58,268 bases of DNA. It comes from Candidatus Falkowbacteria bacterium. GTDB taxonomy: Bacteria; Patescibacteriota; Patescibacteriia; Patescibacteriales; GWE2-39-37. Within the stretch, counting starts at the first letter, position 1, and each line of letters begins with the position of its first letter. The notes beneath the pieces are model-generated. The model saw only the letters and a program-made list of their open reading frames with translations, ran no database searches and was not told where the DNA came from. Below, piece by piece: positions 1 to 58,268 of this stretch. A program made the translations under genes and the position numbers. The stretch covers positions 193,904 through 252,171 of the forward strand of contig JAAXUA010000002.1 in the NCBI GenBank assembly GCA_013336275.1. The letters run 5' to 3'.

Positions 1-597
1 AATGAGACTGCCTCGGTCCGTGATTTCGTCACCGACAAGGAATTTTACAGTACGCCATTCAAGGTCAACTTCACTACCAGGCTCCAGAACCAGGGTAATG
101 TTCATGTCAAACCGCGCGGCACGATCGAGATTGCCAATATGCTTGGCAACAAGGTCGCTAATGTGCGGATTAATGATACTGGAGCTAATATCCTGCCGAA
201 CAGCACTCGTCGTTTTGAGGTTCCTTGGAGCGGCGACTTCGGCTTCGGCAAGTACAAGGCCCAGTTAGTCCTGACTTATGGTACTTCGGCCGAGCAGGGC
301 GGCAATGGCATGCAGTCGCTGACATCAATAAAATATTTCTGGATTTTTCCTTGGAAGATCATCGGTATCGTCGTTTCTGGTATCGCATTTCTGATCGCCG
401 CCATCTTCATCTTCCTGAAAGTTTACAAGAACAAGGCAATCGAAAGCGCCATGAGTGAGATGGGCGTCGGCAGCGAGTATTACGTCAAGAAGACCCAGGG
501 CGGATCGCCAGCCATGCACCTGGGACTGACCCTGGCCATCCTGTTGGCAGTCGTCTTTTTGCTGGCGGCCGTGACTTATTTCCTGTTTTTCGCTTAG
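1..597 (+). CDS. 5'-truncated DUF916/DUF3324 (WxL-interacting-protein-like) Ig-fold protein with two C-terminal TM helices
   Basis: Frame +1 is open from base 1 (NETASVRDFVTDKEFYSTPFKVNFTTRLQNQGNVHVKPRGTIEIANMLGNKV), so the track start at 139 is internal. The NxGNVHxxPxG.I.I motif is shared with the ORFs at 616, 1605 and 30168. Hydrophobic helices follow FWIFPW. Confidence 0.75.
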   Translation, partial: NETASVRDFVTDKEFYSTPFKVNFTTRLQNQGNVHVKPRGTIEIANMLGNKVANVRINDTGANILPNSTRRFEVPWSGDFGFGKYKAQLVLTYGTSAEQGGNGMQSLTSIKYFWIFPWKIIGIVVSGIAFLIAAIFIFLKVYKNKAIESAMSEMGVGSEYYVKKTQGGSPAMHLGLTLAILLAVVFLLAAVTYFLFFA

Positions 598-615
598 GCT
601 TAAGTTCAAAGAAAA

Positions 616-1599
616 ATGAAAATATTTGCCAAAATATTCGCCTGCCTGCTACTGGCTTCTGCGATCAGCGGGCATGGTGTCAGAACGGTTTCGGCGCAGA
701 CAATGGATTCGGCGGTGACTGTTACGCCAAGCATCGTCGATGAGCGGGCGGAGGCTAAGGAGATAATCGAAAAAACCGTAAAGCTGAAGAACAATACTGC
801 CGCCAAAGTCGAACTCTACCCGACTGTCAATGATGTCAAACAGGATGAGGGCAGACAGGAATTCGTCGACCCGAGCAAGCTGGATCGCGCGACTTCGCTC
901 GCCCGCTGGATCGAGATCCGGCGTGGCGTCGTCGAACTTGGGCCGAATCAGGAAGTAGAAGTGCCGTTGAAGATTACGGTCAACATGAACGCCCAGCCGG
1001 GAAAATATTTCGCCGCCATCACATTTCCGAATGGCTCCAATCGGGCGGCGGCTGAGCAGCTGGCCAACCAGCCGCAGATGATGATCAGTATCGAGGTGAC
1101 CGAACACGTAGTGGAAAAAGCGGAGAATTTCGCCTTTTCCACCGAAAAGCAAGTCAATCTTAACAATCAGGTAAAATTTCTGATCGGCCTGAAGAATATC
1201 GGCAACAAGGACATCTACCCTAAGGGATCGATTATCATCTATGACCGGCGCGAGCGTGAAGTCGAGAGTATCGATGTCAATTATAACCAGCAGCTGGTCA
1301 AGCCGGGTGAGAATCCGCAATTCGAACCCGTCTGGTCTGCCGGTAAGCGGATGGGCAAATTCAAGGCCAAGCTGGAGGTTGAGTACGGCAAGTCAGGCGA
1401 CCGCAACATCCAAGACACCATCTATTTCTGGATAATGCCTTGGTGGCTCCTAGCGATGATCTGCCTCTTGTTCCTACTGCTCGTAACCAGTGTCTGGCTA
1501 TTTTACTCCCGCATCAAGCACCACAGCCGGGTTATCCAGACAGCGCAAGAAGAAGCGAAGTCACCGATAATAAATTTAAAAAATAGGCCGCGCCATTAA
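616..1599 (+). CDS. DUF916/WxLIP-like two-Ig-domain protein, signal peptide plus C-terminal TM
   Basis: Signal peptide ending VSA; SLARWIEI...EVPLKITV...AQPGKYFAAITF; LKNIGNKDIYPKGSIII; TM after FWIMPWW; basic tail. Confidence 0.75.
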   Translation: MKIFAKIFACLLLASAISGHGVRTVSAQTMDSAVTVTPSIVDERAEAKEIIEKTVKLKNNTAAKVELYPTVNDVKQDEGRQEFVDPSKLDRATSLARWIEIRRGVVELGPNQEVEVPLKITVNMNAQPGKYFAAITFPNGSNRAAAEQLANQPQMMISIEVTEHVVEKAENFAFSTEKQVNLNNQVKFLIGLKNIGNKDIYPKGSIIIYDRREREVESIDVNYNQQLVKPGENPQFEPVWSAGKRMGKFKAKLEVEYGKSGDRNIQDTIYFWIMPWWLLAMICLLFLLLVTSVWLFYSRIKHHSRVIQTAQEEAKSPIINLKNRPRH

Positions 1600-1604
1600 T
1601 CATT

Positions 1605-3335
1605 ATGAAATCAAGCAGCAAGATCAAAAGAATAATCGCATCATTGGCCTTGGCCGCGATTTTCGGCAGCTTTTCGGCAGGCTATGCTTCAGCGCAGGAC
1701 AGCTCGATGATCCTGTCCATTACCCCGCCGCTGTTCAAGGTGAATATGAAGCCTGGCGAGGTCTGGTCAAGCGTAGTCAAAGTAGTCAACAATAATGCCT
1801 ATCCGGTTACGGTCTATACGCAGGTCGCCGATTTCAAGTCCGGTGAATCCGGCGGGGTGGAGTTCGTCAAAAACGAGCCCGATGCTGCCGGCAAGGGCTA
1901 TACTTTAAGCCAGTGGCTGGAAATCACCTCAGAACCTATCGATATCGGCGCTTTCAGCAGTCAGGATATACCCTTCAAGGTCATGCTGCCCCAGACCGCC
2001 GACCCCGGCGGGCATTATGCCGCCATCCTGGTGGGCAACAAGCCGATTGATAATACCGCTGGCAGCGTGGTCAAGATTTCTTCCAAGCTGGCTTCGCTCC
2101 TTTTGGTGCGGGTAGCCGGTGAGGTGGTAGAAAAAGGCGACGTCCGGGAGTTTTCGACCAGCAAAGGTTTTTCCAAAAAGACCGAGGCTGACTTCACTGT
2201 CCGTTTCATCAACAAAGGCAATGTGCATCTGCGGCCCGAGGGCGAGGTTAAGATCACTAATATGTTCGGCCAGACTCGCGGTGTCATCGCGATCAATAAG
2301 AAATCTGAATTCGGCAATGTCCTGCCAGATAGCGAAAAGAAATGGGAATTCAACTGGAAAGGCGAGAGCAGCATCTGGGATGCCGGACGCATGAAGGCTG
2401 AGCTGTTTCTGAGTTATGGCGAAGAAGGCAAGCAATCGGAAGTCAGGAAAATAAATTTCTGGGTCGTCAATCTGAAGCCGACCTTGGCCGTCGCTGGCAG
2501 TCTGCTTTTCATAGTCATGATGACAATCTTCCTTATCAGGAGGTTCATCAGGAAGAGCATCGGCAAGGCCAGGATGGAAGCCGAAGCGGTCGCTGGCCGC
2601 TTAGGCCGCACATTGCCTCAGACCGAGGCCCGCTCCTTGCCGACAGCCAAAACGCCGGCTGGCAAGATGGACGGCGTGGTTGTCAATCTGCGCGATGCTA
2701 ATACCAATAATTTAAATAATAAAACAACCAAACCTATGAATTGGAGTTTCTTAAAGAACGTCTTGATTTTTATCGTGGTCGCCCTGATCGTGGTGGCTGC
2801 TGCCTTCTTCTACAGCCAGTATAAGAAGTCATCAACCAAGACCGCTGAAGACAATGCGCCTAAAAGCGCTGGCGTAACCGTGGTCAATAACGAGAATGCG
2901 ACATCCGCTCCGGCAGTAGAAGCTATCGATGAGACAGCCTCAACGACTGCCACTTCCACTGACTCAATCGCGACTTCGACCGAAGCGGTCGCTACGTCCA
3001 CTGATTCCGTGGCGACTTCGACTGCTGCCACCTCGACCGAGACCTTGCCTAAGGCTCTGGACAAGAAGGAAGTCAAGCTGTCTATCCTGAATGGCAGCGG
3101 CGTTACCGGGGTCAGCAGCAAAGCGGCCAAAATCTTGGAAGAAGCCGGTTATATCGTCGCCTCAAAAGGCAATGCCGCCAATTTCAATTTCGCCGTTACC
3201 GAAATCTCATATAGCTCAGACGTCACTGATAATGCCGAGGCGATTGACCAATTGGTCGGCGGTGACAGCAAGATGACTGAGGACCCGGCCACCAGCGGCA
3301 AGATAGTCGTTACTTTGGGCAAAAATTTCCAATAA
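1605..3335 (+). CDS. DUF916/WxLIP-like protein fused to TM, Thr-rich linker and LytR C-terminal (LytR_C) domain
   Basis: SQWLEI...ADPGGHYAAILV; FINKGNVHLRPEGEVKI; two TM segments; ATST repeats; C-terminal KLSILNGSGVTGVSSKAAKILEEAGY matches the LytR_C signature. Confidence 0.8.
   Translation: MKSSSKIKRIIASLALAAIFGSFSAGYASAQDSSMILSITPPLFKVNMKPGEVWSSVVKVVNNNAYPVTVYTQVADFKSGESGGVEFVKNEPDAAGKGYTLSQWLEITSEPIDIGAFSSQDIPFKVMLPQTADPGGHYAAILVGNKPIDNTAGSVVKISSKLASLLLVRVAGEVVEKGDVREFSTSKGFSKKTEADFTVRFINKGNVHLRPEGEVKITNMFGQTRGVIAINKKSEFGNVLPDSEKKWEFNWKGESSIWDAGRMKAELFLSYGEEGKQSEVRKINFWVVNLKPTLAVAGSLLFIVMMTIFLIRRFIRKSIGKARMEAEAVAGRLGRTLPQTEARSLPTAKTPAGKMDGVVVNLRDANTNNLNNKTTKPMNWSFLKNVLIFIVVALIVVAAAFFYSQYKKSSTKTAEDNAPKSAGVTVVNNENATSAPAVEAIDETASTTATSTDSIATSTEAVATSTDSVATSTAATSTETLPKALDKKEVKLSILNGSGVTGVSSKAAKILEEAGYIVASKGNAANFNFAVTEISYSSDVTDNAEAIDQLVGGDSKMTEDPATSGKIVVTLGKNFQ
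2950..3042 (+). repeat. Coding tandem ATST repeats (5 copies) in a Thr/Ser linker
   Basis: Translation TTATSTDSIATSTEAVATSTDSVATSTAATSTE. Confidence 0.85.
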
Positions 3336-3374
3336 GCCAGTCGGCACTTTTAACCGGCCTCGAGCCTTGGATCC

Positions 3375-4223
3375 ATGGACCGGACAATAAATCTAAAATC
3401 AAAGCCGCGTTCATCCTGGTTAGGAACCAGGGAGCTTGTCGTGGTCGTGTCGTCGATCGTTTTGACGACGGTAGGCATTAAGGCGGCCGACAATTTCATG
3501 AACGCTGGCGACGGGCAGGGAAACGGTCCTTGTCCGGAGAATATGGTCCAAGTACTCTCGGCCGGCGGCAGTTTCTGTATCGATAAATATGAGGCTTCGG
3601 CCGGACCGGATTGTCCCCATGCCAGTCCAGCAACGCAAACCGAAACCAGGAACAACCTGGACAACGTCAACTGCAAAGCGGCCTCGGTCAAAGGCGCTTT
3701 GCCTTGGCGTAATATCTCTCAGAACCAAGCCGCTTCGGCTTGCGCCAAAGCGGGCAAGCGTTTGCCGACAAATAGGGAATGGTTCCAGTCAGCCATGGGC
3801 ACGCCCGATCCGGAAATCGGTTGGGGCCCGGACGATTGCAACGTGAACAGCAACTGGGGCAGTCAGCCAGGGCAGGCCGGGTATGGCAGCAAATGCATAT
3901 CCGCCGCTGGAGCTAATGACATGGTCGGCAATGTCTGGGAGTGGGTCCAAGGGACAATCTATAATGGCGAGTATGATAACCGGGTTTTACCCAAACAAGG
4001 TTTCGTTTCCGGCGTGGACGAGAATTCGTTGCCGACCGAGACAGCGGAGGCCGCGGACCCTAATTATGATGAGGATTATCTTTATATCAAGAATAGCGGC
4101 ACCCGCGGGATTGCTCGCGGAGGATATTGGGACAACAAGATGGAGGCCGGTATAAACTCGTCCTATATGGTTTCTTCGCCGTCTTTTGCCGGTGCCGGCA
4201 TCGGTTTCCGTTGTGTAAAGTGA
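3375..4223 (+). CDS. Membrane-anchored FGE-sulfatase/SUMF1-family (CLec-fold) protein, probably non-catalytic
   Basis: FCIDKYEAS, ACAKAGKRLPTNREW, DMVGNVWEWV, RGGYWDN, IGFRCVK; N-terminal hydrophobic anchor; lacks the FGE catalytic Cys pair after RGG. Confidence 0.85.
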   Translation: MDRTINLKSKPRSSWLGTRELVVVVSSIVLTTVGIKAADNFMNAGDGQGNGPCPENMVQVLSAGGSFCIDKYEASAGPDCPHASPATQTETRNNLDNVNCKAASVKGALPWRNISQNQAASACAKAGKRLPTNREWFQSAMGTPDPEIGWGPDDCNVNSNWGSQPGQAGYGSKCISAAGANDMVGNVWEWVQGTIYNGEYDNRVLPKQGFVSGVDENSLPTETAEAADPNYDEDYLYIKNSGTRGIARGGYWDNKMEAGINSSYMVSSPSFAGAGIGFRCVK

Positions 4224-4242
4224 TTATCTTAATCAAGGAGGA

Positions 4243-4665
4243 ATGATTAATCTTGAGTATTTGACAATTGATGATTCGCTTCGCCCGTTGCAGGAAGGGG
4301 TCTTTCCTGGCCAGGCGGCAAGAACGGCGCGAGCCGCCTCTGCCACCATCTTTTGCGTTGCCTTGCTGCTCGGTAGCATGTGCCGGATCAATGTGGCCGA
4401 TGCGGCGACCAATGTCTCGATGAGCGTCGAAGAGAATCCGTATAACAAAGTCGCGGCCCAGCTCAAAGAAAAGGAAAAGAATATTTCCGAGAGGGAAAGG
4501 TTGGTAAGCAAGTATGAAAAGGAGCTCCAGCGGAGCAATATGGTTTTGGCGCTTTTCGTGTTGCTCCTGTTTCTTTTGATAATGCTCAATTATTATCTCG
4601 ACTACCACCGCAGGAGATTGGATGAGGAGAAAAAGCCTGATAACGTCAGATATTTAAAGCTGTGA
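4243..4665 (+). CDS. Small protein: signal-like helix, coiled coil, C-terminal TM (start uncertain)
   Basis: Hydrophobic segment ending VADA; NPYNKVAAQLKEKEKNISERERL coiled coil; TM MVLALFVLLLFLLIMLNYYL; RRR stop-transfer. Confidence 0.65.
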   Translation: MINLEYLTIDDSLRPLQEGVFPGQAARTARAASATIFCVALLLGSMCRINVADAATNVSMSVEENPYNKVAAQLKEKEKNISERERLVSKYEKELQRSNMVLALFVLLLFLLIMLNYYLDYHRRRLDEEKKPDNVRYLKL

Positions 4666-6518
4666 GTATGCCCAAGATCGGCACAATCATATCGTTCGGC
4701 AAAGCGGCGCTGTTGGCCTCGCTATTTTTTTTATTTATCGCTGCCTACTCGGCCGACGCCTCACGCTTGGCTTTTGTCAGTGATAAGATTTCCCGGTCTT
4801 GGCCCGGAGCCAGCACTTCTCATGAAATCAGGTTCTCTTTAGTTAATTCCATCCCTCCTGGCGGCAGGATCATAATCACTCCGGCTAGCGGACAGTTCGA
4901 TATCCAGCCGGGTTTCGATCATACTGATGTCGATTTGGCTGTCGCCGACAATCCTGGCGGTCCATATGCGGAGCGTGAGTTGGCAGCAGCAAGCAGCGCC
5001 ATTGATGATGGTGCCAGCGTCGTGACAGGAGCAAATGGCAGCATCACTCTGGATCTGAACTCTTCCGAAGGCATCGGTATGGGTAAATTCGTGCGTGTCA
5101 GACTAGGCATTACGGCCGTTTATGGGTCAACCGGAGACACGTTGATACAGAATCCTGGATCGATCGGATCTTACCAGGTTCACGTCGCAACGTTCGATGA
5201 TTTGGGAACGCCGCTCGACGCCGCCGATGCCATGATCGCGGTTATCACACCGATATCGGTATCGGCCAACCAGGCGAAAATCAGGAGCAATGGCGCACCG
5301 ACCGGCATCCTGGTCGGCGGCACACTGCAGACGATCTTGTCATTGAATACTAATTATGATGGCACTTGCAGATATTCGATCGCTTCGAATACGCCTTATG
5401 CGAGCATGACAGGCATTTTTACAAGCACGGGCGCAAAGTTCCATTCGACTATCATCGGCGGTTTGTCCGATGGCAATTATTACTATTACTACGTCCGTTG
5501 CCGCGACTCTTTCGGCGTCAACGATGTGGATGATTATCTCATAACCTTTTCCGTTGCAAACGCTAATGGCGGCTCCGGCGGTACGGGAGGCGGGACAGGA
5601 GGCGGTACGGGTTCGGGCACAGGGTCGGGCAGCGGCTCCGGCGGCGGGGGTGGCGGTACAGGAGGCGGTACAGGTTCGGGTGTCGGTCCAGGCAGCAGCG
5701 GCGGCGCTGGCGGCGGAGGAGCTGGCGGCGCTGGCGGCGGACCAGGCGGTCCATCGCCGGTTGCGACCGAACCGTATCCGCCCAAGCCGGAGAACCCTGA
5801 CTTATCGCTATCGGGCTGGTCCAGTCCGAACAGCAGTCTGGTCTTATTGAAAGATGGCAAGGAGCTGACCAGGGCCGGGGCTGACGCCGCCGCTAAATTT
5901 TCCTTCGGTGTCAAAGACTTGACCGAAGGCATGTATTCATTCGGTATTTATTATACGGATACGGAAAATCGCCGTTCTCGCAACTACACTAATACGTTTT
6001 GGATCAAGCAGGATTCCAAAACGGTCTTGAATTCCATAATAGTGCCGCCGACCATGGCTATCGCCAAATCAAATCTGGCATTAGGCGAGACTTTGAATGT
6101 CGTGGGTCAGTCGGTGCCAGATGCTACTATCGAGCTATGGATCGAGCCGGTCAAGACGGGTGTGACGGCCAAGGATATTGTAAAACAGCAGGGAACGATC
6201 GGCAGTAACGGCAAGTGGAGCCTGGCGGTCGACACGAAAGCCTTGGCCAAAGGAGCTTACAATGTTCGTGGCAGAACCATGATCAAGGTCGTGGGTTACA
6301 GCGACTTCAGCCAAATAGTACCGGTTGGACTAGGTGAGTCGGTCAGCGCAGGCGTCTGTGCTGGCGCTGATCTCAACAAGGATGGCAAGGTTAACTTGAT
6401 CGATTTTTCGATCCTGCTTTACTATTGGGGTTCAAGCAACGCATGCGCCGACCAAAACAAGGATGGCAAAGTGAACCTGATTGATTTCAGTATCATGCTG
6501 TATAATTGGACCGGATAA
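4662..6518 (+). CDS. Secreted Ig-like protein with Gly-rich linker and C-terminal dockerin-like duplicated Ca-binding loops
   Basis: Signal peptide (GTG 4662 or ATG 4668); long Gly/Ser/Thr linker; C-terminus ADLNKDGKVNLIDFSILLYYWG...ADQNKDGKVNLIDFSIMLYNWTG. Confidence 0.8.
   Translation: MSMPKIGTIISFGKAALLASLFFLFIAAYSADASRLAFVSDKISRSWPGASTSHEIRFSLVNSIPPGGRIIITPASGQFDIQPGFDHTDVDLAVADNPGGPYAERELAAASSAIDDGASVVTGANGSITLDLNSSEGIGMGKFVRVRLGITAVYGSTGDTLIQNPGSIGSYQVHVATFDDLGTPLDAADAMIAVITPISVSANQAKIRSNGAPTGILVGGTLQTILSLNTNYDGTCRYSIASNTPYASMTGIFTSTGAKFHSTIIGGLSDGNYYYYYVRCRDSFGVNDVDDYLITFSVANANGGSGGTGGGTGGGTGSGTGSGSGSGGGGGGTGGGTGSGVGPGSSGGAGGGGAGGAGGGPGGPSPVATEPYPPKPENPDLSLSGWSSPNSSLVLLKDGKELTRAGADAAAKFSFGVKDLTEGMYSFGIYYTDTENRRSRNYTNTFWIKQDSKTVLNSIIVPPTMAIAKSNLALGETLNVVGQSVPDATIELWIEPVKTGVTAKDIVKQQGTIGSNGKWSLAVDTKALAKGAYNVRGRTMIKVVGYSDFSQIVPVGLGESVSAGVCAGADLNKDGKVNLIDFSILLYYWGSSNACADQNKDGKVNLIDFSIMLYNWTG
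5569..5752 (+). repeat. Low-complexity Gly-rich coding linker (GGSGGTGGGTGGGTGSG...)
   Basis: Repeated GGC GGT ACA GGA units; explains the Pro-rich antisense shadow ORF at 5534-5932. Confidence 0.85.
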
Positions 6519-6560
6519 GATATGCCTGCCCGAGATGAGTTTAGTTCGCCGTTCTGAATT

Positions 6561-6588
6561 TTGTCCAAAACGACGTTCGTGCTATAAT
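6561..6588 (+). promoter_or_regulatory. Sigma70-like promoter for hsp20 and the cohesin gene
   Basis: TTGTCC-N16-TATAAT with TGn extended -10, in an AT-rich intergenic gap. Confidence 0.55.
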
Positions 6589-6664
6589 TAATATAATAAT
6601 TTCGTGAAATTAATTTTGTCTAATAAGGCGCGGTCGACAAAGTCCGCCGCACCCAGCAAAATGT

Positions 6665-7132
6665 ATGTCTTTCCTGGATAAATTAAAACGCAAAGTCGAC
6701 GTATTGGAAGAGGGCAAGCTGAAAGAGGTTGAAAATGGCGAAGCAAAAAAGGAAACTCTGAGCAGCGGGACCAGCTACGCCCAGCTTGATGTCGATATAT
6801 ACGAAACGCCTGAGAAGTATGTAATCTTAGGCTCGATCGCCGGAGTCGATATCAAGAACATCGAGCTTTCGGTCGGTGAAGAGAACGACGTCCTGATTAT
6901 CCAAGGGAAGAAGGAGTCGCCGATAGATCAGCTCAAGGCCGGTGAGTCCAAGATCGTGCCACATCATCAGGAATGCCAGTGGGGAGAGTTCTATCGCCAG
7001 ATTATTTTGCCTCAGGAAATAAATCCCGAATTGATCGAGGCTTACGAAGAAAAAGGCGTTCTGGTAATCATTCTTCCGATGCTCAGGCTGCAGCGGGGCA
7101 AGAAGAATATCCAAGTCAGCTTAAAAGCTTGA
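6665..7132 (+). CDS. Hsp20/alpha-crystallin small heat-shock protein
   Basis: DVDIYETPEKYVILGSIAGV, LIIQGKK, ECQWGEFYRQIILP, GVLVIILP; C-terminal IQV (IxI/V) motif. Confidence 0.9.
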   Translation: MSFLDKLKRKVDVLEEGKLKEVENGEAKKETLSSGTSYAQLDVDIYETPEKYVILGSIAGVDIKNIELSVGEENDVLIIQGKKESPIDQLKAGESKIVPHHQECQWGEFYRQIILPQEINPELIEAYEEKGVLVIILPMLRLQRGKKNIQVSLKA

Positions 7133-7149
7133 AATTAGATTGATATATT

Positions 7150-8982
7150 ATGGTTAATATCAGAACAAAAAGAGTTTGGCATTTGATTCTGACTCAGGTC
7201 CTGGTGCTGAGCTTTTTGTTTTCTGGAGGACAGCCGACTCAGGCAGCCGGAGCCACCCTCCTTCTTTCGCCAAGCAAGGGCAGTTATAATGTCGGAGCGA
7301 CGTTTTCAGTCGGCGTTTATATCAATAGCGGCGGCTTAAGTATCAATGCGGCCGAAGCCACACTCGCTTTCGACAAGGACACTTTGAAAGTGAACACCAT
7401 CAGCCAGTCAGGCTCTATTTTTGAACTTTGGACCGCCAAACCTTCATATTCCAATACAAAGGGTACTATTAATTTTGGTGGCGGCGCCACCTCGCCGTAT
7501 AAAGGCAGTTCCGGTAAGGTTTTTTCAATCAGTTTCACCGCCTTGAAACAGGGCCAGGCCCAGGTCAGTTTTTCCGGGGGCATGATTACCGAATACGGAC
7601 CAGAGGGCAAGAATGTCTATGGCGGTGCTAACTCCGGCTCTTACACCATCGCCGAAAAGAAGCCCGAGGTCATAGATAAGCCGAAAGTTGTGCCAAGCGA
7701 CAGTACGGGCAATAGCACGACCAAGGATACGAACACCAAGCCCAAGCCGGCAAACGATAGCCAGACCGAAACCAGTTCTTCCAAGGGCTTGTTGCCACCG
7801 GCTCCGGAAATCACTTCAACCTCGCATCCCAACCAAGAGGATTGGTATCCGGTTGACAAGGTTGCCTTGGATTGGAAAATACTGCCTAGCATCACCGGCG
7901 CCAGCCTGCTGCTCACCGAAAGTCCGAGCTCAACTCTGGCCAATACATCTGATGGCGTAATCCAGACCAAGACCTATGAAAAACTGGCCGACGGCAAGCA
8001 TTATTTCCATATCAAGCTGCAGAATAGCGTCGGCTGGGGCCCGACAGCCCATCGCAAGATCTTGGTCGACAAGACGCCGCCCACCACTCCGCGATTGGAG
8101 ATTGACAACGGCGGAGACGCGACCAACCCGAGCGTACTCTTGCGCGTATCGTCGAATGATATCACTTCCGGCCTGAGCAAGTATAAGTTGGGATTCAATA
8201 ACACTGACAAGGACCTAGAGCCGCGCGACTATATCCTTTCGCCGTATCAGATGGAGAAGCTTCTCCCTGGCCGCTATACGGCATCGGTCAATTCTTATGA
8301 CAAGGCCGGCAACATGGCCACCTCTTCCATCACTTTCGTAGTCGAGCCGCTCAAGGCGCCGATGATAACGGACATGCCGAAAGAAATAAAGACTCGGGAC
8401 GACCTGATAGTCCGCGGCGCTTCATTCTACCCTAATTCGACTATCAGCGTCTTTATCAGCAGCAATGGGGGCGATCCTGTAAAGAATGACATCAAAGCCG
8501 ATGAGAATGGTGATTGGAATTATTTCCACTCCGGCAAGCTGGCCAAAGGCAATTATGAAGTCTGGGCCAAAGTCACGGATGATCGTGGTGCGGAGAGCCT
8601 TAACGGCTCGAAGCAGCCGCTCTCCGTTGTCGCCGTGGATTATATTACCGCCTACGGCTTGTATATCATCATCTTGCTGGCTTTCCTGATCATCTTGCTG
8701 GTTCTATACATCATCATCCTGAAGAAGAATTTCCGAGCAGAGAAAGCCAAGATCTTGGACGAAACTTTGGAGGCGCAGAAAAAGGTCAATGACATTTTCT
8801 TGGCCTTGCAAGAAGAAGTGGATGAGCTGATCATCTATGCCGATAAAAAGGCTGGTTTGTCTGAGTCGGAGCGGAGAATCAAGGAAAAAATCAAGGAGGC
8901 CTTAGATATTTCAGAAGAATTCCTTAATAAGGAAATCGAAGACATCGAAAAAGAAATTATCGTCTCCAAAAAGAAAAAATAG
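7150..8982 (+). CDS. Cohesin-domain surface protein with Ig-like domains, C-terminal TM and cytoplasmic coiled coil
   Basis: LLLSPSKGSYNVGATFSVGVYINSGG..INAAEATLAFD...WTAKPSYSN..GTINFGGG cohesin pattern; TM GLYIIILLAFLIILLVLYIIIL; paralog of 33676-35469. Confidence 0.85.
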   Translation: MVNIRTKRVWHLILTQVLVLSFLFSGGQPTQAAGATLLLSPSKGSYNVGATFSVGVYINSGGLSINAAEATLAFDKDTLKVNTISQSGSIFELWTAKPSYSNTKGTINFGGGATSPYKGSSGKVFSISFTALKQGQAQVSFSGGMITEYGPEGKNVYGGANSGSYTIAEKKPEVIDKPKVVPSDSTGNSTTKDTNTKPKPANDSQTETSSSKGLLPPAPEITSTSHPNQEDWYPVDKVALDWKILPSITGASLLLTESPSSTLANTSDGVIQTKTYEKLADGKHYFHIKLQNSVGWGPTAHRKILVDKTPPTTPRLEIDNGGDATNPSVLLRVSSNDITSGLSKYKLGFNNTDKDLEPRDYILSPYQMEKLLPGRYTASVNSYDKAGNMATSSITFVVEPLKAPMITDMPKEIKTRDDLIVRGASFYPNSTISVFISSNGGDPVKNDIKADENGDWNYFHSGKLAKGNYEVWAKVTDDRGAESLNGSKQPLSVVAVDYITAYGLYIIILLAFLIILLVLYIIILKKNFRAEKAKILDETLEAQKKVNDIFLALQEEVDELIIYADKKAGLSESERRIKEKIKEALDISEEFLNKEIEDIEKEIIVSKKKK

Positions 8983-9014
8983 CAGAATTGTTATCCACAA
9001 GCAGATAGTTTTTC

Positions 9015-9047
9015 AAGCGACCGGCCCAAGCCGGTCGCTTTTTATTT
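9015..9047 (+). terminator. Rho-independent terminator
   Basis: AAGCGACCGGC-ccaa-GCCGGTCGCTT followed by TTTATTT. Confidence 0.85.
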
Positions 9048-9179
9048 GAGCTGCGATTTAGTTTTTGTTTGGTTTCTATTTGCGGATGGGTGCATAGTTA
9101 TTTATTCGTATAAATATTTGGCTAATAAAAGTGTTTTTATCGCATGCTCTCATGCCAAGTCTGACGGAGCCGAACGGCT

Positions 9180-9241
9180 CTCTATCCGTTGAAATACTCA
9201 ACCGATAGAGCTTGAGCCGACGGGCCAAAATCTGGTATAAT
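9180..9241 (+). promoter_or_regulatory. Promoter of the giant adhesin gene with an adjacent upstream inverted repeat
   Basis: TTGAGC(9212)-N18-TATAAT(9236) with TG extension; inverted repeat CTCTATCCGTTGA-aatac-TCAACCGATAGAG at 9180-9210. Confidence 0.5.
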
Positions 9242-9322
9242 ATGTATGCTGGGCAAAGTGTATGCAACTAATTTTTAAATGTAAAAACCAGCACAAAACA
9301 TAGTTTCCAACGCCATTTTCCT

Positions 9323-12300
9323 ATGCTTGTCACGTTCGAAAAAAACAAAAACCTATTGTTTAGGATTTTAGTTGTATTTGTATTAATATCAGCTTCTTTT
9401 TGCTTGTTTCAAGTTGCTTCCAGACCTGCCGAGGCTCAAAACCAAACCGGCCAAACCAGCAGGTTGAATATTTTTCCTGGTTCGTTCGATCCCGTCGATG
9501 ATCAGTCGGGGCTCGCTTGGAAAAAGATCGGCAATGCTTTCGTCAACGATCTTTCAGAGAATGCCGATTTGGGCGAGTATAATCAGGACAACTCGGCCTT
9601 GATTATGAGCTCGATGACCGGGTTAGGAAGTTCAGTCGACACGCCGGTGCCCACCTCGAGCGCACCCGTTGAATCGGCCGAACCTCAGGAGGTTCCGAGT
9701 GCGGAGCCCGAGGCTGCGCCAGATGGAGGCCAACAGCCTGCATCAGAAACCGAGGCCCCTTCATTGGAAAAAGAGAAGACAGGGGAAGAAATATCGGAAC
9801 CGGAAGCGGCGTTGCCGACTGAACAGGTCGAATCCGCGGTTGAGCCACCCGCATCGGCCGAACCATTATCCCGCCTGATCAAGGGTTTCTTCGGCAGTTT
9901 GCTTCCCGATTTTTTCAGCGGCTTAGAGGATGCCGGAGTCAGTGTTACGGCCCTGGCTGCTAATTTTTCCAAACTCGATACTGCAAGCGCCCAAGATGTG
10001 GAAGAGGTGACAGTTCCGGGTGTGGCCGCAACCTCTACGCCTGATGCGACTCCTCCAGCGATGGCGTACGCAGCGCACGACATGATTCTCAAAGATTTCA
10101 GCCTTCCGGACGGCTTCAGTTCGAGCACGATCGCCAATGTCCAACTGCGGCTTTCGTTGGCTGCCCAAAGCAGCGTGGAAGAGGACAGGTTGAAGATTTA
10201 TTATACGCTTGATGAAAACTGGGAGGAGATGGGCCTTCTTGACCTTGGAGACCAGCTGTCGAATCAGAGCAATAACGGCTATTTCCTATTCGGACTGCCA
10301 ATTTTCGAGTCTTGGGAAAAGCTTGGAAAGCTGCGTATCAAGGTCAGTTATCTCGAAGCCCGCACCGGGGATGAGCAGCGTACGGTCGAGGCCTTCATTG
10401 ATGGTGCTTGGCTCGAAGTCGATTATGACGGCACGGATAAAGCGTCGATCAAGAGCGACCCTGGCCAAGATGATGAAGCGGCAGCCAAGAATAGCGATGA
10501 ATTCACCTTGGACCTGATTTCGGGAAAAGATAATTTCAAAACAGCCGACAATCCGGAATTCAATTTCCTATATCAGCGCAAGCAGGGCTTTATCGGCAAA
10601 ACCATCTCCGAAGTCCTGGGAACTTTTTGGGACCAATATGGCGGGATCGAGATCGAGGCTGCAATAATCGATGCCGGCGGAAAACGGACCCCTGTAGAAA
10701 CGAGCCTCGACTATCTGGCAGACGGAGAATTCAGGATCAGGCTCAAAAATCAGATGCGTTATGTCCGGCCCGGAAAGTATTCAATCGAATTGAAAATCAG
10801 TGATGGCGACAAGTCATACGTCCAAACGCAGGATTTCAGCTGGGGCGTCTTGGCGATAAATGCCAGCAAGTCCGTTTATGTTCCTGGTGAAACGGCTTTC
10901 CTGCAGATGGCAGCTTTGGATGACTTCGGCAACACCATCTGCGATGCCGACCTGTTCTTGGAAGTTACGGCGCCTGACGGCGGCGTCGCTTATCTCAATA
11001 CCGGAAACGACCTAGTGGTGCGCAACAGCGCCTGCGGGCCGAATAACGTAATCGATACCCCTGATTACTTCGCTCACTACGGCGTAGGTGGGGCAGGAGT
11101 TTATCAGTTAAAGCTGATCGCCCGCACGCCTAACGGCAACAAGGAAATCACCGACTCTTTCGAAGTGCGTGATGCTGTGCCGTTCGATGTCGAGCGCGTC
11201 GGCCCGACCAGAATATACCCCTTGGCCGACTACAAGATGCGGATCAATATCCGGGCGAACGAGGATTATGCCGGAGACATTTCCGAAGTCGTGCCCGGAC
11301 CATTCAAGATAGTCTCCCAAGAACTCCTGCTTAACGGCTCACCGCTTGGGCAGGGCGGCAGGCTGGATGTGACGAACGATGGCCACGACGGCAGCGTCAT
11401 GACCTGGCGCAACATCAGATTGAAACAATACGACTCGTTATCGATAGTCTATGAGTTCGACGCTCCTGACATTTCTCCTGAATTTTATCTCTTGGGTCCA
11501 TTGTCCATTGGTAATTTCACCGAGGCCCGCAAGTGGCAGATCGCCTCAGATGCGGTTTCGGTCGTTCTGGCGACCGCCGGCTCCGGCGTTAACTGGACCA
11601 ATGCTGCCAATGCTTGGAATGGCACGAACAACACCTATGCCTCCAGGGACATACCGCAGGGCGGCGCCAATGACTCGGCTAACTATTTGAAGGCAACAGC
11701 TAATAGTGCCACCGACTTGGGCGGCACCATCACGCAGGTCGAGATCGGCGTCGAAGGGTACGTCGAGCGAACTACGGTCAGCGCCTGGCTCCGTCCATTG
11801 TTGAATGGCACAGCTACGGGTACGCCGCAACAGATTCCCGGAACAACCCTGACAACCGCTGACACTGGTGCGACTTTTTATGTCGATATCACAAGCGCCA
11901 GCTCTTCTTGGACCTGGGCAAATATCCAGAATTTGGACGTATTGGTCCATGGCAGCAGCAGCGCGGCGCAGAATCGATTTCTGTATATCGACCAGATCAG
12001 TATCAGGGTGACCTATACGCCGCCGAATTCAGTACCGACCGGACTAATCAATAGCGCGATACAAAAGACCGACGGCTCTGGCAAGGTCGATTTCGCATTC
12101 AATGTCAGCGATGCCGATGGTGACACCTCCAAAGCCAAGATAGAATACGTCGCCGGCTCGAACTGCGATTTCGCTTCGCCGGGCGACCCGACGATAGATG
12201 CCGCGACGACGGCCACTTTCGGTGCGCCTGTAGTCGATAATTCTTCGGCCTATCAGGTCGGTACGACTACTGGCTGGATATTGACGGCCTCCGGCACCAA

Positions 12301-15300
12301 TACCGTCAATGTCGACTGGAACTCGAAAACCGACATTCCTACAGGAGATGGCGTTTATTGTATGCGGCTGACGGCCAATGACAAGTCGGATGACCAGACA
12401 TCGCCAGCGACCACCACTGTCACGATTGATAATATGGCGCCGACCGCGCCAGGGCAATTGGCCGCTACTACGAGTCCGGCGGGAAATGGGGCGCTCTTGT
12501 CCTTCGGCGCCACCTCGACCGATAGCAACTTCAGCGAGTATAAGATCTATTATAAAGTCGGGTCGTCGGGTGTCACGGAAAACGATCAGGTCTTTGACAA
12601 GGACCTTGATGGCGACTTGGATTACGCGAATTACAACAGCGCCACCTCGACCACCATCGATGACCTTGCGCCTTTGACGACTTATGTTTTTTCCATCTGG
12701 GCTTATGACCAATATGGCAACAAGTCAAGCTCGAGCGAGGTCACGCTGACTACCGGCAAGGCTGCACCGTTGCGAGCCAATTCGGTGATCTTTTTGGCCG
12801 GACAATATTCCTCTAGCGACGGCGCGACCGGCCAACAATCAGACACTGACCAGACGCTTCCGGCTTTCGACTTCAAGCTGGCCGAGACAGGAGCCAAGAT
12901 CAAGAACGCCTATCTGGTTTTCGAGGGCCACTTCGAGTCATATGCCAACAATGCCGGCAGTTACACCAGCCATAAGCTGGCCTTCGACGCTTGCCAGCAG
13001 CCTTGCACGGCCAATGCCTTTACGGGCACCGGCAACATTTCCTTGACCGATAGCACGGTCCTGGCTTACGACGAAACCGGCAGCAACCAGGTTCGGTTGG
13101 TTTTGGACGTGACGAACGAAGCCCAGCTGGCCGCTTATTCTGGTAATGGCTCTCTCCTGTCAGGACAGGTCGGCTATAGCATCAATAGGGGCACGGCAAT
13201 AAATTCGATTTCAGCTGCCAAGGCGACCTTGGCAGTCACTTACCAATATGACGAAGACGATACCGATAGCTACACTAATACCGTAGTTTATCCTCTCGAA
13301 TCGACAGTGGCCGGTGATCAGGGTACGCGTCGGGCCGTTCAGGCGGATGACTGCACGGTCGATAGCACTTGCCCGATTTTCGCTTATAACATGGATATTC
13401 CAGAGTTCGGCGAAAAGCTTTCCCAATGGTTCCAAACTTATAATCAGAATGATGGCAACAGTACGGCTGACATGAACTCCAATGTGAATATCCAGGGCAC
13501 TAATTTCGACAGCAATACTTATGTCCACGAGTCGGCCCTGGGCGGCACTCAGGGCGGATCGCCAGTGATCTATTTTTATGATGTCAACGGATATGCCGAG
13601 AGTACTGCTCAACAGCTTGAGTATCACGCCACCAGTCCTGGAGCTACGCTGACCTATTATCTTTTGGGCGGGGAAGTCGTCGAGACGTATGTGGCATCGA
13701 CCTCGGCGGCTACTAAAACCCGTACCGCCGTCATACCAGTAGGTGTCGTCAACAACGGTTTGACAACGACCAAGACGGGAGCTACATCTACTATGTATTT
13801 CCCTGAGAACGGCCAATCGACTGGCGTGGTTTCTATCAAGAAGGCCTGGTTCAGGATCATTACTAATAATTACAACACTGCAGCCAATACGGTCACCGTC
13901 TCGACCAAGGTCGGTACCCGGGCTGAAACAGCCGGCTCGGTTTATAATTACAATCAGGCCGGAACTTCGATCAAGCCGTCATTCAACATCATTCACGTCA
14001 TACCGTCGGCCGATTACGCTGAGCTGCAATCTGCCAATGCCACGACACCCAAGGCGGTTTCCGTCTATACGCAGAACAGCATCGGCACATCGCACGGCGG
14101 CACTTCTGTTGAATTGGTCATCACTTATAGTTATACGACCGAGGTATTCGGGCACCTGTCTTCACTTTCGCTTACGGCCGGGCAGACCAATGTCAACGGC
14201 AATAGCCAGAACGCCACGACCTCGGTCGCCCGCTTTTTCGCTCCCGAGGCGCCGAATTCCAAAACCCTTATTTCGGGAGGCTTGTTGGCGAGCTACCTGC
14301 TTTCCGCCAGCAACGGCACCATGCCTGGCGCCGGTCTGACTATTGATGCCAACATTTCTACTGGTACGCCGACCTGTACTAATGCCTACAACTCCCGACC
14401 GGACTCGGTCAACGCCTTCACTGAGTTTTATAAAGACGTGACTTCACGCCTGTCGGTCACTAATAATCAGCGGTATATCGCCTGCTATTCCAACGATGGC
14501 GGAGCGAATGCCACGGCTGGCGGCAAGATGAACGGCATACTTCGCTACGTCTATCGTTATGACGCTCCGCCGGTCCAATATCGGCAAGGGGATTGGCGCT
14601 GGTATGACAATGCCAATAGCTTGGCCCCTGGACCGGCCCGGGGTGGCGAAAAGGCAACTACCACCGGCGTGAATCTCTCCGATGTCGTGCGCTTGCGTCT
14701 CAATGTCGGATCGCTGGCGGAGACGGCAGTGACCTCGAGCCAATCTTTCAGGCTGCAGTATGGCCTAGGGTCGAATTGCTCAGCTATCGTCAGCTGGTCT
14801 GATGTCGGAACAACGACCAGCGCCTCACCTTGGAGAAGCTATAATAATACGAACGTAGCTGACGGGTCTTCGACTGCCAGCGCCTTGCTTTCGACTTCGA
14901 ATAAGTTCGAAACCTATGAAGAGGACAACCCCACAAGCCTTAATCCGCAAGGCTTGGACGAAGGGGAATATGGCGAGTGGGATTGGGTCTTGTATAATAA
15001 TTCGGCCACATCTTCATCGGACTATTGTTTCCGCATGACCAAGAGCGACGGAACGATCTTGACCGATTACGGCAGCTATCCGGTGCTGACTACGGCTGCC
15101 AGCAATACCGCGCCTAATCTGCCTGACAACCTGATCCAATATCTTGGAGCGGCCGGCACGACGACGATAGCCAATCAGGCCTGGATCAACCAGACAACGA
15201 TCAGGCTGCTATCCGACGCCACCGACGTGAATATAAACGAATCCATAGGTCTTTATTATGAATTGATTACTGACGGCACCGCCTTCCGGTCGTCGACGGT

Positions 15301-18300
15301 CAGGCCGACCAGCACCTGCGCCTATGGCACGACCTTCGCTGCCTGCGCTTCCAAGGTCTGGGCCGCCACCTCGACGCTGGGCGACTATCGCTATTCCGCT
15401 TTTGTGGCGACGACCAGCATTACGGCATTGCCTCAGGATTATAACGGGTACAAGTGGCAAGTCATCGCTTGCGACGACAGCGCCGCCTGTTCGCTTTGGA
15501 ATAAATACGGTCCGAACCCCAATTTCAGAATCGACCTGACCGCGCCGACCGCCCCGGGCAGCTTGACGCTCAACAGCCGCAGCGTAACGAGCATCACATT
15601 GAATTTTGGAGCCTCAACCACTGAGGCGAATTTCGATCGATACCGCATCTACTACAAGAAGGCGACGACCACGGTCAGTGAGTCGGACACCCAGCATTCG
15701 GATTCGGATCTCGATTACATAAATTACAACGGCACGGCTACTACGACCGTGACTTCACTGACGGCCGGTTCGACCTATGTCTTCAATATCTGGGCCTACG
15801 ACCTAGCGGGCAACAAGACAAGTTCGACCCAGGTGCTTGTCGCTTCAACCACCAGCTCTTTCACTCCGCCGTCGGGTAGCATCATCACTACGGCTCAGAA
15901 GACTGACGGGTCAGGCGCGATAGATTTCACCATTTCTGCGCAAGACCCGGATAATGACGACACGTTGCGGGCCAAGATCGATTATGTGGCCGGAGTCGGT
16001 TGCGACTTTTCTTCTCCTAGCAAAGCGACCATTGATACGGCCGATGCCAATACTACCGCTACCTATGGCGACCCTAAGGTCGACCAGGCAGCGACTTACC
16101 AGGTCGGTACTACCTCCGGTTGGATAGTGACTTCGTTAGGAAACAATTTCGTACTGTTCGATTGGCTGTCAAAGAGCGATATTCCCAACATCAACGCCAC
16201 CTATTGCGTTCGTTTGACAATCAATGACGGCTTGTTCGACCAAGCCACCTCCTCAACCAAGCTGATATTGATCGATAATATAGACCCGGCCAATCCAGGC
16301 AATCTATCCCAAATCAGCAAGAACCATAATTCGGTCAGGCTTGGCTTCGGCGCCCCGAGCTCCGACACCAATTTTTACCGGTACCGCCTTTTTTACTCGA
16401 CGTCCTCTCCCGTAACCGAAGCCGGAAGCGAGCAAGCCGACGGCAATCTTAATAACGTCGGGTATAACGGCGCGACTACAACCCTGGTTACCGGTTTGTT
16501 GCCCGACACCCAATACTACTTCAAGATCTGGGCGTATGATGATTATGGCAACAAGGCCAGTTCGTCCCAGTTGGCCATCAGGACGAATGCTTACCCTTAC
16601 AGCCTGGCAGTCGGCGGCCAAACTCAGAGCAATAATAGCGCGATTGCCAACGGCGCTTGGACGCCGGAAAACCAAATCAAGCTTTTCGGCTCAGCCAAGG
16701 ATCCTGACACTTCCGAGGTGCTGACGCTTTATTTCGAATTTCTGCCCAATGCCAGCTCATTCAAGACGGCAACTACGGTCCCGGTAGGCGCTTGCGCATA
16801 TGGCACGGCATATAATTCCTGCGCTTCCAAGATCTGGTTCGTGTCATCAAGCTCGCCGGCTGATTATTCAGTCAACCCTTTCAGTGCCACGACCAGCATT
16901 ACCGGCATTCCGGATAGCGTTAGCGGCTATAAGTGGCAAGTCCTAGCTTGCGATGATGACGGCAGCTGTACTAGTTGGCAAATTTTTAATGCGGTAACTC
17001 CGAACGTCAAGGTCGACACGACCCCGCCTACGGCCCCTGGTGCCCTGACATTCAACTCTAAGACCAGTACCGAAGTGACATTGGCGTTCGGCTCCTCTAC
17101 ATCCGAGACTAATTTCAGCCAGTACAGGATTTTCTATTCGACCTCGACGCCGGTTACGGCAACATCGAGCGAACAGACGGATGCCAACCTCGACTTCATT
17201 AATTATAATGGCGCGACTCTGACTACGGTTCCGAACCTGTCGCCGAACACCCAATATTATTTCAATATCTGGGCTTATGATTTGGCCGGCCTTTATGCCA
17301 CCTCGACCGAAGTGGCAGTCACGACCAATCCGACGGTTTCAACCCCGGGCGTCTATTTCTACACCAAAAATACACGAGTTTTATTCTACAGGGTCTGGAG
17401 CGGCATCTCCTGGGGAGCGGAACAGTCTGGCCCGACTTTGGGCAGCGCCGCCGGAGACAACATCCGCCATATCGATTCGATCCGTTCGGATGACGGCGGC
17501 AAAGTGGCAGTCTTGGTCAAGACTTGGGACGGCACTAACCAGGAGTGGTGGGGCACGGTCTATCGGGTGGCCGCCAATAATTTTGCCACCTCCTCCATCC
17601 TTGGAGCCGCTCAGAACAACGCTACAACCAACAATCTGATTACTGGGTGCATGGGGAGCTTGTCTAGCGGAGAGTTCTTCGTGGTCAGGAACAACAATGC
17701 CGCTAACGGCACTTTGGTTTATTCCTGGTCGGCGACGGGCGGCTGGGTAGCGGAAGGCGCCGGCCCGAATCCGGTAGCGGTCCTGACCGGCTGTCAGCTG
17801 ACCAGAAGGCCCAGCTCTGACAATTACCTCCTGACGACTTTCGATAACGCGGTCGATCTCGGCAGCGCTTATTATACCGGAACCTCGACCTATTCCAACT
17901 CTTGGACGACCTGGAACGAACATTCGACCAACGAGAATAATGTCAACAATTTCGTCGGCGAAAGCTTCTTCGATCCGGGAGATAATACGCGCGGCGCCAT
18001 CAATTACTCGAATAGCGCCGTCAACACCTATACCAATGCTAAGAATTTCCTGGCAGACGGCTCGAGCATCTCTTACGGATCCGCATCGACCAGTCCGCAA
18101 ACTGCGCCAGACAATTGGGGTGGCGCCTTTGTCCAGGGTAAATTTTCGGCCGACTTCGGCAGCATCGGCTTGGCTTATTTCGCCGGCCGTGATGCGAGCG
18201 ACCAGCTGAACGTTTATAAGGTGGATATTACTAATGGCACGCCTGATTGGTCGACGGTCACCAATGGAGACAATATTTCCACCAGTACGCTATACAATGA

Positions 18301-21300
18301 GACTAACTTCGCTCAGATGCCTTTCGACATCGCTTTCTATAAATATTATAGAGGGGTTGTCGTTTGGAACGCCGCCGCCTCGACGACGCCTAAATATCGT
18401 ATCCTAAACTCGACCACGAACACGATTGACGCGGTCAATACGGCCGTGCAAGGAGCGACCTCTTCAGTCTGGACCCGCGTCAAGCTGTACAAGGACCCGA
18501 ATGAGATCGAGCTCCTGGCAGCTTTCCAAAGCACGAATATCAATTACGGAGCAGTTTTCTTCAATGGAGCCGCCAATCAATTCTATAGTGCCGGCAATCA
18601 GGCCTGGCTCAATGTCGCCACCAACACCGGTGCCTTCAGCGCGAACGATGCTGCAGTCTCCTTCACCTATACCGCCGGAAATTCGGCACCGAACACGCCG
18701 ACAGCTTTACTGCAGCAGCGCAGCGACGCCAGCACCACGATTGCCAATGGCAATTGGACCAACCAGAATCAAGTCTATGTAGGCGCAAGCGCCATAGATC
18801 CGGATACTAGTGAAGTCATCACGCTCTACACCCAGCTAGTCGCCAATGCTTCCGCTTTTGCCACCAGTACGGCCTTGCCTTCAGGCGCCTGCGTTTGGGG
18901 CACTGCCTATGGCTCATGTGCCTCCAAGATCTGGTTCGTGGCCTCAAGCTCACCTGGTGATTATAGCGTTACGCCTTATTCCAACAAGGTGAATATCACC
19001 GGCTTGCCTGACTCCGCAACCGGCTACAAATGGCAGGTAATCGCATGCGATGATTCTTTGTCGACAACCACGGCTTGTTCCAATTGGGTCGCATTCAACT
19101 CCACTCAACCTAATTTCAAGGTCGATACGACAGCCCCGACGGCGCCTGGCGCTTTGACGATCGCCTCGAAGAACAGCAATAGCGTCACTTTGCGTCTGGG
19201 TGCTACTACGACCGAGTCAAACTTCTCCTCATACCGCATTTATTACAAGGCAGGGGCTTCCGGCGCGACCGAAGCCGATACCTTGCAGAGCGACGCCAAT
19301 CTCGGATTCATAAATTACAACGGCGCGACGACGAGCTTAGTGATCAACCTGGCTTCCACCACGCAATATGTCTTCAATATCTGGGCGTATGATCTGGCCG
19401 GTAACAAGGCGACGGCCACGCCGGAGGTCTCAACTACGACCAGTGTCGGTCCGATTATGGCCCAGACCTCATATATCTTCGAGAATGATGATGGCGCCAA
19501 TGTCAATTCCAATTCTTCGGCCGCAGCGGCTTCGACGAGTTTGGCTAACCTGAATAAGGGAGAGCGTTTCGATGCCCGCATCCAGATTGAGAATCGCGGC
19601 GGCGACGTCGCTAGCAACAAAGTTTATAAACTGCAATTCGAGAACCAGACCGATGCGCCAGGAACTTGGGCTGATGTCTCTAATAATTCCGGCATCGCTT
19701 ATGGTCTGGGCATCTCCGGCAACGATGGCGATGCCGTCACCTCCGCCAAGGCTAGCGCTAACGCCAATGCATGGGTCAATGGAACTTGGCACGAGGGAAC
19801 GAATCTCACCTCAGCCAAGACCTTGGCCAACGGCCAGTATACAGAACTCGTCTTCGCCTTGCGCACCAATAACGCGCTCACTGGCAAGACTTACCGGCTG
19901 CGCCTCTACAACAGTACGGATAATAAAGTTTTGGAAGTTTACAATAATTATCCTGCCGTTTCGATCGTGGCTAGCGAAACAGTCAGGCACTCGAAAGGGA
20001 ACTACCCCAGTCTGCCGACCGGAACGACGGACCTTACCTACTATCTCGACCCCAAAGGCTACGGCGATGTGGCTGCGGATGATAATTCCAACCGTGATCC
20101 GTTGACCGTTACAGCCCAATATCCGATCTTCTACTTCGTGACCAAGAATTCGACCAACACCCAGGCCATTACCGCAACTTGGAACGGCCAGTCATCGATA
20201 TCTTCGGTTGGATCCAACATGTATCTCCAGGTTTATCGTTTCGGTACGACTAATGCCTGGGTGACGGTCGACCTGGAAACGACCTTCTCTGCCAATACGG
20301 ACTTTACGATGACGGCTTCCTTGAATTCCAGACTGTCAGAATATTATGACGGTTCGAACTGGACCTACTGGCGCGTCTATCAAGATGCTGGCACCGAGAC
20401 TCTGCGTACGGATTATTTCAATGCGACTTTCTCGGCTCCGGTTGCCGATACCTGGCAGAAACATTACCGTTGGCGCTCCAATTTCGGCAACGAGACAACG
20501 GCTTTCTGGCTTGAAGCCGAAGATGTGGGAAGTCCGACCGCTTCAACCTCGCTCCAAAAGAACGTAACGACCCGCCTAAGGCTATCGGCGGCCAATACTG
20601 GAGGCGGAGCTGCAAATCAGCAGTACCAGATACAATACGCGACTACGACCGGCAACTGCGCTAGCGACCCTGGCGGCTGGGCGACGATTCCGACCTCGAC
20701 AACCCTAGCCTTCCGCATGTCCACGACCACGACCATCAATAATGGTTCAAGCACCACGCAGCAGCTGGCTAATGCCGAGGGTTACACCTTCGTTCCAGGC
20801 CGCTTAGTCAAGGACCCGTCAAATAAGGCCACGACCACGACGCTTGCCGAATCGAGGTATACGGAAATAGAATTCGCCTTCTTCGCCACCAACAATGCCG
20901 TGGATAACACCACTTATTGCTTCAGGATGACGGACAATGGAACGCCGCTCAATCATTATGACCGCTATGCCGAATTAACCGTCAATCCGAACGCCAACGC
21001 GGCTCCGACTTTCGTAGTCGACCCTTCAGATAACGGCTCAGCTACCAACACGCCGACAAATTTCGGCGGCCAAATCGCCTTTGCTGCCACAGGCGAAGAT
21101 ACGGACAACGATAGCTACTACCTGGCAATCTGTCAGACTAACAGCGTTGCTCCTGGGAACGATGCCCCGCCGACCTGCGGTGGCGGCAGCTGGTGCATTT
21201 CAAGCTTGGCCTCCAGCACGCAGGAGGCGACTTGCAGCTACACGGCCGCCACCTCGAGCGAATCATCGGCTTGGTACGGTTTTGCCTGCGATAAGAAGGC

Positions 21301-22555
21301 TGGCGTCGGTGTCGGCCGTTGCTCAACCGTTTCCCAAGGCAACTGGGGCAATGAGGATGACTCACCGTTCGCCATCAATCACCCCCCGACTTTCACCAGC
21401 GTTTCGACCCTGGTAGATAATCAGAACCCCGGTTCGAGCTTTACCATTACCACGGTCTCGCAAGACACTGACTCTTTGGGCGGTGCCGACACCCTATCTT
21501 TGTTCGTCTGTTCGACCAGCACCGCTACCTTCTCCGGCTGCGCCGGCGGGGCAGGCAACACGGTCTGCTCGGCCGTGGCCACCAGCTCGCCCAACGCCAG
21601 ATGCAGCTTTACCGACGTGGCGCCGACTCCGGCCGGACCGAAAACTTACTACGGCTTCCTCTTCGATAATCATGACATGGCCGCGGCCGCCAATTATCGC
21701 ACGAACACCTATACCATCAATAACGTCTCGCCAGTCTTGGGTAGCCTGGTCTTGAATAGCAGTACGAATATTACCTTGAATAGCAAGGGAGCAGGTGACA
21801 AGTCTGTTTCGACAATCAACACCTCGATCGTTGATCAGAACGGCTGCGCCACCGGGTTAGTCAGTGCCACGGCTGTTATCTATATGTCCAACGCCACTAA
21901 TGGTTCGAACTGCACAGCTAACGACAACGATTGCTATCAGATTACGACCGGCAATTGCGTCAAGAGCGATTGCACTGACGATAATGATACGACTGCCACG
22001 TATACGTGCACGGCAGGTTTCAAGCATTTCGCTATCCCGACCGATGATGGAGCTACGGGCAACCCTTGGCAGCCTTATAACTGGCTTTCTAGGTTGCAGG
22101 TTTATGATGGGGTCAACTATGCTGCAACCAGCTCGCCAGGAGTAGAGGTCCTTGCAAGCCAGGTCCTTGATGTATCCGAGTCGGCAATCGATTATGGCAA
22201 CAACCTTTTTGCCGGAGACGATACAGGCACTTCAAGCAGGGCTACTACGGTAATCAACTATGGCAACTCGCCCATAAATACGGATCTTTCTGGCACCGAT
22301 ATGGTGGGCGCTCCGACCGGAACTTTAGCTGTTACGCAACAGAAATGGTCGCTAACTCAGAATTTCAACTATCCTGTCGGAACTTCACTTACGAACGTCG
22401 ACCAGACGGTCAACGTCAATTTGCTTAAGCCGACCACCACGGCCGACGTATCAAAAAAGATCTATTGGGGCATCGGCATCCCGTTCGGGGCTGAGTCATC
22501 GGCCTATACCGGATCGAATATCTTTACCGCCATACTCGATGCGCTTAACTGGTAA
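9323..22555 (+). CDS. Giant (4410 aa) secreted repeat adhesin: N-terminal MG2-like module, 5 FN3-like repeats, other Ig-like repeats, C-terminal Cys-rich and WxL/pilin-like module
   Basis: Single uninterrupted ORF; signal peptide ending AEA; five copies of xPxxPGxL...YxIxYxxx...YxFxIWAYD.xG; C-terminal ~520 aa aligns with 27586-29319. Confidence 0.9.
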   Translation: MLVTFEKNKNLLFRILVVFVLISASFCLFQVASRPAEAQNQTGQTSRLNIFPGSFDPVDDQSGLAWKKIGNAFVNDLSENADLGEYNQDNSALIMSSMTGLGSSVDTPVPTSSAPVESAEPQEVPSAEPEAAPDGGQQPASETEAPSLEKEKTGEEISEPEAALPTEQVESAVEPPASAEPLSRLIKGFFGSLLPDFFSGLEDAGVSVTALAANFSKLDTASAQDVEEVTVPGVAATSTPDATPPAMAYAAHDMILKDFSLPDGFSSSTIANVQLRLSLAAQSSVEEDRLKIYYTLDENWEEMGLLDLGDQLSNQSNNGYFLFGLPIFESWEKLGKLRIKVSYLEARTGDEQRTVEAFIDGAWLEVDYDGTDKASIKSDPGQDDEAAAKNSDEFTLDLISGKDNFKTADNPEFNFLYQRKQGFIGKTISEVLGTFWDQYGGIEIEAAIIDAGGKRTPVETSLDYLADGEFRIRLKNQMRYVRPGKYSIELKISDGDKSYVQTQDFSWGVLAINASKSVYVPGETAFLQMAALDDFGNTICDADLFLEVTAPDGGVAYLNTGNDLVVRNSACGPNNVIDTPDYFAHYGVGGAGVYQLKLIARTPNGNKEITDSFEVRDAVPFDVERVGPTRIYPLADYKMRINIRANEDYAGDISEVVPGPFKIVSQELLLNGSPLGQGGRLDVTNDGHDGSVMTWRNIRLKQYDSLSIVYEFDAPDISPEFYLLGPLSIGNFTEARKWQIASDAVSVVLATAGSGVNWTNAANAWNGTNNTYASRDIPQGGANDSANYLKATANSATDLGGTITQVEIGVEGYVERTTVSAWLRPLLNGTATGTPQQIPGTTLTTADTGATFYVDITSASSSWTWANIQNLDVLVHGSSSAAQNRFLYIDQISIRVTYTPPNSVPTGLINSAIQKTDGSGKVDFAFNVSDADGDTSKAKIEYVAGSNCDFASPGDPTIDAATTATFGAPVVDNSSAYQVGTTTGWILTASGTNTVNVDWNSKTDIPTGDGVYCMRLTANDKSDDQTSPATTTVTIDNMAPTAPGQLAATTSPAGNGALLSFGATSTDSNFSEYKIYYKVGSSGVTENDQVFDKDLDGDLDYANYNSATSTTIDDLAPLTTYVFSIWAYDQYGNKSSSSEVTLTTGKAAPLRANSVIFLAGQYSSSDGATGQQSDTDQTLPAFDFKLAETGAKIKNAYLVFEGHFESYANNAGSYTSHKLAFDACQQPCTANAFTGTGNISLTDSTVLAYDETGSNQVRLVLDVTNEAQLAAYSGNGSLLSGQVGYSINRGTAINSISAAKATLAVTYQYDEDDTDSYTNTVVYPLESTVAGDQGTRRAVQADDCTVDSTCPIFAYNMDIPEFGEKLSQWFQTYNQNDGNSTADMNSNVNIQGTNFDSNTYVHESALGGTQGGSPVIYFYDVNGYAESTAQQLEYHATSPGATLTYYLLGGEVVETYVASTSAATKTRTAVIPVGVVNNGLTTTKTGATSTMYFPENGQSTGVVSIKKAWFRIITNNYNTAANTVTVSTKVGTRAETAGSVYNYNQAGTSIKPSFNIIHVIPSADYAELQSANATTPKAVSVYTQNSIGTSHGGTSVELVITYSYTTEVFGHLSSLSLTAGQTNVNGNSQNATTSVARFFAPEAPNSKTLISGGLLASYLLSASNGTMPGAGLTIDANISTGTPTCTNAYNSRPDSVNAFTEFYKDVTSRLSVTNNQRYIACYSNDGGANATAGGKMNGILRYVYRYDAPPVQYRQGDWRWYDNANSLAPGPARGGEKATTTGVNLSDVVRLRLNVGSLAETAVTSSQSFRLQYGLGSNCSAIVSWSDVGTTTSASPWRSYNNTNVADGSSTASALLSTSNKFETYEEDNPTSLNPQGLDEGEYGEWDWVLYNNSATSSSDYCFRMTKSDGTILTDYGSYPVLTTAASNTAPNLPDNLIQYLGAAGTTTIANQAWINQTTIRLLSDATDVNINESIGLYYELITDGTAFRSSTVRPTSTCAYGTTFAACASKVWAATSTLGDYRYSAFVATTSITALPQDYNGYKWQVIACDDSAACSLWNKYGPNPNFRIDLTAPTAPGSLTLNSRSVTSITLNFGASTTEANFDRYRIYYKKATTTVSESDTQHSDSDLDYINYNGTATTTVTSLTAGSTYVFNIWAYDLAGNKTSSTQVLVASTTSSFTPPSGSIITTAQKTDGSGAIDFTISAQDPDNDDTLRAKIDYVAGVGCDFSSPSKATIDTADANTTATYGDPKVDQAATYQVGTTSGWIVTSLGNNFVLFDWLSKSDIPNINATYCVRLTINDGLFDQATSSTKLILIDNIDPANPGNLSQISKNHNSVRLGFGAPSSDTNFYRYRLFYSTSSPVTEAGSEQADGNLNNVGYNGATTTLVTGLLPDTQYYFKIWAYDDYGNKASSSQLAIRTNAYPYSLAVGGQTQSNNSAIANGAWTPENQIKLFGSAKDPDTSEVLTLYFEFLPNASSFKTATTVPVGACAYGTAYNSCASKIWFVSSSSPADYSVNPFSATTSITGIPDSVSGYKWQVLACDDDGSCTSWQIFNAVTPNVKVDTTPPTAPGALTFNSKTSTEVTLAFGSSTSETNFSQYRIFYSTSTPVTATSSEQTDANLDFINYNGATLTTVPNLSPNTQYYFNIWAYDLAGLYATSTEVAVTTNPTVSTPGVYFYTKNTRVLFYRVWSGISWGAEQSGPTLGSAAGDNIRHIDSIRSDDGGKVAVLVKTWDGTNQEWWGTVYRVAANNFATSSILGAAQNNATTNNLITGCMGSLSSGEFFVVRNNNAANGTLVYSWSATGGWVAEGAGPNPVAVLTGCQLTRRPSSDNYLLTTFDNAVDLGSAYYTGTSTYSNSWTTWNEHSTNENNVNNFVGESFFDPGDNTRGAINYSNSAVNTYTNAKNFLADGSSISYGSASTSPQTAPDNWGGAFVQGKFSADFGSIGLAYFAGRDASDQLNVYKVDITNGTPDWSTVTNGDNISTSTLYNETNFAQMPFDIAFYKYYRGVVVWNAAASTTPKYRILNSTTNTIDAVNTAVQGATSSVWTRVKLYKDPNEIELLAAFQSTNINYGAVFFNGAANQFYSAGNQAWLNVATNTGAFSANDAAVSFTYTAGNSAPNTPTALLQQRSDASTTIANGNWTNQNQVYVGASAIDPDTSEVITLYTQLVANASAFATSTALPSGACVWGTAYGSCASKIWFVASSSPGDYSVTPYSNKVNITGLPDSATGYKWQVIACDDSLSTTTACSNWVAFNSTQPNFKVDTTAPTAPGALTIASKNSNSVTLRLGATTTESNFSSYRIYYKAGASGATEADTLQSDANLGFINYNGATTSLVINLASTTQYVFNIWAYDLAGNKATATPEVSTTTSVGPIMAQTSYIFENDDGANVNSNSSAAAASTSLANLNKGERFDARIQIENRGGDVASNKVYKLQFENQTDAPGTWADVSNNSGIAYGLGISGNDGDAVTSAKASANANAWVNGTWHEGTNLTSAKTLANGQYTELVFALRTNNALTGKTYRLRLYNSTDNKVLEVYNNYPAVSIVASETVRHSKGNYPSLPTGTTDLTYYLDPKGYGDVAADDNSNRDPLTVTAQYPIFYFVTKNSTNTQAITATWNGQSSISSVGSNMYLQVYRFGTTNAWVTVDLETTFSANTDFTMTASLNSRLSEYYDGSNWTYWRVYQDAGTETLRTDYFNATFSAPVADTWQKHYRWRSNFGNETTAFWLEAEDVGSPTASTSLQKNVTTRLRLSAANTGGGAANQQYQIQYATTTGNCASDPGGWATIPTSTTLAFRMSTTTTINNGSSTTQQLANAEGYTFVPGRLVKDPSNKATTTTLAESRYTEIEFAFFATNNAVDNTTYCFRMTDNGTPLNHYDRYAELTVNPNANAAPTFVVDPSDNGSATNTPTNFGGQIAFAATGEDTDNDSYYLAICQTNSVAPGNDAPPTCGGGSWCISSLASSTQEATCSYTAATSSESSAWYGFACDKKAGVGVGRCSTVSQGNWGNEDDSPFAINHPPTFTSVSTLVDNQNPGSSFTITTVSQDTDSLGGADTLSLFVCSTSTATFSGCAGGAGNTVCSAVATSSPNARCSFTDVAPTPAGPKTYYGFLFDNHDMAAAANYRTNTYTINNVSPVLGSLVLNSSTNITLNSKGAGDKSVSTINTSIVDQNGCATGLVSATAVIYMSNATNGSNCTANDNDCYQITTGNCVKSDCTDDNDTTATYTCTAGFKHFAIPTDDGATGNPWQPYNWLSRLQVYDGVNYAATSSPGVEVLASQVLDVSESAIDYGNNLFAGDDTGTSSRATTVINYGNSPINTDLSGTDMVGAPTGTLAVTQQKWSLTQNFNYPVGTSLTNVDQTVNVNLLKPTTTADVSKKIYWGIGIPFGAESSAYTGSNIFTAILDALNW
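12055..21000 (+). repeat. Dispersed domain repeats in the giant protein: 5 FN3, 3 Cys-Ig (YKWQVxACDD), 2 QKTDGSG-Ig and 3 YTE/YCFR-type domains
   Basis: FN3 at ~12440, 15540, 16280, 17025, 19130; YKWQV(I/L)ACDD units at ~15170, 16640, 18740; QKTDGSG units at ~12055, 15890; YxFRM/L units at ~14575, 19455, 20450 (boundaries approximate). Confidence 0.8.
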
Positions 22556-22651
22556 CCGTAAATTTTATCGGTTTGCTATATTTGTGTTATAATATCTGAG
22601 TACCAAGCATGCCGGACTGAGCCGGCCGATTCGAGATAAACTACATCATCA

Positions 22652-24277
22652 ATGCCCAAGAATCGCCAATTAATATTGAACGTGATCATGCTGTCCGCCG
22701 CCTTAGTGGCAGTTGTTTGGACTAGCTATGATTATCTATATCCGTTATTCGGGCCAGGCAAGGTCTTTTTCAAGGCGGCAGCGGCAGCGGATGAAGCTTT
22801 GGCAGACAAAACGCCGCCTCAGATCAGCGATATCGCGGTGGCAGACGTTTCGCCGACCTCAACCACCATCACTTGGAAGACCGACAAGGAAGCTGACTCG
22901 CTAGTCAATTTCAATATCAGCCGGGATTACGGCATTACCCGCGATTCGGCCCTGGTCAAGGAACATCGGCTGGTCATCCCGGAGCTGAATCCGTCCCAGC
23001 AATACTATTACCGCATCATCGCCGTTGATAAGAATGGCAACCAGAATATCTCAAATGATTTTGTCTTCACGACCAAAGACCTTGAGACCAAGACGACTAC
23101 GCCAGTGACGCCGCCAGAGACCCAGACGCCCACCGAAACGCCGGAGCAGAATCTCGGCCCGGGCAACGGCGCCGGCGAAGGAGGCGGTTACAAGGATCCG
23201 CCCCAGGACGAGACCCAGGTGGTTAGAGAAACCATGAATTTGCTCGAGCAGCTTGACAGCGAAGAGAGCCTGTCTTTGATCGAGTCGAAAATCCAGCAGG
23301 TGGCCGAGGAAAAAGCCAAACCCCCGGTCATCACCGGCGACTTCGCCAAAGTCGAGGTGGGCACTGATTTCGCCAAGATCACTTGGAAGACCGACAAGGA
23401 ATCGGACTCGATCGTGGCCTTGGCCGCCGAAAGCGAGTACGCCCCGAACGCAGCCAACCCTTATCGCTGGAAAGAGGGCGAACCGAATCAGATGGTGCTG
23501 GTCCACGAAGTCATGGTCAACGGATTGCGCCCGGCCACGACCTATCATTATCAGGTCACTTCCAAGTCGAGCTTGGGCCTTGAAGGCGTCAGTGAAGACA
23601 ACACGTTCAAGACCAAGTCGATCATGCCGGAAATTTTCAATATCACCATCAGCAAAGTCCAGGAGGATTCGGCTACGATCGATTTCAATACTAACGTGCC
23701 CTGTTCTTCGATCGTAGAGTATACCGACTTGAGCACTAATGTCACTAAGCTTGAAGGCAGCACGGCCGTAGTCAATACCCATTCGATCCAGCTGAAGAAC
23801 CTGAAATTCGACAGTTATTATTCAGCTGTCATCAAGGTAGAGAACGAGCAGGGAGAAAAGGTCGTTTCCCAGCCGATCACCTTCACCACCATCAAGGATA
23901 TCCAGCCGCCCGTCATTTCGAAGGTCAACACCGAGTCCACGCTTTACCCCGGCACCGACAACAAGACGCAGACCATTATCAGCTGGCGGACCGACGAAGG
24001 GTCGATGTGCCAATTCTTTTACGGCCAGGGCCTGGCCTCAAGCAAGGACGCCAGCACTTTGGCCAAAGAAGAAGATTACATTACCAATCACGTCCAGGTG
24101 GTGACTGAGTTCCAGCCAGCCACGGTCTATAAATTCTGGATCGAGTGTTATGACAGGACCAAGAATAGGGCGAAATCCGAAGACTATACCATGTTGACGC
24201 CTACACGTGAGCAAAGCATCTTGGATTTGATCATCAAGAATTTCGAAGGCACCTTCGGCTGGCTTAAAAAGAAATAA
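22652..24277 (+). CDS. Membrane-anchored FN3 (purple-acid-phosphatase N-term-like) repeat protein
   Basis: N-terminal TM; repeated ITWKTDKEADS/SDS...H..V..L.P...Y.Y motifs; amphipathic C-terminus SILDLIIKNFEGTFGWLKKK. Confidence 0.8.
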   Translation: MPKNRQLILNVIMLSAALVAVVWTSYDYLYPLFGPGKVFFKAAAAADEALADKTPPQISDIAVADVSPTSTTITWKTDKEADSLVNFNISRDYGITRDSALVKEHRLVIPELNPSQQYYYRIIAVDKNGNQNISNDFVFTTKDLETKTTTPVTPPETQTPTETPEQNLGPGNGAGEGGGYKDPPQDETQVVRETMNLLEQLDSEESLSLIESKIQQVAEEKAKPPVITGDFAKVEVGTDFAKITWKTDKESDSIVALAAESEYAPNAANPYRWKEGEPNQMVLVHEVMVNGLRPATTYHYQVTSKSSLGLEGVSEDNTFKTKSIMPEIFNITISKVQEDSATIDFNTNVPCSSIVEYTDLSTNVTKLEGSTAVVNTHSIQLKNLKFDSYYSAVIKVENEQGEKVVSQPITFTTIKDIQPPVISKVNTESTLYPGTDNKTQTIISWRTDEGSMCQFFYGQGLASSKDASTLAKEEDYITNHVQVVTEFQPATVYKFWIECYDRTKNRAKSEDYTMLTPTREQSILDLIIKNFEGTFGWLKKK

Positions 24278-24281
24278 GAAT

Positions 24282-25610
24282 ATGATCGAACCGCTAATCC
24301 GCATCAAAAACATGAGCGTGATCTATAACAAGGGCAAGGAAAATGAATTCCGTGCCGCTGATAACACGAGCATGGAAATCTACCCGGGCGAGTACATCAT
24401 TTTTTTCGGCCCGTCCGGCTGCGGCAAATCGACCACGCTTTATACTATTTTGGGCGTGCTGCCGCCGACCGAGGGGGTGGTCATGGTCAAAGGCGAAAAC
24501 CCCTACGCCTACACCGCGGAAGAGCTGGTGCATTATCAGACTTCCGTCATTGGCATCATGTACCAAGCCTTTTATCTCATACCGTCTTTGACCATCGCCG
24601 ATAACGTGACCTTGCCGCTGATTTTCAAAGGCGTGCATCCCAGTGTCAGGAAAAAACGCGCCCAGGAGCTTTTGGACCGCTTCGGTGTGGGCAAACACGG
24701 CCATAAGCTGCCCGAAGCCTTGTCCGGCGGCCAAACCCAAAGAGTCTCGGTCGCCCGCGCTTTCGTCAACGACCCGGAAATCCTCCTGGCCGACGAGCCG
24801 GTCGGAAATTTGGACTCGATCTCGGCCGGACAGGTTATGGATACGCTGAATACGATCAACCAGAAAGACAAGAAGACCATCATCCTAGTTACCCATGATG
24901 CCAAATATCTGCCCTACGCGCACCGCGTGATTTATATCAAAGACGGCCGAGTGGTACGTATCGTGCCAAACCCGGAAAAGAAGCAGATCGCCCGCGTGGA
25001 TCAGCAGAAGAACCTGATTACGGAGATGGAGCAGCTGGTCAAGGTTCATCCGTATCTGTCACCGAGCGAGCTTAAGGTGAAGAGCATCATCAATTATCTG
25101 ACTCAAGATTTCACCTTCGAGCAGCTGCAGCGCTTGGAAGATATTTCCAAGCTGATGATCGATGGCAAGATGAATGCGGAGAATTTCAATGCGCTCCTGG
25201 TCAAGGAATTCAAAGACGGCGGCGTCGGGGTCAAGCCGGGGTTGGCCGAGGTCATGACCGAAAAGATCGAGAAGATTCTGGCTCAGTCCAAGGATATCCG
25301 CCGTTATCGCCGGCGCTTGGAACGCAACAATTTTTTCGACACCGATAAGGACCTGATCAATAAGCTGGCCAAGTACATGATGGACGAATACGGCCACGCC
25401 ATTACGGTTATGCAAAAGAAACGCCTCAAGGAAACGGTTTATAACCGCGTAGCTGGACTGAAAAAGATGGATGAATTCTTGGAATCCTTGATGGCGCCGC
25501 TCGACCAAGGCGGTCTCGGCTTCGATAAGGATATGGCCAATCGACTGACCCAATATTTCGAGAAGCTGCTGATACAAGGCTTGGAGACCGAAGAAAAAGG
25601 AGAACATTAG
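24282..25610 (+). CDS. MacB/LolD/FtsE-like ABC ATPase with a ~210-aa C-terminal extension
   Basis: Walker A GPSGCGKST, signature LSGGQTQRV, Walker B LLADEPVGNLD, H-loop VTHD. Confidence 0.9.
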   Translation: MIEPLIRIKNMSVIYNKGKENEFRAADNTSMEIYPGEYIIFFGPSGCGKSTTLYTILGVLPPTEGVVMVKGENPYAYTAEELVHYQTSVIGIMYQAFYLIPSLTIADNVTLPLIFKGVHPSVRKKRAQELLDRFGVGKHGHKLPEALSGGQTQRVSVARAFVNDPEILLADEPVGNLDSISAGQVMDTLNTINQKDKKTIILVTHDAKYLPYAHRVIYIKDGRVVRIVPNPEKKQIARVDQQKNLITEMEQLVKVHPYLSPSELKVKSIINYLTQDFTFEQLQRLEDISKLMIDGKMNAENFNALLVKEFKDGGVGVKPGLAEVMTEKIEKILAQSKDIRRYRRRLERNNFFDTDKDLINKLAKYMMDEYGHAITVMQKKRLKETVYNRVAGLKKMDEFLESLMAPLDQGGLGFDKDMANRLTQYFEKLLIQGLETEEKGEH

Positions 25611-25629
25611 CTTATAGATATCAATATAT

Positions 25630-26823
25630 ATGAGAGTCCAAGACACAGCCCGATTAGCGACGCGCATGTTCAAAACTAGGCCGGCCAGAACCTGGCTGAC
25701 GATTCTTGGCATTGGCGTCGGTATTGCTGCCGTGGTCGTCTTGGTCGGTTTGGGCTACGGTTTGCAGGGAATCATCCTGGAAAAGATCGTTTTCGGCGAG
25801 GCTTTGTTGAGCTTGAATGTCAATGCTCCGTCATCGAAAGCGGTCATACTGGACAAGAAGAGCCTGGAGATGTTCGGGAAATTGGAACATGTCCAGGAGG
25901 TCGAGCCGATGACTAGCTACACTTCCTTGATCAAGTTCGGCGAACTGACGGGCAGCATCTTCGTGCGCGGCGTCAACGCCAATTACTTCAAATATGCCGG
26001 CGTGGTGCCGCTTGAAGGATCGTTGTTCGGCAACGGAGAGGCGAACAAAGTAATCTTGTCGACAGCAGCCTTGAAACTTTTCGAGCTGGAACCCAAAGCT
26101 ATTCTCGGCAAGCGGGTCAATTTCAAGATTTTCGTGCCAGGCGCTAATCCGGACGATGTCCAGGAGGTGCCTTTGGGCAAAGAGTACGAAGTCGCGGGCG
26201 TAATCGATGATGCCTCCTCGATTTATGCCTTTGTCCCGCTATCGGAGCTGACTGCTAAATTTGCGGTCACTTCCTACGAAAGCGCCCGAGTCAAGGTCGA
26301 GAGCAACGAGTTCTTGACTGCGGCCGAAGATGCGATCATCAAGAAGGGTTTCGTGGTGACGGCTTTGTCCAAAACGGTCGAACAAGCCAACAAGATCTTC
26401 AGCGGCATCCAGATCATCTTAGCTATCTTCGGCGGCATCGCTTTGGTCGTGTCGGCTATCGGTATGTTCAACACCATGACCGTCACCCTAATGGAAAGAA
26501 CCAACGAGATCGGTATCATGCGTACCATCGGCGGCTCGCCGACCAATATCAAGGTCATGTTCTTGTCCGAGTCGATCGTCATGGGCTTCTTGGGAGGCGT
26601 GGTCGGTATCGCCATCGGCGTCTCCGGCGGATTGTCTTTGAATTTCCTTTTGAACTCGATCGCCACTCGTATGGGCGGTACGGCCATCACCTTATTCCGC
26701 TTTCCTGTTCCTTTTTTACTGATGATTGCCGCCTTCGGCGCCGTCATGGGTTTTTTGACCGGTGTTTATCCGGCCAGGCGCGCCGCTTCCTTGAGTCCGC
26801 TAGACGCCATCAGATACAAATAA
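25630..26823 (+). CDS. MacB/FtsX-family ABC permease
   Basis: RTWLTILGIGVGIAAVV; extracytoplasmic domain; IGMFNTMTVTLMERTNEIGIMRTIGG; C-terminal YPARRAASLSPLDAIRY. Confidence 0.92.
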   Translation: MRVQDTARLATRMFKTRPARTWLTILGIGVGIAAVVVLVGLGYGLQGIILEKIVFGEALLSLNVNAPSSKAVILDKKSLEMFGKLEHVQEVEPMTSYTSLIKFGELTGSIFVRGVNANYFKYAGVVPLEGSLFGNGEANKVILSTAALKLFELEPKAILGKRVNFKIFVPGANPDDVQEVPLGKEYEVAGVIDDASSIYAFVPLSELTAKFAVTSYESARVKVESNEFLTAAEDAIIKKGFVVTALSKTVEQANKIFSGIQIILAIFGGIALVVSAIGMFNTMTVTLMERTNEIGIMRTIGGSPTNIKVMFLSESIVMGFLGGVVGIAIGVSGGLSLNFLLNSIATRMGGTAITLFRFPVPFLLMIAAFGAVMGFLTGVYPARRAASLSPLDAIRYK

Positions 26824-27453
26824 ATGATGCTCGAGAATAAATACGCCAGAGTCGCCGCCTATGTCGTCTTGGTAATTCTTAACCTTATGTCGTTTCTGGC
26901 GTTGTACCAGGTTTCACAAGACGATCGCTTGCCACCGGCCGAGCAGGAAGTCGTAACAGAAGAGGGATCAGCCGGACAGGGGGTTATTTCTCGGATCAGC
27001 CGGCAGTTTTTCGGATTCGGCCAACCATCAGATGAAAAAACCGGTGCTGGTGCGGCGCAATTATCCACAGTGCCGAACGAGCCGAAATTTTCCCGGACTT
27101 CGTTCTTCTTTCAAGCCCCCTATATCGGCAGCCTGGCCATCCCGGAGTCCTGGGAAGGGAAATACGCCACCAAAGAAACAGGACAGTCGATCGATTTTTT
27201 ATACGTCTTGCCTGGAGAGCCAGGCATCCCGATCTTCACGGTCGATTTATTAACGAAAAAAGATTGGGAAAAATTCAAGGCCGCCAATCAAGGCGCTCAA
27301 GTCATTAAGGACTTGCCGGAACACGTCTTCGTGGCCAGGATTCGCAACGCAACCACGACCGACCAGGACAGAGTTAAAGAGTATATAAGGATGACCGGTG
27401 AGGCCAAAGCATCTTGGAATAGCTTTCGGAGCCATCTTCAACCCAAAAATTAA
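26824..27453 (+). CDS. Hypothetical membrane-anchored extracytoplasmic protein
   Basis: ATG directly after the permease stop codon; one N-terminal TM; no recognised domain. Confidence 0.65.
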   Translation: MMLENKYARVAAYVVLVILNLMSFLALYQVSQDDRLPPAEQEVVTEEGSAGQGVISRISRQFFGFGQPSDEKTGAGAAQLSTVPNEPKFSRTSFFFQAPYIGSLAIPESWEGKYATKETGQSIDFLYVLPGEPGIPIFTVDLLTKKDWEKFKAANQGAQVIKDLPEHVFVARIRNATTTDQDRVKEYIRMTGEAKASWNSFRSHLQPKN

Positions 27454-27478
27454 TTTAAGGTTAGATAAAAAAAAGTTG

Positions 27479-27508
27479 TTGTCACTAAAACGTAAAATGT
27501 GGTAAAAT
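27479..27508 (+). promoter_or_regulatory. Sigma70-like promoter for the 577-aa gene
   Basis: TTGTCA-N18-TAAAAT with TG extension. Confidence 0.55.
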
Positions 27509-27585
27509 ATCAATAGAGGATTTTCTTCAGGAATTTTTTTTCGTAACTTAGTTTTCAGATATTAATTTATTAATATTCCCCATGC

Positions 27586-29319
27586 ATGTCGCAAGCAATT
27601 AAAAAACAACTCAAACGATCGTATCCCGTCGTGGCCGGTTTTTTGATTCTGAATATCGCCATCTCAGCCGTGTTTTTCAACATGCGCTTCAATCTTTTAG
27701 AAATCAGCTGGCTTAACGGTGCTCAGGCCCAGGATTCGGCCACCAGCTCTGTTACCGTCAAGAACGCGCCGCCGGCCTTCACGGTCAATGCAGCCGAAAA
27801 CCCGACGTCTTCTTCAACTTCGCCGGTCAATGTCGGCGCTAATATCAGCTTTACCGGCACGGCCGATGACCCGGAAAATAACAGTTATTACTTGATTGTT
27901 TGCGATAGTACGGCTACGGCCACTCCTGGCGCCGGTGGCGCCGCCCCGACCTGCAGTGTCGGCAACACCATCAACTGCGTTTCCGGCTTGACTGGCGATA
28001 CGGCTCAGGCAAGCTGCACCTACGGCAATGTGGCTGATCCTGGAGCTGAGACCAAGAACTGGGCTGCTTTTGTCTGCGATAATCACGCCACCCAGGCCCA
28101 GTGTACGACTGTCGGCAATTCCGGCTCAGGTGATTCCGGCTCTCCGTACTATGTCAACCATGCCCCTACCTTTACGGCAGTGGCCACGACTGATGACAAC
28201 AAGGATCCTGGAGGCATATTTACCATCCAGGGCAACGTAGGCGATACAGATGCCCAGGGCGGAGTCGATACCTTGACCATGAGCGTCTGCAGTTCGAATA
28301 GCTGGTCCACCACCACCGGTTGTGCTGCCACCACATTCTGCACCGGCACCACGACCGGCGCTACGGTTTCCTGCACCTATACCAGCCCGGTTCCGATGGC
28401 TCATGGAACCTCTTCATATTATGCCTTTGTCAAAGATTGGCATCAGTTAGCCTCTGCCGCCAACTCGAGAACTAGCGTAATCACTACCAACAATGTCGCT
28501 CCTTCAGTGAGCAATATCGTCCTGAACGGCGGTTCACTCATTACCTTATTAAATAAGGGTGCCGGGCCAAAAACAGTAACCGCATCCTCATCTTCGGTTA
28601 CGGACAATAACGGTTGTGCCGACTTGGTTGACGCCACCAGCACTATTTATTATTCGGCAGTCGCCGGCGGAGCCGACTGCACGGCCGACGACAATAATTG
28701 TTATAAGTCGGCAGCAGCTGCTTGCAACGTTTCTGACTGTTCAGGCGGTGTCGATACCGTGGCCACAGTAGTATGCAGCGCTGGCTTGGAATATCATGCC
28801 ATCCCAACTGACATTTCCACGGGAAATCCGTACACTTCAAACGGCTGGATTGCTTCGATTTTTCCCTATGATGAAACCCTCTCAGCCAGTCTTGCCACAA
28901 GCAGTCCGGTCGACGTGTTTACTAATATGGCTCTAGACGTCTCTGAGGCGACAATTCCTTATGGCATCTTACAGGCTGGACAGAATACTGCCGGTTACAA
29001 CGCAACCACCACAGTCATAAATTTTGGCAATTGTCCTTTGGCTAGCGATATAGATGGAACTTGGATGTCTAACGGCGGCAATCATATAGGGGAAAATAAC
29101 CAGAAATTTGATCTCTCAACAGCCGTTTACGGGTCGCTTACTTATAATCTATCTTCCACGACGCCACAAACCTTGAACCTTTCTGCTCGACCAACCAGCG
29201 CGGCTAACGTGACCAGGCCAGTTTATTGGGGTATCAATATCCCGGCTTTGCTGCCCTCGGGTGATTATTACGGTACGAATACATTTACAGCAGGACTTTA
29301 TTCCGGCGGAGTTTGGTAA
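27586..29319 (+). CDS. Secreted Cys-rich Ig-like protein with WxL/TasA-like C-terminal domain; candidate major fibre or surface-layer subunit
   Basis: Signal peptide ending AQA; 17 Cys; C-terminus VYWGINIP...GDYYGTNTFTA; paralog of the giant protein C-terminus; monocistronic. Confidence 0.75.
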   Translation: MSQAIKKQLKRSYPVVAGFLILNIAISAVFFNMRFNLLEISWLNGAQAQDSATSSVTVKNAPPAFTVNAAENPTSSSTSPVNVGANISFTGTADDPENNSYYLIVCDSTATATPGAGGAAPTCSVGNTINCVSGLTGDTAQASCTYGNVADPGAETKNWAAFVCDNHATQAQCTTVGNSGSGDSGSPYYVNHAPTFTAVATTDDNKDPGGIFTIQGNVGDTDAQGGVDTLTMSVCSSNSWSTTTGCAATTFCTGTTTGATVSCTYTSPVPMAHGTSSYYAFVKDWHQLASAANSRTSVITTNNVAPSVSNIVLNGGSLITLLNKGAGPKTVTASSSSVTDNNGCADLVDATSTIYYSAVAGGADCTADDNNCYKSAAAACNVSDCSGGVDTVATVVCSAGLEYHAIPTDISTGNPYTSNGWIASIFPYDETLSASLATSSPVDVFTNMALDVSEATIPYGILQAGQNTAGYNATTTVINFGNCPLASDIDGTWMSNGGNHIGENNQKFDLSTAVYGSLTYNLSSTTPQTLNLSARPTSAANVTRPVYWGINIPALLPSGDYYGTNTFTAGLYSGGVW

Positions 29320-29340
29320 TAAATACAGTGAAAATTATAT

Positions 29341-29368
29341 AAAGAAGCGCCTTAAGGGCGCTTCTTTT
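29341..29368 (+). terminator. Rho-independent (bidirectional) terminator
   Basis: AAAGAAGCGCC-ttaag-GGCGCTTCTTTT. Confidence 0.85.
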
Positions 29369-29434
29369 GTGTAAAACTTTAACCTTAGCCTAAATATAGC
29401 TCATAATATGCCCATAATTCAGGGGTTTTCTGCC

Positions 29435-29464
29435 TTGAAAAATTGTGTCGTATTATAGTATAAT
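29435..29464 (+). promoter_or_regulatory. Sigma70-like promoter
   Basis: TTGAAA-N18-TATAAT upstream of 29528. Confidence 0.45.
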
Positions 29465-29527
29465 ATAAAGGAATAATAATATATGTTTGAAGGATATATT
29501 TTTTTGTATTGGCCGAATTTTTAGATT

Positions 29528-30145
29528 ATGACCAAAATCCAAATTGCAGTCTATGGCGCAATAGTTTTTTCGTTCTTTTATTATCTGATCAGATTCACTT
29601 TCGACCTGCTGTTGCGCGGTTTTGCCCCGGTTGTTTCATCGCGCCCCTGGGTAATCGAGACCTTGATTGATGAGCTGAAGAAGAATAAGATCAAGGAAAA
29701 TCCGGTAATCTATTCCTTGAGTTGCGGCAAGTCCGGTTTTTTGTATTTTGTCGGCAAGGCATTCCCGAATGCCACCTTGATCGGAGTTGAAAACGACTTT
29801 CTGCTTTATCTGCTTGAGCGCATCCAGGTATGGATCAGGCTGCTTGATATCAAGGTCCTGTATGAGAAGCGGCTTTATAGCCTCGATGTCAGCAAGGCGA
29901 ATGTGATCTACTGTTATCTCGGCATAGAATATTTGAGAGAGCTGCCGAAGAAATTCAAGTTCGAGTGCAAGCCGGGTACCTTGATCATCAGTGTCGGTTT
30001 TCCGATTCCTAACTTGCCAGAAAAAAAAGTTTTAGAGATTTCCCAGCAGCAAGGCCGCTTGGATTTCCTGTCCAAGCGCAAGATTTTTTCTTCGAAAAAG
30101 AAGGAGGGTAAACGCCCTCATCTGATATATGTTTATGAAATCTAA
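29528..30145 (+). CDS. FAM173/aKMT-like class I SAM methyltransferase homolog with degenerate motif I
   Basis: N-terminal TM; APVVSSRP; YSLSCGKSG in place of DLGxGDG; LIGVE; ANVIYCYL; KPGTLIISVGFPIP. Confidence 0.65.
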   Translation: MTKIQIAVYGAIVFSFFYYLIRFTFDLLLRGFAPVVSSRPWVIETLIDELKKNKIKENPVIYSLSCGKSGFLYFVGKAFPNATLIGVENDFLLYLLERIQVWIRLLDIKVLYEKRLYSLDVSKANVIYCYLGIEYLRELPKKFKFECKPGTLIISVGFPIPNLPEKKVLEISQQQGRLDFLSKRKIFSSKKKEGKRPHLIYVYEI

Positions 30146-30167
30146 TCACCGTTAGGCAATTATAATA

Positions 30168-31256
30168 ATGAAAAGGGGAGCAATAACTAATCTTTTCGGT
30201 TTTTTCACGGTTGCGCTGTGCCTTTTGGGGTACGCTAAGAGCGCGTCTGCCGGTTTCGGTATCTCACCGCCATATCTTAAGAATCAGCAGCTAGTGCCTG
30301 GTTCGAGGTTCGAGCAGCAGATCACTTTGCTGCGTTCGTCGGCTGACGAGGACCTGAAGGCAACTATCAAGGTCAACGCGCCGGAAATCGCCCCTTGGAT
30401 TACTATCGATAAGGGCGAGGAATTCGTCTTGCCCAAGGGCGAGGTGCAGGTGCCGATGATCGTAACGGTTAACGTGCCCAAGAGCGCCGAATTAGGCAAC
30501 TACAAAGGCAGCATAAATATCAAGGTCGCATCGGCCAATGCTGCTACGGCCGGCGTTGCCATCGCCCTCGGTGCCCGCGTAGATATCGATCTGACTCTTA
30601 CCAACGTCGCCAATAGCGACTTCGTGGTCAAGACAGCCGCCATCCCTGATTTTGAGATGCTTGAGTGGCCGTGGAATTGGAAGATCTTCAGTACCTTCCT
30701 TCATCGCGCCACAGTCGTCTTGAATATCGAGAATATCGGCAACGTCGAAACCGCACCATCAAAGGTCGCTTTGGAGATTCTCGACATCTCCAAGACCAAG
30801 ACTTTGGAGAATCTGATGGACAAGTCGATTGATAAGATACCTTCATTCTCAACCAAGGAAGTTTCCGCCCATTTCCCGACCAAGCTAGGCGTCGGCCAGT
30901 ATTGGGGCAAGGTCAAAGTCTATAAGGGCAACGATATAGTTAATGCCTATGAAATCGCCTTTACCATAGCTAAGCCGGGTGAATTGCCTAATGGCGGATT
31001 AAGCCTCGGTTTGTTGCCTTGGCTGCTCCTCGCCGGCTATATCGTAATCGCCATCATCGTTTTGTCTTTCCTGATCAAGATCAAGGTTTGGCGTTTGACC
31101 GGCAAAGGTCTGGCTCTGCTGCTCGCCCAGTTCTTCGCTCCGATCCGCCCGGTCGCCAGAGCGGTATCCAAATCGACCAACAGCATGAAGACCGGTTTCT
31201 GGCGCTGGGTTGGCACCAAGGTTTCCCAGCATAATGACCGCGATCGTCGCGACTAA
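30168..31256 (+). CDS. DUF916/WxLIP-like two-Ig-domain protein with C-terminal TM
   Basis: Signal peptide ending ASA; GFGISPPY; IAPWITI...VPMIVTVNVP...LGNYKGSI; IENIGNVETAP; TM LLPWLLLAGYIVIAIIVLSFLI. Confidence 0.7.
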   Translation: MKRGAITNLFGFFTVALCLLGYAKSASAGFGISPPYLKNQQLVPGSRFEQQITLLRSSADEDLKATIKVNAPEIAPWITIDKGEEFVLPKGEVQVPMIVTVNVPKSAELGNYKGSINIKVASANAATAGVAIALGARVDIDLTLTNVANSDFVVKTAAIPDFEMLEWPWNWKIFSTFLHRATVVLNIENIGNVETAPSKVALEILDISKTKTLENLMDKSIDKIPSFSTKEVSAHFPTKLGVGQYWGKVKVYKGNDIVNAYEIAFTIAKPGELPNGGLSLGLLPWLLLAGYIVIAIIVLSFLIKIKVWRLTGKGLALLLAQFFAPIRPVARAVSKSTNSMKTGFWRWVGTKVSQHNDRDRRD

Positions 31257-31351
31257 GAAAATCAAGCGGTTGCGTCACGCAGCAGCACCTCTCTTATATA
31301 TAGTCGGCGCGTGCCTGCTGGCCGGCCGTTCCTCATCTAGCTTTTTGCATT

Positions 31352-32602
31352 ATGCGTTTTCGCCCGTTATCCATATTATTCTTGATTTTAGCCATCGGAT
31401 TATTGCCATACCATAAAATCGCCAACGCCAGCACGGCTACCACCTCGGTAACCGTCCTCTTGGTTTGCGGTGATGGCTTGAAGGATGGCGGTGAGACTTG
31501 CGATACTAATGATTTCGGCGGTTTGACTTGCGGCAACTTCGGTTTCGATGACGGCGAACTGACCTGTTCCAACACTATTACGCCCGGCGATTGTTCGACG
31601 ATCCTGACGCCATTCTGCAGCACTTGCGGCAACGGGATCAAAGAAGGCTTCGAGCAGTGCGATGGCACCGATGTCGGTTCGAGCACCTGCCAGATGTTCG
31701 GTTATAACACCGGCAGCCTGTCTTGCGCTTCCAACTGCAATCTGGTCATTACCGGGTGTGCCAGCGTCGGTTTGACCGAACCGGGCAACGCTGGTTCCCA
31801 GGGCGGCGGTTCGGGCGGCGGCGGAGGCACTGGCGGCGGCGGATTTCCAGCCGGCTTCATTCCTGGCTCCGAAGTCGCACCCAAAGCGACCAAGGTCGTA
31901 GTCAACGGCAAAGCCTATCCTGGATCCGACGTCAACATTCTGATTGACGGCAAGACTATCGGTATCGTTCGGGCCGATCCTAAAGCGGATTTCTATTTCG
32001 AAAGCGAAACCATAACTCCTGGCGTAATCGGTTTGGGGCTTTGGGCAGAAGACAGCAAGGGACTGAAGTCGGCCCTGCAAACCCTGACTTTCCGCGTCGC
32101 TTCCGGCGCGGTCACTACCGTTTCCGGAGCCTATCTCTCGCCAAGCATCGATATCGACAAGCCGACAGTCGGACAAGGGGAGGAGCTGAGGGTGTTCGGT
32201 CAGACCGTTCCGACGAGCGATGTCTCGGTCGTATTCCATTCAGCAACTGAGGTGGTCAAACAGACTCAGAGTTCGAACAAAGGCGAATGGACGCTCAATT
32301 TCAATACGGCACCGCTGGAGTCCGAGGCTTATCACATCGTCAAGGCATCATTCGAGCAGAAAGGGACTAACAATATTATCAAGAGCGGTTTTTCCAAAGC
32401 GGTAAGCTTCTATGTCGGCAAGGGCGGCTTCGCCCAGCCTTGCCCCAAGGCTGACCTGAACAAGGACAAGAAGACTAATTTGGTCGACTTCTCGATTTTG
32501 CTTTACTATTGGGGCACTGATAATACTTGTGCCGACCAGAACCGCAACAAGAAGGTCGACCTTATCGATTTCAGTATCATGCTATATAATTGGACAGGGT
32601 AA
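31352..32602 (+). CDS. Secreted protein: Cys-rich (myxobacterial CGNG/CGDG-type) repeats, Gly linker, Ig-like domains, C-terminal dockerin
   Basis: CGDGLKDGGETCD and CGNGIKEGFEQCDG; GGGSGGGGGTGGGG; ADLNKDKKTNLVDFSILLYYWG...ADQNRNKKVDLIDFSIMLYNWTG. Confidence 0.82.
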   Translation: MRFRPLSILFLILAIGLLPYHKIANASTATTSVTVLLVCGDGLKDGGETCDTNDFGGLTCGNFGFDDGELTCSNTITPGDCSTILTPFCSTCGNGIKEGFEQCDGTDVGSSTCQMFGYNTGSLSCASNCNLVITGCASVGLTEPGNAGSQGGGSGGGGGTGGGGFPAGFIPGSEVAPKATKVVVNGKAYPGSDVNILIDGKTIGIVRADPKADFYFESETITPGVIGLGLWAEDSKGLKSALQTLTFRVASGAVTTVSGAYLSPSIDIDKPTVGQGEELRVFGQTVPTSDVSVVFHSATEVVKQTQSSNKGEWTLNFNTAPLESEAYHIVKASFEQKGTNNIIKSGFSKAVSFYVGKGGFAQPCPKADLNKDKKTNLVDFSILLYYWGTDNTCADQNRNKKVDLIDFSIMLYNWTG

Positions 32603-32634
32603 CACAATTTACAATTATCAATTTACAACTCTCA

Positions 32635-33657
32635 ATGAATAATGTGATAAAAACTCTCATCTTTGCCTTTTTGCTGGTCGTGCCGTCATTTGCTGCTCGT
32701 GCTGCTACCTTGTATTTCACGCCTTCTAGCGGAACTTATGGCTATGGCGATGTTTTCGCTGTCGACGTCAAAATCGATATAGATAGCGGTGACGAGTGCA
32801 TCAATACCGTCCAGGGTGTTATCGGTTTCGATAAGGATTATCTTGAAATGGTCGATTTCAGCGGTGGCGAATCGATCCTCTCCTTATGGATCGACCTGCC
32901 CAAGACTGGCGACATGCCGAATATCAATCATGAAAAGATAGTCAAGTTCACCGGCGGCATTCCTGGTGGTTACTGCGGTAAGATTCCGGGTGATCCGGGC
33001 GAGAGCAATATCATCGGCAAAATCATCTTTAAGGTCAATAACTTCAAGGCGGACGCCGTGCCCAAGCCGACGGCTAAGGTTTTTTTCGTTGACAGCACCC
33101 AGGTGCTTCTGAATGACGGTCTGGGCACCGAGGCCAAGGTTGTTTTGAAGGAGGCCGAATTCACTGTCACTGAAAAGCAGGCGGAGTCGAGGAAGGAGTG
33201 GGACACCTTGAAGAATGACGATGTCATCCCGCCCGAACCTTTCGTTATAGAAATTCAGCGCAGCCAGTCGATGTATAATGGGAAAAATTATCTGATATTC
33301 AACACTACGGACAAGCAGTCCGGAGTAGACCATTACGAAGTCCTAGAGGCGAGATTTGATGATAGCGCCGACCGATCTTCCTGGTTCGGCTGGTTTGAAA
33401 GCAAGAAGGCTGACCCTGAATGGAAGCTCGCCAGCATCCCCTACATATTGGAGGACCAGTCCTTGTCAAGCAACATCAAGGTGAAGGCCATAGACAAGGC
33501 CGGCAACGAGCGGATTGAAGAATATTTCATCAAGGAATCAAAACCGGCGCCCAAATCATCTATGAGGTTCGCGCCTTTTGTGGTATTATTTATCATAGTG
33601 GCGCTTGCGGCCTGGCTCATTTTTCGGAAAGCCAGGTCTCGCAACCGCATCAAGTAA
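32635..33657 (+). CDS. Cohesin-domain protein with Ig-like domain and C-terminal TM (ATG 32635 preferred over TTG 32590)
   Basis: MNNVIKTLIFAFLL signal peptide ending ARA; LYFTPSSGTYGYGDVFAVDVKID...INTVQGVIGFD cohesin pattern; TDKQSGVDHYEV; terminal TM. Confidence 0.8.
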   Translation: MNNVIKTLIFAFLLVVPSFAARAATLYFTPSSGTYGYGDVFAVDVKIDIDSGDECINTVQGVIGFDKDYLEMVDFSGGESILSLWIDLPKTGDMPNINHEKIVKFTGGIPGGYCGKIPGDPGESNIIGKIIFKVNNFKADAVPKPTAKVFFVDSTQVLLNDGLGTEAKVVLKEAEFTVTEKQAESRKEWDTLKNDDVIPPEPFVIEIQRSQSMYNGKNYLIFNTTDKQSGVDHYEVLEARFDDSADRSSWFGWFESKKADPEWKLASIPYILEDQSLSSNIKVKAIDKAGNERIEEYFIKESKPAPKSSMRFAPFVVLFIIVALAAWLIFRKARSRNRIK

Positions 33658-33675
33658 AGATAACAAGTCAAGGAG

Positions 33676-35469
33676 ATGAATACTCATAAAAAAAATAGGT
33701 TTCTGGCCTTGTCAGCGCTGCTGGTTTTCGCGCTGTCCAGCTTTGGCCTCGTTTCGCCTGCACTTGCAGCCGGCGGATCGCTATATATCGCTCCGGCCAA
33801 CGGCACTTACGTCGTCGGTGACAAGATTACGGTCACGGTTAAGGCCTATACCGGTGGCAACACCATAAACGCAGCCGAGGGCGTCCTGAATTTCGATAGG
33901 AATTTTCTGGAAGTTTCCGGCATCTCTAAGAGCGGGTCTATTTTTTCCATGTGGCCGGCTGAGCCTAGCTATTCCAACGGGGCCGGCTCTGTCAGTTTCG
34001 GTGGCGGATTGACTCCGCCAGGTTTCTCGGGGCAGTCTGGTAAGATCATTTCGGTGACTTTCAAAGCCAAAGCGGTCGGATCGACTCAAGTCAGATTTTC
34101 CTCGGGCGCCATCCTGGCCAATGACGGCAAGGGTTCCAATGTGCTCGAGACCATGGGCAGCGCCACTTTTAATATTTCAGCCAAGGATGGCGTCGTGCCG
34201 GATTCCGCCACGAAGGAGACAGCTGGCACCGGCAAACCATTGGTAGTCCAAGACCAGAAAACGGCAGTCATAACTGACGAGTACAACAAGCCGAACATAA
34301 CCTCGGCAACCCATCCGGACCAGAATACCTGGTATGCTAAGAATAATGTCGAGTTTGCTTGGGAAATGCCCGCAGGCGTGACCGGAGTCAGTTATGATTT
34401 CAATAAGGAGCTGAACTTCGATCCAAAATCAGAATCATCAGGGCTGGTTTCTTCGAAAGCTTATGATAATGTCGAAAACGGCATCTGGTATTTGCATCTC
34501 AAACTATATGACGGCAAGAAATGGGGGACTGTCGATCATTACCGCGTAATGCTTGATAATGTGCGCCCTAAGCCGTTCACGATCAGGGTAGAGCAGACTG
34601 ACGCCGGCAATTGGCCGAAACTGTATTTCAAGACCAAAGACGATATCTCCGGCGTCCAGTCGTACGAAATCTACGTTAACAGCTTGGAAGAGAATAAATA
34701 TAGCTTGACCGAGGATGAATCGCAGGAAAATCTGAACATCGAACTGTCACAGCTCGGTTACGGCGATCATACGGCACTGATCAAGGTGATAGACAAAGCC
34801 GGCAACGAGACGGTTGAAACCGTCGAATTCACCATCCAGCCGATCGAGACTCCGGTCATCAAGAATTATGCCAGAGAAATCAAGCCATCGGATCAGTTTT
34901 TCATCAACGGTACGGCGCTGGCGAATAGTCTGGTCAATATTTACATCCAGGACAGCGCGGGCAGGATTGCGGCCAAGGTCGTCCATGGCGATAAGAACGG
35001 CAATTGGTTTTATCTGAATGATTCCGGTCTGAGTAACGGACGCTATTTCGCTTGGGCTGAGGGTGAAAACATCAATGGCTTAAAGAGCGTGCCCACCCAG
35101 AAGGTCAGCTTTCTGGTGACGCCGCCGGTTTTCGCCACATTTGGATCATTCGTCATCAATTACTTCACGGTCATTACCAGCCTTCTGTTCATGATCATCC
35201 TGATCGTCGCTTTGGTCATGCTGTTGAGCGGCAAGCTGCGAAAAAAACTGAAGAAGGAGACGGTTGAAGTCGAGGATGTGCTGCATCAGAACATGTGCGG
35301 ACTGAAGCAGATGGTAGACGATGAAGTTTCACGGATCGACCAGTTCAAGCGCATCACCGAAGTCAGGAAAGAGGGCGCCAAGATGAAGCAGGCACTGAGG
35401 GAATCGATTGACACGACCGAGATGAAAATCCTGAAAGAGATAAAGGACGTAGAGGAAATCTTGAAATAA
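33676..35469 (+). CDS. Cohesin-domain protein with Ig-like domains, TM and cytoplasmic coiled coil
   Basis: LYIAPANGTYVVGDKITVTV...INAAEGVLNFD...WPAEPSYSN; ITSATHPDQNTWY; full-length paralog of 7150-8982. Confidence 0.85.
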   Translation: MNTHKKNRFLALSALLVFALSSFGLVSPALAAGGSLYIAPANGTYVVGDKITVTVKAYTGGNTINAAEGVLNFDRNFLEVSGISKSGSIFSMWPAEPSYSNGAGSVSFGGGLTPPGFSGQSGKIISVTFKAKAVGSTQVRFSSGAILANDGKGSNVLETMGSATFNISAKDGVVPDSATKETAGTGKPLVVQDQKTAVITDEYNKPNITSATHPDQNTWYAKNNVEFAWEMPAGVTGVSYDFNKELNFDPKSESSGLVSSKAYDNVENGIWYLHLKLYDGKKWGTVDHYRVMLDNVRPKPFTIRVEQTDAGNWPKLYFKTKDDISGVQSYEIYVNSLEENKYSLTEDESQENLNIELSQLGYGDHTALIKVIDKAGNETVETVEFTIQPIETPVIKNYAREIKPSDQFFINGTALANSLVNIYIQDSAGRIAAKVVHGDKNGNWFYLNDSGLSNGRYFAWAEGENINGLKSVPTQKVSFLVTPPVFATFGSFVINYFTVITSLLFMIILIVALVMLLSGKLRKKLKKETVEVEDVLHQNMCGLKQMVDDEVSRIDQFKRITEVRKEGAKMKQALRESIDTTEMKILKEIKDVEEILK

Positions 35470-35491
35470 GCATCGAACAAGATATGAAAAT

Positions 35492-35525
35492 AGCACCTTT
35501 CCATAATCCTGGAAAGGTGCTTTTA
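35492..35525 (+). terminator. Rho-independent terminator ending the surface locus
   Basis: AGCACCTTTCCA-taatcc-TGGAAAGGTGCT then TTT. Confidence 0.8.
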
Positions 35526-35539
35526 TGAATTGTCAGGGT

Positions 35540-35568
35540 TTGATTTTATCCCGGCGTAGGAGTACAAT
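35540..35568 (+). promoter_or_regulatory. Sigma70-like promoter
   Basis: TTGATT-N17-TACAAT upstream of the GT4 gene. Confidence 0.55.
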
Positions 35569-35612
35569 ATTAATAGGGATATTATTTTAATATTAGCGAT
35601 TATTGTTAAATA

Positions 35613-36791
35613 ATGACAGATAGAAAAAAACTTAACATCGCTATAGTTTGCGACCCCATAGGCGATTATAAGGCCGGGGTGCTGGTTTCGGCTTTGCGTT
35701 TCAGCAAATTATTGCAATCCAGGGGTCATAAAGTAGTCTTTATCGGCGCCAAGTCCCCTGAAAGCCCGGCCAGCGGGCCATATCAGGGGATTATGGCTTA
35801 CCGGTTCCGCAGCCTACCTTTGCCCAAGTCCGGGGGTTGGCGTTTAGCCTTTCCCACGATCAGGGAAATCAAGGATGTCTTGAAGCGCGAGCAGATCGAC
35901 GTCATGCACGTCTTTCTGCCCATGTCAGGCGCCTTGGTCTCGGTCAAGGCTGCCAGATCGCTCAAGGTAAAAATTGTCGCTCATTCACACTCGCAGCCTG
36001 AAAATCTGTTTATGGATGCTCCGAAATTCGCCCAGCCCATGCTGGCGAAAATATGGAACAGGTATCTGGCCTGGATTTACAGCAAAGCCGAGGTCGTCAT
36101 CTATCCTTCGGAGTTAGCCCGCGAACTGCTCCACCATCTTTGCCGCAAGGATAAGTCTTCGGCCGTGATAAGCAATGGCATAGACACCGATGAATACAGG
36201 CCGCAGCCGTTCGGAAACTTCCTTGAACGCAACAAGTTGCCAGCCACGTCGTCCAGGCTGCTTTTCGTAGGGCGGCTGTATCCTGAAAAATCCGTCGGTA
36301 CCTTGATCGAGGCGGTGCCGCAGATCATGGAGGAGCAGCCGGATGTCCATGTCATGATAATAGGGGAGGGGCATCAGCGACCGAAGCTGGAAAAGCTATC
36401 TAAGGAGCTTGGCGTCGCCGAAAAAATATCGTTCATGGGACTAGTCAGTGAGGAGGACAAGCTAGCGGCTTATAACGCATGTGATGTCTTCGTCCTGCCC
36501 TCATTGGCCGAACTTGAAGGCATGGTTGTTTTAGAAGCTATGGCTTGCGCCAAGCCGATCCTCATTTCCGATGCCAAGATGAGTGCTTCCCGATTCTTTG
36601 TCGATGGCAATGGCTTGCTTTTCGTCACTGGCGATCCGCAGGACCTGGCCCGTCAGGCGCTCAAACTGCTTGCTGACAAGGATTTGCGCAAGGCTATGGG
36701 TGAAAGGAGCTTGGCCATGAGCCGGGAATATGACATCCGTGAAAGCGTCAACAAGATGGAGCAGACTTATTATTCAGCCTTGGGCCTATGA
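35613..36791 (+). CDS. GT4 glycosyltransferase (diacylglycerol glucosyltransferase-like)
   Basis: HSHSQPEN, ISNGID, LLFVGRLYPEKSV, DVFVLPSLAELEGMVVLEAMAC (E-x7-E). Confidence 0.9.
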   Translation: MTDRKKLNIAIVCDPIGDYKAGVLVSALRFSKLLQSRGHKVVFIGAKSPESPASGPYQGIMAYRFRSLPLPKSGGWRLAFPTIREIKDVLKREQIDVMHVFLPMSGALVSVKAARSLKVKIVAHSHSQPENLFMDAPKFAQPMLAKIWNRYLAWIYSKAEVVIYPSELARELLHHLCRKDKSSAVISNGIDTDEYRPQPFGNFLERNKLPATSSRLLFVGRLYPEKSVGTLIEAVPQIMEEQPDVHVMIIGEGHQRPKLEKLSKELGVAEKISFMGLVSEEDKLAAYNACDVFVLPSLAELEGMVVLEAMACAKPILISDAKMSASRFFVDGNGLLFVTGDPQDLARQALKLLADKDLRKAMGERSLAMSREYDIRESVNKMEQTYYSALGL

Positions 36792-37585
36792 AAGAATATT
36801 ATCTTGAATCCAGAGGCATATATTATCGCACTAGCGAATTTGAGCCAGGGCGCAAGACACTGGTTTTCGTCCACGGCCTATCGGGCAGCTCTTCGGCCTG
36901 GCTTAAGTACGAGAGCTTATTCGAGAATGAGTATAATGTCATAACCTTCGATCTGCGTGGCCACGGCCAATCTGCCAAGCCGAAAAATTACGAAGACTAC
37001 GCCATGTCGCTATTCGCTGACGACCTTGAAGGCTTGGTCAAGCATCTCGGACTCGAGGGTTTCGTGCTGATCAGCCATTCATTCGGCACATTGATAGCAT
37101 TGGAATACCTTAGCAAGAACCAGGAATCTGTAGACAGGATAGTTTTTTTGAGCCCGGATTTTGCTGTCAAAAAAAGGCTGGTCTCGCAGCTTATTCGCCC
37201 GCTGCTTTTAGCCACGAGTCTGTTCAGGCTGATGCCGTTCAAGCCAGCCGCTGGGAAACATATTGATTATGAACGATATCCAGGGTCGGGTGACTGGAAC
37301 ATTCCGCGAATGATCGCCGATGTCGGCAATACGACCATGCGCGTCTATCTTTATTGCACGCGCCAGACCTATGTCCCGGACTGGGGGGACTTCCTCCCCA
37401 AGATCATTAAGCCGACCCTGATCATCCATGGCCGCAAGGATTCTATCTTTCCGGTCAGGAATTCATTGGTGATGGACCAGAAAATAAAAGACACCAAGCT
37501 TGTCATCCTGCCCGAGGCAGATCATATCTTGGTGCTTAATAATTTTGCGGAGGTTTCGCAAGTAATCAAGGGGTTCGTCGGCTGA
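36788..37585 (+). CDS. Alpha/beta hydrolase
   Basis: FVHGLSGS, FDLRGHG, SHSFG nucleophile, HGRKD, ADH catalytic His; ATGA overlap with the GT4 gene. Confidence 0.88.
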   Translation: MKEYYLESRGIYYRTSEFEPGRKTLVFVHGLSGSSSAWLKYESLFENEYNVITFDLRGHGQSAKPKNYEDYAMSLFADDLEGLVKHLGLEGFVLISHSFGTLIALEYLSKNQESVDRIVFLSPDFAVKKRLVSQLIRPLLLATSLFRLMPFKPAAGKHIDYERYPGSGDWNIPRMIADVGNTTMRVYLYCTRQTYVPDWGDFLPKIIKPTLIIHGRKDSIFPVRNSLVMDQKIKDTKLVILPEADHILVLNNFAEVSQVIKGFVG

Positions 37586-37589
37586 GATA

Positions 37590-38183
37590 TCAGATTTTTT
37601 CTTCGTATTTCTTGGCGAAAAGAACCATTAGTCGATAGCCGATGAACAGCAGGATGGCAATGCCAGAGGCGGCATAGCCGAACCAGTCAAGGTAGAGGCT
37701 GATACTCATATAAGCCTGGCCGAAGAAGTAGCCGATCAGCAACAGAATCAGGGTGATTGGGAAAGATCCTAGGGAGCTGTAGGCAATGAATCGTTTAAAT
37801 GGAACTCGGCTGGCTCCTGCGGCGACCAGGAAAACCGGACCGATGCCGTGGGTTATTTTGGAAATCAGGATGGTCTTGCCGCTATGCTTGCGGTAGTGGC
37901 TTTCCATGGAAGAAACTTTGCTGGCAGAGATGCCCAAGAGATGGCCCCAGCGGTCAAAAAAACGCCGTCCGCCGAAGCGCCCGAGGGCATAGTAGAGACA
38001 GTCGCCGGTGATGTCGCCCGCGACCATGATGAAGTAAGCGATATAGATATTGATAATCTGGTTAGCTCCAAAAAAGCCGGAGATTACGGTGATAATCGGG
38101 CCCTCAATGACGGCAATAGGGAAAAGCAGGGCATAAAGGGTAGTCGCCGGCAGGGTAATGAGTTTGGCAAGGGGAGTAATCAT
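37590..38183 (-). CDS. DedA family membrane protein
   Basis: IEGPIIT, GDITGDCLYYALGR, GKTILISKIT. Confidence 0.88.
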   Translation of the reverse strand: MITPLAKLITLPATTLYALLFPIAVIEGPIITVISGFFGANQIINIYIAYFIMVAGDITGDCLYYALGRFGGRRFFDRWGHLLGISASKVSSMESHYRKHSGKTILISKITHGIGPVFLVAAGASRVPFKRFIAYSSLGSFPITLILLLIGYFFGQAYMSISLYLDWFGYAASGIAILLFIGYRLMVLFAKKYEEKI

Positions 38184-38237
38184 ATAGTTTCCTTTATTCT
38201 ATCAAGAAAATCTTAATTTACACAGGGTCAGGACAAA

Positions 38238-39488
38238 ATGAAACATGACGTAGCGATTATTGGCGGAGGACCAGCAGGCCTGATGGCGGCTGGACGAGCG
38301 GGCGAACTTGGCGCGCGCGTGGTTCTGATTGAAAAGAATAATCGCGCCGGCATCAAATTGCTGGCGTCAGGCGGCAGCCGCTGCAACATCACCAACACCT
38401 CGGATGAGCCGAGGAGTATGGCGGCCAAGTACGGCAAAAACGGCAAGTTCCTTATTTCGGCCCTGCATCGCTTCAGTCCTGAATCGGTGATGGATTTTTT
38501 CGAGCGTCGGGGGGTCAAGCTCAAGACTGAGCGCGCCGGCAGGGTGTTTCCGGTCAGTGACCGTTCACAGGACGTGCTTGACGCTCTTTGGAAATACATC
38601 AGGCATCCCGGTATCGAGTTCAAAGGCGGTTCGCCGGTCAAAGACATCGTGGTTGATGGGCGGAGAATTTCCCGAGTCATTCTGGCCAACGGCCAAGCGA
38701 TCGAGGCGGACCAATATGTTGTCGCCACCGGCGGCAAATCGTATCCGGCAACCGGTTCCTCGGGTGATGGCTGGGCATGGCTCGATTCGATCGGACATCA
38801 GATAGTCCCGCCATTGCCAGGATTATCGCCTATCATCCTGGGCGGCCCGGTTGTTTCTGAATTGTCAGGCTTAAGCCTTCACGACGTAGAGATATCCGCT
38901 TATGCCGGCAAGAAACGCATCGACAAGCGCTTCGGCGATGCGATATTTACCGGTAATGGCATGAGCGGTCCGGCCATTCATGACTTGAGCAAATCGGTCA
39001 GCCAGGCGCTGCCAGGCAGCACCGAGATTTCAATCGATTTCTTTCCCGCCCTGGAGCAGTTCAGGTTCGACCATCGCTTGCAGAACGATTTCCAGATCAA
39101 TAACAATAAGCAATTCAAGAATGGGCTCTCGACCTTGCTGCCGCCGAAGATAATCCCGGTCATAATCAGGCTCTCCGGAATTGATCCGGAAAAGAGAGTC
39201 AACCAGATCACCAGGGAAGAGCGGTTGCGGCTCATCGGTTTGCTTAAGGATTTGCGTTTCAAGGTCCAGGGCGTTGCCGGATTCGACAAGGCCATAGTCA
39301 CGGTCGGTGGAGTGTCTTTGTCTGAAATAGTGCCCAAGACGATGAGGTCGACACTGGTAGAAAATCTGTATTTGGCCGGCGAGGTGTTAGATCTTGACGG
39401 TCCGACCGGAGGATATAATTTGCAGATGTGCTGGAGCACGGGTTTCGTGGCCGGTGAGAGTGCCGCTGCCGCTAGTTTGAAAATATGA
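38238..39488 (+). CDS. HI0933/BaiN/YhiN-family flavoprotein
   Basis: IIGGGPAGLMAA, KLLASGGSRCNITN, ATGGKSYPATGSSGDG, VTVGGV, GEVLDLDGPTGGYNLQ. Confidence 0.92.
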   Translation: MKHDVAIIGGGPAGLMAAGRAGELGARVVLIEKNNRAGIKLLASGGSRCNITNTSDEPRSMAAKYGKNGKFLISALHRFSPESVMDFFERRGVKLKTERAGRVFPVSDRSQDVLDALWKYIRHPGIEFKGGSPVKDIVVDGRRISRVILANGQAIEADQYVVATGGKSYPATGSSGDGWAWLDSIGHQIVPPLPGLSPIILGGPVVSELSGLSLHDVEISAYAGKKRIDKRFGDAIFTGNGMSGPAIHDLSKSVSQALPGSTEISIDFFPALEQFRFDHRLQNDFQINNNKQFKNGLSTLLPPKIIPVIIRLSGIDPEKRVNQITREERLRLIGLLKDLRFKVQGVAGFDKAIVTVGGVSLSEIVPKTMRSTLVENLYLAGEVLDLDGPTGGYNLQMCWSTGFVAGESAAAASLKI

Positions 39489-40216
39489 ACAAAGAAAAGG
39501 ATATCTACCCTGTAATCATCAATAAATATCTGGCGTTGAAAAAGATTAGCAGCCGCAAGGAAGCCGACCGGCTGCTTAAAGCCGGCAAGATTAAGGTAAA
39601 CGGCAAGCTAGCCGAACCGGGCCAGATGATCAGTTCTGCCGATGAAGTCGAGGTGGAGATTAATAAAAACTTCATCTACCTCGCCTACCATAAGCCCAAA
39701 GGCATAATTACCCACAGCCCTCAGGGCAAAGAGAAGAGTATCGCTGATATTTTCAAGGCCAAAGAGAAAGTTTTTCCCTTGGGCCGTTTGGACAAGGCTT
39801 CTTCTGGCCTGATTATCCTAACCAATGATGGCCGCATCACTGAGCGGCTGCTCAGTCCGGACGTCTGGCATGAAAAAGAGTATGAAGTCGCAGTCAACAA
39901 GAAGATTGATGAAAAAATGCTCAATCAGCTGGCTCGCGGGGTGAGACTGGATGACGGCTATCAGACTAGGCCTTGCCAAGTGAGAAAACAGGGGGAAAAG
40001 AAGTTCAGTATAATATTGACTGAAGGCAAGAAGCACCAGATCAGGCGGATGTGCCAGGCGCTGGGTTATCACGTCGATGAGCTCAAGCGGGTCAGGATCG
40101 TCAATATCAGGTTAGGGGATATAAAAATCGGAGGATCACGCGAGATAAAAGGCCAAGAGCTCGAGAAATTCCTCGGCTTGGTCGGATTACATAAGCCATT
40201 GCCAAAGGGGGTTTAA
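39485..40216 (+). CDS. RsuA/RluB/RluF-family rRNA pseudouridine synthase with S4 domain
   Basis: SRKEAD S4 domain, GRLDKASSGL (catalytic Asp), KEYEV, LTEGKKHQIRRM. Confidence 0.92.
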   Translation: MNKEKDIYPVIINKYLALKKISSRKEADRLLKAGKIKVNGKLAEPGQMISSADEVEVEINKNFIYLAYHKPKGIITHSPQGKEKSIADIFKAKEKVFPLGRLDKASSGLIILTNDGRITERLLSPDVWHEKEYEVAVNKKIDEKMLNQLARGVRLDDGYQTRPCQVRKQGEKKFSIILTEGKKHQIRRMCQALGYHVDELKRVRIVNIRLGDIKIGGSREIKGQELEKFLGLVGLHKPLPKGV

Positions 40217-40233
40217 TAAGCTAACTAAAAAGT

Positions 40234-40698
40234 ATGACAGAGCAATCGAACAGGCCAAAACGTTCGCGCGCAGATCGCATCATCTTCGGTGTTTGCGGCG
40301 GCTTGGCCAATCATTACGAGCTTGATGCGACCTTGATTCGCATCCTTTTTATCCTGCTGGCCCTGACCAACGGTGTCGGCATCGTCCTTTATCTGATTCT
40401 AGCTATCATGATGCCGCTCGAGGACGGCACGGAAGAGGGGATAAGCCGTGAGGCAAAAGCTAAAGAACTGGCGGGAGAGATCGGCCAGAAGGCTAAAGCC
40501 CTGGGTCAGGAAATGAAGGAAAACCAGACGTTGCGCTGGCGTTCAAGAAATGTGTTCGGCGGGGTGGTGGTCTTCATCGGCGTAATCATGCTTCTGGAGA
40601 GGGTCGCTCCATTCGTTTTCCACTGGGTCAATTGGGGCGTAATCTGGCCGCTTCTGATAATTTTCTTGGGCCTTTACTTGATCGCTCATAAGGATTAA
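40234..40698 (+). CDS. PspC-domain protein with LiaI/LiaF-like (DUF5668) TM tail
   Basis: RSRADRIIFGVCGGLANHY...IRILF; WPLLIIFLGL. Confidence 0.88.
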   Translation: MTEQSNRPKRSRADRIIFGVCGGLANHYELDATLIRILFILLALTNGVGIVLYLILAIMMPLEDGTEEGISREAKAKELAGEIGQKAKALGQEMKENQTLRWRSRNVFGGVVVFIGVIMLLERVAPFVFHWVNWGVIWPLLIIFLGLYLIAHKD

Positions 40699-40708
40699 GC
40701 GTAAAAAT

Positions 40709-41728
40709 ATGAATTCTAACAACAATAATGCTGCCGAGCAGCCGAAAGCGGCAGAAGAAAAGATCCGTGAAGTGCACCACCATCATTATGGCAGGCATGG
40801 TTTCAATTTCGGGCGTCTTTTGTTCGGCTTGATCGTCATCATGTTCGGCCTAGCCTTCTTGGCCAGGAACGCCGGCTGGCTGCCGTATGACATCCGCATC
40901 GATTGGTCTCTTTTTTGGCCGATCGTAGTCATTTTGATCGGGTTATCCCTGATGTCTGGTTCTGGCTGGGTCTCGGCTATCATCGGTACGATCGTGACTG
41001 TGGCTGTATTGGTCCTGATCGGCCTGATGTTCTGGAGCGGGCCGGCCAGCTTCGGGCCGACCATGATGCGCAGCCGCGGATATTGGCAGGAGCAGCGTCC
41101 GGCAATCGGTAGCGTGCCATATTCCATCAACAGGGAGGCGGAGGCTAAGCGCGCCAATATCACGCTCAGGGGCGGAGCAGGCAGGATGGTCGTCCAGGGC
41201 GGGACCGAACAGCTGATTGAAGGCAAGCTAGAATCGAACTTCACCGAAATCGCCACCAGTTCCAAAATCGCCGATGGCCGACAGGAAGCGCTAGTAGAGG
41301 CTTCTGGCCGGGGAGGCATGATGATGGGCGGCTGGAAAAATGACTTATCAGCGGTGATCACTAAGGATATCCCAGTCGAACTGACGATAGACGGAGGGGC
41401 GGCTTCGCTCGAACTCGACTTGACTCGAGTGATTGCGGAGTCGGTCAAGATCAACACCGGAGCCTCGTCGGTCGATCTATCCTTGGGGGACAAGCCGGCT
41501 TATGCCAAGATTGACATCAATGCTGGCGCAAGTTCGGTTGACATCGAGGTGCCGAAAAACGTCGGCGTAAAGGCTGTTTTGAAATCAGCCCTGACCAGCG
41601 TCGATCTTCCTGGATTCGATGAGATCGGCGACAATGTTTATGCGACTAAGGATTTTGACAAGGCAGATAAGAAAGTCGAGTTGAACCTAGAGCTGGGAGT
41701 GTCCAGCGTCAGGGTCAATCTAAAGTAA
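40709..41728 (+). CDS. LiaF-like TM protein with toast-rack/adhesin beta-solenoid domain
   Basis: FWPIVVILIGL; repeated GAGRM/GAASL/GASSV turns. Confidence 0.75.
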   Translation: MNSNNNNAAEQPKAAEEKIREVHHHHYGRHGFNFGRLLFGLIVIMFGLAFLARNAGWLPYDIRIDWSLFWPIVVILIGLSLMSGSGWVSAIIGTIVTVAVLVLIGLMFWSGPASFGPTMMRSRGYWQEQRPAIGSVPYSINREAEAKRANITLRGGAGRMVVQGGTEQLIEGKLESNFTEIATSSKIADGRQEALVEASGRGGMMMGGWKNDLSAVITKDIPVELTIDGGAASLELDLTRVIAESVKINTGASSVDLSLGDKPAYAKIDINAGASSVDIEVPKNVGVKAVLKSALTSVDLPGFDEIGDNVYATKDFDKADKKVELNLELGVSSVRVNLK

Positions 41729-41761
41729 ATCGGATCGATCCTGTTAATACTAAATTATCAC

Positions 41762-42403
41762 ATGAAAAAGAATTTATTACTGTTCGCAGCATTCGGCATC
41801 TTATTGTCCGGTTGCAACATCGTGAACACTCAACCTCGATCGACTGACGGTATCGGAAAACCGGCAGGGGACAATAATCCAGCCGTTACATCTGGCAGCA
41901 CTGTCGATTTGAGCGGAAAAAACATGTCGAGCTTATCAACTGCCATTTTCAATCAGTCAGGCGTGACTTCGTTTAACGTTTCCGGCAACCGTCTCACTGG
42001 CGCTTTGCCCTCGGAAATGGGCAAGTGGAAGGGCCTTGAATCTCTTGATGCCAGCAATAATCAGATGACCGGCATTCCGGCCGAAATCGGCCAGCTGCGC
42101 AACCTTAAGGTTATCGATTATGGCAAGAACCAGATCGATACCATGCCTAATGAAATCGCCGAACTGGCCAACCTTGAGCGTCTTTCGCTAGCAGGGAACC
42201 TGTATCGCGAAGTGCCGCAGACGCTGTTGCAGCTGCCTAAATTAGGCACGCTTGACCTGTCTGGCAACCGGATCGCTAAATTACCGGAGAATCTTCTTGG
42301 CTGGAAGAATCTGCGTGTCTTGAACCTCACTGGCAACCCTTTGGCATCATCCGAAATCGAACGAGCTCGCGGAGCATTGCCTAACACCGAAATCAATTTC
42401 TAA
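41762..42403 (+). CDS. Leucine-rich-repeat lipoprotein
   Basis: Lipobox LLSGC; LxxLxLxxNxLxxLP repeats (LESLDASNNQMTGIPAEIGQLRNL). Confidence 0.9.
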   Translation: MKKNLLLFAAFGILLSGCNIVNTQPRSTDGIGKPAGDNNPAVTSGSTVDLSGKNMSSLSTAIFNQSGVTSFNVSGNRLTGALPSEMGKWKGLESLDASNNQMTGIPAEIGQLRNLKVIDYGKNQIDTMPNEIAELANLERLSLAGNLYREVPQTLLQLPKLGTLDLSGNRIAKLPENLLGWKNLRVLNLTGNPLASSEIERARGALPNTEINF

Positions 42404-42405
42404 TC

Positions 42406-43110
42406 ATGGCGGCACCTACCAATCAAGCGTCGAAGCCGAGAATTTTCGGTGTCTATAAGCCGGTCGGTCCGACTTCGCATGATATCGTCAACCGGATTCG
42501 TCGAGTGACCGGAGAAAAGAGGGTCGGCCATGCCGGTACGCTTGATCCGCTTGCGTGCGGAGTTTTGGTCGTGGCGGTCGGCCGCGAGTCGACAAAACAG
42601 CTTCAAGCGATAGTTGAGAGCGAGAAGGAATATGTGGCGGGCGTCCGTATAGGACAGGGCAGTACCACCGACGATGCCGAGGGTGATAAGTCGGACGGAC
42701 CGATTATCGACCCGCCTTCGGTAGAAACAATAAATGAAGTTTTGCAAAAATTCGTCGGAGAGATCGAGCAAGTTCCGCCGGCCTACAGCGCGATTAAGGT
42801 CGGCGGCAAGACGGCGTACAAGATGGCTAGAAAAGGCCAGGCATTGGAGCTTAGGGCCAGGACGGTGCTCATCAAGGAAATTGAGCTGCTCGGTTGTGAG
42901 TGGCCGGAGTTGAGCATCAGGGTCGTGACCGGCCCAGGGACCTATATCCGTAGCCTGGCTCGAGATATCGGCGAAGCCTTGGGCACGAAAGCTTATATGT
43001 CTTCTCTGGAACGTACTCGTGTCGGTCAGTTCCGCAAAGAAGATGCTATTCCTGTTGAAGAGATAATGATGCTGTCCTCATCATCACTTGAAGAATATTT
43101 GAAGAACTGA
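42406..43110 (+). CDS. truB: tRNA pseudouridine(55) synthase, short form without PUA domain
   Basis: YKPVGPTSHD, VGHAGTLDP, KEY, QVPPAYSAIKVGG, GTYIRSLARDIG. Confidence 0.95.
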   Translation: MAAPTNQASKPRIFGVYKPVGPTSHDIVNRIRRVTGEKRVGHAGTLDPLACGVLVVAVGRESTKQLQAIVESEKEYVAGVRIGQGSTTDDAEGDKSDGPIIDPPSVETINEVLQKFVGEIEQVPPAYSAIKVGGKTAYKMARKGQALELRARTVLIKEIELLGCEWPELSIRVVTGPGTYIRSLARDIGEALGTKAYMSSLERTRVGQFRKEDAIPVEEIMMLSSSSLEEYLKN

Positions 43111-43123
43111 TGAGGCGCCCATT

Positions 43124-43155
43124 AAAAAATCTCGGCCTTTTGTCCGAGATTTTTT
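43124..43155. terminator. Bidirectional terminator
   Basis: AAAAAATCTCGG-N8-CCGAGATTTTTT between convergent genes. Confidence 0.85.
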
Positions 43156-43345
43156 AAGCTTCTATTTTTGCCAGGAGCCAGCTGAAGGGCTTGTATTCTT
43201 TCAGTTCCTGGACGATCTTTTTGCCGCCTTCGTCTGTTACCAGATTGAGGCCGACGACCAGAAGGATGATGCCGGGGATGATCGGCAGGATCAATCCGGC
43301 AAAACCGATCAGGATGATGAAATAGCCGAAGATTAGTCGTGCCAT
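43154..43345 (-). CDS. Small membrane protein (PGPGW-like)
   Basis: GFAGLILPIIPGIILLVVGL hairpin motif; AT-rich upstream region. Confidence 0.6.
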   Translation of the reverse strand: MARLIFGYFIILIGFAGLILPIIPGIILLVVGLNLVTDEGGKKIVQELKEYKPFSWLLAKIEA

Positions 43346-43504
43346 AGGTGTAGTTATTTAATAGACACTTAATTATACATTTTTTTGAGATTTTGTCAAG
43401 ACCTAACCCATGAGTTTGTTTAATGTAAGCCAATAAATAATAAAAATTTTATCAATAAAAAGAGACCCGATTCTCGGGGCGCTTTTTATTCTTGTTTTAA
43501 AAGT

Positions 43505-44746
43505 TTAGCTTTTGCCGCGATCGGCCATAGCTTGGGCCACTCTTTCAACGGCTAGGGCATAGGCACCGAGACGAAAAGTCGTGCCGTATTTTTCCTTTTC
43601 AGCCCAAACTGATTCGAAGGCTTCGTGCATCATCTTGCTGAGTTTCTCCAGGACCTCTGACTCCTCCCAATAGTAGCCGTAAGCATTCTGTACTTGCTCC
43701 AAATAGCTGACGGTCACGCCGCCAGCATTCGCCAGGATGTCGGGGACGATTACGACGCCTTTTTCGTTGAGTATTTTTTCGGCCTCAGGCGAAGTTGGGC
43801 CATTGGCCATCTCGATTATCAATTTAGCTTTGACTTGGTCAGCATTTTTTGCAGTAATGGCATTTTCCAGAGCTGCGGGAATCAGGATGTCGACATCATA
43901 TGTTATGACGTTATCAGGATCGTCGTTCTCAGTTCCGATGCAGTCGGCGACTGAGCCGGAACTTTCTTTGTGCCGGCGCACCGCTTCGACATCCAGGCCC
44001 ATCGCGTTATGGATGGAGCACTTGGAATCGCTGACGGTCAGTATTTTATAGCCAGCCTCCTGTAAGAGCTGGGCCATGTGGCTGCCGGCATTGCCGAAGC
44101 CTTGGATGGCGATGGTAGCGTGCTTCTTCAGTCCGAGCTTGTGCGCCGCAGCTTCAAGGACGTAAAACGCACCTTGGGCCGTGGCGTAGTCGCGCACCTT
44201 GGAACCGCCGATCGATAAAGGCTTGCCAGTAATAGTACCGGGGCGGTGAGCGCCTATAATGGTTTCGTATTCATCAAGCATCCAGGCCATGATTTGGGCA
44301 TTGGTATTGACGTCGGGGGCCGGAACGTCGAGGTCGGGACCGATATTGCGGTGTAGGGCACGAATGTAACCGCGTGACAACCGCTCCAACTCGCCCGAAG
44401 AAAGCTCTCTGGGGTTGACGATGATTCCGCCTTTGCCACCGCCGAGGGGCAAGTTTAAGACGGCTGTTTTCCAGGTCATCCAGGCTGAAAGCGCCTTGAC
44501 CTCGTTCTCGTTGACGCCCGGGTGAAAACGGATGCCGCCCTTGTAAGCGCCTCTCGCGCTGTTCCATTGCGAACGGAAGCCGGTAAAGACGCGAGTGGTT
44601 CCGTCATCCATTCTGACCGGAATCGAGACTTCGATAAATCGCTCCGGTGCCTGGAGTTGGGCGAAGATATTCGGATTAATTTTTAGGAAATGATTAACCT
44701 GACCTAGCTGCTCGAGAGCAGAGGCTAAAGGGTTGTAATTTTGCAT
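43505..44746 (-). CDS. gdhA: Glu/Leu/Phe/Val dehydrogenase (glutamate dehydrogenase)
   Basis: KGGIRFHP, LPLGGGKGG, DVPAPDVNT, QGFGNAG, EMANGP, PDILANAGGVTVSY. Confidence 0.93.
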   Translation of the reverse strand: MQNYNPLASALEQLGQVNHFLKINPNIFAQLQAPERFIEVSIPVRMDDGTTRVFTGFRSQWNSARGAYKGGIRFHPGVNENEVKALSAWMTWKTAVLNLPLGGGKGGIIVNPRELSSGELERLSRGYIRALHRNIGPDLDVPAPDVNTNAQIMAWMLDEYETIIGAHRPGTITGKPLSIGGSKVRDYATAQGAFYVLEAAAHKLGLKKHATIAIQGFGNAGSHMAQLLQEAGYKILTVSDSKCSIHNAMGLDVEAVRRHKESSGSVADCIGTENDDPDNVITYDVDILIPAALENAITAKNADQVKAKLIIEMANGPTSPEAEKILNEKGVVIVPDILANAGGVTVSYLEQVQNAYGYYWEESEVLEKLSKMMHEAFESVWAEKEKYGTTFRLGAYALAVERVAQAMADRGKS

Positions 44747-44764
44747 ATTTGGATAAGTTAGGGG

Positions 44765-45097
<333 letters not shown>

Positions 45098-45159
45098 AAT
45101 CTCGATTATTTGTTATTTCTTTAAGATACTAGCAGTAGATTAAAAATTCATTAATTTGA

Positions 45160-45423
45160 TCATTTCATCTTTATGATGGCTTCGAGGTGCTTCTTATCTA
45201 TCGGTTCACCGCGATCCAGGCGGCAGAGAACCTCATTTTCCAGAAGCTCCATGGCCAATCCGGCGGCCGCCTGCTTCACTGCCGACAACTGGGTAATGAT
45301 GCCGCTGCAGCTGTCGCCTGATTCGATCATCCGCCTGACACCCTTGATCTGTCCCTCGAGGCGCGCTAGGCGGTTCAAAAGTTTTTTGACCGACGGATCT
45401 TCGGCCGGAATAATCTGCTTCAT
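45160..45423 (-). CDS. CsoR/RcnR/CstR-family repressor
   Basis: LLNRLARLEGQIKGVRRMIE..DSC..IITQLSAV; second Cys in ENEVLC. Confidence 0.9.
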   Translation of the reverse strand: MKQIIPAEDPSVKKLLNRLARLEGQIKGVRRMIESGDSCSGIITQLSAVKQAAAGLAMELLENEVLCRLDRGEPIDKKHLEAIIKMK

Positions 45424-45436
45424 AGTTTGTTGTTTA

Positions 45437-45455
45437 TATACCCTATGGGGGTATA
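45437..45455. promoter_or_regulatory. CsoR-family operator
   Basis: TATACCC-TATGG-GGGTATA: C-tract/G-tract pseudo-palindrome typical of CsoR/CstR operators; overlaps the -10 box. Confidence 0.8.
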
Positions 45456-45481
45456 CTAGCAGATGCTGGAAAGCTTGACAA
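45453..45481 (-). promoter_or_regulatory. Promoter of the repressor-trxA-gdhA operon
   Basis: Minus strand TTGTCA-N17-TAGTAT with TG extension. Confidence 0.65.
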
Positions 45482-45500
45482 GTGGGTGGCGGAAAAAAGC

Positions 45501-45529
45501 TTGTATTTTGCCGGTTTTTCCGTTATATT
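45501..45529 (+). promoter_or_regulatory. Promoter of purE-purC
   Basis: TTGTAT-N17-TATATT. Confidence 0.5.
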
Positions 45530-45640
45530 AGCTTAGCATCCTTGGAAACGAGGTTTGTTATTTTTTTTGGTCTTTAAACAAGCGAAGTCAGGCATTAGAA
45601 AAAAAGGAAGTCAAATCCAGGAACAATGAGAGGAGGAGGT

Positions 45641-46189
45641 ATGAACGAAATCGACATCAGGGTAATGATGGGCAGCGAATCGGATGCGGAACAGGCCAAT
45701 AAGGTACTGGCCATACTAAGGAAGATCGGCGTGACCTATAAGGTTACGATCGCTTCTTGCCACCGCAACATCGGCGGCGAGTTCGAGGAGCTGGCCAAGA
45801 CTATCGAAGAACGGGTAATCTTGATGATCGGCGGCATGTCATTCGCCGCACCGGGCATTATGAGCTCGCTCTTGCGCAACGGCGGAAAGCTCGGCCATGT
45901 CATCATCGCCGTCCCGCTCGACGAAGCAGCCAGAAGCGCCATCGAGGACCTGCCCAAGGGCACGGTCGTGTTAACCTGCGGCCTCAACCGGTCGAGCGTG
46001 AGCCACAGCATCGAGAACGCGACCTTGGCCGCCGTGCAGCTCAACGCCATTTTCAGGCTGATCGAGAACAAGCCGCAGCCGATGATGAATTACGCGGCCT
46101 ATGTCGACAGTACCGCCAAGAAGCTCATCCAGGAAGCCGTACTCGACGAGAACGGCCTCATTCCGCTTCCGTCCAAAAACAAGCCGTAA
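45641..46189 (+). CDS. purE: Divergent PurE (AIR carboxylase/mutase), class II-like
   Basis: MGSESD, SCHR (canonical SAHR), IIAVPL, LPKGTVV; strong SD AGGAGG before ATG 45641 (track start 45626). Confidence 0.75.
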   Translation: MNEIDIRVMMGSESDAEQANKVLAILRKIGVTYKVTIASCHRNIGGEFEELAKTIEERVILMIGGMSFAAPGIMSSLLRNGGKLGHVIIAVPLDEAARSAIEDLPKGTVVLTCGLNRSSVSHSIENATLAAVQLNAIFRLIENKPQPMMNYAAYVDSTAKKLIQEAVLDENGLIPLPSKNKP

Positions 46190-46230
46190 TCCTGGCCAAC
46201 TAACCGCAGCACCCACCAAAGGAGGAGTAC

Positions 46231-47124
46231 ATGAACAGACTGCCATTACTGCAAACCGATTTTCCCGATCTGAAGCTGGCTGGCCGCGGCAAAGTCCGCG
46301 ATATCTACGACCTGGGCGAGACATTGCTGATCGTCACGACTGACCGGATTTCGGCCTTCGACGTCATCATGGGCGAACCGGTGCCGTCCAAAGGCTACGT
46401 CCTGAACCAGCTGTCCGCCTTCTGGTTCGATCAGATGGAAGAGATTATCCCGAACCACATGATCTCCATCTGCACGGACGATTTCCCTGAGGAGTGCCAC
46501 AAGTACGCCCATCTCCTGGCCGGCCGTTCCATGCTGGTGAAGAAAGCTCAGCCTTTAGCGGCCGAGTGCATCGTACGCGGCTACATTTCCGGCTCCGGCT
46601 GGAAGGATTACAAGGCGACCGGGTCCATCTGCGGCATCAAACTGCCGACCGGCCTGGTCGAATCCGACCGCCTCGACGAGCCGATCTTCACCCCTTCGAC
46701 CAAAGCCGAGCTCGGCACCCACGACGAGAACATCTCGTTCGACCGCATGGTTGATCTGGTCGGGTACGACATCGCCTGCGACGTCCGCCGCGCCAGCCTC
46801 AACATCTATTCCCGAGCTCGCGACATCGCCAACACCAGGGGCATTATCATCGCTGACACCAAGTTCGAGTTCGGCATTTACGACGGCCAGCTGATCATCA
46901 TCGATGAGTGCATGACCCCCGACTCCAGCCGTTTCTGGCCCAAGGACCAGTACAAGCCTGGGGGACCGCAGCCTTCTTTCGACAAACAGTTCCTGAGGGA
47001 CTACCTCGAGACGCTCGACTGGGGCAAAACCGCACCGGCACCGCCGCTGCCTCCGGAAATCGTGGCCAAGACCGCCGAGAAGTACATGGAAGCTTTGACC
47101 AGAATCGCCCGTCCGCGCAAATAA
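46231..47124 (+). CDS. purC: SAICAR synthetase
   Basis: [61 protein letters not shown]. Confidence 0.97.
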
Positions 47125-47148
47125 GCGGCAGAGCAAAGACGCTTTAAA

Positions 47149-47180
47149 GCCGGCTCCTCTTCTGGAGCCGGCCTTTTTCT
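47149..47180 (+). terminator. Rho-independent terminator
   Basis: GCCGGCTCC-tcttct-GGAGCCGGC then CTTTTTCT. Confidence 0.85.
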
Positions 47181-47225
47181 TTAGATTCAATATGGTAAAA
47201 TATAATAAATTGGAGCGATACGCAC

Positions 47226-47912
47226 ATGGCACAGAAACAGGTTTGGGAAAATGAATACCGGTCGCCGCAATTGGTGACCAAGGGCGAGGAGCCGCAGAAC
47301 GATGTTTTGCGGCTGTTGCGCGTGCTCAAGAAAAAATACGGCCTCGAACAAACTGGACTAAAGGTCCTGGACTTGGGCTCCGGTACTGGCCGTAATGGCA
47401 ATTACCTGGCCGAATTAGGCAATTCCGTAGTTGGCGTCGAGATCGCCCCGACTGCAGTAAGGCTGGCCCGGGAGCGGGCGCAGGCTCTCGGTGTCTCGGC
47501 TGAATATCATGAGCAAAGCATGGCTGACCGCCTGCCCCTCGAAGATTTATCGGTAGACCTGGCAATCGATATTACCTCATCTAACTCTCTTCTGTCAGCT
47601 GAAAGGGAAGCCTATTTCGCTGAGCTGGCAAGAGTGCTTAAGCCGGGGGCGTTCCTGGTTCTGAAGACGTTATGCAAAGAGGGAGACAAAAACGCCAAGG
47701 AGCTTCTGGTAAAACAGCCCGGGCCCGAGCCAGACACTTATGTTATGGCCGAACTGGGGTTGACTGAGAGGGTCTTCAGCCGCGAAGACCTGCTCGCTCT
47801 TTACACCCGTCATTTCGAACTGCTTCATCTCGATAAGAAGAGCAGCTATACTCGCATGAATAACCGCAGTTACAAGCGCAACTTCTGGTTGGCCTTGTGG
47901 CGTAAAAAATAA
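47226..47912 (+). CDS. Class I SAM-dependent methyltransferase
   Basis: VLDLGSGTGRN, VGVE, RVLKPGA. Confidence 0.88.
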   Translation: MAQKQVWENEYRSPQLVTKGEEPQNDVLRLLRVLKKKYGLEQTGLKVLDLGSGTGRNGNYLAELGNSVVGVEIAPTAVRLARERAQALGVSAEYHEQSMADRLPLEDLSVDLAIDITSSNSLLSAEREAYFAELARVLKPGAFLVLKTLCKEGDKNAKELLVKQPGPEPDTYVMAELGLTERVFSREDLLALYTRHFELLHLDKKSSYTRMNNRSYKRNFWLALWRKK

Positions 47913-47915
47913 GAT

Positions 47916-48473
47916 ATGGTTATCCGAAAAAGCAAGCTCATTAGTTGGTTCATTTTTTCTGTATTTCTAGCATTGGCACTAGGGGCGTGGCAGCTGACGC
48001 GTCCAACAACGGGCTATCAGCGCGGATTTTTCGGCGGCGATGCCGGCGAAAGCCTCGGCGTTGTCGGCTTGATACTGATCATATTGATTTATGCCCGCAC
48101 GCTATTGAAACTTTTGCTCGCCAACGGCGGCTTTTGGCAGCGGCTGCAGCCGCTTAACACTAACCCGCTGCCCTTGAAAACTCTGTTGGGCAGGGCGCTT
48201 TATTATCTCAACAAAAGCCACGGCTGGCTAGGTGCCTTGGCCGTGGCTTCTATTTTCGGGCATTGTTATCTGACTGGCAGTTGGCGGGACAATCTTGTCC
48301 TGCAAGCGGTACTCGTGCTTATGGCATGGCAGGGCTTTTGGGGGCTGGTACTAAAGATCAAGTACGTGCCGGCAGATCTTAAGAGCCGCGGCTATCTTTG
48401 GCACGCCCAAGTCTACAGCGGCATCGTCTTGTTAGTCTTTGCCGCTGTCGGGCATCTGCTATTGGACGATTAA
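47916..48473 (+). CDS. Polytopic membrane protein, ferric-reductase/cytochrome-b-like with four TM His
   Basis: GESLGVVGL; H-x13-H (SHGWLGALAVASIFGH) and H-x16-H in TM helices. Confidence 0.55.
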   Translation: MVIRKSKLISWFIFSVFLALALGAWQLTRPTTGYQRGFFGGDAGESLGVVGLILIILIYARTLLKLLLANGGFWQRLQPLNTNPLPLKTLLGRALYYLNKSHGWLGALAVASIFGHCYLTGSWRDNLVLQAVLVLMAWQGFWGLVLKIKYVPADLKSRGYLWHAQVYSGIVLLVFAAVGHLLLDD

Positions 48474-48501
48474 AAAACCCGCCGGGAGGCGGGCTTTTTT
48501 T
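48472..48501. terminator. Bidirectional terminator
   Basis: AAAAAACCCGCC-ggga-GGCGGGCTTTTTTT. Confidence 0.8.
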
Positions 48502-48853
48502 ATTGGACGATCACTTTTCCTTTCATATCGGGATGCAAGCCGCAGGCGTAGTCGTAGCTGCCGGATTTGCTGAAGAGCTGTTTGTGTATACCGTTGGCTG
48601 GCATCGTGGGTGAAGATAGTCCTTGGCCTTTAATGTTGTGGGAAACTGAGTCGCGGTTGGTCCAAACGATCGTGTCGCCGGCGTTAATCGTGATCGTTGC
48701 GGGCTGGAAGGCGAAGTTCGTGATATCGATAGTCCTGGTGGTCGGCGACTGGTTTTGCCCGGCAGGTTTGCCCGGCGTCGTTTTGCTGGCAGCGCTGCCG
48801 CATCCGGTGGCCAGAACCAAGGAGAGCAGGCTGATGATGATGGTTTTTTTCAT
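48500..48853 (-). CDS. Type-1 copper cupredoxin (amicyanin/plastocyanin-like) lipoprotein
   Basis: Lipobox LATGC; FAFQP, SHN, YACGLHPDM (His, Cys, His, Met ligands). Confidence 0.9.
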   Translation of the reverse strand: MKKTIIISLLSLVLATGCGSAASKTTPGKPAGQNQSPTTRTIDITNFAFQPATITINAGDTIVWTNRDSVSHNIKGQGLSSPTMPANGIHKQLFSKSGSYDYACGLHPDMKGKVIVQ

Positions 48854-48984
48854 GATGTTTGTTTAGTTGCCATTATTATAACACGAAACCGCTACCATGT
48901 CTCATTGATTATCAACGAAAAAATGTGCTAGACTGTGTGAAAGGCCGAGAGCCTGTATTTTATTATTAAAAAGCGATAAAAAAT

Positions 48985-49455
48985 ATGAAAAGCTTGCAGG
49001 AAGTTTTCAATCAGATCCAGGTGGTCAAAAAACAGCAGAAAGATATCAGGTCCTCATATAGAGACGCCCTGGCAAATTCGCAGGAATTCCAGCAAGCCAA
49101 GGATCAGCTCGAGGCCTTGAAGCTGAAAAAGAAGCAGATCGAGGACGCCATCAAGCTGGAGTATGCCAGCGAGCTGAACAAATTAGATGAACTCAAAACC
49201 GAACTGGAAGAGCAGACCACCATGCTTTCGGATATCGCCCTGACCAAATTGATGAACGGCGAGCAGATCGAGGAGATAGTCGACACCAAGAATCAGTCTT
49301 ACGAGCCGATCTTGTCGGTCAAATTCAAGAAGAGCGACGTGGCTAGGCAAGAAGAAACCGCAGCGGTCAAATCTACTGCGGCTGATGAGTTCGAGGATCC
49401 GGAGCCATTAAGAACGACCGCCAGCTTTTTGGAAATCAACCCCTCATTAGACTAG
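48985..49455 (+). CDS. Hypothetical coiled-coil protein
   Basis: Heptad-rich, charged; directly abuts rlmH (TAG-ATG). Confidence 0.7.
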   Translation: MKSLQEVFNQIQVVKKQQKDIRSSYRDALANSQEFQQAKDQLEALKLKKKQIEDAIKLEYASELNKLDELKTELEEQTTMLSDIALTKLMNGEQIEEIVDTKNQSYEPILSVKFKKSDVARQEETAAVKSTAADEFEDPEPLRTTASFLEINPSLD

Positions 49456-49923
49456 ATGCTGTCACCTGTAACAATAGTCGCTTTCGGCAAGGTAAAAGAG
49501 GCTCATTACGTGGCTGCCGTTTCGGAATACCTGAAACGGCTTAAGCCCTATGCCAAGGTTGAAGTCGTCGAACTCAAGGCCGAAAGCTTTGCAGAAGACA
49601 ACCACCAGAAAACGAAAAGGGTAGAAGCCGAACGCTTGCGGGAATATCTGTCAGGCCGCAAGCAGACAGCGGTAATGCTTCTAGATGAGCGGGGCAAGGA
49701 ATATACTTCTAGCGAGTTATCGGAGTATTGGCAAAAAATGGACCAAGAGCTGGTCCTGGTAATCGGCGGCAGTCTCGGTTTTGCACCGGAAATACTGACT
49801 GAGCACAAGAATCATCTGGCCTTGTCGCGCCTGACTTTGCCCCACGAACTGGTGAGGGTAGTCTTGGCGGAGCAGCTCTACCGTGCAGTCACAATTGCCA
49901 TCGGCAAGACCTATCATTATTAA
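49456..49923 (+). CDS. rlmH: 23S rRNA (pseudouridine1915-N3)-methyltransferase
   Basis: LLDERGK..TS, VIGGSLG, LSRLTLPHELVRVVLAEQLYRA, YH. Confidence 0.93.
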   Translation: MLSPVTIVAFGKVKEAHYVAAVSEYLKRLKPYAKVEVVELKAESFAEDNHQKTKRVEAERLREYLSGRKQTAVMLLDERGKEYTSSELSEYWQKMDQELVLVIGGSLGFAPEILTEHKNHLALSRLTLPHELVRVVLAEQLYRAVTIAIGKTYHY

Positions 49924-49946
49924 ATTTTGACGGTCGCTCGGCCTAT

Positions 49947-49975
49947 TTGACAAAAATTAAAAATTGCGGTATAGT
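49947..49975 (+). promoter_or_regulatory. Near-consensus sigma70 promoter for typA
   Basis: TTGACA-N17-TATAGT. Confidence 0.75.
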
Positions 49976-49994
49976 TTTTTAGCTATAAATCAAT

Positions 49995-50022
49995 ACTGAC
50001 CGTCTCTAACGGCAGTTTTTTT
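49995..50022 (+). terminator. Terminator-like hairpin in the typA leader
   Basis: ACTG(A)CCGT-ctcta-ACGGCAGT then TTTTTT. Confidence 0.55.
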
Positions 50023-50037
50023 GTTCGGAAATATAAT

Positions 50038-51855
50038 ATGGAAAATCTCAATTTACGCAATGTCGCGATAATCGCTCACGTTGACCACGGCAAAACTACG
50101 CTTGTGGATGCTTTGCTACGCCAATCCAAGACCGAACTCGGTAAGGACGGCGGTAATTCGGACCTGATCATGGATTCCAATGAGCTGGAGAAAGAGCGTG
50201 GCATCACTATTTTTTCAAAAAACGCTTCGGTCAATTGGCAGGGGACTAAAGTTAATATCATCGATACTCCGGGCCATGCCGATTTCGGCGGCGAAGTGGA
50301 GCGCGTCCTGTCAATGGCTGATGGCGTGCTGCTGTTAGTCGATGCCAAAGAGGGGCCGATGCCTCAGACCCGTTTCGTCTTGCGTAAGGCGTTGGAGATG
50401 AAGCATCGTGTCATCGTGGTCATCAACAAGATCGACAAGCCTGACGCTCGTCCGGACTATGTCTTGAATGCGACTTTCGACCTCTTTATCGAGCTGGGGG
50501 CTGACGACGACTTGGCTGACTTTCCGGTCGTCTACGCTTCGGCTAAGCAAGGGTTGGCTGGCAATGAACCGGATCTTGCCAAAATGACGGACATCAGCCC
50601 GATTTTTGAAGCTATACTGAAATATGTGCCAGCACCGAAAGTCGATACCGAAGCGCCTTTGCAGATGCTGATTACCACCATCGGTGCCGACAATTATAAA
50701 GGACGCATCGCTATCGGCCGTATTTATCGCGGCAAGATAGCCGCAGCACAGGAAGTGGTCCACATCAATCGCGAAGGCCAATCCAAAAAATGCCGCATAA
50801 CTTCCTTGATGTCATTCGAAGGCTTGGGCAAGATGGAAGTCAAAGAGGCCCAGGCGGGCGATATCGTCGCCTTAGCCGGTATCACTGACGCCACGATCGG
50901 CGAAACTGTGGCTGACCCACTCACCCCGGAAGCTTTGCCTGTTTTGAAATTGGAAGAGCCGACCGTCAAGATGAGCTTCATGATCAATGACTCACCTTTT
51001 GCCGGCAAGGAAGGCAAGTTCACTACTTCGCGCCAGATCAATGAACGCTTGATGAAAGAGCTCGAGACCGACATGGCCCTGCGCATAGAACCAGGTGAGG
51101 GCACAAGCTGGCTCGTCTCCGGCCGCGGCGAACTGCACTTGGCCATCCTGATCGAGCGCTTGCGCCGTGAAGGTTATGAAATCCAGGTTGCCCGCCCGCA
51201 GGTCATCGTCAAAGTGGTAGATGGAAAGAATCTGGTGCCTTTCGAACGTGTTTTCATCGAAGTCCCGGAAGTCTCATCGGGCGCGGTCATCCAGAAATTG
51301 GGTAGCCGTAACGGCCAATTGCAGGAAATGCGCCTGGAAAACGGTATCACCTTCCTGGAATTCGTCATTCCGACACGCGGCTTGTTCGGCTATCGCAGTG
51401 AGTTCATCGTTGATACTCGCGGATTCGGCATTATGAATAGCATGTTCGAGCAATTCGCTCCCGACCCAGGCAACTGGCGCGAGCGCGAGCAAGGTTCACT
51501 GGTCGCCTTCGAAAGCGGCGCTTCGAACCTTTATGGCCTGACCAATGTCCAGGATCGCGGTACTTTGTTTATCAGTCCGGCAGTCACGGTCTACAAGGGC
51601 CAGGTCATCGGTCAGCACTCCCGCGGCGGCGACTTGCGCGTCAACGTTTGCAAAGCCAAGGAGCTTTCCAATATGCGTTCCAAAGGTGACGGCGTGGCTG
51701 AACATTTCAACGCCCCGAAGGAAATGGGGCTGGAAGACGCTCTGGAGTACATCGGCGACGATGAATTGGTCGAGGTGACGCCTTTGAACATCCGCATCCG
51801 CAAGATGGTTCTGGATGAGAATGAGGCCAAGCGCTTGGCCAAGATGGGCAAATAA
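50038..51855 (+). CDS. typA: Translational GTPase TypA/BipA
   Basis: AHVDHGKTT, ERGITI, DTPGH, NKID, GRGELHL, C-terminal LEDALEYIGDDELVEVTP. Confidence 0.98.
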   Translation: MENLNLRNVAIIAHVDHGKTTLVDALLRQSKTELGKDGGNSDLIMDSNELEKERGITIFSKNASVNWQGTKVNIIDTPGHADFGGEVERVLSMADGVLLLVDAKEGPMPQTRFVLRKALEMKHRVIVVINKIDKPDARPDYVLNATFDLFIELGADDDLADFPVVYASAKQGLAGNEPDLAKMTDISPIFEAILKYVPAPKVDTEAPLQMLITTIGADNYKGRIAIGRIYRGKIAAAQEVVHINREGQSKKCRITSLMSFEGLGKMEVKEAQAGDIVALAGITDATIGETVADPLTPEALPVLKLEEPTVKMSFMINDSPFAGKEGKFTTSRQINERLMKELETDMALRIEPGEGTSWLVSGRGELHLAILIERLRREGYEIQVARPQVIVKVVDGKNLVPFERVFIEVPEVSSGAVIQKLGSRNGQLQEMRLENGITFLEFVIPTRGLFGYRSEFIVDTRGFGIMNSMFEQFAPDPGNWREREQGSLVAFESGASNLYGLTNVQDRGTLFISPAVTVYKGQVIGQHSRGGDLRVNVCKAKELSNMRSKGDGVAEHFNAPKEMGLEDALEYIGDDELVEVTPLNIRIRKMVLDENEAKRLAKMGK

Positions 51856-51878
51856 TTATAGATACTGAAGATATGAAA

Positions 51879-51904
51879 AAAGGGCTCGCTTAGGCGAGCC
51901 CTTT
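51879..51904. terminator. Bidirectional terminator overlapping the last codons of the convergent NMO gene
   Basis: AAAGGGCTCGC-ttag-GCGAGCCCTTT. Confidence 0.8.
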
Positions 51905-52996
51905 GAGTTGGTTCATGATAATGTGCACCGGTTCGATCTTTTCGAGCCGGTAAGCGTTGGTGCCGACGGTGTAGAGGGAGCCTCGCGGATCATCCTGGTA
52001 ACCAGCGCTGTTCAAGAGGCCATTGCAGATGCAGAAGTGCCTGTTGGCGTCGATTTTGGCCGGGCATTGGGTGAAATGCCCGTCTTTGTCGCGCTGCAGG
52101 ACATAGCCCTTATCGCAAAGCGGTTGGCATCGGCCCGATAAGGCTTGCTGGTACATCGTTGATGATGAGATCAGCCGGAAAGGCAGACCGCAGGGCGATC
52201 CCGGATCGGTAGCGACCACCAGGTCTTCTGTTGTCGCCTTGATGGCTGCCAGCTTGTAGTCAAGCGTGGCGCTTGACTCGACGGCGACCAGGAAGCGGGT
52301 GCCCATTTGAACCCCGGCAGCACCTTGGTCGAGGCAGCTCATTATGTCGGATCGGTCGAAGATGCCACCGGCCGCGATAATCGGGAAGTCGCCGAATTGG
52401 TGGGCAGTTTCCAGGACTTGGGGCAGCAGGACTTCGAGGCGGTTGTTCGGATCATCGACTGTTTCGATCTTGAAGCCGAGATGCCCGCCAGCCAAGGGGC
52501 CTTCGAGTACGGCAGCGTCAGGACGGTAGCCGAGCTTCTCCCATTTCTTGCAGATTAGTTCCAAAGCTCTGGCGGACGAGACAATCGGGACCAGAGCAGT
52601 GCGTCCCGGGTTCTTGATGGCCGGCAGGTTGAGCGGCAGGCCGGCACCGCAGATGATCAGGTCAGCCCCGACGTCGATGGCGCCGCGGACACTGGCTTCG
52701 AAATCGCGCTGAAGAGCGAACATGATGTTGACTCCGATCAGTCCGCCGGTGCATAGCCGGCGAGCCAAGGCGACTTCTTCGATCATGGCTTGGTATGAGT
52801 CCAGTTTTTGGCCGGTCCTTCGGGAGACGAGCCGGTCAAGGCAGGCACTTGAAATGATGCCGATGCCGCCTTCGTTAGCTACAGCCGCTGCCAAGGGTGC
52901 CAGAGACACTCCGACGCCCATCCCTCCTTGGATCAGGGGAAAAGAGGCCTGGCAGTTTTTGATGTTCAAGGCCGGACTTTCAGTCGTTTCGGTCAT
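51890..52996 (-). CDS. Nitronate monooxygenase / FabK-like FMN oxidoreductase
   Basis: IQGGMGVG, GVNIM, GAGLP, EGPLAGGHLG, IAAGGI, GVQMGTRF; SD AGGAGG upstream. Confidence 0.9.
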   Translation of the reverse strand: MTETTESPALNIKNCQASFPLIQGGMGVGVSLAPLAAAVANEGGIGIISSACLDRLVSRRTGQKLDSYQAMIEEVALARRLCTGGLIGVNIMFALQRDFEASVRGAIDVGADLIICGAGLPLNLPAIKNPGRTALVPIVSSARALELICKKWEKLGYRPDAAVLEGPLAGGHLGFKIETVDDPNNRLEVLLPQVLETAHQFGDFPIIAAGGIFDRSDIMSCLDQGAAGVQMGTRFLVAVESSATLDYKLAAIKATTEDLVVATDPGSPCGLPFRLISSSTMYQQALSGRCQPLCDKGYVLQRDKDGHFTQCPAKIDANRHFCICNGLLNSAGYQDDPRGSLYTVGTNAYRLEKIEPVHIIMNQLKGLA

Positions 52997-53152
52997 GCTC
53001 CACCTCCTCGTTGTTTTTTGAATAAAGATCGTTTGCCCGATAATAGTAAGATATTATTCGGCTGATGGCAAGAAATATACGGCGTTTAAAAGTTTTTTGT
53101 ATACTAAAAATATGTTATAATAAATTAACTCCAACCGAGTATTTTATCATAC

Positions 53153-56100
53153 ATGATCAGAATATTTTACTGGCTCCAAAGCAAAGTCCAGGGAATCGAA
53201 TTTAAGTTAGCCCAAAAGCTCGAGCAGCGGCTGAATCAGCCCTATGCTTCGAGCATTTTTTATTTCGGCATTATCAGCTTGAATGTCTACTTGGTATTCT
53301 GGCAGGTGGTGACCGACCTGTTTAAATTTTTTATCGTACTTTTGGACGACCCCGGAGATTCATTTAATCTTTTTTTTCGTCAGAGGGAACTCAGAAGTTG
53401 TCCATTTTCCTATGCGTCCTACAAGAAGGTTCGGGGTAGAGTTAGGCTATTCTCGGCAGCTGGCGTAACCGCAATCGTAATCGTGTCGGTAACAACTTCG
53501 TTGGTTACAAACCTTCTTTTTGGTGGAAAGTTGCCGACTTGGGCAGCAACAAAAAGTTTCGCGCAATCTAGCTGGTTGGGCGGCCAAGATTCTGCTACTA
53601 CGTCAGCTGAATCGCTGGGATGGTCAAAATATTTTTCGGCATCCTCCTCTATCCGCTTTTTAGCCGGTGGAGGAATCTCTTTGAATTCTGTTTTAAATTC
53701 AATTTTTCAGAACACGGACGAAAATACTAATGACGGCTTTAATCTAATCGGCCGCTCTACTTCTTCAACGGTGATACTGGGCGCTGGCACTGGCGCTTCT
53801 GTCAAACTTGATTATTCGGGTACAGGGTTGATTGGTGGGCATCATTTTAATAATGACGGCGCCGATTTTAGCGGTAATAATAACAACCTTGCTATTACCA
53901 ATAATGCAGCCTCAGTCGAACGGGTGACGAACGGAGGTTTTGAGGTTAATACTAACGGTTGGACAATAAATAAAGGCAGCAACTTTACAGCCGTTGACAC
54001 CACACATCAATGCGGTATAAAGGGCTTGACTGTCATGATAAGTGCTGCAGGAACTACTATAACGATTCAGCAGACTGTAAATTTAACCAACCCAGGGGTT
54101 CTAACCTACGCTTTGACCGCTCCCGGTCCGTATTCAACGTTGTCGGTTCAAGTAAATGGCACTCCTACAACTGCTGTTCCAGCGGGCACAAGCACCATAT
54201 CTTTTATCTTTGGAGCCAGTGGCGGCTGGACTGGTGTAAATACGGCCAATAATCTGGATTGCGTAAGTATTATGGATCAACCGTCGGCCTATACGTCTAG
54301 TGCAAAGTATTCGCAGGCCTTAAACTCTGTGTCTGGGCAATATGGCTCATATGCAAATCCAGTAACTACCGGCGCCAATTGGACCATGGCCAGTTTTGTA
54401 AATTTTCCCCTTACTTCGACTGGCTTAGGTTCTTATAATGTATTGAGTCAAAGCACCTCATCGCCATCCGATTACCAGGTTTTGGTGCAGAAAAGCAATG
54501 GACATCTTGGCACTATGATTGGCGGGGTGTTTAGGGACGCCTCTTTTGATGTAACGCCTTTAAGTGGGTGGCATCATCTGGCGGCAGTTGGTAGTGGCGC
54601 CAGCACTCAATTTTACATTGATGGATTCCTGGTCGGTACGGCCGCTGGTAAAAGTACGGCAGACATAAAATATATTGGCAATGATTCCGCTGGTAATCAA
54701 CCCTGGGGTGGAGTAGATGACTTCATGATTTTTAACCGTGTATTGTCGACTGGAGAGCTTCTAAATATTGCCAATTCGTCAGGCGAGTATTTAAGAGCGA
54801 GCTATGTTTTGAATGCAACCACCACTGACAATACATCCAACATCACCTCTTTGAATCAGCAGGGCGGCTGGGGTTACGGCGCTACGTCCTCAACTATGCT
54901 CAATGGCCTGTCTGGAACAAGTTCTAGCGTTCAATTGGCGGCGACTGTCAACGGCGGAACCGGTGCGGAAGGCGCTTATAATTGTCCTTCTGGAACATGT
55001 TCAATTGCTTCCGGGACGCATAACTATACGACTTTCACTATTGCGGCTGGGGCAACAACCACGGTTACCGGTACGGGGGGTGTAACTATAAATACAACGG
55101 GGGCAGTAACGGTTGATGGCGTACTTTCTCTGAGTGGCAATATCGGCGGTCGAGGAACTGGCGGTACTGCCGGTAGCGGCGGCGGTAATGGCCGCGCCGG
55201 AGCTGCCGGCAACAATGGAACTAGCGGTGTGGCAAGCGGGGGAACGGGAGGCGAAGGGCAGGGCTGGCCTGCTGGAGGTGCTGGCGGAAACGGTGGCAAC
55301 TACGGCGGTGGCGGTGGCGGTGGCAGTGATAGCAATATTTACGCTGGTGGCAGCTATGGTGGCGGTGGCGGTGGCGGTTCTGCATATTCTGGCGCCTCTG
55401 ATGGCGGTGGCGGTGGCGGTGGCATCTTATTTTTAAATGGCGCAACGCAAATAAATATCGGCTCCGCAGGACGCATTATCGCTAATGGAGGTCCTGGTTA
55501 TGGCATCGGAATGTTTGGCGGTGGCGGTGGCGGTGGCGGCAATATTACTCTGAAGACTTTGATTATAAATAATTCCGGTTTAATAAGTGCCGTTGGCGGG
55601 AACGGTGGACCGGGAAGCGGCAATGGAAATGGCGGACAAGCCGGTGGTGGTGGTGGTGGAAATATTACAATTAAAACCGCGTCCGGAGCCGCGGTCTCAG
55701 GCGTCAGTGTTAATGGTGGAACTGGGTTTAATTCCGGAACTCCAGGAACGACCAATTTTGGCAGTTTGCCTTACGCACCCTCGGGCACATTCATTTCTTA
55801 TATAGATGGCGGCAGCGGCGTTGTTTGGAATTGGAACAGTTTTTCTTATTCCGAGACAGCAGCCAACGCTTCGAATATAAGCTTTAAGGTGATAGGAAAA
55901 AATACTCTCGGCACACCAAGCGCCGGAGAATTTGATGCAAGTCCATGCGGTGCCGACAACACGACTTCGGGTGGCAGTGTAGCATTGACCGCATTCTGTG
56001 CGCCGACCGATGCCAGATATTTGTATTACAGAGCAACATTGAATTCTTCGGCAGATCTTCTGACAACCCCGACGCTAGATAGTGTCAGCGCTAATGCTGT

Positions 56101-58267
56101 AGTCTATAATTATGCGAATTATGGTACATATACATCAGGAATCATTGATACGGGCGCCCCGGTTTCTGCTTGGGATAATTTAAGTTGGGTCAAGACTGGT
56201 GGTCAGTCCGTGTCATTTAAAATCAGAAGCAGCAACTCAAGCAGCACCATTGGCGCTGCCTCTTGGGGAACTGCTACTTCGACTAGCGGGGCACCTTTAG
56301 TCTCCCTGGGTGCGCAGAACGGCCATAGGTTTATCCAGTATCAGGCCATGCTTTCAACTTCAAATTCTACTTCTACCCCTTCTCTCGATAATGTCACCAT
56401 CGGTTATAACGCATTCCCTTCGTCAGCAGAGCTTATTTCCAGTCCGATTGACTCAGGTAGTTTCGCTAACATGATCGGTAAATTAGATTGGGTAGAGAGT
56501 GCCACTTCAACCACCGAGCAGATTAAGTTTCAAATTCGGACGGCTACAAGTACTGATGGTAATCCTGACGTCTGGTCTGCTTGGTGCGGATATGATGATA
56601 GTGGAGCTGGTTGTTCCGGTGTTAATTACTTCCTTTCAAGCCACAACAATCTGACCATTCCCGTCGGCAATCCTATGAATGACGGGTCCGGTGATCAATG
56701 GTTCCAGTATCGAGTTATTTTAGAGTCGGCGGGAGCCATTGCTCCTGTTCTGTCCAGCATCAACCTGACTTATGTGGCAAATGAACCGCCAATAGTTTCA
56801 AGTGTTACAGCCCAACAGGTGACGTCATCAACTGACCCTAGCTATGGTAACGTGGTGATAAATTACAGTGTTCAAGATATTGATTCCGGAACGGGTTTGA
56901 TCACCCCTTCATATGAATATTTCGATGGCTCAAGTTGGGCTCCTATTACTTTGGGTCTATCTTCCGGTGCAACCTCTGCCACAACAACTTCAACCAGCAC
57001 CCCAATTGTGCATCAAGTTTTGTGGAATGCATCTCAGCAAGTGCAAATCGAAAGAATAGCAAATGCCAAAATCAGGGTTATTGCTAACGATGGCGAGGCG
57101 GCGAGATTTTCCAGTTCCGCAGTATCGTCTGATTATATTCTTGACACCACAGCGCCCTCAATCACTGGTAACCCGACAATAGTTATAATTACTCCGCTTG
57201 TCGCAAACGTCGCCACAGCACAGATCGGCTTTTCCGCATCAGATCTCTCCTCGATCCAGGTACGCTATGCTACCACCACGTCTGCTTTCTCCAACTTCTC
57301 TAACGCTGATCCATCGGGCTGGCAAGACTACGCTAACTCCACAAATTTTAGCGTCTCCAATGATCCGACTACCATCCATGTCCAATATCGCGACGCCTAC
57401 AATAACCACTCGGCTACTACGAGCGCCACTAGCGCCGAGACCCCTCAGAGCTTCATGATTCAGGACACTACTAATTTGAAGGATGGCCTCACAGACTATC
57501 GTTTGTTTTTCGCTTGGAAGGAAGTCAACCTCCACCAGCCTTCAGGCGATTTCGCTGCCTACGACATCTATCGGTCGACCAATGACGGCCAGACTTTCGA
57601 TTTTCTTTACTCAAGCCCTAGTTCGACCGTCAACTACTTCACCGACAACAATGCCCCCTATTCAAATGCCACTTACTATTATGTCTTAACCCGTGATCTC
57701 AACGGCAATACCTCCTTTCAATCTCCGGTAGTTAAGGCTCAAGCCGATGGCATTATGAATTTCGGCGAAGGTGGCGGTGGTGCCATCCCTGGCGCCTCAG
57801 ATATGCCACCAACTATAGACCAGTCAACCATAGGCACTAGCTCCATCTACACCACTCAGGCCACCATCGCCTGGGAGACCAACCTCCCCTCCGATTCGTT
57901 GGTTTACTATCAGACGACCACTGGTTGCGACTTTTCTGGTGCCATTGCCGCCGGTTCGGCCAGTATGCGATCCGAACCGAGCACCCTGGGCGTTCACACT
58001 GTGACCCTGTCCGGTCTAGATTCTGATACCACCTACTACTTCCAAGTTCGCTCTACCGGCCCGACCGGTTTGACGGCCACTTCGACCTGCGTTGGAGACG
58101 GCTACTCCTTCACCACCCAAGCCGGTCCAGCCATCATCCCCGGTTCGGTCTCGACCGCCAACGTGGGCAACACCACCATCGACATCGCCTGGGACACCGA
58201 CCAGGCGGCCGACTCCTACGTCGTCTTCTCTACGAGCTCCGACATGTCCAACTCGGTCGAGCTCGGC
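53153..58267 (+). CDS. Second giant surface adhesin, >1705 aa, runs off the window end (LamG/ConA, Gly-rich, Ig and FN3 domains); not in the ORF track
   Basis: I translated frame +2 from ATG 53153 to the window end with no stop. It contains VTNGGFEVNTNGW (CBM-like), GWHHLAAV..TQFYIDG..VDDFMIFNRVLS (LamG), a poly-Gly domain, YQA/QYR-type Ig repeats and IAWETNLPSDS FN3 domains. Confidence 0.9.
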   Translation, partial: MIRIFYWLQSKVQGIEFKLAQKLEQRLNQPYASSIFYFGIISLNVYLVFWQVVTDLFKFFIVLLDDPGDSFNLFFRQRELRSCPFSYASYKKVRGRVRLFSAAGVTAIVIVSVTTSLVTNLLFGGKLPTWAATKSFAQSSWLGGQDSATTSAESLGWSKYFSASSSIRFLAGGGISLNSVLNSIFQNTDENTNDGFNLIGRSTSSTVILGAGTGASVKLDYSGTGLIGGHHFNNDGADFSGNNNNLAITNNAASVERVTNGGFEVNTNGWTINKGSNFTAVDTTHQCGIKGLTVMISAAGTTITIQQTVNLTNPGVLTYALTAPGPYSTLSVQVNGTPTTAVPAGTSTISFIFGASGGWTGVNTANNLDCVSIMDQPSAYTSSAKYSQALNSVSGQYGSYANPVTTGANWTMASFVNFPLTSTGLGSYNVLSQSTSSPSDYQVLVQKSNGHLGTMIGGVFRDASFDVTPLSGWHHLAAVGSGASTQFYIDGFLVGTAAGKSTADIKYIGNDSAGNQPWGGVDDFMIFNRVLSTGELLNIANSSGEYLRASYVLNATTTDNTSNITSLNQQGGWGYGATSSTMLNGLSGTSSSVQLAATVNGGTGAEGAYNCPSGTCSIASGTHNYTTFTIAAGATTTVTGTGGVTINTTGAVTVDGVLSLSGNIGGRGTGGTAGSGGGNGRAGAAGNNGTSGVASGGTGGEGQGWPAGGAGGNGGNYGGGGGGGSDSNIYAGGSYGGGGGGGSAYSGASDGGGGGGGILFLNGATQINIGSAGRIIANGGPGYGIGMFGGGGGGGGNITLKTLIINNSGLISAVGGNGGPGSGNGNGGQAGGGGGGNITIKTASGAAVSGVSVNGGTGFNSGTPGTTNFGSLPYAPSGTFISYIDGGSGVVWNWNSFSYSETAANASNISFKVIGKNTLGTPSAGEFDASPCGADNTTSGGSVALTAFCAPTDARYLYYRATLNSSADLLTTPTLDSVSANAVVYNYANYGTYTSGIIDTGAPVSAWDNLSWVKTGGQSVSFKIRSSNSSSTIGAASWGTATSTSGAPLVSLGAQNGHRFIQYQAMLSTSNSTSTPSLDNVTIGYNAFPSSAELISSPIDSGSFANMIGKLDWVESATSTTEQIKFQIRTATSTDGNPDVWSAWCGYDDSGAGCSGVNYFLSSHNNLTIPVGNPMNDGSGDQWFQYRVILESAGAIAPVLSSINLTYVANEPPIVSSVTAQQVTSSTDPSYGNVVINYSVQDIDSGTGLITPSYEYFDGSSWAPITLGLSSGATSATTTSTSTPIVHQVLWNASQQVQIERIANAKIRVIANDGEAARFSSSAVSSDYILDTTAPSITGNPTIVIITPLVANVATAQIGFSASDLSSIQVRYATTTSAFSNFSNADPSGWQDYANSTNFSVSNDPTTIHVQYRDAYNNHSATTSATSAETPQSFMIQDTTNLKDGLTDYRLFFAWKEVNLHQPSGDFAAYDIYRSTNDGQTFDFLYSSPSSTVNYFTDNNAPYSNATYYYVLTRDLNGNTSFQSPVVKAQADGIMNFGEGGGGAIPGASDMPPTIDQSTIGTSSIYTTQATIAWETNLPSDSLVYYQTTTGCDFSGAIAAGSASMRSEPSTLGVHTVTLSGLDSDTTYYFQVRSTGPTGLTATSTCVGDGYSFTTQAGPAIIPGSVSTANVGNTTIDIAWDTDQAADSYVVFSTSSDMSNSVELG
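55141..55720 (+). repeat. Coding glycine-rich repeats (GGC GGT)n
   Basis: Runs such as GGCGGTGGCGGTGGCGG encode G6-G7 tracts separated by beta-strand motifs. Confidence 0.85.
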
Positions 58268-58268
58268 A

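Follow-up and report, generated by a model that had tools for sequence, protein, structure and literature searches.

The first 35,469 nucleotides of a 58,268-nucleotide stretch of DNA (the window) from a member of the Falkowbacteria, ultra-small bacteria of the CPR, contain 19 open reading frames (g1-g19), all of which lie on the + strand, as a first-pass annotation had noted. Two neighbouring gene sets lie within or adjoin the window. Operon A begins ~13 kb upstream of it, with its own giant and Pam-like pilin, and runs in the order 3446-aa giant, 337-aa Pam-like pilin (u7), g1-g3, g4, g5, g6, Hsp20 (g7) and g8. Operon B consists of the giant g9, an Fn3 protein (g10), a MacB-type ABC transporter, g14, g16, g17, g18 and g19, in that order. 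Every part that had been listed in the first-pass annotation was found, a TM scan located the TM helices where they had been placed, and the description of the products as almost all exported or membrane proteins was accurate except for g7 (Hsp20), g11 (an ATPase) and probably g15. In agreement with the same annotation, no LPxTG motif was found in a scan of the window products and no sortase in the genome. A third giant is encoded at 53153-58267.

The gene order is kept in at least 20 genomes of several families, and both operon orders are preserved across families even at 30% identity. Among 151 genomes, g14 was detected in 39 and g16 in 38, and the two occurred together in 37, a co-occurrence far above chance (Fisher p ~1e-31, uncorrected for phylogeny); in 31/31 genomes with both genes on one contig they are adjacent, at a distance of 180-957 bp. 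Large surface proteins are abundant in CPR genomes, and the third giant is a further case, so that chance neighbours or a general surface-protein gene island without joint function might be considered; this explanation is highly improbable and is already contradicted by the order held across many families and the constant adjacency of g14 and g16. The parts had been proposed to form one joint system. Their belonging together was borne out, but operons A and B sit apart in several genomes, and the region therefore represents two separate conserved operons.

Membrane-anchored chaperone-like proteins

Four TM-tethered DUF916-like proteins had been recognized from the sequence, and profile comparisons support their assignment as true WxLIP/PapD-like proteins of the chaperone type. 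PF06030 (cut-off 27.3) is matched by g3 at 29.7-32.7 bits and weakly by g1 and g2, a joint g1-g3 profile matches both domains of the solved EfmWxLIP1 structures 9i25/9i1y (E 5e-4), and the g16 family aligns with the g1-g3 profile at 98% probability (hhalign, E 2e-13). All four proteins have a C-terminal TM helix, as do ElrE, PamC and PamD.

The operon A proteins are WxLIP/PamC-like membrane-anchored paralogs. The first, g1 (1..597), loses its 5' part at the window edge (the complete gene encodes 374 aa and starts at L014:19473) and was assigned from its 32% identity to g3, a PF06030 score of 15.7 bits and synteny, its position in operon A being kept in 9 other genomes. The second, g2 (616..1599), assigned with the g1-g3 profile and the TM scan, has a signal peptide, two beta-sandwich domains and a TM helix at residues 278-296, while the third, g3 (1605..3335), has an additional TM helix and, at its C-terminus, a LytR_C domain (47 bits). 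The two-domain protein of operon B, g16 (30168..31256), has a TM helix (285-303) followed by a helical cytoplasmic tail. Its AF2 model (mean pLDDT 89.3) matched WxLIP 9i25_C in Foldseek with an E of 1.6e-9, and also FimC, DraB, CfaA and SfaE; the structural matches of ElrE, CsuC, CfaA, Caf1M and EcpB, are of the same class (Sleutel et al., 2026, bioRxiv 10.64898/2026.10.17.759780). RbmA, whose fold is the one assigned to the Pam terminator PamR, was matched as well, which counts against the fibre reading given below. Given its chaperone matches and its proximity to g14, g16 may serve g14 and g9 as a chaperone or a holder.

Pilin-, dockerin- and cohesin-bearing proteins

The upstream pilin u7 and the final part of the 3446-aa giant match the full NF058581 model (CPR_Pam_pilin_C) at 29 bits, below the NCBI cut-off of 55 bits; the model is matched by 30/30 members of the u7 family and in 0/14 control genomes. 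The u7 family is also related to g6 (4662..6518), with an hhalign probability of 96% (E 1.7e-9) limited to g6 residues 15-203. This protein combines the N-terminal domain and linker strand of a Pam-like pilin with Ig-like domains and a C-terminal dockerin (Dockerin_1 33.3 bits, cut-off 22.9), the dockerin standing where the pilin has its acceptor domain, which is absent. With the match to the pilin limited to its N-terminal domain and linker, and with a dockerin further on, the arrangement follows a terminator logic, and g6 may be the terminator and anchor subunit of fibre A.

The corresponding candidate for fibre B is g17 (31352..32602), which is composed of a signal peptide, the N-terminal strand STATTSVTV, Cys-rich repeats, Ig-like domains and a dockerin. 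Its Dockerin_1 score of 18.3 bits is under the cut-off (22.9), but the protein is 37% identical over 240 aa to the C-terminal, dockerin-bearing half of g6; the two dockerin-tailed proteins that had been noted were thus both recovered. The motif T-[ST]-V-[TE]-V of this strand is found again in g17 orthologs, and the mature N-terminus resembles the orphan strand of g14 described below, a likeness of ~5 residues only with no clean co-variation.

Three TM-anchored cohesins had likewise been predicted, and all three hold up. The N-terminus of g19 (33676..35469) matches PF00963 at 41.2 bits (cut-off 24.1) and is followed by a Big_13 Ig domain, a TM helix (499-517) and a cytoplasmic coiled coil. The same layout, with a cohesin-like domain and a TM helix at 506-524, is found in g8 (7150..8982), which is 30% identical to g19 over its full length (E 4e-89) and may be the membrane socket that receives the dockerin of g6. 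The third protein, g18 (32590..33657, with the true start probably the ATG at 32635), has a cohesin-like domain with 33% identity to the g19 N-terminus (E 6e-17) and a TM helix at 327-345. When searched singly, g8 and g18 gave no Pfam cohesin match, and their assignment is based on paralogy and on a joint profile that matches solved cohesins. Relatives carry small cohesin-only and cohesin+dockerin adaptor proteins.

The remaining members of operon A are g4 (3375..4223), a membrane-anchored FGE-sulfatase-family protein (PF03781 56.8 bits) that synteny identifies as a fixed member in 1-2 copies; g5 (4243..4665), a small coiled-coil/TM protein that is also fixed (synteny, TM scan); and g7 (6665..7132), a cytoplasmic Hsp20 small heat-shock protein (PF00011 41.7 bits) that always lies between g6 and g8. 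The last of these had been correctly named before, as had the MacB-type transporter of operon B, of which both the ABC ATPase and the MacB_PCD+FtsX permease were confirmed by profile matches.

Operon B and a model of fibre assembly

Operon B opens with g9 (9323..22555), a giant of 4410 aa that is rich in Fn3 domains, has a signal peptide and was defined by ORF and domain searches; synteny places its orthologs, of 4.2-7.6 thousand aa, at the same gene position, and it is the candidate tip of fibre B. It is followed by g10 (22652..24277), an N-terminally anchored protein with Fn3/PurAcPhos_N-like domains that domain searches and synteny mark as a fixed member, and by the ABC ATPase and permease g11+g12 (24282..26823), the former with a long C-terminal extension and the latter with 4 TM helices. 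In all genomes examined by synteny the transporter genes lie immediately upstream of g14, and they remain with it where the giant has moved away (genome G021). Two smaller genes flank g14: g13 (26824..27453), a weakly conserved, N-terminally anchored protein (domain search, synteny, TM scan), and g15 (29528..30145), a methyltransferase-like protein beside g14 in several genomes, with an NCBIfam protein-lysine N-methyltransferase score of 29 bits, far under the cut-off.

The 577-aa product of g14 (27586..29319) is the candidate shaft subunit of fibre B. It has an N-terminal TM/signal region, an orphan strand and four Ig-like domains, of which D1-D3 are disulfide-rich and D4 is Cys-poor; its AF2 model has a mean pLDDT of 88.5, and its family comprises 1989 cluster representatives. 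The orphan strand, DSATSSVTVK (residues 50-59; 27733..27762), directly follows an AxA site and is conserved, with D50, A52, V56, V58 and N60 nearly invariant; it is a candidate donor strand. In the model, residues 51-60 have a block-mean pLDDT of 47 and no DSSP strand, and the segments with pLDDT <50 are residues 1-3 and 27-57. The last domain ends with a GDY..NTFTA F-strand-type motif and a terminal Trp.

As had been claimed, the body of this protein is duplicated at the C-terminus of the giant, and the pairing of a small with a large protein is real. Residues 60-571 of g14 align with residues 3892-4405 of g9 at 41% identity (E 1e-93), and 16/16 Cys of the g9 module (residues 3892-4410; 20996..22555) align with Cys of g14. 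The module always occupies the extreme C-terminus of giants and lacks the free N-terminal strand: matches of giants to the g14 family profile begin at profile positions 59-67, and the place of the orphan strand is taken by the last strand of the preceding domain. The further claim that the 577-aa subunit is WxL-like was not upheld. No match to the WxL domain PF13731 was found in the genome at E<=1, g14 had no Pfam, NCBIfam or PDB match, hhalign gave 11% probability with the Pam-like pilin (u7) family, and Foldseek with the g14 model returned only generic tandem Ig/Fn3 proteins; g14 has no detectable homology to WxL or Pam pilins.

Consensus scans alone place a promoter-like site (27479-27508) before g14 and an 11-bp GC-rich palindromic hairpin just past its stop (29341..29367). 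A structural gene with a high level of expression would be expected to have such a bracket, which, together with genuine cohesin and dockerin modules and the adaptor proteins of relatives, would agree with a cellulosome-like or S-layer-like envelope scaffold. In such a scaffold, dockerin-bearing proteins would bind to cohesins in the membrane, the cell surface would be covered by a two-dimensional layer of the abundant, Cys-rich 577-aa protein, and the DUF916-like proteins and ABC transporter would serve envelope biogenesis. Domain searches revealed no enzymes or CAZyme cargo in the operons, however, g6 has a pilin-type N-terminal domain and linker, and the fixed pairing of a small subunit, a giant with the same terminal module and a PapD-like protein suits a linear fibre better than a lattice, leaving this scaffold improbable.

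The best reading is a donor-strand fibre with a giant tip: the gene sets most likely build thin adhesive surface fibres through strand swapping, and their attachment to the membrane appears to be a plug and socket of dockerin and cohesin. On balance, two paralogous usher-less, sortase-less systems of the chaperone-assisted donor-strand type, as in Pam and Elr/WxL pili, are considered probable by a modest degree. Counting against this reading are the absence of detectable similarity between g14 and WxL or Pam pilins, the generic Foldseek matches of its model, the sub-threshold Pam-pilin score of u7, the shortness of the g14/g17 strand likeness, the spacer ahead of the g14 AxA site and the negative single searches of g8 and g18. 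The last domains of the Sec-exported giant would form an acceptor-only tip, and the small subunit, which repeats these domains, would add a free strand. Membrane-anchored two-domain WxLIP/PapD-like proteins would hold the open fold of the subunit and then hand it over, the fibre, topped by the giant, growing outward away from the membrane. A capping subunit with a subunit-type strand, and a dockerin end in place of the acceptor domain, would then close the fibre and plug into cohesins that membrane proteins present facing outward. These roles would be filled by the upstream giant, u7, g1-g3, g6 and g8 in operon A and by g9, g14, g16, g17 and g18/g19 in operon B, where the MacB-type ABC transporter may spend ATP to release or load g14.

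Surface display without polymerisation is a less probable alternative. In line with the original WxLIP proposal (Hassan et al., 2023, PMC10599100), g1-g3 and g16 would be membrane holders of a lawn of single adhesins, each binding one giant or 577-aa copy by beta-strand complementation, and g14 would serve the giant as a short partner or stalk close to the membrane. In favour of this, structure 9i25 has been solved for a WxLIP in complex with a long WxL protein, and g14 here keeps a TM helix separated from its AxA site by a 17-residue spacer, which is unusual for signal peptidase I, so that the protein might stay membrane-anchored. However, many g14 relatives have an ordinary cleavable signal peptide immediately before the orphan strand, and cryo-EM and genetics of Elr show that WxLIP-type proteins are assembly chaperones of a donor-strand polymer (Sleutel et al., 2026, bioRxiv 10.64898/2026.10.17.759780). 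Moreover, operon A includes a Pam-like pilin whose relatives form filaments, and a capping subunit without an acceptor domain, such as g6, makes sense mainly for a polymer.

Comparison with known systems

The locus had been put forward as an undescribed system. Usher-less donor-strand pili with membrane-anchored chaperones were published in 2026 for the CPR bacterium Ca. Mycosynbacter amalyticus (Pam pili; Troman et al., 2026, bioRxiv 10.64898/2026.03.03.709456) and for Enterococcus faecalis of the Bacillota (Elr/WxL pili; Sleutel et al., 2026), and the claim stands only for anchoring by cohesin and dockerin, for the subunit family of g14 and for the ABC transporter linked to it, which are absent from both papers and undescribed in the literature searched, where no description of such anchoring of these pili was found.

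The fibres proposed here share with Pam pili a CPR host, Ig-like pilins that would be linked through donor-strand exchange, PapD/FimC-like chaperones with a C-terminal TM helix as tether, a putative acceptor-only tip, and the lack of usher and sortase; the operon A pilin and giant also match CPR_Pam_pilin_C, though under its curated cut-off. In contrast to Pam, the host belongs to the Falkowbacteria (Parcubacteria group), a group unmentioned in the Pam paper, the putative tips are giants of 3,400-10,000 aa rather than a single-domain PamT, dockerin-tailed subunits and membrane cohesins are present while a PamR-like terminator was not identified, and operon B has a different four-domain subunit family and a MacB-type ABC transporter.

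In the Elr/WxL and csc/WxL clusters of Bacillota (Siezen, 2006, PMC1534035; Hassan et al., 2023), as here, a C-terminal module is common to the small and the large protein and forms the most C-terminal domain of the latter, the mature N-terminus of the small subunit bears a strand, and a DUF916/DUF3324+TM protein is encoded alongside, the present ones being true homologs by Pfam, PDB profile and Foldseek. Unlike those clusters, the genes described here encode no detectable WxL domain, LPxTG protein or sortase, and anchoring would be non-covalent: the cohesin-dockerin plug would replace the LPxTG protein and sortase of WxL pili, just as it would the PamR terminator/anchor of Pam. Sleutel et al. 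(2026) reported their system to be restricted to Bacillota.

As in cellulosomal and non-cellulosomal cohesin-dockerin modules, g6 and g17 have the duplicated Ca-loop repeat DxNxDGxVNxxDF, the g19 cohesin scores above the Pfam cut-off and the cohesin bearer is cell-anchored. Here, however, enzymes are lacking, the cohesins are carried by membrane proteins that are single-pass and have cytoplasmic coiled coils, and the dockerin bearers have pilin-type N-termini, the proposed use being that of a pilus anchor. Finally, the chaperone-usher pili of Gram-negative bacteria (Fim, Pap, CFA/I, Csu) have no sequence-level relation to these proteins and differ in having an outer membrane and usher, while the chaperone-like proteins here are membrane-anchored; yet the g16 model matches their chaperones FimC, DraB, CfaA and SfaE, and the proposed logic of acceptor-only tip, donor-strand subunits and terminator would be the same.

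Two operons that abut in one genome

The DNA derives from a 1.2-Mb, 97%-complete genome of Candidatus Falkowbacteria, a lineage placed within the Parcubacteria group, and homologs of the window proteins are labelled Candidatus Falkowbacteria, Parcubacteria or Patescibacteria. Nineteen ORFs (g1-g19) lie between base 1 and 35469, on the + strand throughout, and include three groups of paralogs: g1/g2/g3 with g16, g6 with g17, and g8/g18/g19. Pfam matches identified an Hsp20 protein, an ABC ATPase, a MacB_PCD+FtsX permease, Fn3 domains, a dockerin in g6 and a DUF916 (WxLIP_PGBD) domain in g3; together with profile searches and the g6-g17 paralogy, they bear out the dockerins, cohesins, MacB-type transporter and Hsp20 listed in the first-pass annotation.

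Operon A begins upstream of the window on the same contig (L014:6783-19251, 13 kb to 0.7 kb before the window start) with genes for a 3446-aa giant protein (DUF2341), a lipoprotein-like protein (244 aa, 37 of them Cys) and u7, a secreted protein of 337 aa whose gene immediately precedes g1. Its order of giant, u7 (1-2 copies), g1, g2, g3, g4 (1-2 copies), g5, g6, g7 and g8 is complete in seven related genomes (G022, G056, G011, G021, G093, G113 and G086) and is kept as far as the contig end in two more (G016 and G003). Operon B follows the order g9, g10, g11, g12, (g13), (g15), g14, g16, g17, g18, g19, which was found again in at least 10 genomes, some of the relatives being only 30% identical. 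In G021, G093, G113 and G086, operon A stops after g8 and operon B is located elsewhere; the two are therefore separate units that merely abut here, and a single filament made by all 19 genes, as first proposed for this region, is rejected.

Co-occurrence was surveyed in 151 genomes of the order. The genes for g14, the 577-aa candidate shaft subunit, and g16, a chaperone-like protein, were present in 39 and 38 genomes, respectively, and both occurred in 37, the three discordant genomes being 74-88% complete; the expectation that these genes travel together thus held, with gene orders kept. The u7 gene was present in all 39 g14-positive genomes. Where g14 and g16 lie on one contig, they are 180-957 bp apart (31/31 cases; 0.85 kb here), and in 21 of 23 cases a distance of 4.8-8.1 kb separates g14 from the end of the giant gene.

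Several other features of these loci were observed. An FGE-sulfatase-family membrane protein (g4, window 3375-4223, 1-2 copies) and a cytoplasmic Hsp20 (g7, 6665-7132) are constant in operon A of all genomes examined. In the two most distant operon B relatives, at 30% identity, a u7-like Pam-type pilin gene lies between the dockerin and cohesin genes (L063:14567-15520 and L066:14306-15430) and the body of the giant resembles the operon A giant, so that both systems can mix in one operon. A third giant ORF (window 53153-58267) has Laminin_G_3 and PurAcPhos_N-like domains and exceeds 1705 aa, continuing past the contig end. Public MAG records that carry this CPR operon (L038, L041, L044, L049, L054, L056, L057 and L065) are titled 'uncultured Gammaproteobacteria bacterium', which looks like a labelling error.

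Chaperone-like proteins and the candidate pilin of operon A

Four proteins of the window, g1-g3 and g16, had been described as TM-tethered and DUF916-like, and profile, Foldseek and hhalign matches to the WxLIP family agree with that description, as do TM helices at the sites claimed, beyond the second domain of each protein. The g1-g3 profile matches the Enterococcus faecium WxLIP structures 9i25 and 9i1y (EfmWxLIP1) with E 5e-4 over both domains, and g3 exceeds the PF06030 (DUF916) cut-off of 27.3 bits with 29.7-32.7 bits. For the g16 family, no Pfam domain scored above threshold, PF11797 (DUF3324) appeared weakly in 15 of 71 members (best E 0.0025), and a profile search against PDB sequences gave no match; aligned with the g1-g3 profile, this family gave 98% probability and E 2.4e-13 over both domains (hhalign). 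In the AlphaFold model of g16 (pLDDT 89.3), a signal peptide precedes two beta-sandwich domains, which are followed by a TM helix and, on the cytoplasmic side, a helical tail. In Foldseek searches the model matched 'WxLIP bound to long WxL' (9i25_C, E 1.6e-9) along with FimC, DraB, CfaA and SfaE. The model also matched RbmA (E 1e-8), yet g16 aligns with the WxLIP-like g1-g3 across both domains.

ElrE, a DUF916/DUF3324 membrane protein, acts as the chaperone of a WxL pilus joined by donor-strand exchange, as genetics, pull-downs and cryo-EM showed, and its structural matches are CsuC, CfaA, Caf1M and EcpB (Sleutel et al., 2026, bioRxiv 10.64898/2026.10.17.759780). The Foldseek matches of g16 are of this same class. 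It is concluded that g1-g3 and g16 are true relatives of pilus chaperones of the WxLIP family. The main rival to a fibre holds that the subunits do not polymerise and are simply displayed on WxLIP-like proteins acting as holders; this display reading is considered unlikely. In g3 (window 1605-3335) there is an extension made up of another TM helix, a Ser/Thr-rich linker and LytR_C (47 bits) as the C-terminal domain. Orthologs of ~545 aa in G093, G113 and G086 seem to retain this extension, which may connect the protein to the cell wall.

The candidate subunit of operon A is u7. A C-terminal domain of ~185 aa is common to u7 and the upstream 3446-aa giant, and both match NF058581 (CPR_Pam_pilin_C), which NCBIfam names 'Pam pilus system pilin subunit', over model positions 3-148 with 27-29 bits (E ~1e-6), under the 55-bit cut-off. 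A match to this model was obtained for all 30 of the u7-family members examined and in none of 14 control genomes, and the u7 family profile found no match among PDB sequences. Pam pili were described from the CPR bacterium Ca. Mycosynbacter amalyticus and are built of two-domain Ig-like pilins, an N-terminal beta-sandwich and a truncated Ig-like C-terminal domain, that donate the inter-domain linker strand, with PapD-like chaperones bearing a C-terminal TM helix, an acceptor-only tip and a membrane-anchored terminator (Troman et al., 2026, bioRxiv 10.64898/2026.03.03.709456). Two further u7 paralogs are present in the genome, on other contigs.

The g14 family of candidate subunits and its ABC transporter

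The reported duplication of the 577-aa protein at the end of the 4410-aa adhesin was confirmed: g14 residues 60-571 and g9 residues 3892-4405 are 41% identical (E 1e-93), and all 16 Cys of the g9 module align with Cys of g14. Sequence and profile searches with the g14 family against PDB, Pfam and NCBIfam found no relative; g14 and 66 aligned relatives did not match NF058581 at E<=1, and hhalign gave the g14 and u7 families only 11% probability of being related. Because of these results, g14 is not called a Pam or WxL pilin. At E<=1e-3 the family comprises 1989 cluster representatives, of which 879 remain at E<=1e-30; the best 150 of the 1989 are close forms of the g14 module only. Among the matches listed, the module either stands alone, as a protein of 540-640 aa, or lies at the very C-terminus of a giant of 1.2-7.6 thousand aa.

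The AlphaFold model of g14 (pLDDT 88.5) contains four all-beta domains (D1-D4) in residues 60-577 and low-scoring segments at residues 1-3 and 27-57, the 51-60 block averaging 47; against the PDB, the full-length model found by Foldseek only generic tandem Ig/Fn3 folds (mastigonemes, complement MG domains). D1-D3 each open with N-x-A-P-x-[FV], after the last strand of the domain before. Ahead of D1, with no domain in front, stands DSATSSVTV (residues 50-58), within an orphan strand (residues 50-59, window 27733..27762) at whose position the giant has the last strand of a preceding domain (…RYAELTVNPNANAAPTF). The orphan strand is among the best conserved stretches of the family (D50, A52, V56, V58 and N60), and in many relatives it follows directly on an ordinary signal peptide of 20-30 aa with an AxA site; in giants, among the matches listed, the family-profile match starts only at the last residues of this strand. 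D4 ends in '…PSGDYxGxNTFTA', which we read as a tyrosine-corner F-strand-type motif; the tail behind it is short and variable and closes on a nearly invariant Trp, leaving no space for another strand. A donor-strand pilin has an incomplete Ig fold whose open groove is filled by a strand of the next subunit, and indirect signs of such a fold in g14 are this F-strand-type ending and the orphan strand, which falls in an unstructured, low-confidence part of the model. Taken together, the D1-D3 boundaries, the conserved orphan strand and the ending of D4 would fit a subunit whose N-terminal strand completes the last domain, left open, of the subunit before it or of the giant.

The N-terminus of g14 occurs in two forms across the family (window 27586-27735 compared with the relatives P0275, P0279 and P0308). 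One is an ordinary signal peptide of ~25 aa, and the other, of Falkowbacteria type, has a conserved basic KIIKKKxKRSxP segment followed by a TM helix and an 'FN' motif, which a spacer of 17-30 aa separates from AxA; g14 here carries the conserved basic N-terminus, the TM helix and a spacer of 17 residues. The gene has a promoter-like site on one side and a GC-rich hairpin of 11 bp on the other, both consensus matches only. A methyltransferase-like protein, g15 (window 29528-30145; 29 bits to the NCBIfam archaeal protein-lysine N-methyltransferase, cut-off 200), adjoins g14 in G001, G003, G022 and G056 and may modify the subunit.

In every operon B examined, the genes for the Fn3 protein g10, the ATPase g11 and the MacB-type permease g12 lie between the giant and g14, and in G021, where the giant is 64 kb off, the transporter genes remain beside g14. 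MacB-type systems act on extracytoplasmic partners by mechanotransmission. By analogy, it is possible that this transporter releases or loads g14 in the same manner.

Proposed dockerin-cohesin anchoring and relation to known pili

At 33.3 bits, the dockerin type I domain (PF00404) of g6 exceeds the cut-off of 22.9; that of g17 scores 18.3 bits, under the cut-off, and g17 is 37% identical to g6 over the Ig+dockerin half. By hhalign, residues 15-203 of g6 share homology with the u7 family across its N-terminal domain and linker strand (96% probability, E 1.7e-9), g6 'IAVITPISVSAN' being paired with u7 'VAIVDNVDVSAT'. The match ends at the linker strand; beyond it, the acceptor domain of the pilin is replaced in g6 by Ig-like domains and a dockerin. 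Because the linker is the donated strand in Pam pilins and g6 has no acceptor domain, g6 looks, from its sequence, like the expected terminator or anchor, able to donate, unable to accept, and ending in a docking module. In g17, the mature N-terminus is a short strand, STATTSVTV, that resembles DSATSSVTV of g14, and the core T-[ST]-V-[TE]-V is found in most g17 orthologs; across ~20 genomes, the two strands have this common 5-residue core and no clean co-variation.

The cohesin bearers are single-pass membrane proteins encoded one or two genes downstream of the dockerin genes, g8 in operon A and g18 and g19 in operon B. Residues 1-185 of g19, scanned alone, match PF00963 with 41.2 bits (cut-off 24.1), 12 of 20 cohesin-family members match this model, and a joint profile of the g8/g18/g19 N-termini matches solved cohesins such as 5g5d (E 5e-4). 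The g8 and g18 N-termini alone found no cohesin match in Pfam and are assigned through paralogy only; full-length g19, as a single sequence against PDB, found no cohesin. Small secreted cohesin-like proteins with no TM helix occur near the operons (L066:19167-19907, L014:3719-4333, and in G056, G035, G011 and G055), and one distant relative encodes a 246-aa protein that combines a dockerin motif with a cohesin-like part and could serve as an adaptor.

The best explanation, which is considered somewhat probable, is that each of the two operons encodes a donor-strand fibre assembled with chaperones, tipped by a giant protein and anchored in the membrane through cohesin and dockerin. A more specific reading, offered tentatively and doubtful as a whole, takes operon B for a distinct, energy-assisted donor-strand fibre. 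Its subunit would be g14, from a family of ~2,000 sequence clusters; the mature protein would begin with a putative orphan G-type strand, four cadherin-like Ig domains would follow, and the last of them would stop at the F strand with a terminal Trp. The subunit would polymerise under giants of 4,000-7,600 aa that carry this module at their end, an ABC transporter of the MacB type dedicated to it would extract it from the membrane or load it, and a strand-plus-dockerin subunit would cap the finished fibre and plug into membrane cohesins. If true, operon B would give the first example of a pilus fastened by cohesin and dockerin, and of a donor-strand pilus in which one step is driven by ATP.

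For CPR/Patescibacteria, which account for a very large part of bacterial diversity, attachment to the host is a central question. The locus would carry the newly described Pam-type pili into the Parcubacteria group and offers, in a dockerin-tailed cap and membrane cohesins, a candidate anchoring route for bacteria that have neither usher nor sortase; the g14 family, large and uncharacterised, provides candidate subunits that always accompany giant adhesins and an ABC transporter. The homology of g1-g3 and g16 to WxLIP/ElrE of Bacillota points to one ancestry of two independently published systems, of which WxL/Elr was reported as confined to that phylum (Sleutel et al., 2026).

The WxL/Elr system has a chaperone with DUF916, DUF3324 and a TM helix within 10 kb of the subunit, as is found here (g3, g16). 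It differs in its WxL domain and LPxTG/sortase anchoring: a six-frame search of the whole genome with the WxL domain (PF13731) gave nothing at E<=1, the control Lactococcus lactis being detected, no sortase (PF04203) was found in the genome at E<=0.01, and no LPxTG-like motif lies near any C-terminus. The first-pass annotation was therefore correct about sortase and LPxTG, the subunits it took for WxL-like are not detectably so, and operon A is not a WxL system, though its chaperone-like proteins belong to the WxLIP family.

The PapD/FimC-like fold with a C-terminal TM helix, as in PamC and PamD of the Pam system, recurs in g16 and g1-g3, and u7 gives the sub-threshold match to the Pam pilin model. 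PamR, the Pam terminator, is RbmA-like and TM-anchored, with an N-terminal strand; no separate PamR-like gene was recognised, and the dockerin proteins g6 and g17 occupy the expected place of the terminator. Judged from these sequences, operon A is probably a distant Pam-type system, and operon B has the logic and accessory proteins of operon A with a subunit that is unrelated or unrecognisably diverged. The observation that opened this work is confirmed and its core inference, made independently of publications that it anticipated, is sound, its interpretation being partly supported.

Cohesin and dockerin are mentioned in neither 2026 paper, and a literature text search for both in CPR found nothing relevant. 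As known here from genes and monomer models, the locus would work like Pam pili and Elr/WxL pili, whose publication takes the core pilus logic out of what had been called undescribed; only three things are new relative to those two systems, namely the proposed anchoring by cohesin and dockerin, the g14 family and the ABC transporter linked to it.

Follow-up and report, generated by a model that had tools for sequence, protein, structure and literature searches.

What could dockerin and cohesin modules be used for in an ultra-small patescibacterial cell? The question is raised by a window of 58,268 nucleotides, the whole stretch of DNA analysed here, in which Candidatus Falkowbacteria (Patescibacteria) encodes two gene sets that each combine a secreted dockerin protein with adjacent membrane-anchored cohesin proteins. 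The evidence discussed below makes it probable that these are two paralogous, non-cellulosomal cohesin-dockerin sets by which secreted surface proteins are attached to membrane stalks, non-covalently and in a Ca-dependent manner. The dockerin-then-cohesin order described in the initial annotation at 4662-8982 and again at 31352-35469 holds for all genes and coordinates, with an Hsp20 gene (6665-7132) intervening between the two genes of the first set. The relevant features are the following.

4662-6518, + strand: A, secreted protein of 618 aa, the dockerin protein of set 1
6357-6515, + strand: dockerin module of A, residues ~566-618, from a Pfam scan and homologue alignment
6665-7132, + strand: gene for a cytoplasmic Hsp20/alpha-crystallin protein of 155 aa, between A and B (PF00011, 41.7 bits)
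7150-8982, + strand: B, type I membrane protein of 610 aa, the cohesin protein of set 1
7249-7659, + strand: cohesin domain of B, residues ~34-170, from an AlphaFold2 model and Foldseek
9015-9040, + strand: terminator-like hairpin just 3' of B, with an 11-bp stem and a T tail, from a consensus scan only
9323-22555, + strand: giant surface protein of 4410 aa directly downstream of B, by its context a candidate tethered cargo
27586-29319, + strand: Cys-rich secreted protein of 577 aa, by sequence comparison a paralogue of the C-terminal module of the giant protein
30168-31256, + strand: membrane-anchored, beta-rich protein of 362 aa directly upstream of C, with orthologues in relatives
31352-32602, + strand: C, secreted protein of 416 aa, the dockerin protein of set 2, from its homologue family and an AlphaFold2 model
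32441-32599, + strand: dockerin module of C, residues 364-416, from a Pfam scan and alignment
32590-33657, + strand: D, short membrane-anchored cohesin protein of set 2
33676-35469, + strand: E, membrane-anchored cohesin stalk of 597 aa, set 2

A begins with a predicted signal peptide, followed by two unassigned beta domains, a linker rich in Gly and Ser, a pair of Ig-like domains and, at the C-terminus, the dockerin; it belongs to a family of proteins of ~580-640 aa with at least 60 homologues, most of which contain PF00404. C combines a signal peptide, a conserved N-terminal strand and two Cys-rich repeats with a linker rich in Gly, a pair of Ig-like domains and a dockerin; its family includes more than 1,300 matches, some of which carry the NCBI name 'dockerin type I domain-containing protein'. 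Both dockerins comprise two tandem ~22-residue repeats (DLNKDGKVNLID and DQNKDGKVNLID in A, DLNKDKKTNLVD and DQNRNKKVDLID in C), each made up of a Ca loop of 12 residues (D/N at 1, 3, 5, 9 and 12) and then a helix. The loops of A span D570-D581 and D597-D608, with no variation among 22 homologues at D570, N572, D574, D581, D597, N599 and D608. Those of C span D368-D379 and D395-D406, with helices at 377-385 and 404-415 in the AlphaFold2 model; across 34 sequences, the Ca ligands (loop positions 1, 3, 5, 9 and 12) do not vary, as is also the case in the 22 homologues of A, and conservation is at least 90% for both Cys.

Against the PF00404 gathering threshold of 22.9 bits, A is well placed, with 33.3 bits for the whole protein and 38.2 bits for the isolated tail, whereas C is borderline, scoring 18.3 bits whole and 23.0 bits in isolation; most of its ~420-aa orthologues have a precomputed PF00404 match. 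The cut-off of the GC-type dockerin family (NCBIfam NF041540, 29 bits) is not reached, A scoring 20.1 bits and C giving no match. A profile built from five such dockerins matches solved type I dockerins (CelS, 2mte/1daq, E 1.6e-5). The near-identity of the two dockerins that was initially noticed is borne out: both strings, DFSILLYYWG and DFSIMLYNWTG, are present in A and in C, the recognition helices of the two proteins are identical, and the dockerins are type-I-like.

Each dockerin also contains two Cys residues, one at position -4 relative to the first Ca loop and the other at -2 relative to the second (Cys566 and Cys595 in A, Cys364 and Cys393 in C). Among the dockerins tallied, 124 have both Cys, 55 have none, and in 10 the partner is in helix 3 instead; in the remainder, the partner is mostly located inside a Ca loop. 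The Cys are thus present as pairs or absent altogether, and the genome encompasses four DsbA-like genes; both observations favour the proposed disulfide clamp, and a disulfide probably staples the dockerin. Between the two Cys positions of A and C, a bond would presumably span the dockerin, and we take its feasibility to be not obvious. A comparable arrangement is the intramolecular clasp of the Ruminococcus flavefaciens ScaA dockerin (PMC3821032), in which a stabilising contact joins the dockerin ends; in ten relatives, the N-terminal Cys is matched with a Cys located four residues before the C-terminal end. Unlike the clasp, the link here would be a covalent disulfide, and in A and C the partner Cys lies just before the second Ca loop.

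On the cohesin side, B is composed of a signal peptide, the cohesin, an S/T/K/P linker, Ig-like domains (Big_13, 50 bits), a transmembrane (TM) helix predicted at residues ~500-526 and a cytoplasmic helical tail. E has the same layout, with the TM helix at residues ~492-518, and D is shorter, with a signal peptide, the cohesin, a single Ig-like domain and a C-terminal TM helix at residues ~327-347; the start of D is more likely the ATG at 32635 than the TTG at 32590. The TM anchors initially ascribed to all three cohesin proteins are thus predicted here as well: each of B, D and E begins with a signal peptide and has, at the C-terminal side, a single hydrophobic helix followed by basic residues, and B and E have an extra cytoplasmic tail of ~75-85 aa.

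By sequence, the assignment of the cohesin domains relies on E, the orthologues of which are named 'cohesin domain-containing protein' and which matches PF00963 (gathering threshold 24.1 bits) with 40.6 bits at residues 47-152, though only in a scan restricted to the N-terminal 179 aa. No Pfam cohesin match was obtained for B or D, even at E-values up to 10, and by sequence these two can be considered cohesins only through their homology to E (B-E, 31% identity over 616 aa, the full length, E 2e-90; D-E, 33% over 206 aa including the cohesin, E 3e-18). The profile searches suggested in the initial annotation therefore gave a mixed outcome, positive for the dockerin of A, borderline for that of C and positive among the cohesins for E only. 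A cohesin profile reaches solved cohesins only weakly by sequence (E 0.04). The AlphaFold2 model of the B cohesin (pLDDT 94.2, pTM 0.87) is predicted to have the nine-stranded beta-sandwich (jelly-roll) fold of cohesins, and in a Foldseek search of the PDB, ranks 1-42 are all solved cohesins (TM 0.63-0.77), with 6kge_A as the best match (E 1e-11, TM 0.75). Together with the PF00963 match of E and the CelS match of the dockerin profile, this indicates that both folds are real.

Among the best structural matches of the B cohesin are the type-I-like cohesins of Clostridium thermocellum OlpA/OlpC (3ul4, 4dh2) and of C. acetobutylicum CaCohA2-Doc0917 (6kge), which represent cellulosomal anchoring proteins with a single cohesin, solved with type I dockerins. 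The sets resemble OlpA/OlpC-type anchors in the near-symmetric, two-repeat Ca dockerin and in the probable role, the holding of dockerin proteins on the surface. They differ in that anchoring would be via one TM helix with a cytoplasmic tail instead of SLH repeats or sortase, the cargo is not a carbohydrate-active enzyme, the partners are adjacent gene pairs, the dockerin has a covarying Cys pair, and the host is an ultra-small Patescibacteria cell. The top matches also include the Archaeoglobus fulgidus cohesin (2xdh) and Clostridium perfringens modules (2vo8, 2jh2) that, like 2w1n of the GH84C/GH33 group, are used outside cellulose degradation. In contrast to those modules, which reside on enzymes or toxins or are both present on one protein, the Patescibacteria system is a phylum-wide operon of a secreted dockerin protein and membrane-stalk cohesins.

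The module types are common to cellulosomes, and in relatives, one cargo contains PA14 along with sub-threshold glycosidase-like matches and another a metallopeptidase, so that a small-scale cellulosome that breaks down polysaccharides as an enzyme complex has to be considered. We regard this as very improbable: as initially claimed, no glycoside hydrolase family is matched in A-E, neither cassette includes a CBM or a multi-cohesin scaffoldin, the 1.2-Mb genome encodes only three dockerins, and the cargoes are mostly Ig-like stalks. Assignment of A-E to a cellulosome was likewise rejected on the finding of one cohesin per protein.

The gene order of dockerin and then cohesin recurs across the phylum. 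In a survey of 301 Patescibacteria genomes, at least 40 of the best 60 dockerin matches, which come from 47 genomes, are followed on the same strand by a cohesin-family match no more than 700 nt away, and at least 44, in 39 of the 47 genomes, by one within 2 kb (kinship ignored); by a rough estimate, fewer than one of 60 would be expected by chance. The other 16 have no adjacent cohesin among the matches listed, and some contigs end there. Dockerins and cohesins also co-occur in genomes (odds ratio 15.8, Fisher p 6.5e-20, kinship ignored). At all 20 loci examined, a gene for a signal peptide-containing cargo-dockerin protein precedes at least one gene for a protein with an N-terminal cohesin, mostly with a C-terminal TM helix. 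The tail of two Ig-like domains and the dockerin is conserved, and the part ahead of it varies by lineage, with N-terminal cargoes that include Cys-rich repeats, PA14, an M11/M12-like peptidase, an InlB repeat, fn3 and Ig stalks. Three proteins in relatives (L012, L011 and L019) contain both modules and resemble adaptor scaffoldins; the series from cargo-dockerin through cohesin-dockerin adaptor to cohesin anchor is reminiscent of R. flavefaciens ScaA-ScaB-ScaE (PMC4959524), with the adaptor cohesins identified by the family profile only and below the Pfam threshold. The window itself contains only the one-step version, and its anchor is a TM helix as opposed to the sortase-linked ScaE.

A different possibility is that the folds are real and the partners do not bind, with the cohesin tips taking a host or glycan ligand, the dockerin being a Ca-stabilised terminal domain and the adjacency reflecting co-regulation. 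Peer et al. in 2009 reportedly found non-cellulosomal cohesin and dockerin modules often to lack demonstrated partners, and among the three dockerins and five cohesin-like proteins of this genome, one dockerin protein and two cohesin proteins have no neighbouring partner. Nevertheless, we consider this improbable: the dockerin tail is followed by a cohesin head on the same strand, mostly within 100 nt, in dozens of families with differing cargo; the two-module proteins belong to chains with a TM cohesin as the last member; and the dockerin helices are near-invariant across families otherwise 45-50% identical. Because the same pairing recurs across the phylum, the fastening of surface proteins to the cell is the most likely function.

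The two sets are old paralogues with 29-38% identity, the similarity between A and C being confined to the C-terminal 247 aa (37% identity), and they belong to two different, larger conserved loci, so that the 'two copies of the cassette' of the initial annotation are not copies but diverged paralogues. The first locus, with the order WxLIP-like genes, A, Hsp20, B and the giant adhesin, is kept in three distant relatives (L024-L026), which encode a 154-aa HSP20 protein at the matching position and a protein of 4379-5517 aa after the block; no signal peptide is predicted for the Hsp20 of the window. The second locus, in which the 362-aa membrane protein is followed by C, D and E, is kept in three relatives (L001-L003), where the genes retain their order as a trio or quartet, and orthologues of the 362-aa protein are encoded directly upstream of the dockerin gene in these and in G267.

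These neighbourhoods suggest a refinement of the anchoring, the base anchor of a pilus or fibre. C would terminate a donor-strand-exchange fibre of the 577-aa protein, its N-terminal strand plugging the last pilin and its dockerin standing in for a sortase or TM anchor; the 362-aa protein would be the chaperone, and A would act likewise for the giant adhesin. The mature N-terminus of C (consensus TSVTVLLV, with T31 and V33 at least 90% conserved) has a pLDDT below 50 in the monomer model and resembles those of the 577-aa protein (DSATSSVTV) and its 588-aa orthologue, encoded at the equivalent position in L003. The C-terminal 514 aa of the giant protein are 41% identical to the 577-aa protein, and a beta-rich TM protein of 360-380 aa with a signal peptide is encoded directly upstream of C here and in L001-L003. 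[quoted passage not shown] As in the Pam and Enterococcus faecalis Elr/WxL systems, genes for WxLIP/DUF916-like membrane proteins are found nearby (PF06030, 29.7 bits, in the protein at 1605-3335), along with a candidate pilin and a giant tip with a common C-terminal module, and a candidate terminator with an N-terminal strand. Membership is putative, and the dockerin-based anchoring would differ from both the TM helix of PamR and the sortase anchoring of ElrB; neither paper mentions cohesins or dockerins.

We consider this refinement possible but rather unlikely. The 362-aa family is present in only 17 of the 301 genomes, beside a dockerin gene in only two of these, and dockerin-cohesin pairs are far more widespread. 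The chaperone-like nature of the 362-aa protein is unproven: it has no Pfam or PDB match and is weakly similar to the WxLIP-like protein at 616-1599 (BLAST, E 4e-5). The conserved N-terminus of A (D41, S46, H54, F58) is unlike the C strand. The latter is a short motif and could be part of the Cys-rich domain, given that the first invariant Cys is only five residues away.

Under the preferred reading, anchoring through the cohesin-dockerin joint, A and C would be exported by the Sec pathway, and their C-terminal, two-repeat, Ca-binding, type-I-like dockerin would plug non-covalently into the cohesin at the outward-facing end of type I membrane proteins, B in set 1 and D and E in set 2. The Ig-like stalk would hold the joint away from the membrane, and the single TM helix, with the cytoplasmic helical tail in B and E, would fix the stalk in the cell, so that the N-terminal region of the dockerin protein, which varies, and its ligand, in the case of A probably the neighbouring giant adhesin, would be kept on the cell surface. 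Given that A and C have the same recognition helices and that the repeats within each dockerin are nearly symmetric, one would expect cross-binding among the cohesins as well as a dual binding mode. The plug-and-socket display of interchangeable modules proposed at the outset finds support as a non-cellulosomal system in the predicted folds, the stalks, the phylum-wide pairing and the variable cargo; interchangeability would apply mainly at the phylum level because this genome has only two or three dockerins.

The domains themselves are already annotated in public databases; for the system as a whole, we found no description in the literature and no paper on the cellulosome joint in use as such a surface tether. 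A known pair of modules, cohesin and dockerin, would accordingly be encountered in Patescibacteria in a new variant, most likely as a tether of surface proteins and not for the breakdown of cellulose.

The five dockerin and cohesin genes described in the initial annotation are present and all co-directional, with an Hsp20 gene as an additional insert, and the feature that they form is real. The genome behind the window has 1.2 Mb in 10 contigs and is 96.7% complete. Among named organisms, Candidatus Falkowbacteria, Parcubacteria and "Patescibacteria group" bacteria are the closest relatives by their proteins. In what follows, A and C are the dockerin proteins and B, D and E the cohesin membrane proteins; A, Hsp20 and B make up cassette 1, and C, D and E cassette 2.

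Features of the two cassettes and their surroundings (window coordinates)
3375-4223, FGE-sulfatase-like secreted protein, just upstream of A
4662-6518, + strand, A, dockerin protein of 618 aa
6665-7132, + strand, Hsp20/alpha-crystallin gene between A and B (154-155 aa in the window and in relatives)
7150-8982, + strand, B, cohesin protein of 610 aa
9015-9040, strong terminator-like hairpin after B
9212-9241, promoter-like site TTGAGC-18-TATAAT with TG, ahead of the giant gene
9323-22555, + strand, giant surface protein of 4410 aa
27586-29319, + strand, Cys-rich protein of 577 aa
30168-31256, + strand, protein of 362 aa, upstream of C
31352-32602, + strand, C, dockerin protein of 416 aa
32590-33657, + strand, D, cohesin protein of 355 aa (true start probably ATG 32635)
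33676-35469, + strand, E, cohesin protein of 597 aa

By family, the modules of A and C are dockerins and those of B, D and E cohesins. Against Pfam Dockerin_1 (cut-off 22.9 bits), A scores 33.3 bits as a whole protein and 38.2 bits with the tail alone; C reaches the cut-off with its tail alone (23.0 bits) and falls short as a whole protein (18.3 bits). Each protein contains two 12-residue loops with D or N at positions 1, 3, 5, 9 and 12, the ligand positions being invariant among 34 C-type and 22 A-type homologues, and both share, letter for letter, the two helix strings DFSILLYYWG and DFSIMLYNWTG. The two dockerin repeats of A are near-symmetric (17 of 21 residues identical). A five-sequence profile of these tails retrieves solved type I dockerins (CelS 2mte/1daq, E 1.6e-5), and in C AlphaFold2 models residues 377-385 and 404-415 as helices (pLDDT 76-90). 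The Foldseek matches to the model of full-length C were tandem-Ig proteins throughout and uninformative on the dockerin part. For the GC-type dockerin family, the score stays below the cut-off. Between the variable head and the Ig-Ig-dockerin tail, both proteins have a long Gly/Ser/Thr low-complexity linker, in A at window 5560-5770 (residues about 300-370) and in C at window 31770-31855 (residues 140-168, pLDDT below 50); among homologues, the position of such head-tail linkers is kept and their length varies.

The Pfam Cohesin profile (cut-off 24.1 bits) matches E at 40.6 bits, but solely in a scan restricted to residues 1-179, and yields no match for B and D. Both are nevertheless homologous to E: B over its whole length (31% identity, E 2e-90) and D over 206 aa (33% identity, E 3e-18), with 34% identity over 114 aa between D and B. 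Searching the PDB with the sequence of the B cohesin domain alone gave nothing relevant, and a 12-sequence cohesin profile matched solved cohesins weakly (E 0.04-0.27); the fold was settled by structure prediction. The model of the B domain, built from a 12-sequence alignment (pLDDT 94.2, pTM 0.87), has the cohesin fold: in a Foldseek search of the PDB, ranks 1 to 42 are taken by cohesins without exception, headed by the type I cohesins 6kge_A (E 1e-11, TM 0.75), 4ums and 4dh2 and including the non-cellulosomal Archaeoglobus cohesin 2xdh.

All five proteins carry an N-terminal signal peptide. A and C have no membrane anchor beyond it, and B, D and E each have, as initially proposed, a single hydrophobic helix close to the C-terminus, with basic residues after it; this arrangement places the cohesin at the outer tip of B, D and E. 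The stalk consists of a linker and Ig-like domains (Big_13) in B and E and of a single short domain in D. Past the TM helix, B and E have a further 75-85 residues or so (window 8728-8979 and 35230-35466, respectively), forming a tail that is charged and helical and ends in a conserved motif with the consensus ...EKKI.KEIKDVE.ILK, in which E588 is invariant in 18 sequences. This conservation suggests that the tails have a conserved cytoplasmic partner, one possible candidate for the tail of B being Hsp20. The Hsp20/alpha-crystallin protein is cytoplasmic, without a signal peptide, and three distant relatives (fetched loci L024 10514-10978, L025 11173-11637 and L026 11178-11642) have its gene between dockerin and cohesin genes, just as the window does.

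As the initial annotation stated, no glycoside hydrolase is present: A to E match no GH or CBM family, and on this ground the system is not a cellulosome. In its proposed way of working it resembles the single-cohesin anchoring proteins of cellulosome producers, from which it differs in the TM anchor with a cytoplasmic tail, the non-enzymatic cargo, the operon-paired partners and the putative Cys-stapled dockerin.

The two sets had been taken for two copies of one cassette, a description that must be abandoned: they are old paralogues in two different conserved loci. Similarity between A and C is confined to the last 247 residues, that is, two Ig-like domains and the dockerin (37%). Their dockerins are 69% identical as protein and 83% identical as DNA, with dispersed differences, and the dockerin of A lies no closer to that of C than do orthologues from other genomes; selection accounts for their near identity, and recent gene conversion does not. 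The order of cassette 2, with a membrane protein of about 360 aa followed by C, D and E, is kept in three relatives; one of them has the MacB-type ABC genes and a 588-aa protein upstream, matching the arrangement in the window. Cassette 1 is embedded, in the three distant relatives, in the order WxLIP-like proteins, small TM protein, FGE-sulfatase-like protein (not always present), A, Hsp20, B and a giant protein of 4379-5517 aa, so that the cytoplasmic Hsp20 is a member of the conserved block. The FGE-sulfatase-like protein has the formylglycine-generating-enzyme fold, and one relative has two copies at the same site (L025 7331-8996). In the window, the terminator-like hairpin after B and the promoter-like site before the giant gene indicate that the giant is probably transcribed separately from A-Hsp20-B. 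Upstream of cassette 2, the 577-aa protein shares 41% identity with the last 514 residues of the giant; hence each cassette adjoins one carrier of that module.

Pairing of the two modules extends across the phylum. Among 301 genomes sampled from across it, the cohesin-family profile built on E and B matches 91 and the dockerin profile 70; both occur in 53, the dockerin alone in 17, the cohesin alone in 38 and neither in 193 (odds ratio 15.8, p 6.5e-20, with the kinship of genomes ignored). A cohesin-family match follows on the same strand within 700 nt in at least 40 of the 60 best dockerin matches and within 2 kb in at least 44 of them (39 of 47 genomes); these counts are lower bounds, some contigs stopping at the locus, and chance would yield less than one case by a rough estimate from the few matches per 1-Mb genome. 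All 20 additional loci fetched from relatives encode a signal-peptide protein of 244-1320 aa with a terminal dockerin, followed by one or two cohesin-first proteins, most of which end in a TM helix. Three proteins combine an N-terminal cohesin (a family-profile match) with a C-terminal dockerin (Pfam-confirmed) in chains closed by a TM cohesin, and thereby resemble adaptor scaffoldins.

The heads that precede the Ig-Ig-dockerin tail vary, comprising Ig stalks, PA14 with Big_7, an M11/M12-like metallopeptidase, an InlB-type repeat and fn3, with a Cys-rich repeat pair in C and two beta domains in A. In two loci (L014 238-2964 and L023 256-2982), a 908-aa secreted gametolysin/reprolysin-like metallopeptidase with a terminal dockerin is followed by a cohesin gene, which suggests that the tether carries an enzyme in some lineages. 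Elsewhere in the genome, two more cohesin proteins have neither a TM helix nor an adjoining dockerin gene (contig C3 66681-67571 and contig C1 177622-178236): one, of 296 aa (26.1 bits on PF00963), has at its end a pair of repeats, each about 50 aa long, that belong to no Pfam family (GRILLQVE..G..WY..P....YYLGRPADAF..MRKLGLG), and the other, of 204 aa, is encoded some 2.5 kb ahead of a gene for 3446 aa. A third dockerin, internal to a 584-aa protein and lacking a cohesin neighbour (contig C9 125417-127171), scores 22.2 bits (hmmscan) or 26.8 bits (genome search) against PF00404 and has a Cys ahead of each Ca loop (CYPGQLKGDLDHDG and MCCVDIDGN).

The cysteines before the Ca loops, from which a disulfide clamp had been proposed, lie at position -4 relative to loop 1 and at -2 relative to loop 2, and it is covariation that supports the clamp. 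Both are present in 116 of 120 C-type homologues, neither in 3 and a single one in none; the one sequence left over breaks off ahead of the dockerin. In a set of 198 C-terminal dockerins from the A family, the C family and the fetched loci, 124 have the -4/-2 pair and 55 have none; 10 keep the first Cys with the partner shifted to the last helix (YCWTG), and most of the 8 apparent single N-terminal cases have a second Cys within a Ca loop. Pairing with alternative partner positions is the signature expected of a disulfide, and it is this covariation that supports the putative staple in the dockerins of A and C. In the dockerin geometry, a bond from loop 1 to loop 2 is not obviously short. As for the oxidant, VKOR is absent from the genome, which instead encodes four DsbA-like (Thioredoxin_4) proteins (C3 119521-120003; C1 138056-138532, 107273-107755 and 62865-63341), fitting the many Cys-rich secreted proteins such as C (14 Cys) and the 577-aa protein (17 Cys).

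From the known behaviour of the two families, we infer a tether in which the dockerin protein would be exported via Sec, undergo oxidative folding and Ca loading of its dockerin, and dock non-covalently onto a membrane-stalk cohesin, with sockets at two heights, short in D and long in E. Given the identical helices of A and C and the near-symmetric repeats, the two dockerins are predicted to share their specificity and to bind in a dual mode.

As a refinement of this reading, C could be the base subunit of a donor-strand-exchange fibre, which we consider doubtful. The N-terminal strand of mature C is conserved and comes out poorly in the monomer model, and it is similar to the way in which the 577-aa protein and the orthologue of that protein begin. 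In close relatives, the gene before C encodes a membrane-anchored beta-rich protein; the CPR Pam pili (PMC13278184) and Elr pili (bioRxiv 10.64898/2026.10.17.759780) provide precedents for membrane-anchored chaperones and strand-bearing terminators. Against this reading, the N-terminus of A is unlike that of C. The 362-aa family, moreover, occurs in just 17 of 301 genomes and lacks Pfam or PDB support; its rarity and this lack are also why the 362-aa protein was rejected as a universal partner.

The dockerin-cohesin tether might, further, be the missing membrane anchor of Paceibacteria-type CPR fibres and giant adhesins, a specific proposal that we regard as unlikely. The dockerin proteins would then be terminator or adaptor subunits whose N-terminal part joins the fibre or the C-terminal module of the giant; the cohesins would differ in height, with the short D staying close to the membrane and the long E or B extending past the wall; the cytoplasmic tail of B and E, with Hsp20, would couple outside assembly to the cytoplasm; and outside the cell the plug would owe its stability, or else a sensitivity to redox conditions, to the disulfide staple.

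Some homologues are already named "cohesin domain-containing" or "dockerin type I domain-containing" at NCBI, so the modules themselves are annotated in public databases; what is new is the system-level reading and the conserved partners. A literature search on dockerin-cohesin operons in CPR, Patescibacteria or Parcubacteria found no paper describing them, and the Pam pilus paper (PMC13278184) mentions neither cohesin nor dockerin.

If true, the tether would take cohesin-dockerin biology well past polysaccharide degradation, and the toolbox for protein assembly would gain naturally disulfide-stapled dockerins and compact membrane-anchored cohesins. The idea is easily testable, the domains being small and expressible in E. 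coli. CPR bacteria (Patescibacteria) are thought to live on host cells and have no outer membrane, and little is known of how giant adhesins and fibres are retained at their surface. A phylum-wide, operon-encoded, TM-anchored tether would, if true, be a concrete answer to that question.

Follow-up and report, generated by a model that had tools for sequence, protein, structure and literature searches.

Two otherwise unrelated secreted proteins of a Candidatus Falkowbacteria bacterium begin their predicted mature chains with the same short strand, and the question raised by this locus is what such a strand could be doing on both. The window (the whole 58,268-nucleotide stretch that was analyzed) encodes the two proteins on its forward strand (+), as it does every other gene described here: famA, of 577 aa, lies at 27586..29319 and famB, of 416 aa, at 31352..32602. 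The reading favored here, at a probability of roughly 60%, is that the strand is the donor strand of a chaperone-assisted donor-strand-exchange (DSE) surface fibre with a dockerin-cohesin membrane anchor, in which the giant protein encoded upstream is proposed as an acceptor-only tip, famA as a donor-plus-acceptor shaft subunit, and famB as a donor-only terminator and anchor adaptor.

The shared N-terminal strand

Positions 27733-27759 encode D50-S-A-T-S-S-V-T-V58 of famA, preceded by ..NGAQA/Q, and 31430-31456 encode S27-T-A-T-T-S-V-T-V35 of famB, preceded by ..KIANA/, exactly where the sequence-only reading had placed a common strand behind the AxA cleavage sites (slashes). The common form is [D/E]-x-[A/L]-x-T-[S/T]-V-[T/E]-V, and the proposed donor strands extend to DSATSSVTVK (27733..27762) in famA and STATTSVTVLLV (31430..31465) in famB. 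The two proteins diverge after it as had been claimed, since BLASTP of famA against famB finds no similarity besides the strand. Recent gene conversion was rejected as its source, as most wobble positions of the strand-coding DNA differ between the two genes. A relaxed motif, [ALV]-x-[ST]-[ST]-[VIL]-[TE]-[VI], occurs nine times in 479,472 residues (all ORFs of at least 120 aa in the 1.2-Mb genome), and famA and famB are the only proteins in which it follows a signal peptide.

In orthologues the similarity persists and sharpens into a common profile, the strand ranking among the best-conserved parts of each family. The famA logo (118 orthologues) is D90%-T-A99-[S/T]-T83-[T/S]-V98-[T/E]-V99-[K/R/Q]-N100-A-P-P100, and that of famB (117 orthologues) is [E/D]-[F/Y]-[L/A]-[P/T/S]-T98-[S/T]-V88-[E/T]-[V/I]-[L/I]-[V/L]-x-C100-G100. 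One face is near-invariant (D, A, T, V, V, N in famA; E/D, L/A, T, V, V/I, V/L in famB), while the alternate positions on the opposite face are polar and variable in both, a one-face pattern matching the donor strands of ElrD and of chaperone-usher pilins. When the famA strand profile was slid over the famB profile (413 offsets), the top match fell at residue 27 with a score of 15.1, the runner-up scoring 9.3; taken alone, this nine-residue match is moderately strong (z 4.7, versus 4.0 for the best match of an unrelated family).

AlphaFold2 monomer models have a mean pLDDT of 90.7 for famA and 84.7 for famB, with values below 50 at famA residues 43-54 and famB residues 24-31, and DSSP assigns no strand over famA 50-60, nor is one seen over famB 27-38. 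Both strands are unpaired and of low confidence, so neither is modeled within its adjacent domain, the arrangement that the sequence-only reading had set against a donor role. In famA a strand-N-A-P-P-x-F pattern recurs at the junctions between its Ig-like domains (YYVNHAPTF, SVITTNNVAPSV), where in the model the junction strands close the preceding domain; the junction-like N-terminal strand has no preceding domain to close and, as modeled, is thus an orphan among these closing strands.

Mature N-termini rich in S, T and A are common, and in each protein the strand could simply open its own N-terminal domain as an edge strand, with convergence of S/T/V-rich β-strands after signal peptides accounting for the resemblance. 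A 327-aa DUF916-like protein of the window does read DSAVTVTPS past its cleavage site, by position apparently within its own first domain, and edge strands can be missed by AlphaFold2. This explanation is nevertheless improbable, as the models, confident elsewhere, leave both strands unpaired, the homology between famA and the giant begins just past the strand, the profile with its leading acidic residue is kept in about 120 orthologues per family although the domains that follow are unrelated, and no other secreted protein of the genome carries the motif.

Architecture of famA and the giant protein

The famA leader (27586..27729) runs from a conserved KKQIKRSxP through a TM helix, FNxNF and a variable spacer to AxA; P14, F31, N32 and A48 are at least 90% conserved, and a helix spans residues 2-31 in the model. 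The AxA site is unusual in lying 15-25 residues past the TM helix, and cleavage there is therefore likely but not certain. As KKQIKRSxP and FNxNF are absent from ordinary signal peptides, and as an ABC ATPase and FtsX-type permease adjoin famA in the window and in loci L001 and L003/L004 (annotated there just upstream of it), the strand might instead be a sorting or handling tag, read by the conserved MacB-type ABC transporter, a 362-aa protein or a dedicated peptidase and routing both proteins to one site. This is improbable: the giant uses the same locus yet has no strand, the famB signal peptide is ordinary, and the alternation of buried and exposed positions fits a β-strand in a sheet, not known sorting motifs.

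Behind the strand are three Cys-rich Ig-like domains (residues 64-191, 195-301 and 307-401, from DSSP of the AlphaFold2 model; 27775..28788), the second and third each preceded by a strand and an N-x-A-P-type junction (NHAPTF, NNVAPSV). In Foldseek the full famA model matched only generic tandem Ig/FN3 arrays. The C-terminal domain (CTD; residues 402-577, 28789..29316) is the proposed strand-accepting module, and the HAxPTD segment ahead of it is conserved. This segment raises the case of PamA and PamB, in which the linker joining the N- and C-terminal domains is the donated strand (PMC13278184): famA could likewise donate an internal linker (e.g., residues 402-420, HAIPTD..), leaving its N-terminal strand to pair with the cohesin or fn3 protein. 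Such an arrangement is the least credible of those considered; the monomer model positions the linker with confidence (pLDDT 94-97), what recurs in the terminator-like famB is the N-terminal strand rather than the linker, and the published terminators PamR and ElrB both employ an N-terminal strand (PMC13278184; bioRxiv 10.64898/2026.10.17.759780).

The giant secreted protein (ORF of 4410 aa, 9323..22555), proposed here as the tip adhesin, combines a variable payload of about 3890 aa, including five fn3 stretches, with a famA-type module (20996..22552) of three Cys-rich Ig-like domains and a C-terminal acceptor domain. Residues 3892-4405, within its C-terminal 515 aa, align with famA 60-571 at 41% identity (BLAST, E 3e-99), and the alignment begins exactly past the strand, N3892 of the giant corresponding to N60 of famA. 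At the famA strand position the giant has E-L-T-V (residues 3884-3887, 20972..20983; junction YAELTVNPNANAAPTF), as the sequence-only reading had noticed (..YAELTV-NPNA-NAAPTF, residues 3883-3897), yet here it is continuous with the preceding domain. By sequence, the giant thus ends in a famA copy lacking only the free strand, and its counterparts in 12 other loci likewise carry the module minus that strand.

A profile of the CTD (A4) matched 1555 representative proteins, and among the 150 best-matching the domain lies at the extreme C-terminus in 147. These 150 range from 134 to 7063 aa, and the strand-plus-NxxP motif occurs only in those of 551-634 aa and in none of 2000 aa or more. Several observations count against the DSE reading. 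Representative protein P0391 has two tandem CTDs with no strand in between, and the famA CTD is modeled confidently as a monomer. By sequence the CTD shows no link to the WxL domain (hhalign probability of 0.2% against ElrD) and matches no solved pilin, and the WxL domain PF13731 has no match anywhere in the genome. The generic Foldseek matches, the internal donor linker of the Pam pilins, the unusual AxA position in the famA leader and the moderate strength of the nine-residue profile match weigh on the same side.

The same docking of strand into CTD could also operate without a polymer, in a single-copy chain of giant, 577-aa adaptor, 416-aa protein and cohesin amounting to a tethered giant adhesin. 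Contacts between famA copies are themselves inferred, the 4410-aa giant could by itself span a long distance, and ElrC of the Elr system, a donor-plus-acceptor protein, stays unpolymerized in vitro (bioRxiv 10.64898/2026.10.17.759780). Such a chain is a tentative alternative, more plausible than the others but well short of probable: as famA combines a donor strand with a giant-type acceptor module, self-addition is the simplest outcome, and the two tandem famA paralogues of locus L023 resemble the major and minor pilin genes of pilus operons. The gene also has its own promoter-like site (27479..27508; TTGTCA-18-TAAAAT with TG, a consensus match only) and, directly past its stop, a GC-rich terminator-like hairpin with an 11-pair stem (29341..29367). 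A promoter of its own and a hairpin after the stop are frequent in major pilin genes, and the pair is taken as weak evidence for a pilin role.

Neighboring genes, chaperone candidate and proposed anchor

Between famA and famB sits a gene for a 362-aa protein (30168..31256) with a signal peptide, two β-domains and a C-terminal TM helix, proposed as a membrane-tethered chaperone. Its family matches the 327-aa DUF916-like protein (BLASTP E 4e-11; hhalign 89.5%) and weak PF11797 matches occur in 23 of its 116 members, suggesting a distant relationship to DUF916/DUF3324. The 327-aa protein belongs to three tandem DUF916 (WxLIP)-like TM-anchored paralogues (1..3335) that link the family to PF06030, which they match at 32.7 (above cut-off), 19.4 and 15.7 bits; the 327- and 576-aa paralogues match each other at E 5e-28. 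The best-conserved stretch of the 362-aa family, GVAIALGARVDIDLTLT (30552..30602), lies roughly between the two domains, the family having invariant V130, L134, G135, A136 and R137, and is a candidate chaperone donor strand that may be likened to ElrE 139-153.

Downstream, famB has an ordinary signal peptide and, after its strand, a Cys-rich CGDG-repeat domain with invariant Cys columns (31466..31759; mostly pLDDT 84-94, dipping to 69 at residues 71-80), two tandem Ig/FN3-like domains (31883..32419; a weak Big_6 match, and Foldseek matches to the Bap C region, SiiE and tandem Ig/FN3 proteins), and a dockerin (32450..32581). The latter scores 21.4 bits with PF00404, below the cut-off of 22.9, though the match is present in most orthologues and the profile matches solved dockerins (E 8e-4). 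The next two genes encode paralogues. The 355-aa protein (32590..33657) has a C-terminal TM helix and a cohesin-like N-terminal domain, which aligns with a PF00963-positive domain of its L001 orthologue (E 1e-16). The 597-aa protein (33676..35469), with cohesin, Big_13 and a TM helix, is the proposed membrane socket for the famB dockerin; its cohesin (33814-34131) scores 40.9 bits with PF00963, above cut-off, and the protein is 52% identical to a cohesin-positive L001 orthologue. A second set upstream of the giant (4662..8982) comprises a 618-aa dockerin protein (37.3 bits) whose C-terminal half is 38% identical to famB 177-416, an Hsp20, and a 610-aa TM-cohesin that aligns with the 597-aa protein along its full length at 29% identity. 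No sortase was found in the genome (96.7% complete).

Related loci that extend far enough preserve the order famA, 362-type, famB, cohesin, cohesin, in records labeled Falkowbacteria, Parcubacteria or Lloydbacteria; the labels of several other records look wrong. Between the giant and the ABC genes lies a 541-aa membrane-anchored fn3-repeat protein (22652..24277; Pfam fn3 and Pur_ac_phosph_N) with an orthologue in the same place in 17 loci. It is followed by the MacB/LolCDE-type ABC ATPase (442 aa) and FtsX-type permease (397 aa; 24282..26823; Pfam, NCBIfam), and by a 209-aa small membrane protein (26824..27453) with no family match, conserved upstream of famA and with weak orthologues in many loci. 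After famA come a promoter-like site for the downstream genes (29435..29464; TTGAAA-18-TATAAT, 11/12) and a 205-aa TM-anchored methyltransferase-like protein (29528..30145; NF041081 in NCBIfam, E 8e-7, below cut-off) with orthologues beside famA in L009, L010, L012, L017, L020, L028 and L029.

The proposed fibre and known donor-strand pili

Patescibacteria are ultra-small cells that have no outer membrane. In the DSE reading all parts would be exported by Sec, and a signal peptidase cut at AxA would free D-T-A-S-T-T-V-T-V, while the tethered 362-aa protein would lend a strand to hold the CTD of newly exported subunits. The giant, with a CTD and no free strand and so an acceptor only, would be the distal adhesin from which the fibre starts; a 577-aa subunit would then insert its strand into the giant's CTD in place of the chaperone strand, and more subunits would join at the base, each plugging into the CTD of the previous one. 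Growth would end with the 416-aa protein, which shares the strand and lacks a CTD, and its dockerin would bind the cohesin of the 355- and/or 597-aa proteins, fixing the fibre to the membrane. The order giant tip, (577)n, 416, cohesin, membrane had been put forward from the sequence; it finds support in the giant's famA module without a free strand, in the dockerin of famB and its lack of an acceptor module, in the two membrane cohesin genes that follow, and in the chaperone-like gene between famA and famB. We infer the docking of strand into groove, the chaperone role, homopolymerization of famA, and dockerin-cohesin pairing.

Donor-strand logic has been shown experimentally for the Elr/WxL pili (bioRxiv 10.64898/2026.10.17.759780) and for the Pam pili of CPR bacteria (PMC13278184), two 2026 preprints that demonstrate the assembly of donor-strand pili from parts of this kind in bacteria lacking an outer membrane. 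In the literature no description of a dockerin-cohesin anchor was found for any pilus, and a fibre tied to the membrane by such a joint would, as far as found, represent a new anchor type. Pam pilins donate an internal linker, whereas the proposed famA donor is the N-terminus; in comparison to both published systems, the logic here is alike, while the pilin domains, the branch of the phylum and the anchor differ.

The shared N-terminal strand

Two secreted proteins encoded on the forward strand, one of 577 aa (famA, 27586-29319) and a dockerin protein of 416 aa (famB, 31352-32602), had been read from the sequence alone as carrying the same strand immediately after their AxA signal-cleavage sites. 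This is borne out at both positions: NGAQA is followed by Q-DSATSSVTV-KNAPPAF in famA (strand at 27733-27759) and KIANA by STATTSVTV-LLVCGDG in famB (31430-31456), and BLASTP finds no further sequence common to the two. Most wobble positions differ between the strand-coding stretches, so that it is the protein sequence that has been kept alike. Across the 479,472 ORF residues of the genome a relaxed motif has 9 occurrences, and among these ORFs it follows a signal peptide in famA and famB only.

The likeness also persists in orthologues: each family has more than 100 full-length relatives, across which few segments are as well conserved as the strand. The famA logo reads D90-T-A99-[S/T]-T83-[T/S]-V98-[T/E]-V99-[K/R/Q]-N100-A-P-P100 and that of famB [E/D]-[F/Y]-[L/A]-[P/T/S]-T98-[S/T]-V88-[E/T]-[V/I]-[L/I]-[V/L]-x-C100-G100; together they define a common strand, [D/E]-x-[A/L]-x-T-[S/T]-V-[T/E]-V, in which conservation is confined to one face, the alternate positions being variable and polar. 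More distant famA-like proteins of 551-634 aa keep TT.V.V.N..P after the AxA site. When the famA strand profile was slid across the whole famB profile, the best match fell at famB residue 27 (15.1, z 4.7; runner-up 9.3); an unrelated control family peaked at 10.6, so the short strand match by itself is moderately strong only, and the argument for a shared strand is carried by its position and conservation. For strand position 57 (T/E), mutual information with other famA positions is uninformative, since a single clade that has also lost a disulfide dominates it. In famA/famB pairs compared by eye, E is found in famB whenever it is found in famA, a pattern confounded by phylogeny. The stretch DSAVTVTPS of the window's 327-aa DUF916-like protein was considered as a third motif copy and judged a coincidence, as by position it appears to be part of that protein's own first domain. 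Within famA, the second-best match to the donor-strand profile (13.3) is NATTTV[I/V]N[F/Y]GN, an invariant strand at residues 471-479 (28996-29022) of the C-terminal domain (CTD, residues 402-577).

In AF2 monomer models both strands are left unpaired. The famA model (mean pLDDT 90.7) has a helix at residues 2-31, pLDDT below 50 at 43-54 and no strand at 50-60, followed by Ig-like domains at 64-191, 195-301 and 307-401 and a beta-rich CTD of about 150 residues. In famB (mean pLDDT 84.7), residues 24-31 fall below 50 and no strand is formed at 27-38; a Cys-rich domain, a Gly-rich linker, two Ig/FN3-like domains and the dockerin follow. Strands that are conserved yet unpaired are as expected of an interaction element. 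The N-terminal SVTV-K-NAPPAF of famA echoes the protein's own internal junctions YYV-NHAPTF and SVITT-NNVAPSV, whose strands close the preceding domain in the model; the N-terminal strand thus resembles a closing strand that has no domain to close. A lesser rival makes the strand an edge strand of its own domain; neither model folds the strand onto an adjacent domain. Another lesser rival takes the strand for a sorting tag.

The leader preceding the famA strand (27586-27729) is unlike an ordinary signal peptide: a KKQIKRSxP n-region and TM helix are followed by a near-invariant FN(L/F)N(F/L), a variable spacer of 15-25 residues and the AxA site, with P14, F31 and N32 conserved at 90% or more. 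Such an unusual, conserved leader may have a dedicated partner, and the ABC machine encoded nearby is one candidate. By sequence profile no solved relatives were found for famA, and for famB only dockerins. Foldseek with the full-length models returned generic tandem Ig/FN3 proteins, from which the CTD is not classifiable, and no pilus or pilin structure is described among the 50 matches listed for famA.

The C-terminal module and the proposed fibre

A secreted protein of 4410 aa (the giant; 9323-22555, forward strand) aligns over residues 3892-4405 to famA 60-571 with 41% identity (E 3e-99), the alignment starting exactly after the famA strand. At the equivalent junction it has the ELTV noticed earlier, in YAELTV-NPNA-NAAPTF, continuous with the preceding domain. 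Large upstream ORFs with the same C-terminal module are present in 12 other loci. Out of 1.84 billion proteins, a CTD-only profile matched 1555 representatives at E<=1e-3. Among the best 150 of these 1555 matches, the CTD is at the extreme C-terminus in 147, lengths range from 134 to 7063 aa with 25 proteins of at least 2000 aa, and the strand-plus-NxxP motif is confined to proteins of 551-634 aa, occurring in no giants. Judged from sequence, this distribution is what an invariant module for attachment, bearing variable payloads, would show.

Several carriers of the module depart from the common layout. None of the three proteins with a non-terminal CTD is a natural CTD-strand-NAPP fusion. P0434 consists of a donor-like strand, an Ig domain, the CTD and then a C-terminal payload of about 340 residues, and could be an adhesin able to sit inside a fibre; P0391 has tandem CTDs with no intervening strand. 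Giants with the famA-type module share a second conserved N-terminal motif, (K/Q)-I-N-I-[Y/F]-P-G, after the signal peptide (window 9323-9500, as SRLNIFPG; P0376, P0390, P0394, P0397, P0399, P0412 and P0430). In six CTD-ending proteins of about 600-770 aa (P0419, P0433, P0472, P0473, P0477 and P0480), an N-terminal W-I-F-S-G-W-P-Q-I-W..PP.PPE replaces the TxVxV strand.

In the proposed mechanism, the giant would be an acceptor-only tip, famA both donor and acceptor and thereby the shaft or at least an adaptor, and famB a donor-only terminator. A 362-aa protein encoded between famA and famB would act as chaperone, and a dockerin-cohesin pair would provide the anchor in place of LPxTG/sortase or a TM helix. 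The parts map one-to-one onto published roles in donor-strand exchange (DSE) pili, and the reading as a DSE fibre is given a probability of about 0.6. Sequence features, domain assignments, homologies, gene order and the monomer models are observations; docking of the strand, the chaperone role, polymerisation and the binding of dockerin to cohesin are inferred from them. The main rival keeps the docking of the strand and denies polymerisation. It is regarded as unlikely.

Gene neighbourhood, candidate chaperone and anchor

The window (contig JAAXUA010000002.1, 193904-252171) lies within a 1.2-Mb genome of 10 contigs that is 96.7% complete, and its proteins have their closest relatives in records bearing the labels Candidatus Falkowbacteria, Parcubacteria or Patescibacteria. 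Over the first 35 kb, practically all coding is on the forward strand. In related loci the gene order giant, fn3 protein, ABC ATPase, permease, small membrane protein, famA, 362-type protein, famB, cohesin, cohesin is found again, complete or partial, and this cassette occurs in records labelled Falkowbacteria, Parcubacteria and Lloydbacteria. Nine cassette-bearing records are titled 'uncultured Gammaproteobacteria bacterium' (L010, L012, L014, L016, L019, L024, L026, L028 and L031) and are probably mislabelled third-party MAG assemblies. Shortly upstream of famA, on the forward strand, lie genes for an ABC ATPase of MacB/LolCDE type, extended C-terminally by about 200 aa, and for an FtsX-type permease (24282-26823); by sequence match, famA has a promoter-like site 5' and a GC-rich hairpin 3'. 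ABC genes are annotated upstream of famA also in the related loci L001 (3425-6018), L003 (4138-9740) and L004, the last two, from Falkowbacteria, having two ATPase/permease pairs, and no adaptor or outer-membrane channel is present.

Other genes accompany the cassette. A 205-aa protein (29528-30145) with an N-terminal TM helix and a weak protein-lysine N-methyltransferase match (NF041081, E 8e-7) is kept beside famA in at least 7 related loci and could modify a fibre component. The Falkowbacteria locus L023 has tandem famA paralogues of 596 and 584 aa (5462-9170), with strands QATTTVFV and VATTTVSV, respectively. Directly upstream of the ABC-famA cassette on the Falkowbacteria contigs of L003 (1926-3947) and L004 (1569-3947), a bAvd-like gene (annotated in L004 only), an RVT_1 reverse transcriptase and a 317-aa ORF together look like a diversity-generating retroelement.

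The candidate chaperone, the 362-aa protein (30168-31256, forward strand), has a signal peptide, two beta-domains and a C-terminal TM helix, with the hydrophobic stretch LLPWLLLAGYIVIAIIVLSFLI near its C-terminus. It passes no Pfam threshold and matches neither PF06030 nor PF11797. In its family, 23 of 116 members match PF11797 (DUF3324) weakly (best E 0.0025), and members match the window's 327-aa protein by BLASTP (to E 4e-11) and hhalign (89.5%). The 327-aa protein in turn matches a 576-aa protein (E 5e-28) that is over the PF06030 (DUF916/WxLIP_PGBD) cut-off at 32.7 bits; by sequence, the relation of the 362-aa family to PF06030 is transitive only, via these two proteins. The best-conserved stretch of the family, GVAIALGARVDIDLTLT, is roughly between the two domains, the donor-strand position in ElrE, and GVAIALGARVDIDL is proposed as a candidate groove-occupying segment of the chaperone. 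At the start of the window (1-3335) lie three tandem DUF916 (WxLIP_PGBD)-like paralogues with C-terminal TM helices, the third also with LytR_C; no pilin-like gene directly adjoins them, and they may work with other subunits or with the 3446-aa protein encoded upstream.

For the anchor, both halves of a predicted dockerin-cohesin pair are encoded, on famB and on neighbouring membrane proteins. The famB dockerin scores 21.4 bits against PF00404, slightly below the 22.9 cut-off; most famB orthologues are PF00404-positive, and the family profile matches solved type I dockerins (E 8e-4). A 597-aa protein with a TM helix matches cohesin PF00963 at 40.9 bits (cut-off 24.1); its orthologue in L001 is 52% identical (cohesin E 7e-10), and the N-terminal domain of a 355-aa protein, also with a TM helix, aligns to the cohesin region of that orthologue (E 1e-16). 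The famB dockerin would be expected to bind these cohesins. No sortase (PF04203) was found in the 96.7%-complete genome, and locus proteins gave no usher-like or PapD_N match. A second set (window 4662-8982) comprises a 618-aa dockerin protein and a 610-aa TM-cohesin protein with an Hsp20 gene between them, paralogous to the C-terminal half of famB and to the 597-aa protein, respectively; the 618-aa protein lacks the TxVxV strand. It shares S-x-L-[S/A]-x-V-S-D-[K/R]-[L/I]-S after the signal peptide (window 4662-4800) with a 337-aa secreted protein just upstream of the window (contig position 192141), which may be another shared N-terminal element.

Extended to its host group, the proposal is tentative and judged somewhat short of an even chance: Parcubacteria-type Patescibacteria would possess an usher-less, sortase-less DSE pilus whose terminator copies the pilin donor strand and plugs its dockerin into membrane cohesins. 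This anchor would be non-covalent, possibly Ca2+-dependent and exchangeable; the acceptor would be a new fold family mounting adhesins of up to about 7000 aa, and the MacB-type ABC machine may aid assembly or release.

Comparison with known fibres

The Patescibacteria, which account for a large part of bacterial diversity, spend their lives attached to other cells in ways that are little understood. If the fibre reading is true, the cassette would equip them with a modular fibre for attachment, whose single invariant C-terminal socket serves hundreds of different adhesins, many of them giant. Chaperone-assisted DSE, demonstrated only in 2026 for the Bacillota Elr/WxL and Saccharimonadia Pam systems, would reach a further large branch of the CPR whose pilin domains differ, and the cohesin-dockerin pair would have a role beyond cellulosomes, as a pilus anchor. 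The signature D-T-A-[ST]-T-[ST]-V-[TE]-V directly after an AxA site would serve to annotate shaft and terminator subunits in metagenomes.

In chaperone-usher pili (Pap/Fim, Caf1, Csu), an N-terminal extension with alternating small or hydrophobic residues completes the incomplete fold of a neighbour; the tip adhesin accepts only, the terminator donates only, and the chaperone is a two-domain beta-sandwich. In contrast, there is no outer membrane or usher here, the candidate chaperone is membrane-tethered and unrelated in sequence to the PapD family, and the subunits are multi-domain and Cys-rich. Chaperone-free fibres (TasA, archaeal bundling pili, threads, cannulae) are described as alike in that an N-terminal strand freed from its signal peptide enters the next subunit, in organisms lacking an outer membrane; they differ in single-domain subunits, no tip and terminator set and an operon without a DUF916-like chaperone. 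Likeness to the cellulosome lies in the C-terminal dockerin of famB, of the type I family (PF00404) with an EF-hand-like repeat, and in PF00963 cohesins on its neighbours. The locus has no glycoside hydrolases or scaffoldin, however, its cohesins are on single-pass membrane proteins, and the proposed cargo is a fibre terminator. No joining of dockerin or cohesin with donor-strand or CPR pili was found in the searchable papers.

The Pam pilus, described in Ca. Mycosynbacter amalyticus and further CPR bacteria, is an usher-less DSE fibre with PapD-like chaperones, PamC/D, bearing a C-terminal TM helix, and its pilins are found mainly in Saccharimonadia and Microgenomatia (Troman et al., PMC13278184), whereas the present cassette is in Falkowbacteria, Parcubacteria and Lloydbacteria. 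The two systems share a superphylum and paired pilin cysteines. The signal peptide, two beta-domains and TM helix of the 362-aa protein, along with weak E-set, TcfC and WxLIP_HBD matches, would fit a chaperone of the PamC/D kind. PamT is an acceptor-only tip, and the terminator PamR has an N-terminal beta-strand, two FnIII domains and a TM helix (PMC13278184); famB likewise has an N-terminal strand and two Ig/FN3-like domains, but adds a Cys-rich domain and has a dockerin in place of the helix. The main text of the Pam paper makes no mention of dockerin or cohesin. PamA/PamB consist of a nine-strand beta-sandwich NTD, a donated internal linker strand and a truncated Ig-like CTD (PMC13278184), whereas in famA an N-terminal strand precedes three Ig-like domains and the CTD. 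A lesser rival would give famA a Pam-like internal donor strand, for which the D3-CTD linker is the corresponding segment; in the monomer model this linker is confidently placed (pLDDT 94-97) and the N-terminal strand is free, and a Pam-type pilin architecture was rejected for famA on the strength of that prediction.

An N-terminal donor strand is described for the Elr/WxL pilus (Sleutel et al., bioRxiv 10.64898/2026.10.17.759780) of Enterococcus faecalis, which likewise has no usher. There the TM-anchored DUF916/DUF3324 chaperone is ElrE, the tip ElrA has a C-terminal WxL domain and no strand, and the terminator ElrB has a strand and a sortase-anchored LPxTG but no acceptor; pilin and terminator share the donor strand [S/T]8-x-[G/A]10-x-[V/I]12-x-F14 (10.64898/2026.10.17.759780). 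Membership in that study requires a pilin or adhesin with PF13731 at the gathering threshold (at least 12 bits being allowed within a locus) and a chaperone with PF06030 and PF11797 above threshold on one protein, of which 96.7% have a C-terminal TM helix, and, from RefSeq proteomes searched at Pfam thresholds, the system was reported to be restricted to Bacillota (10.64898/2026.10.17.759780). The TM helix is present in the 362-aa protein. Membership in the WxL system was rejected: PF13731 has no match at E<=10 in the genome, nor in the CTD of famA or the giant, no chaperone carries both Pfam modules, and hhalign gives a probability of 0.2% when the CTD alignment is compared with the mature ElrD sequence, as translated from the construct given in the Elr preprint.

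Further differences from Elr are found throughout. The candidate donor motif here is [A/L]-x-T-x-V-x-V and would lack Phe14; famA adds three Cys-rich Ig-like domains; the LPxTG/sortase anchor is replaced by the famB dockerin in a genome without sortase; the conserved neighbourhood includes an ABC transporter and an fn3 protein; and the host is a member of the Patescibacteria rather than Bacillota. The Elr tip layout, a variable payload with an invariant C-terminal acceptor and no donor strand, is matched by the giant, by analogy and with a different module. As proposed, the system works like Elr and Pam, yet is a distinct variant.
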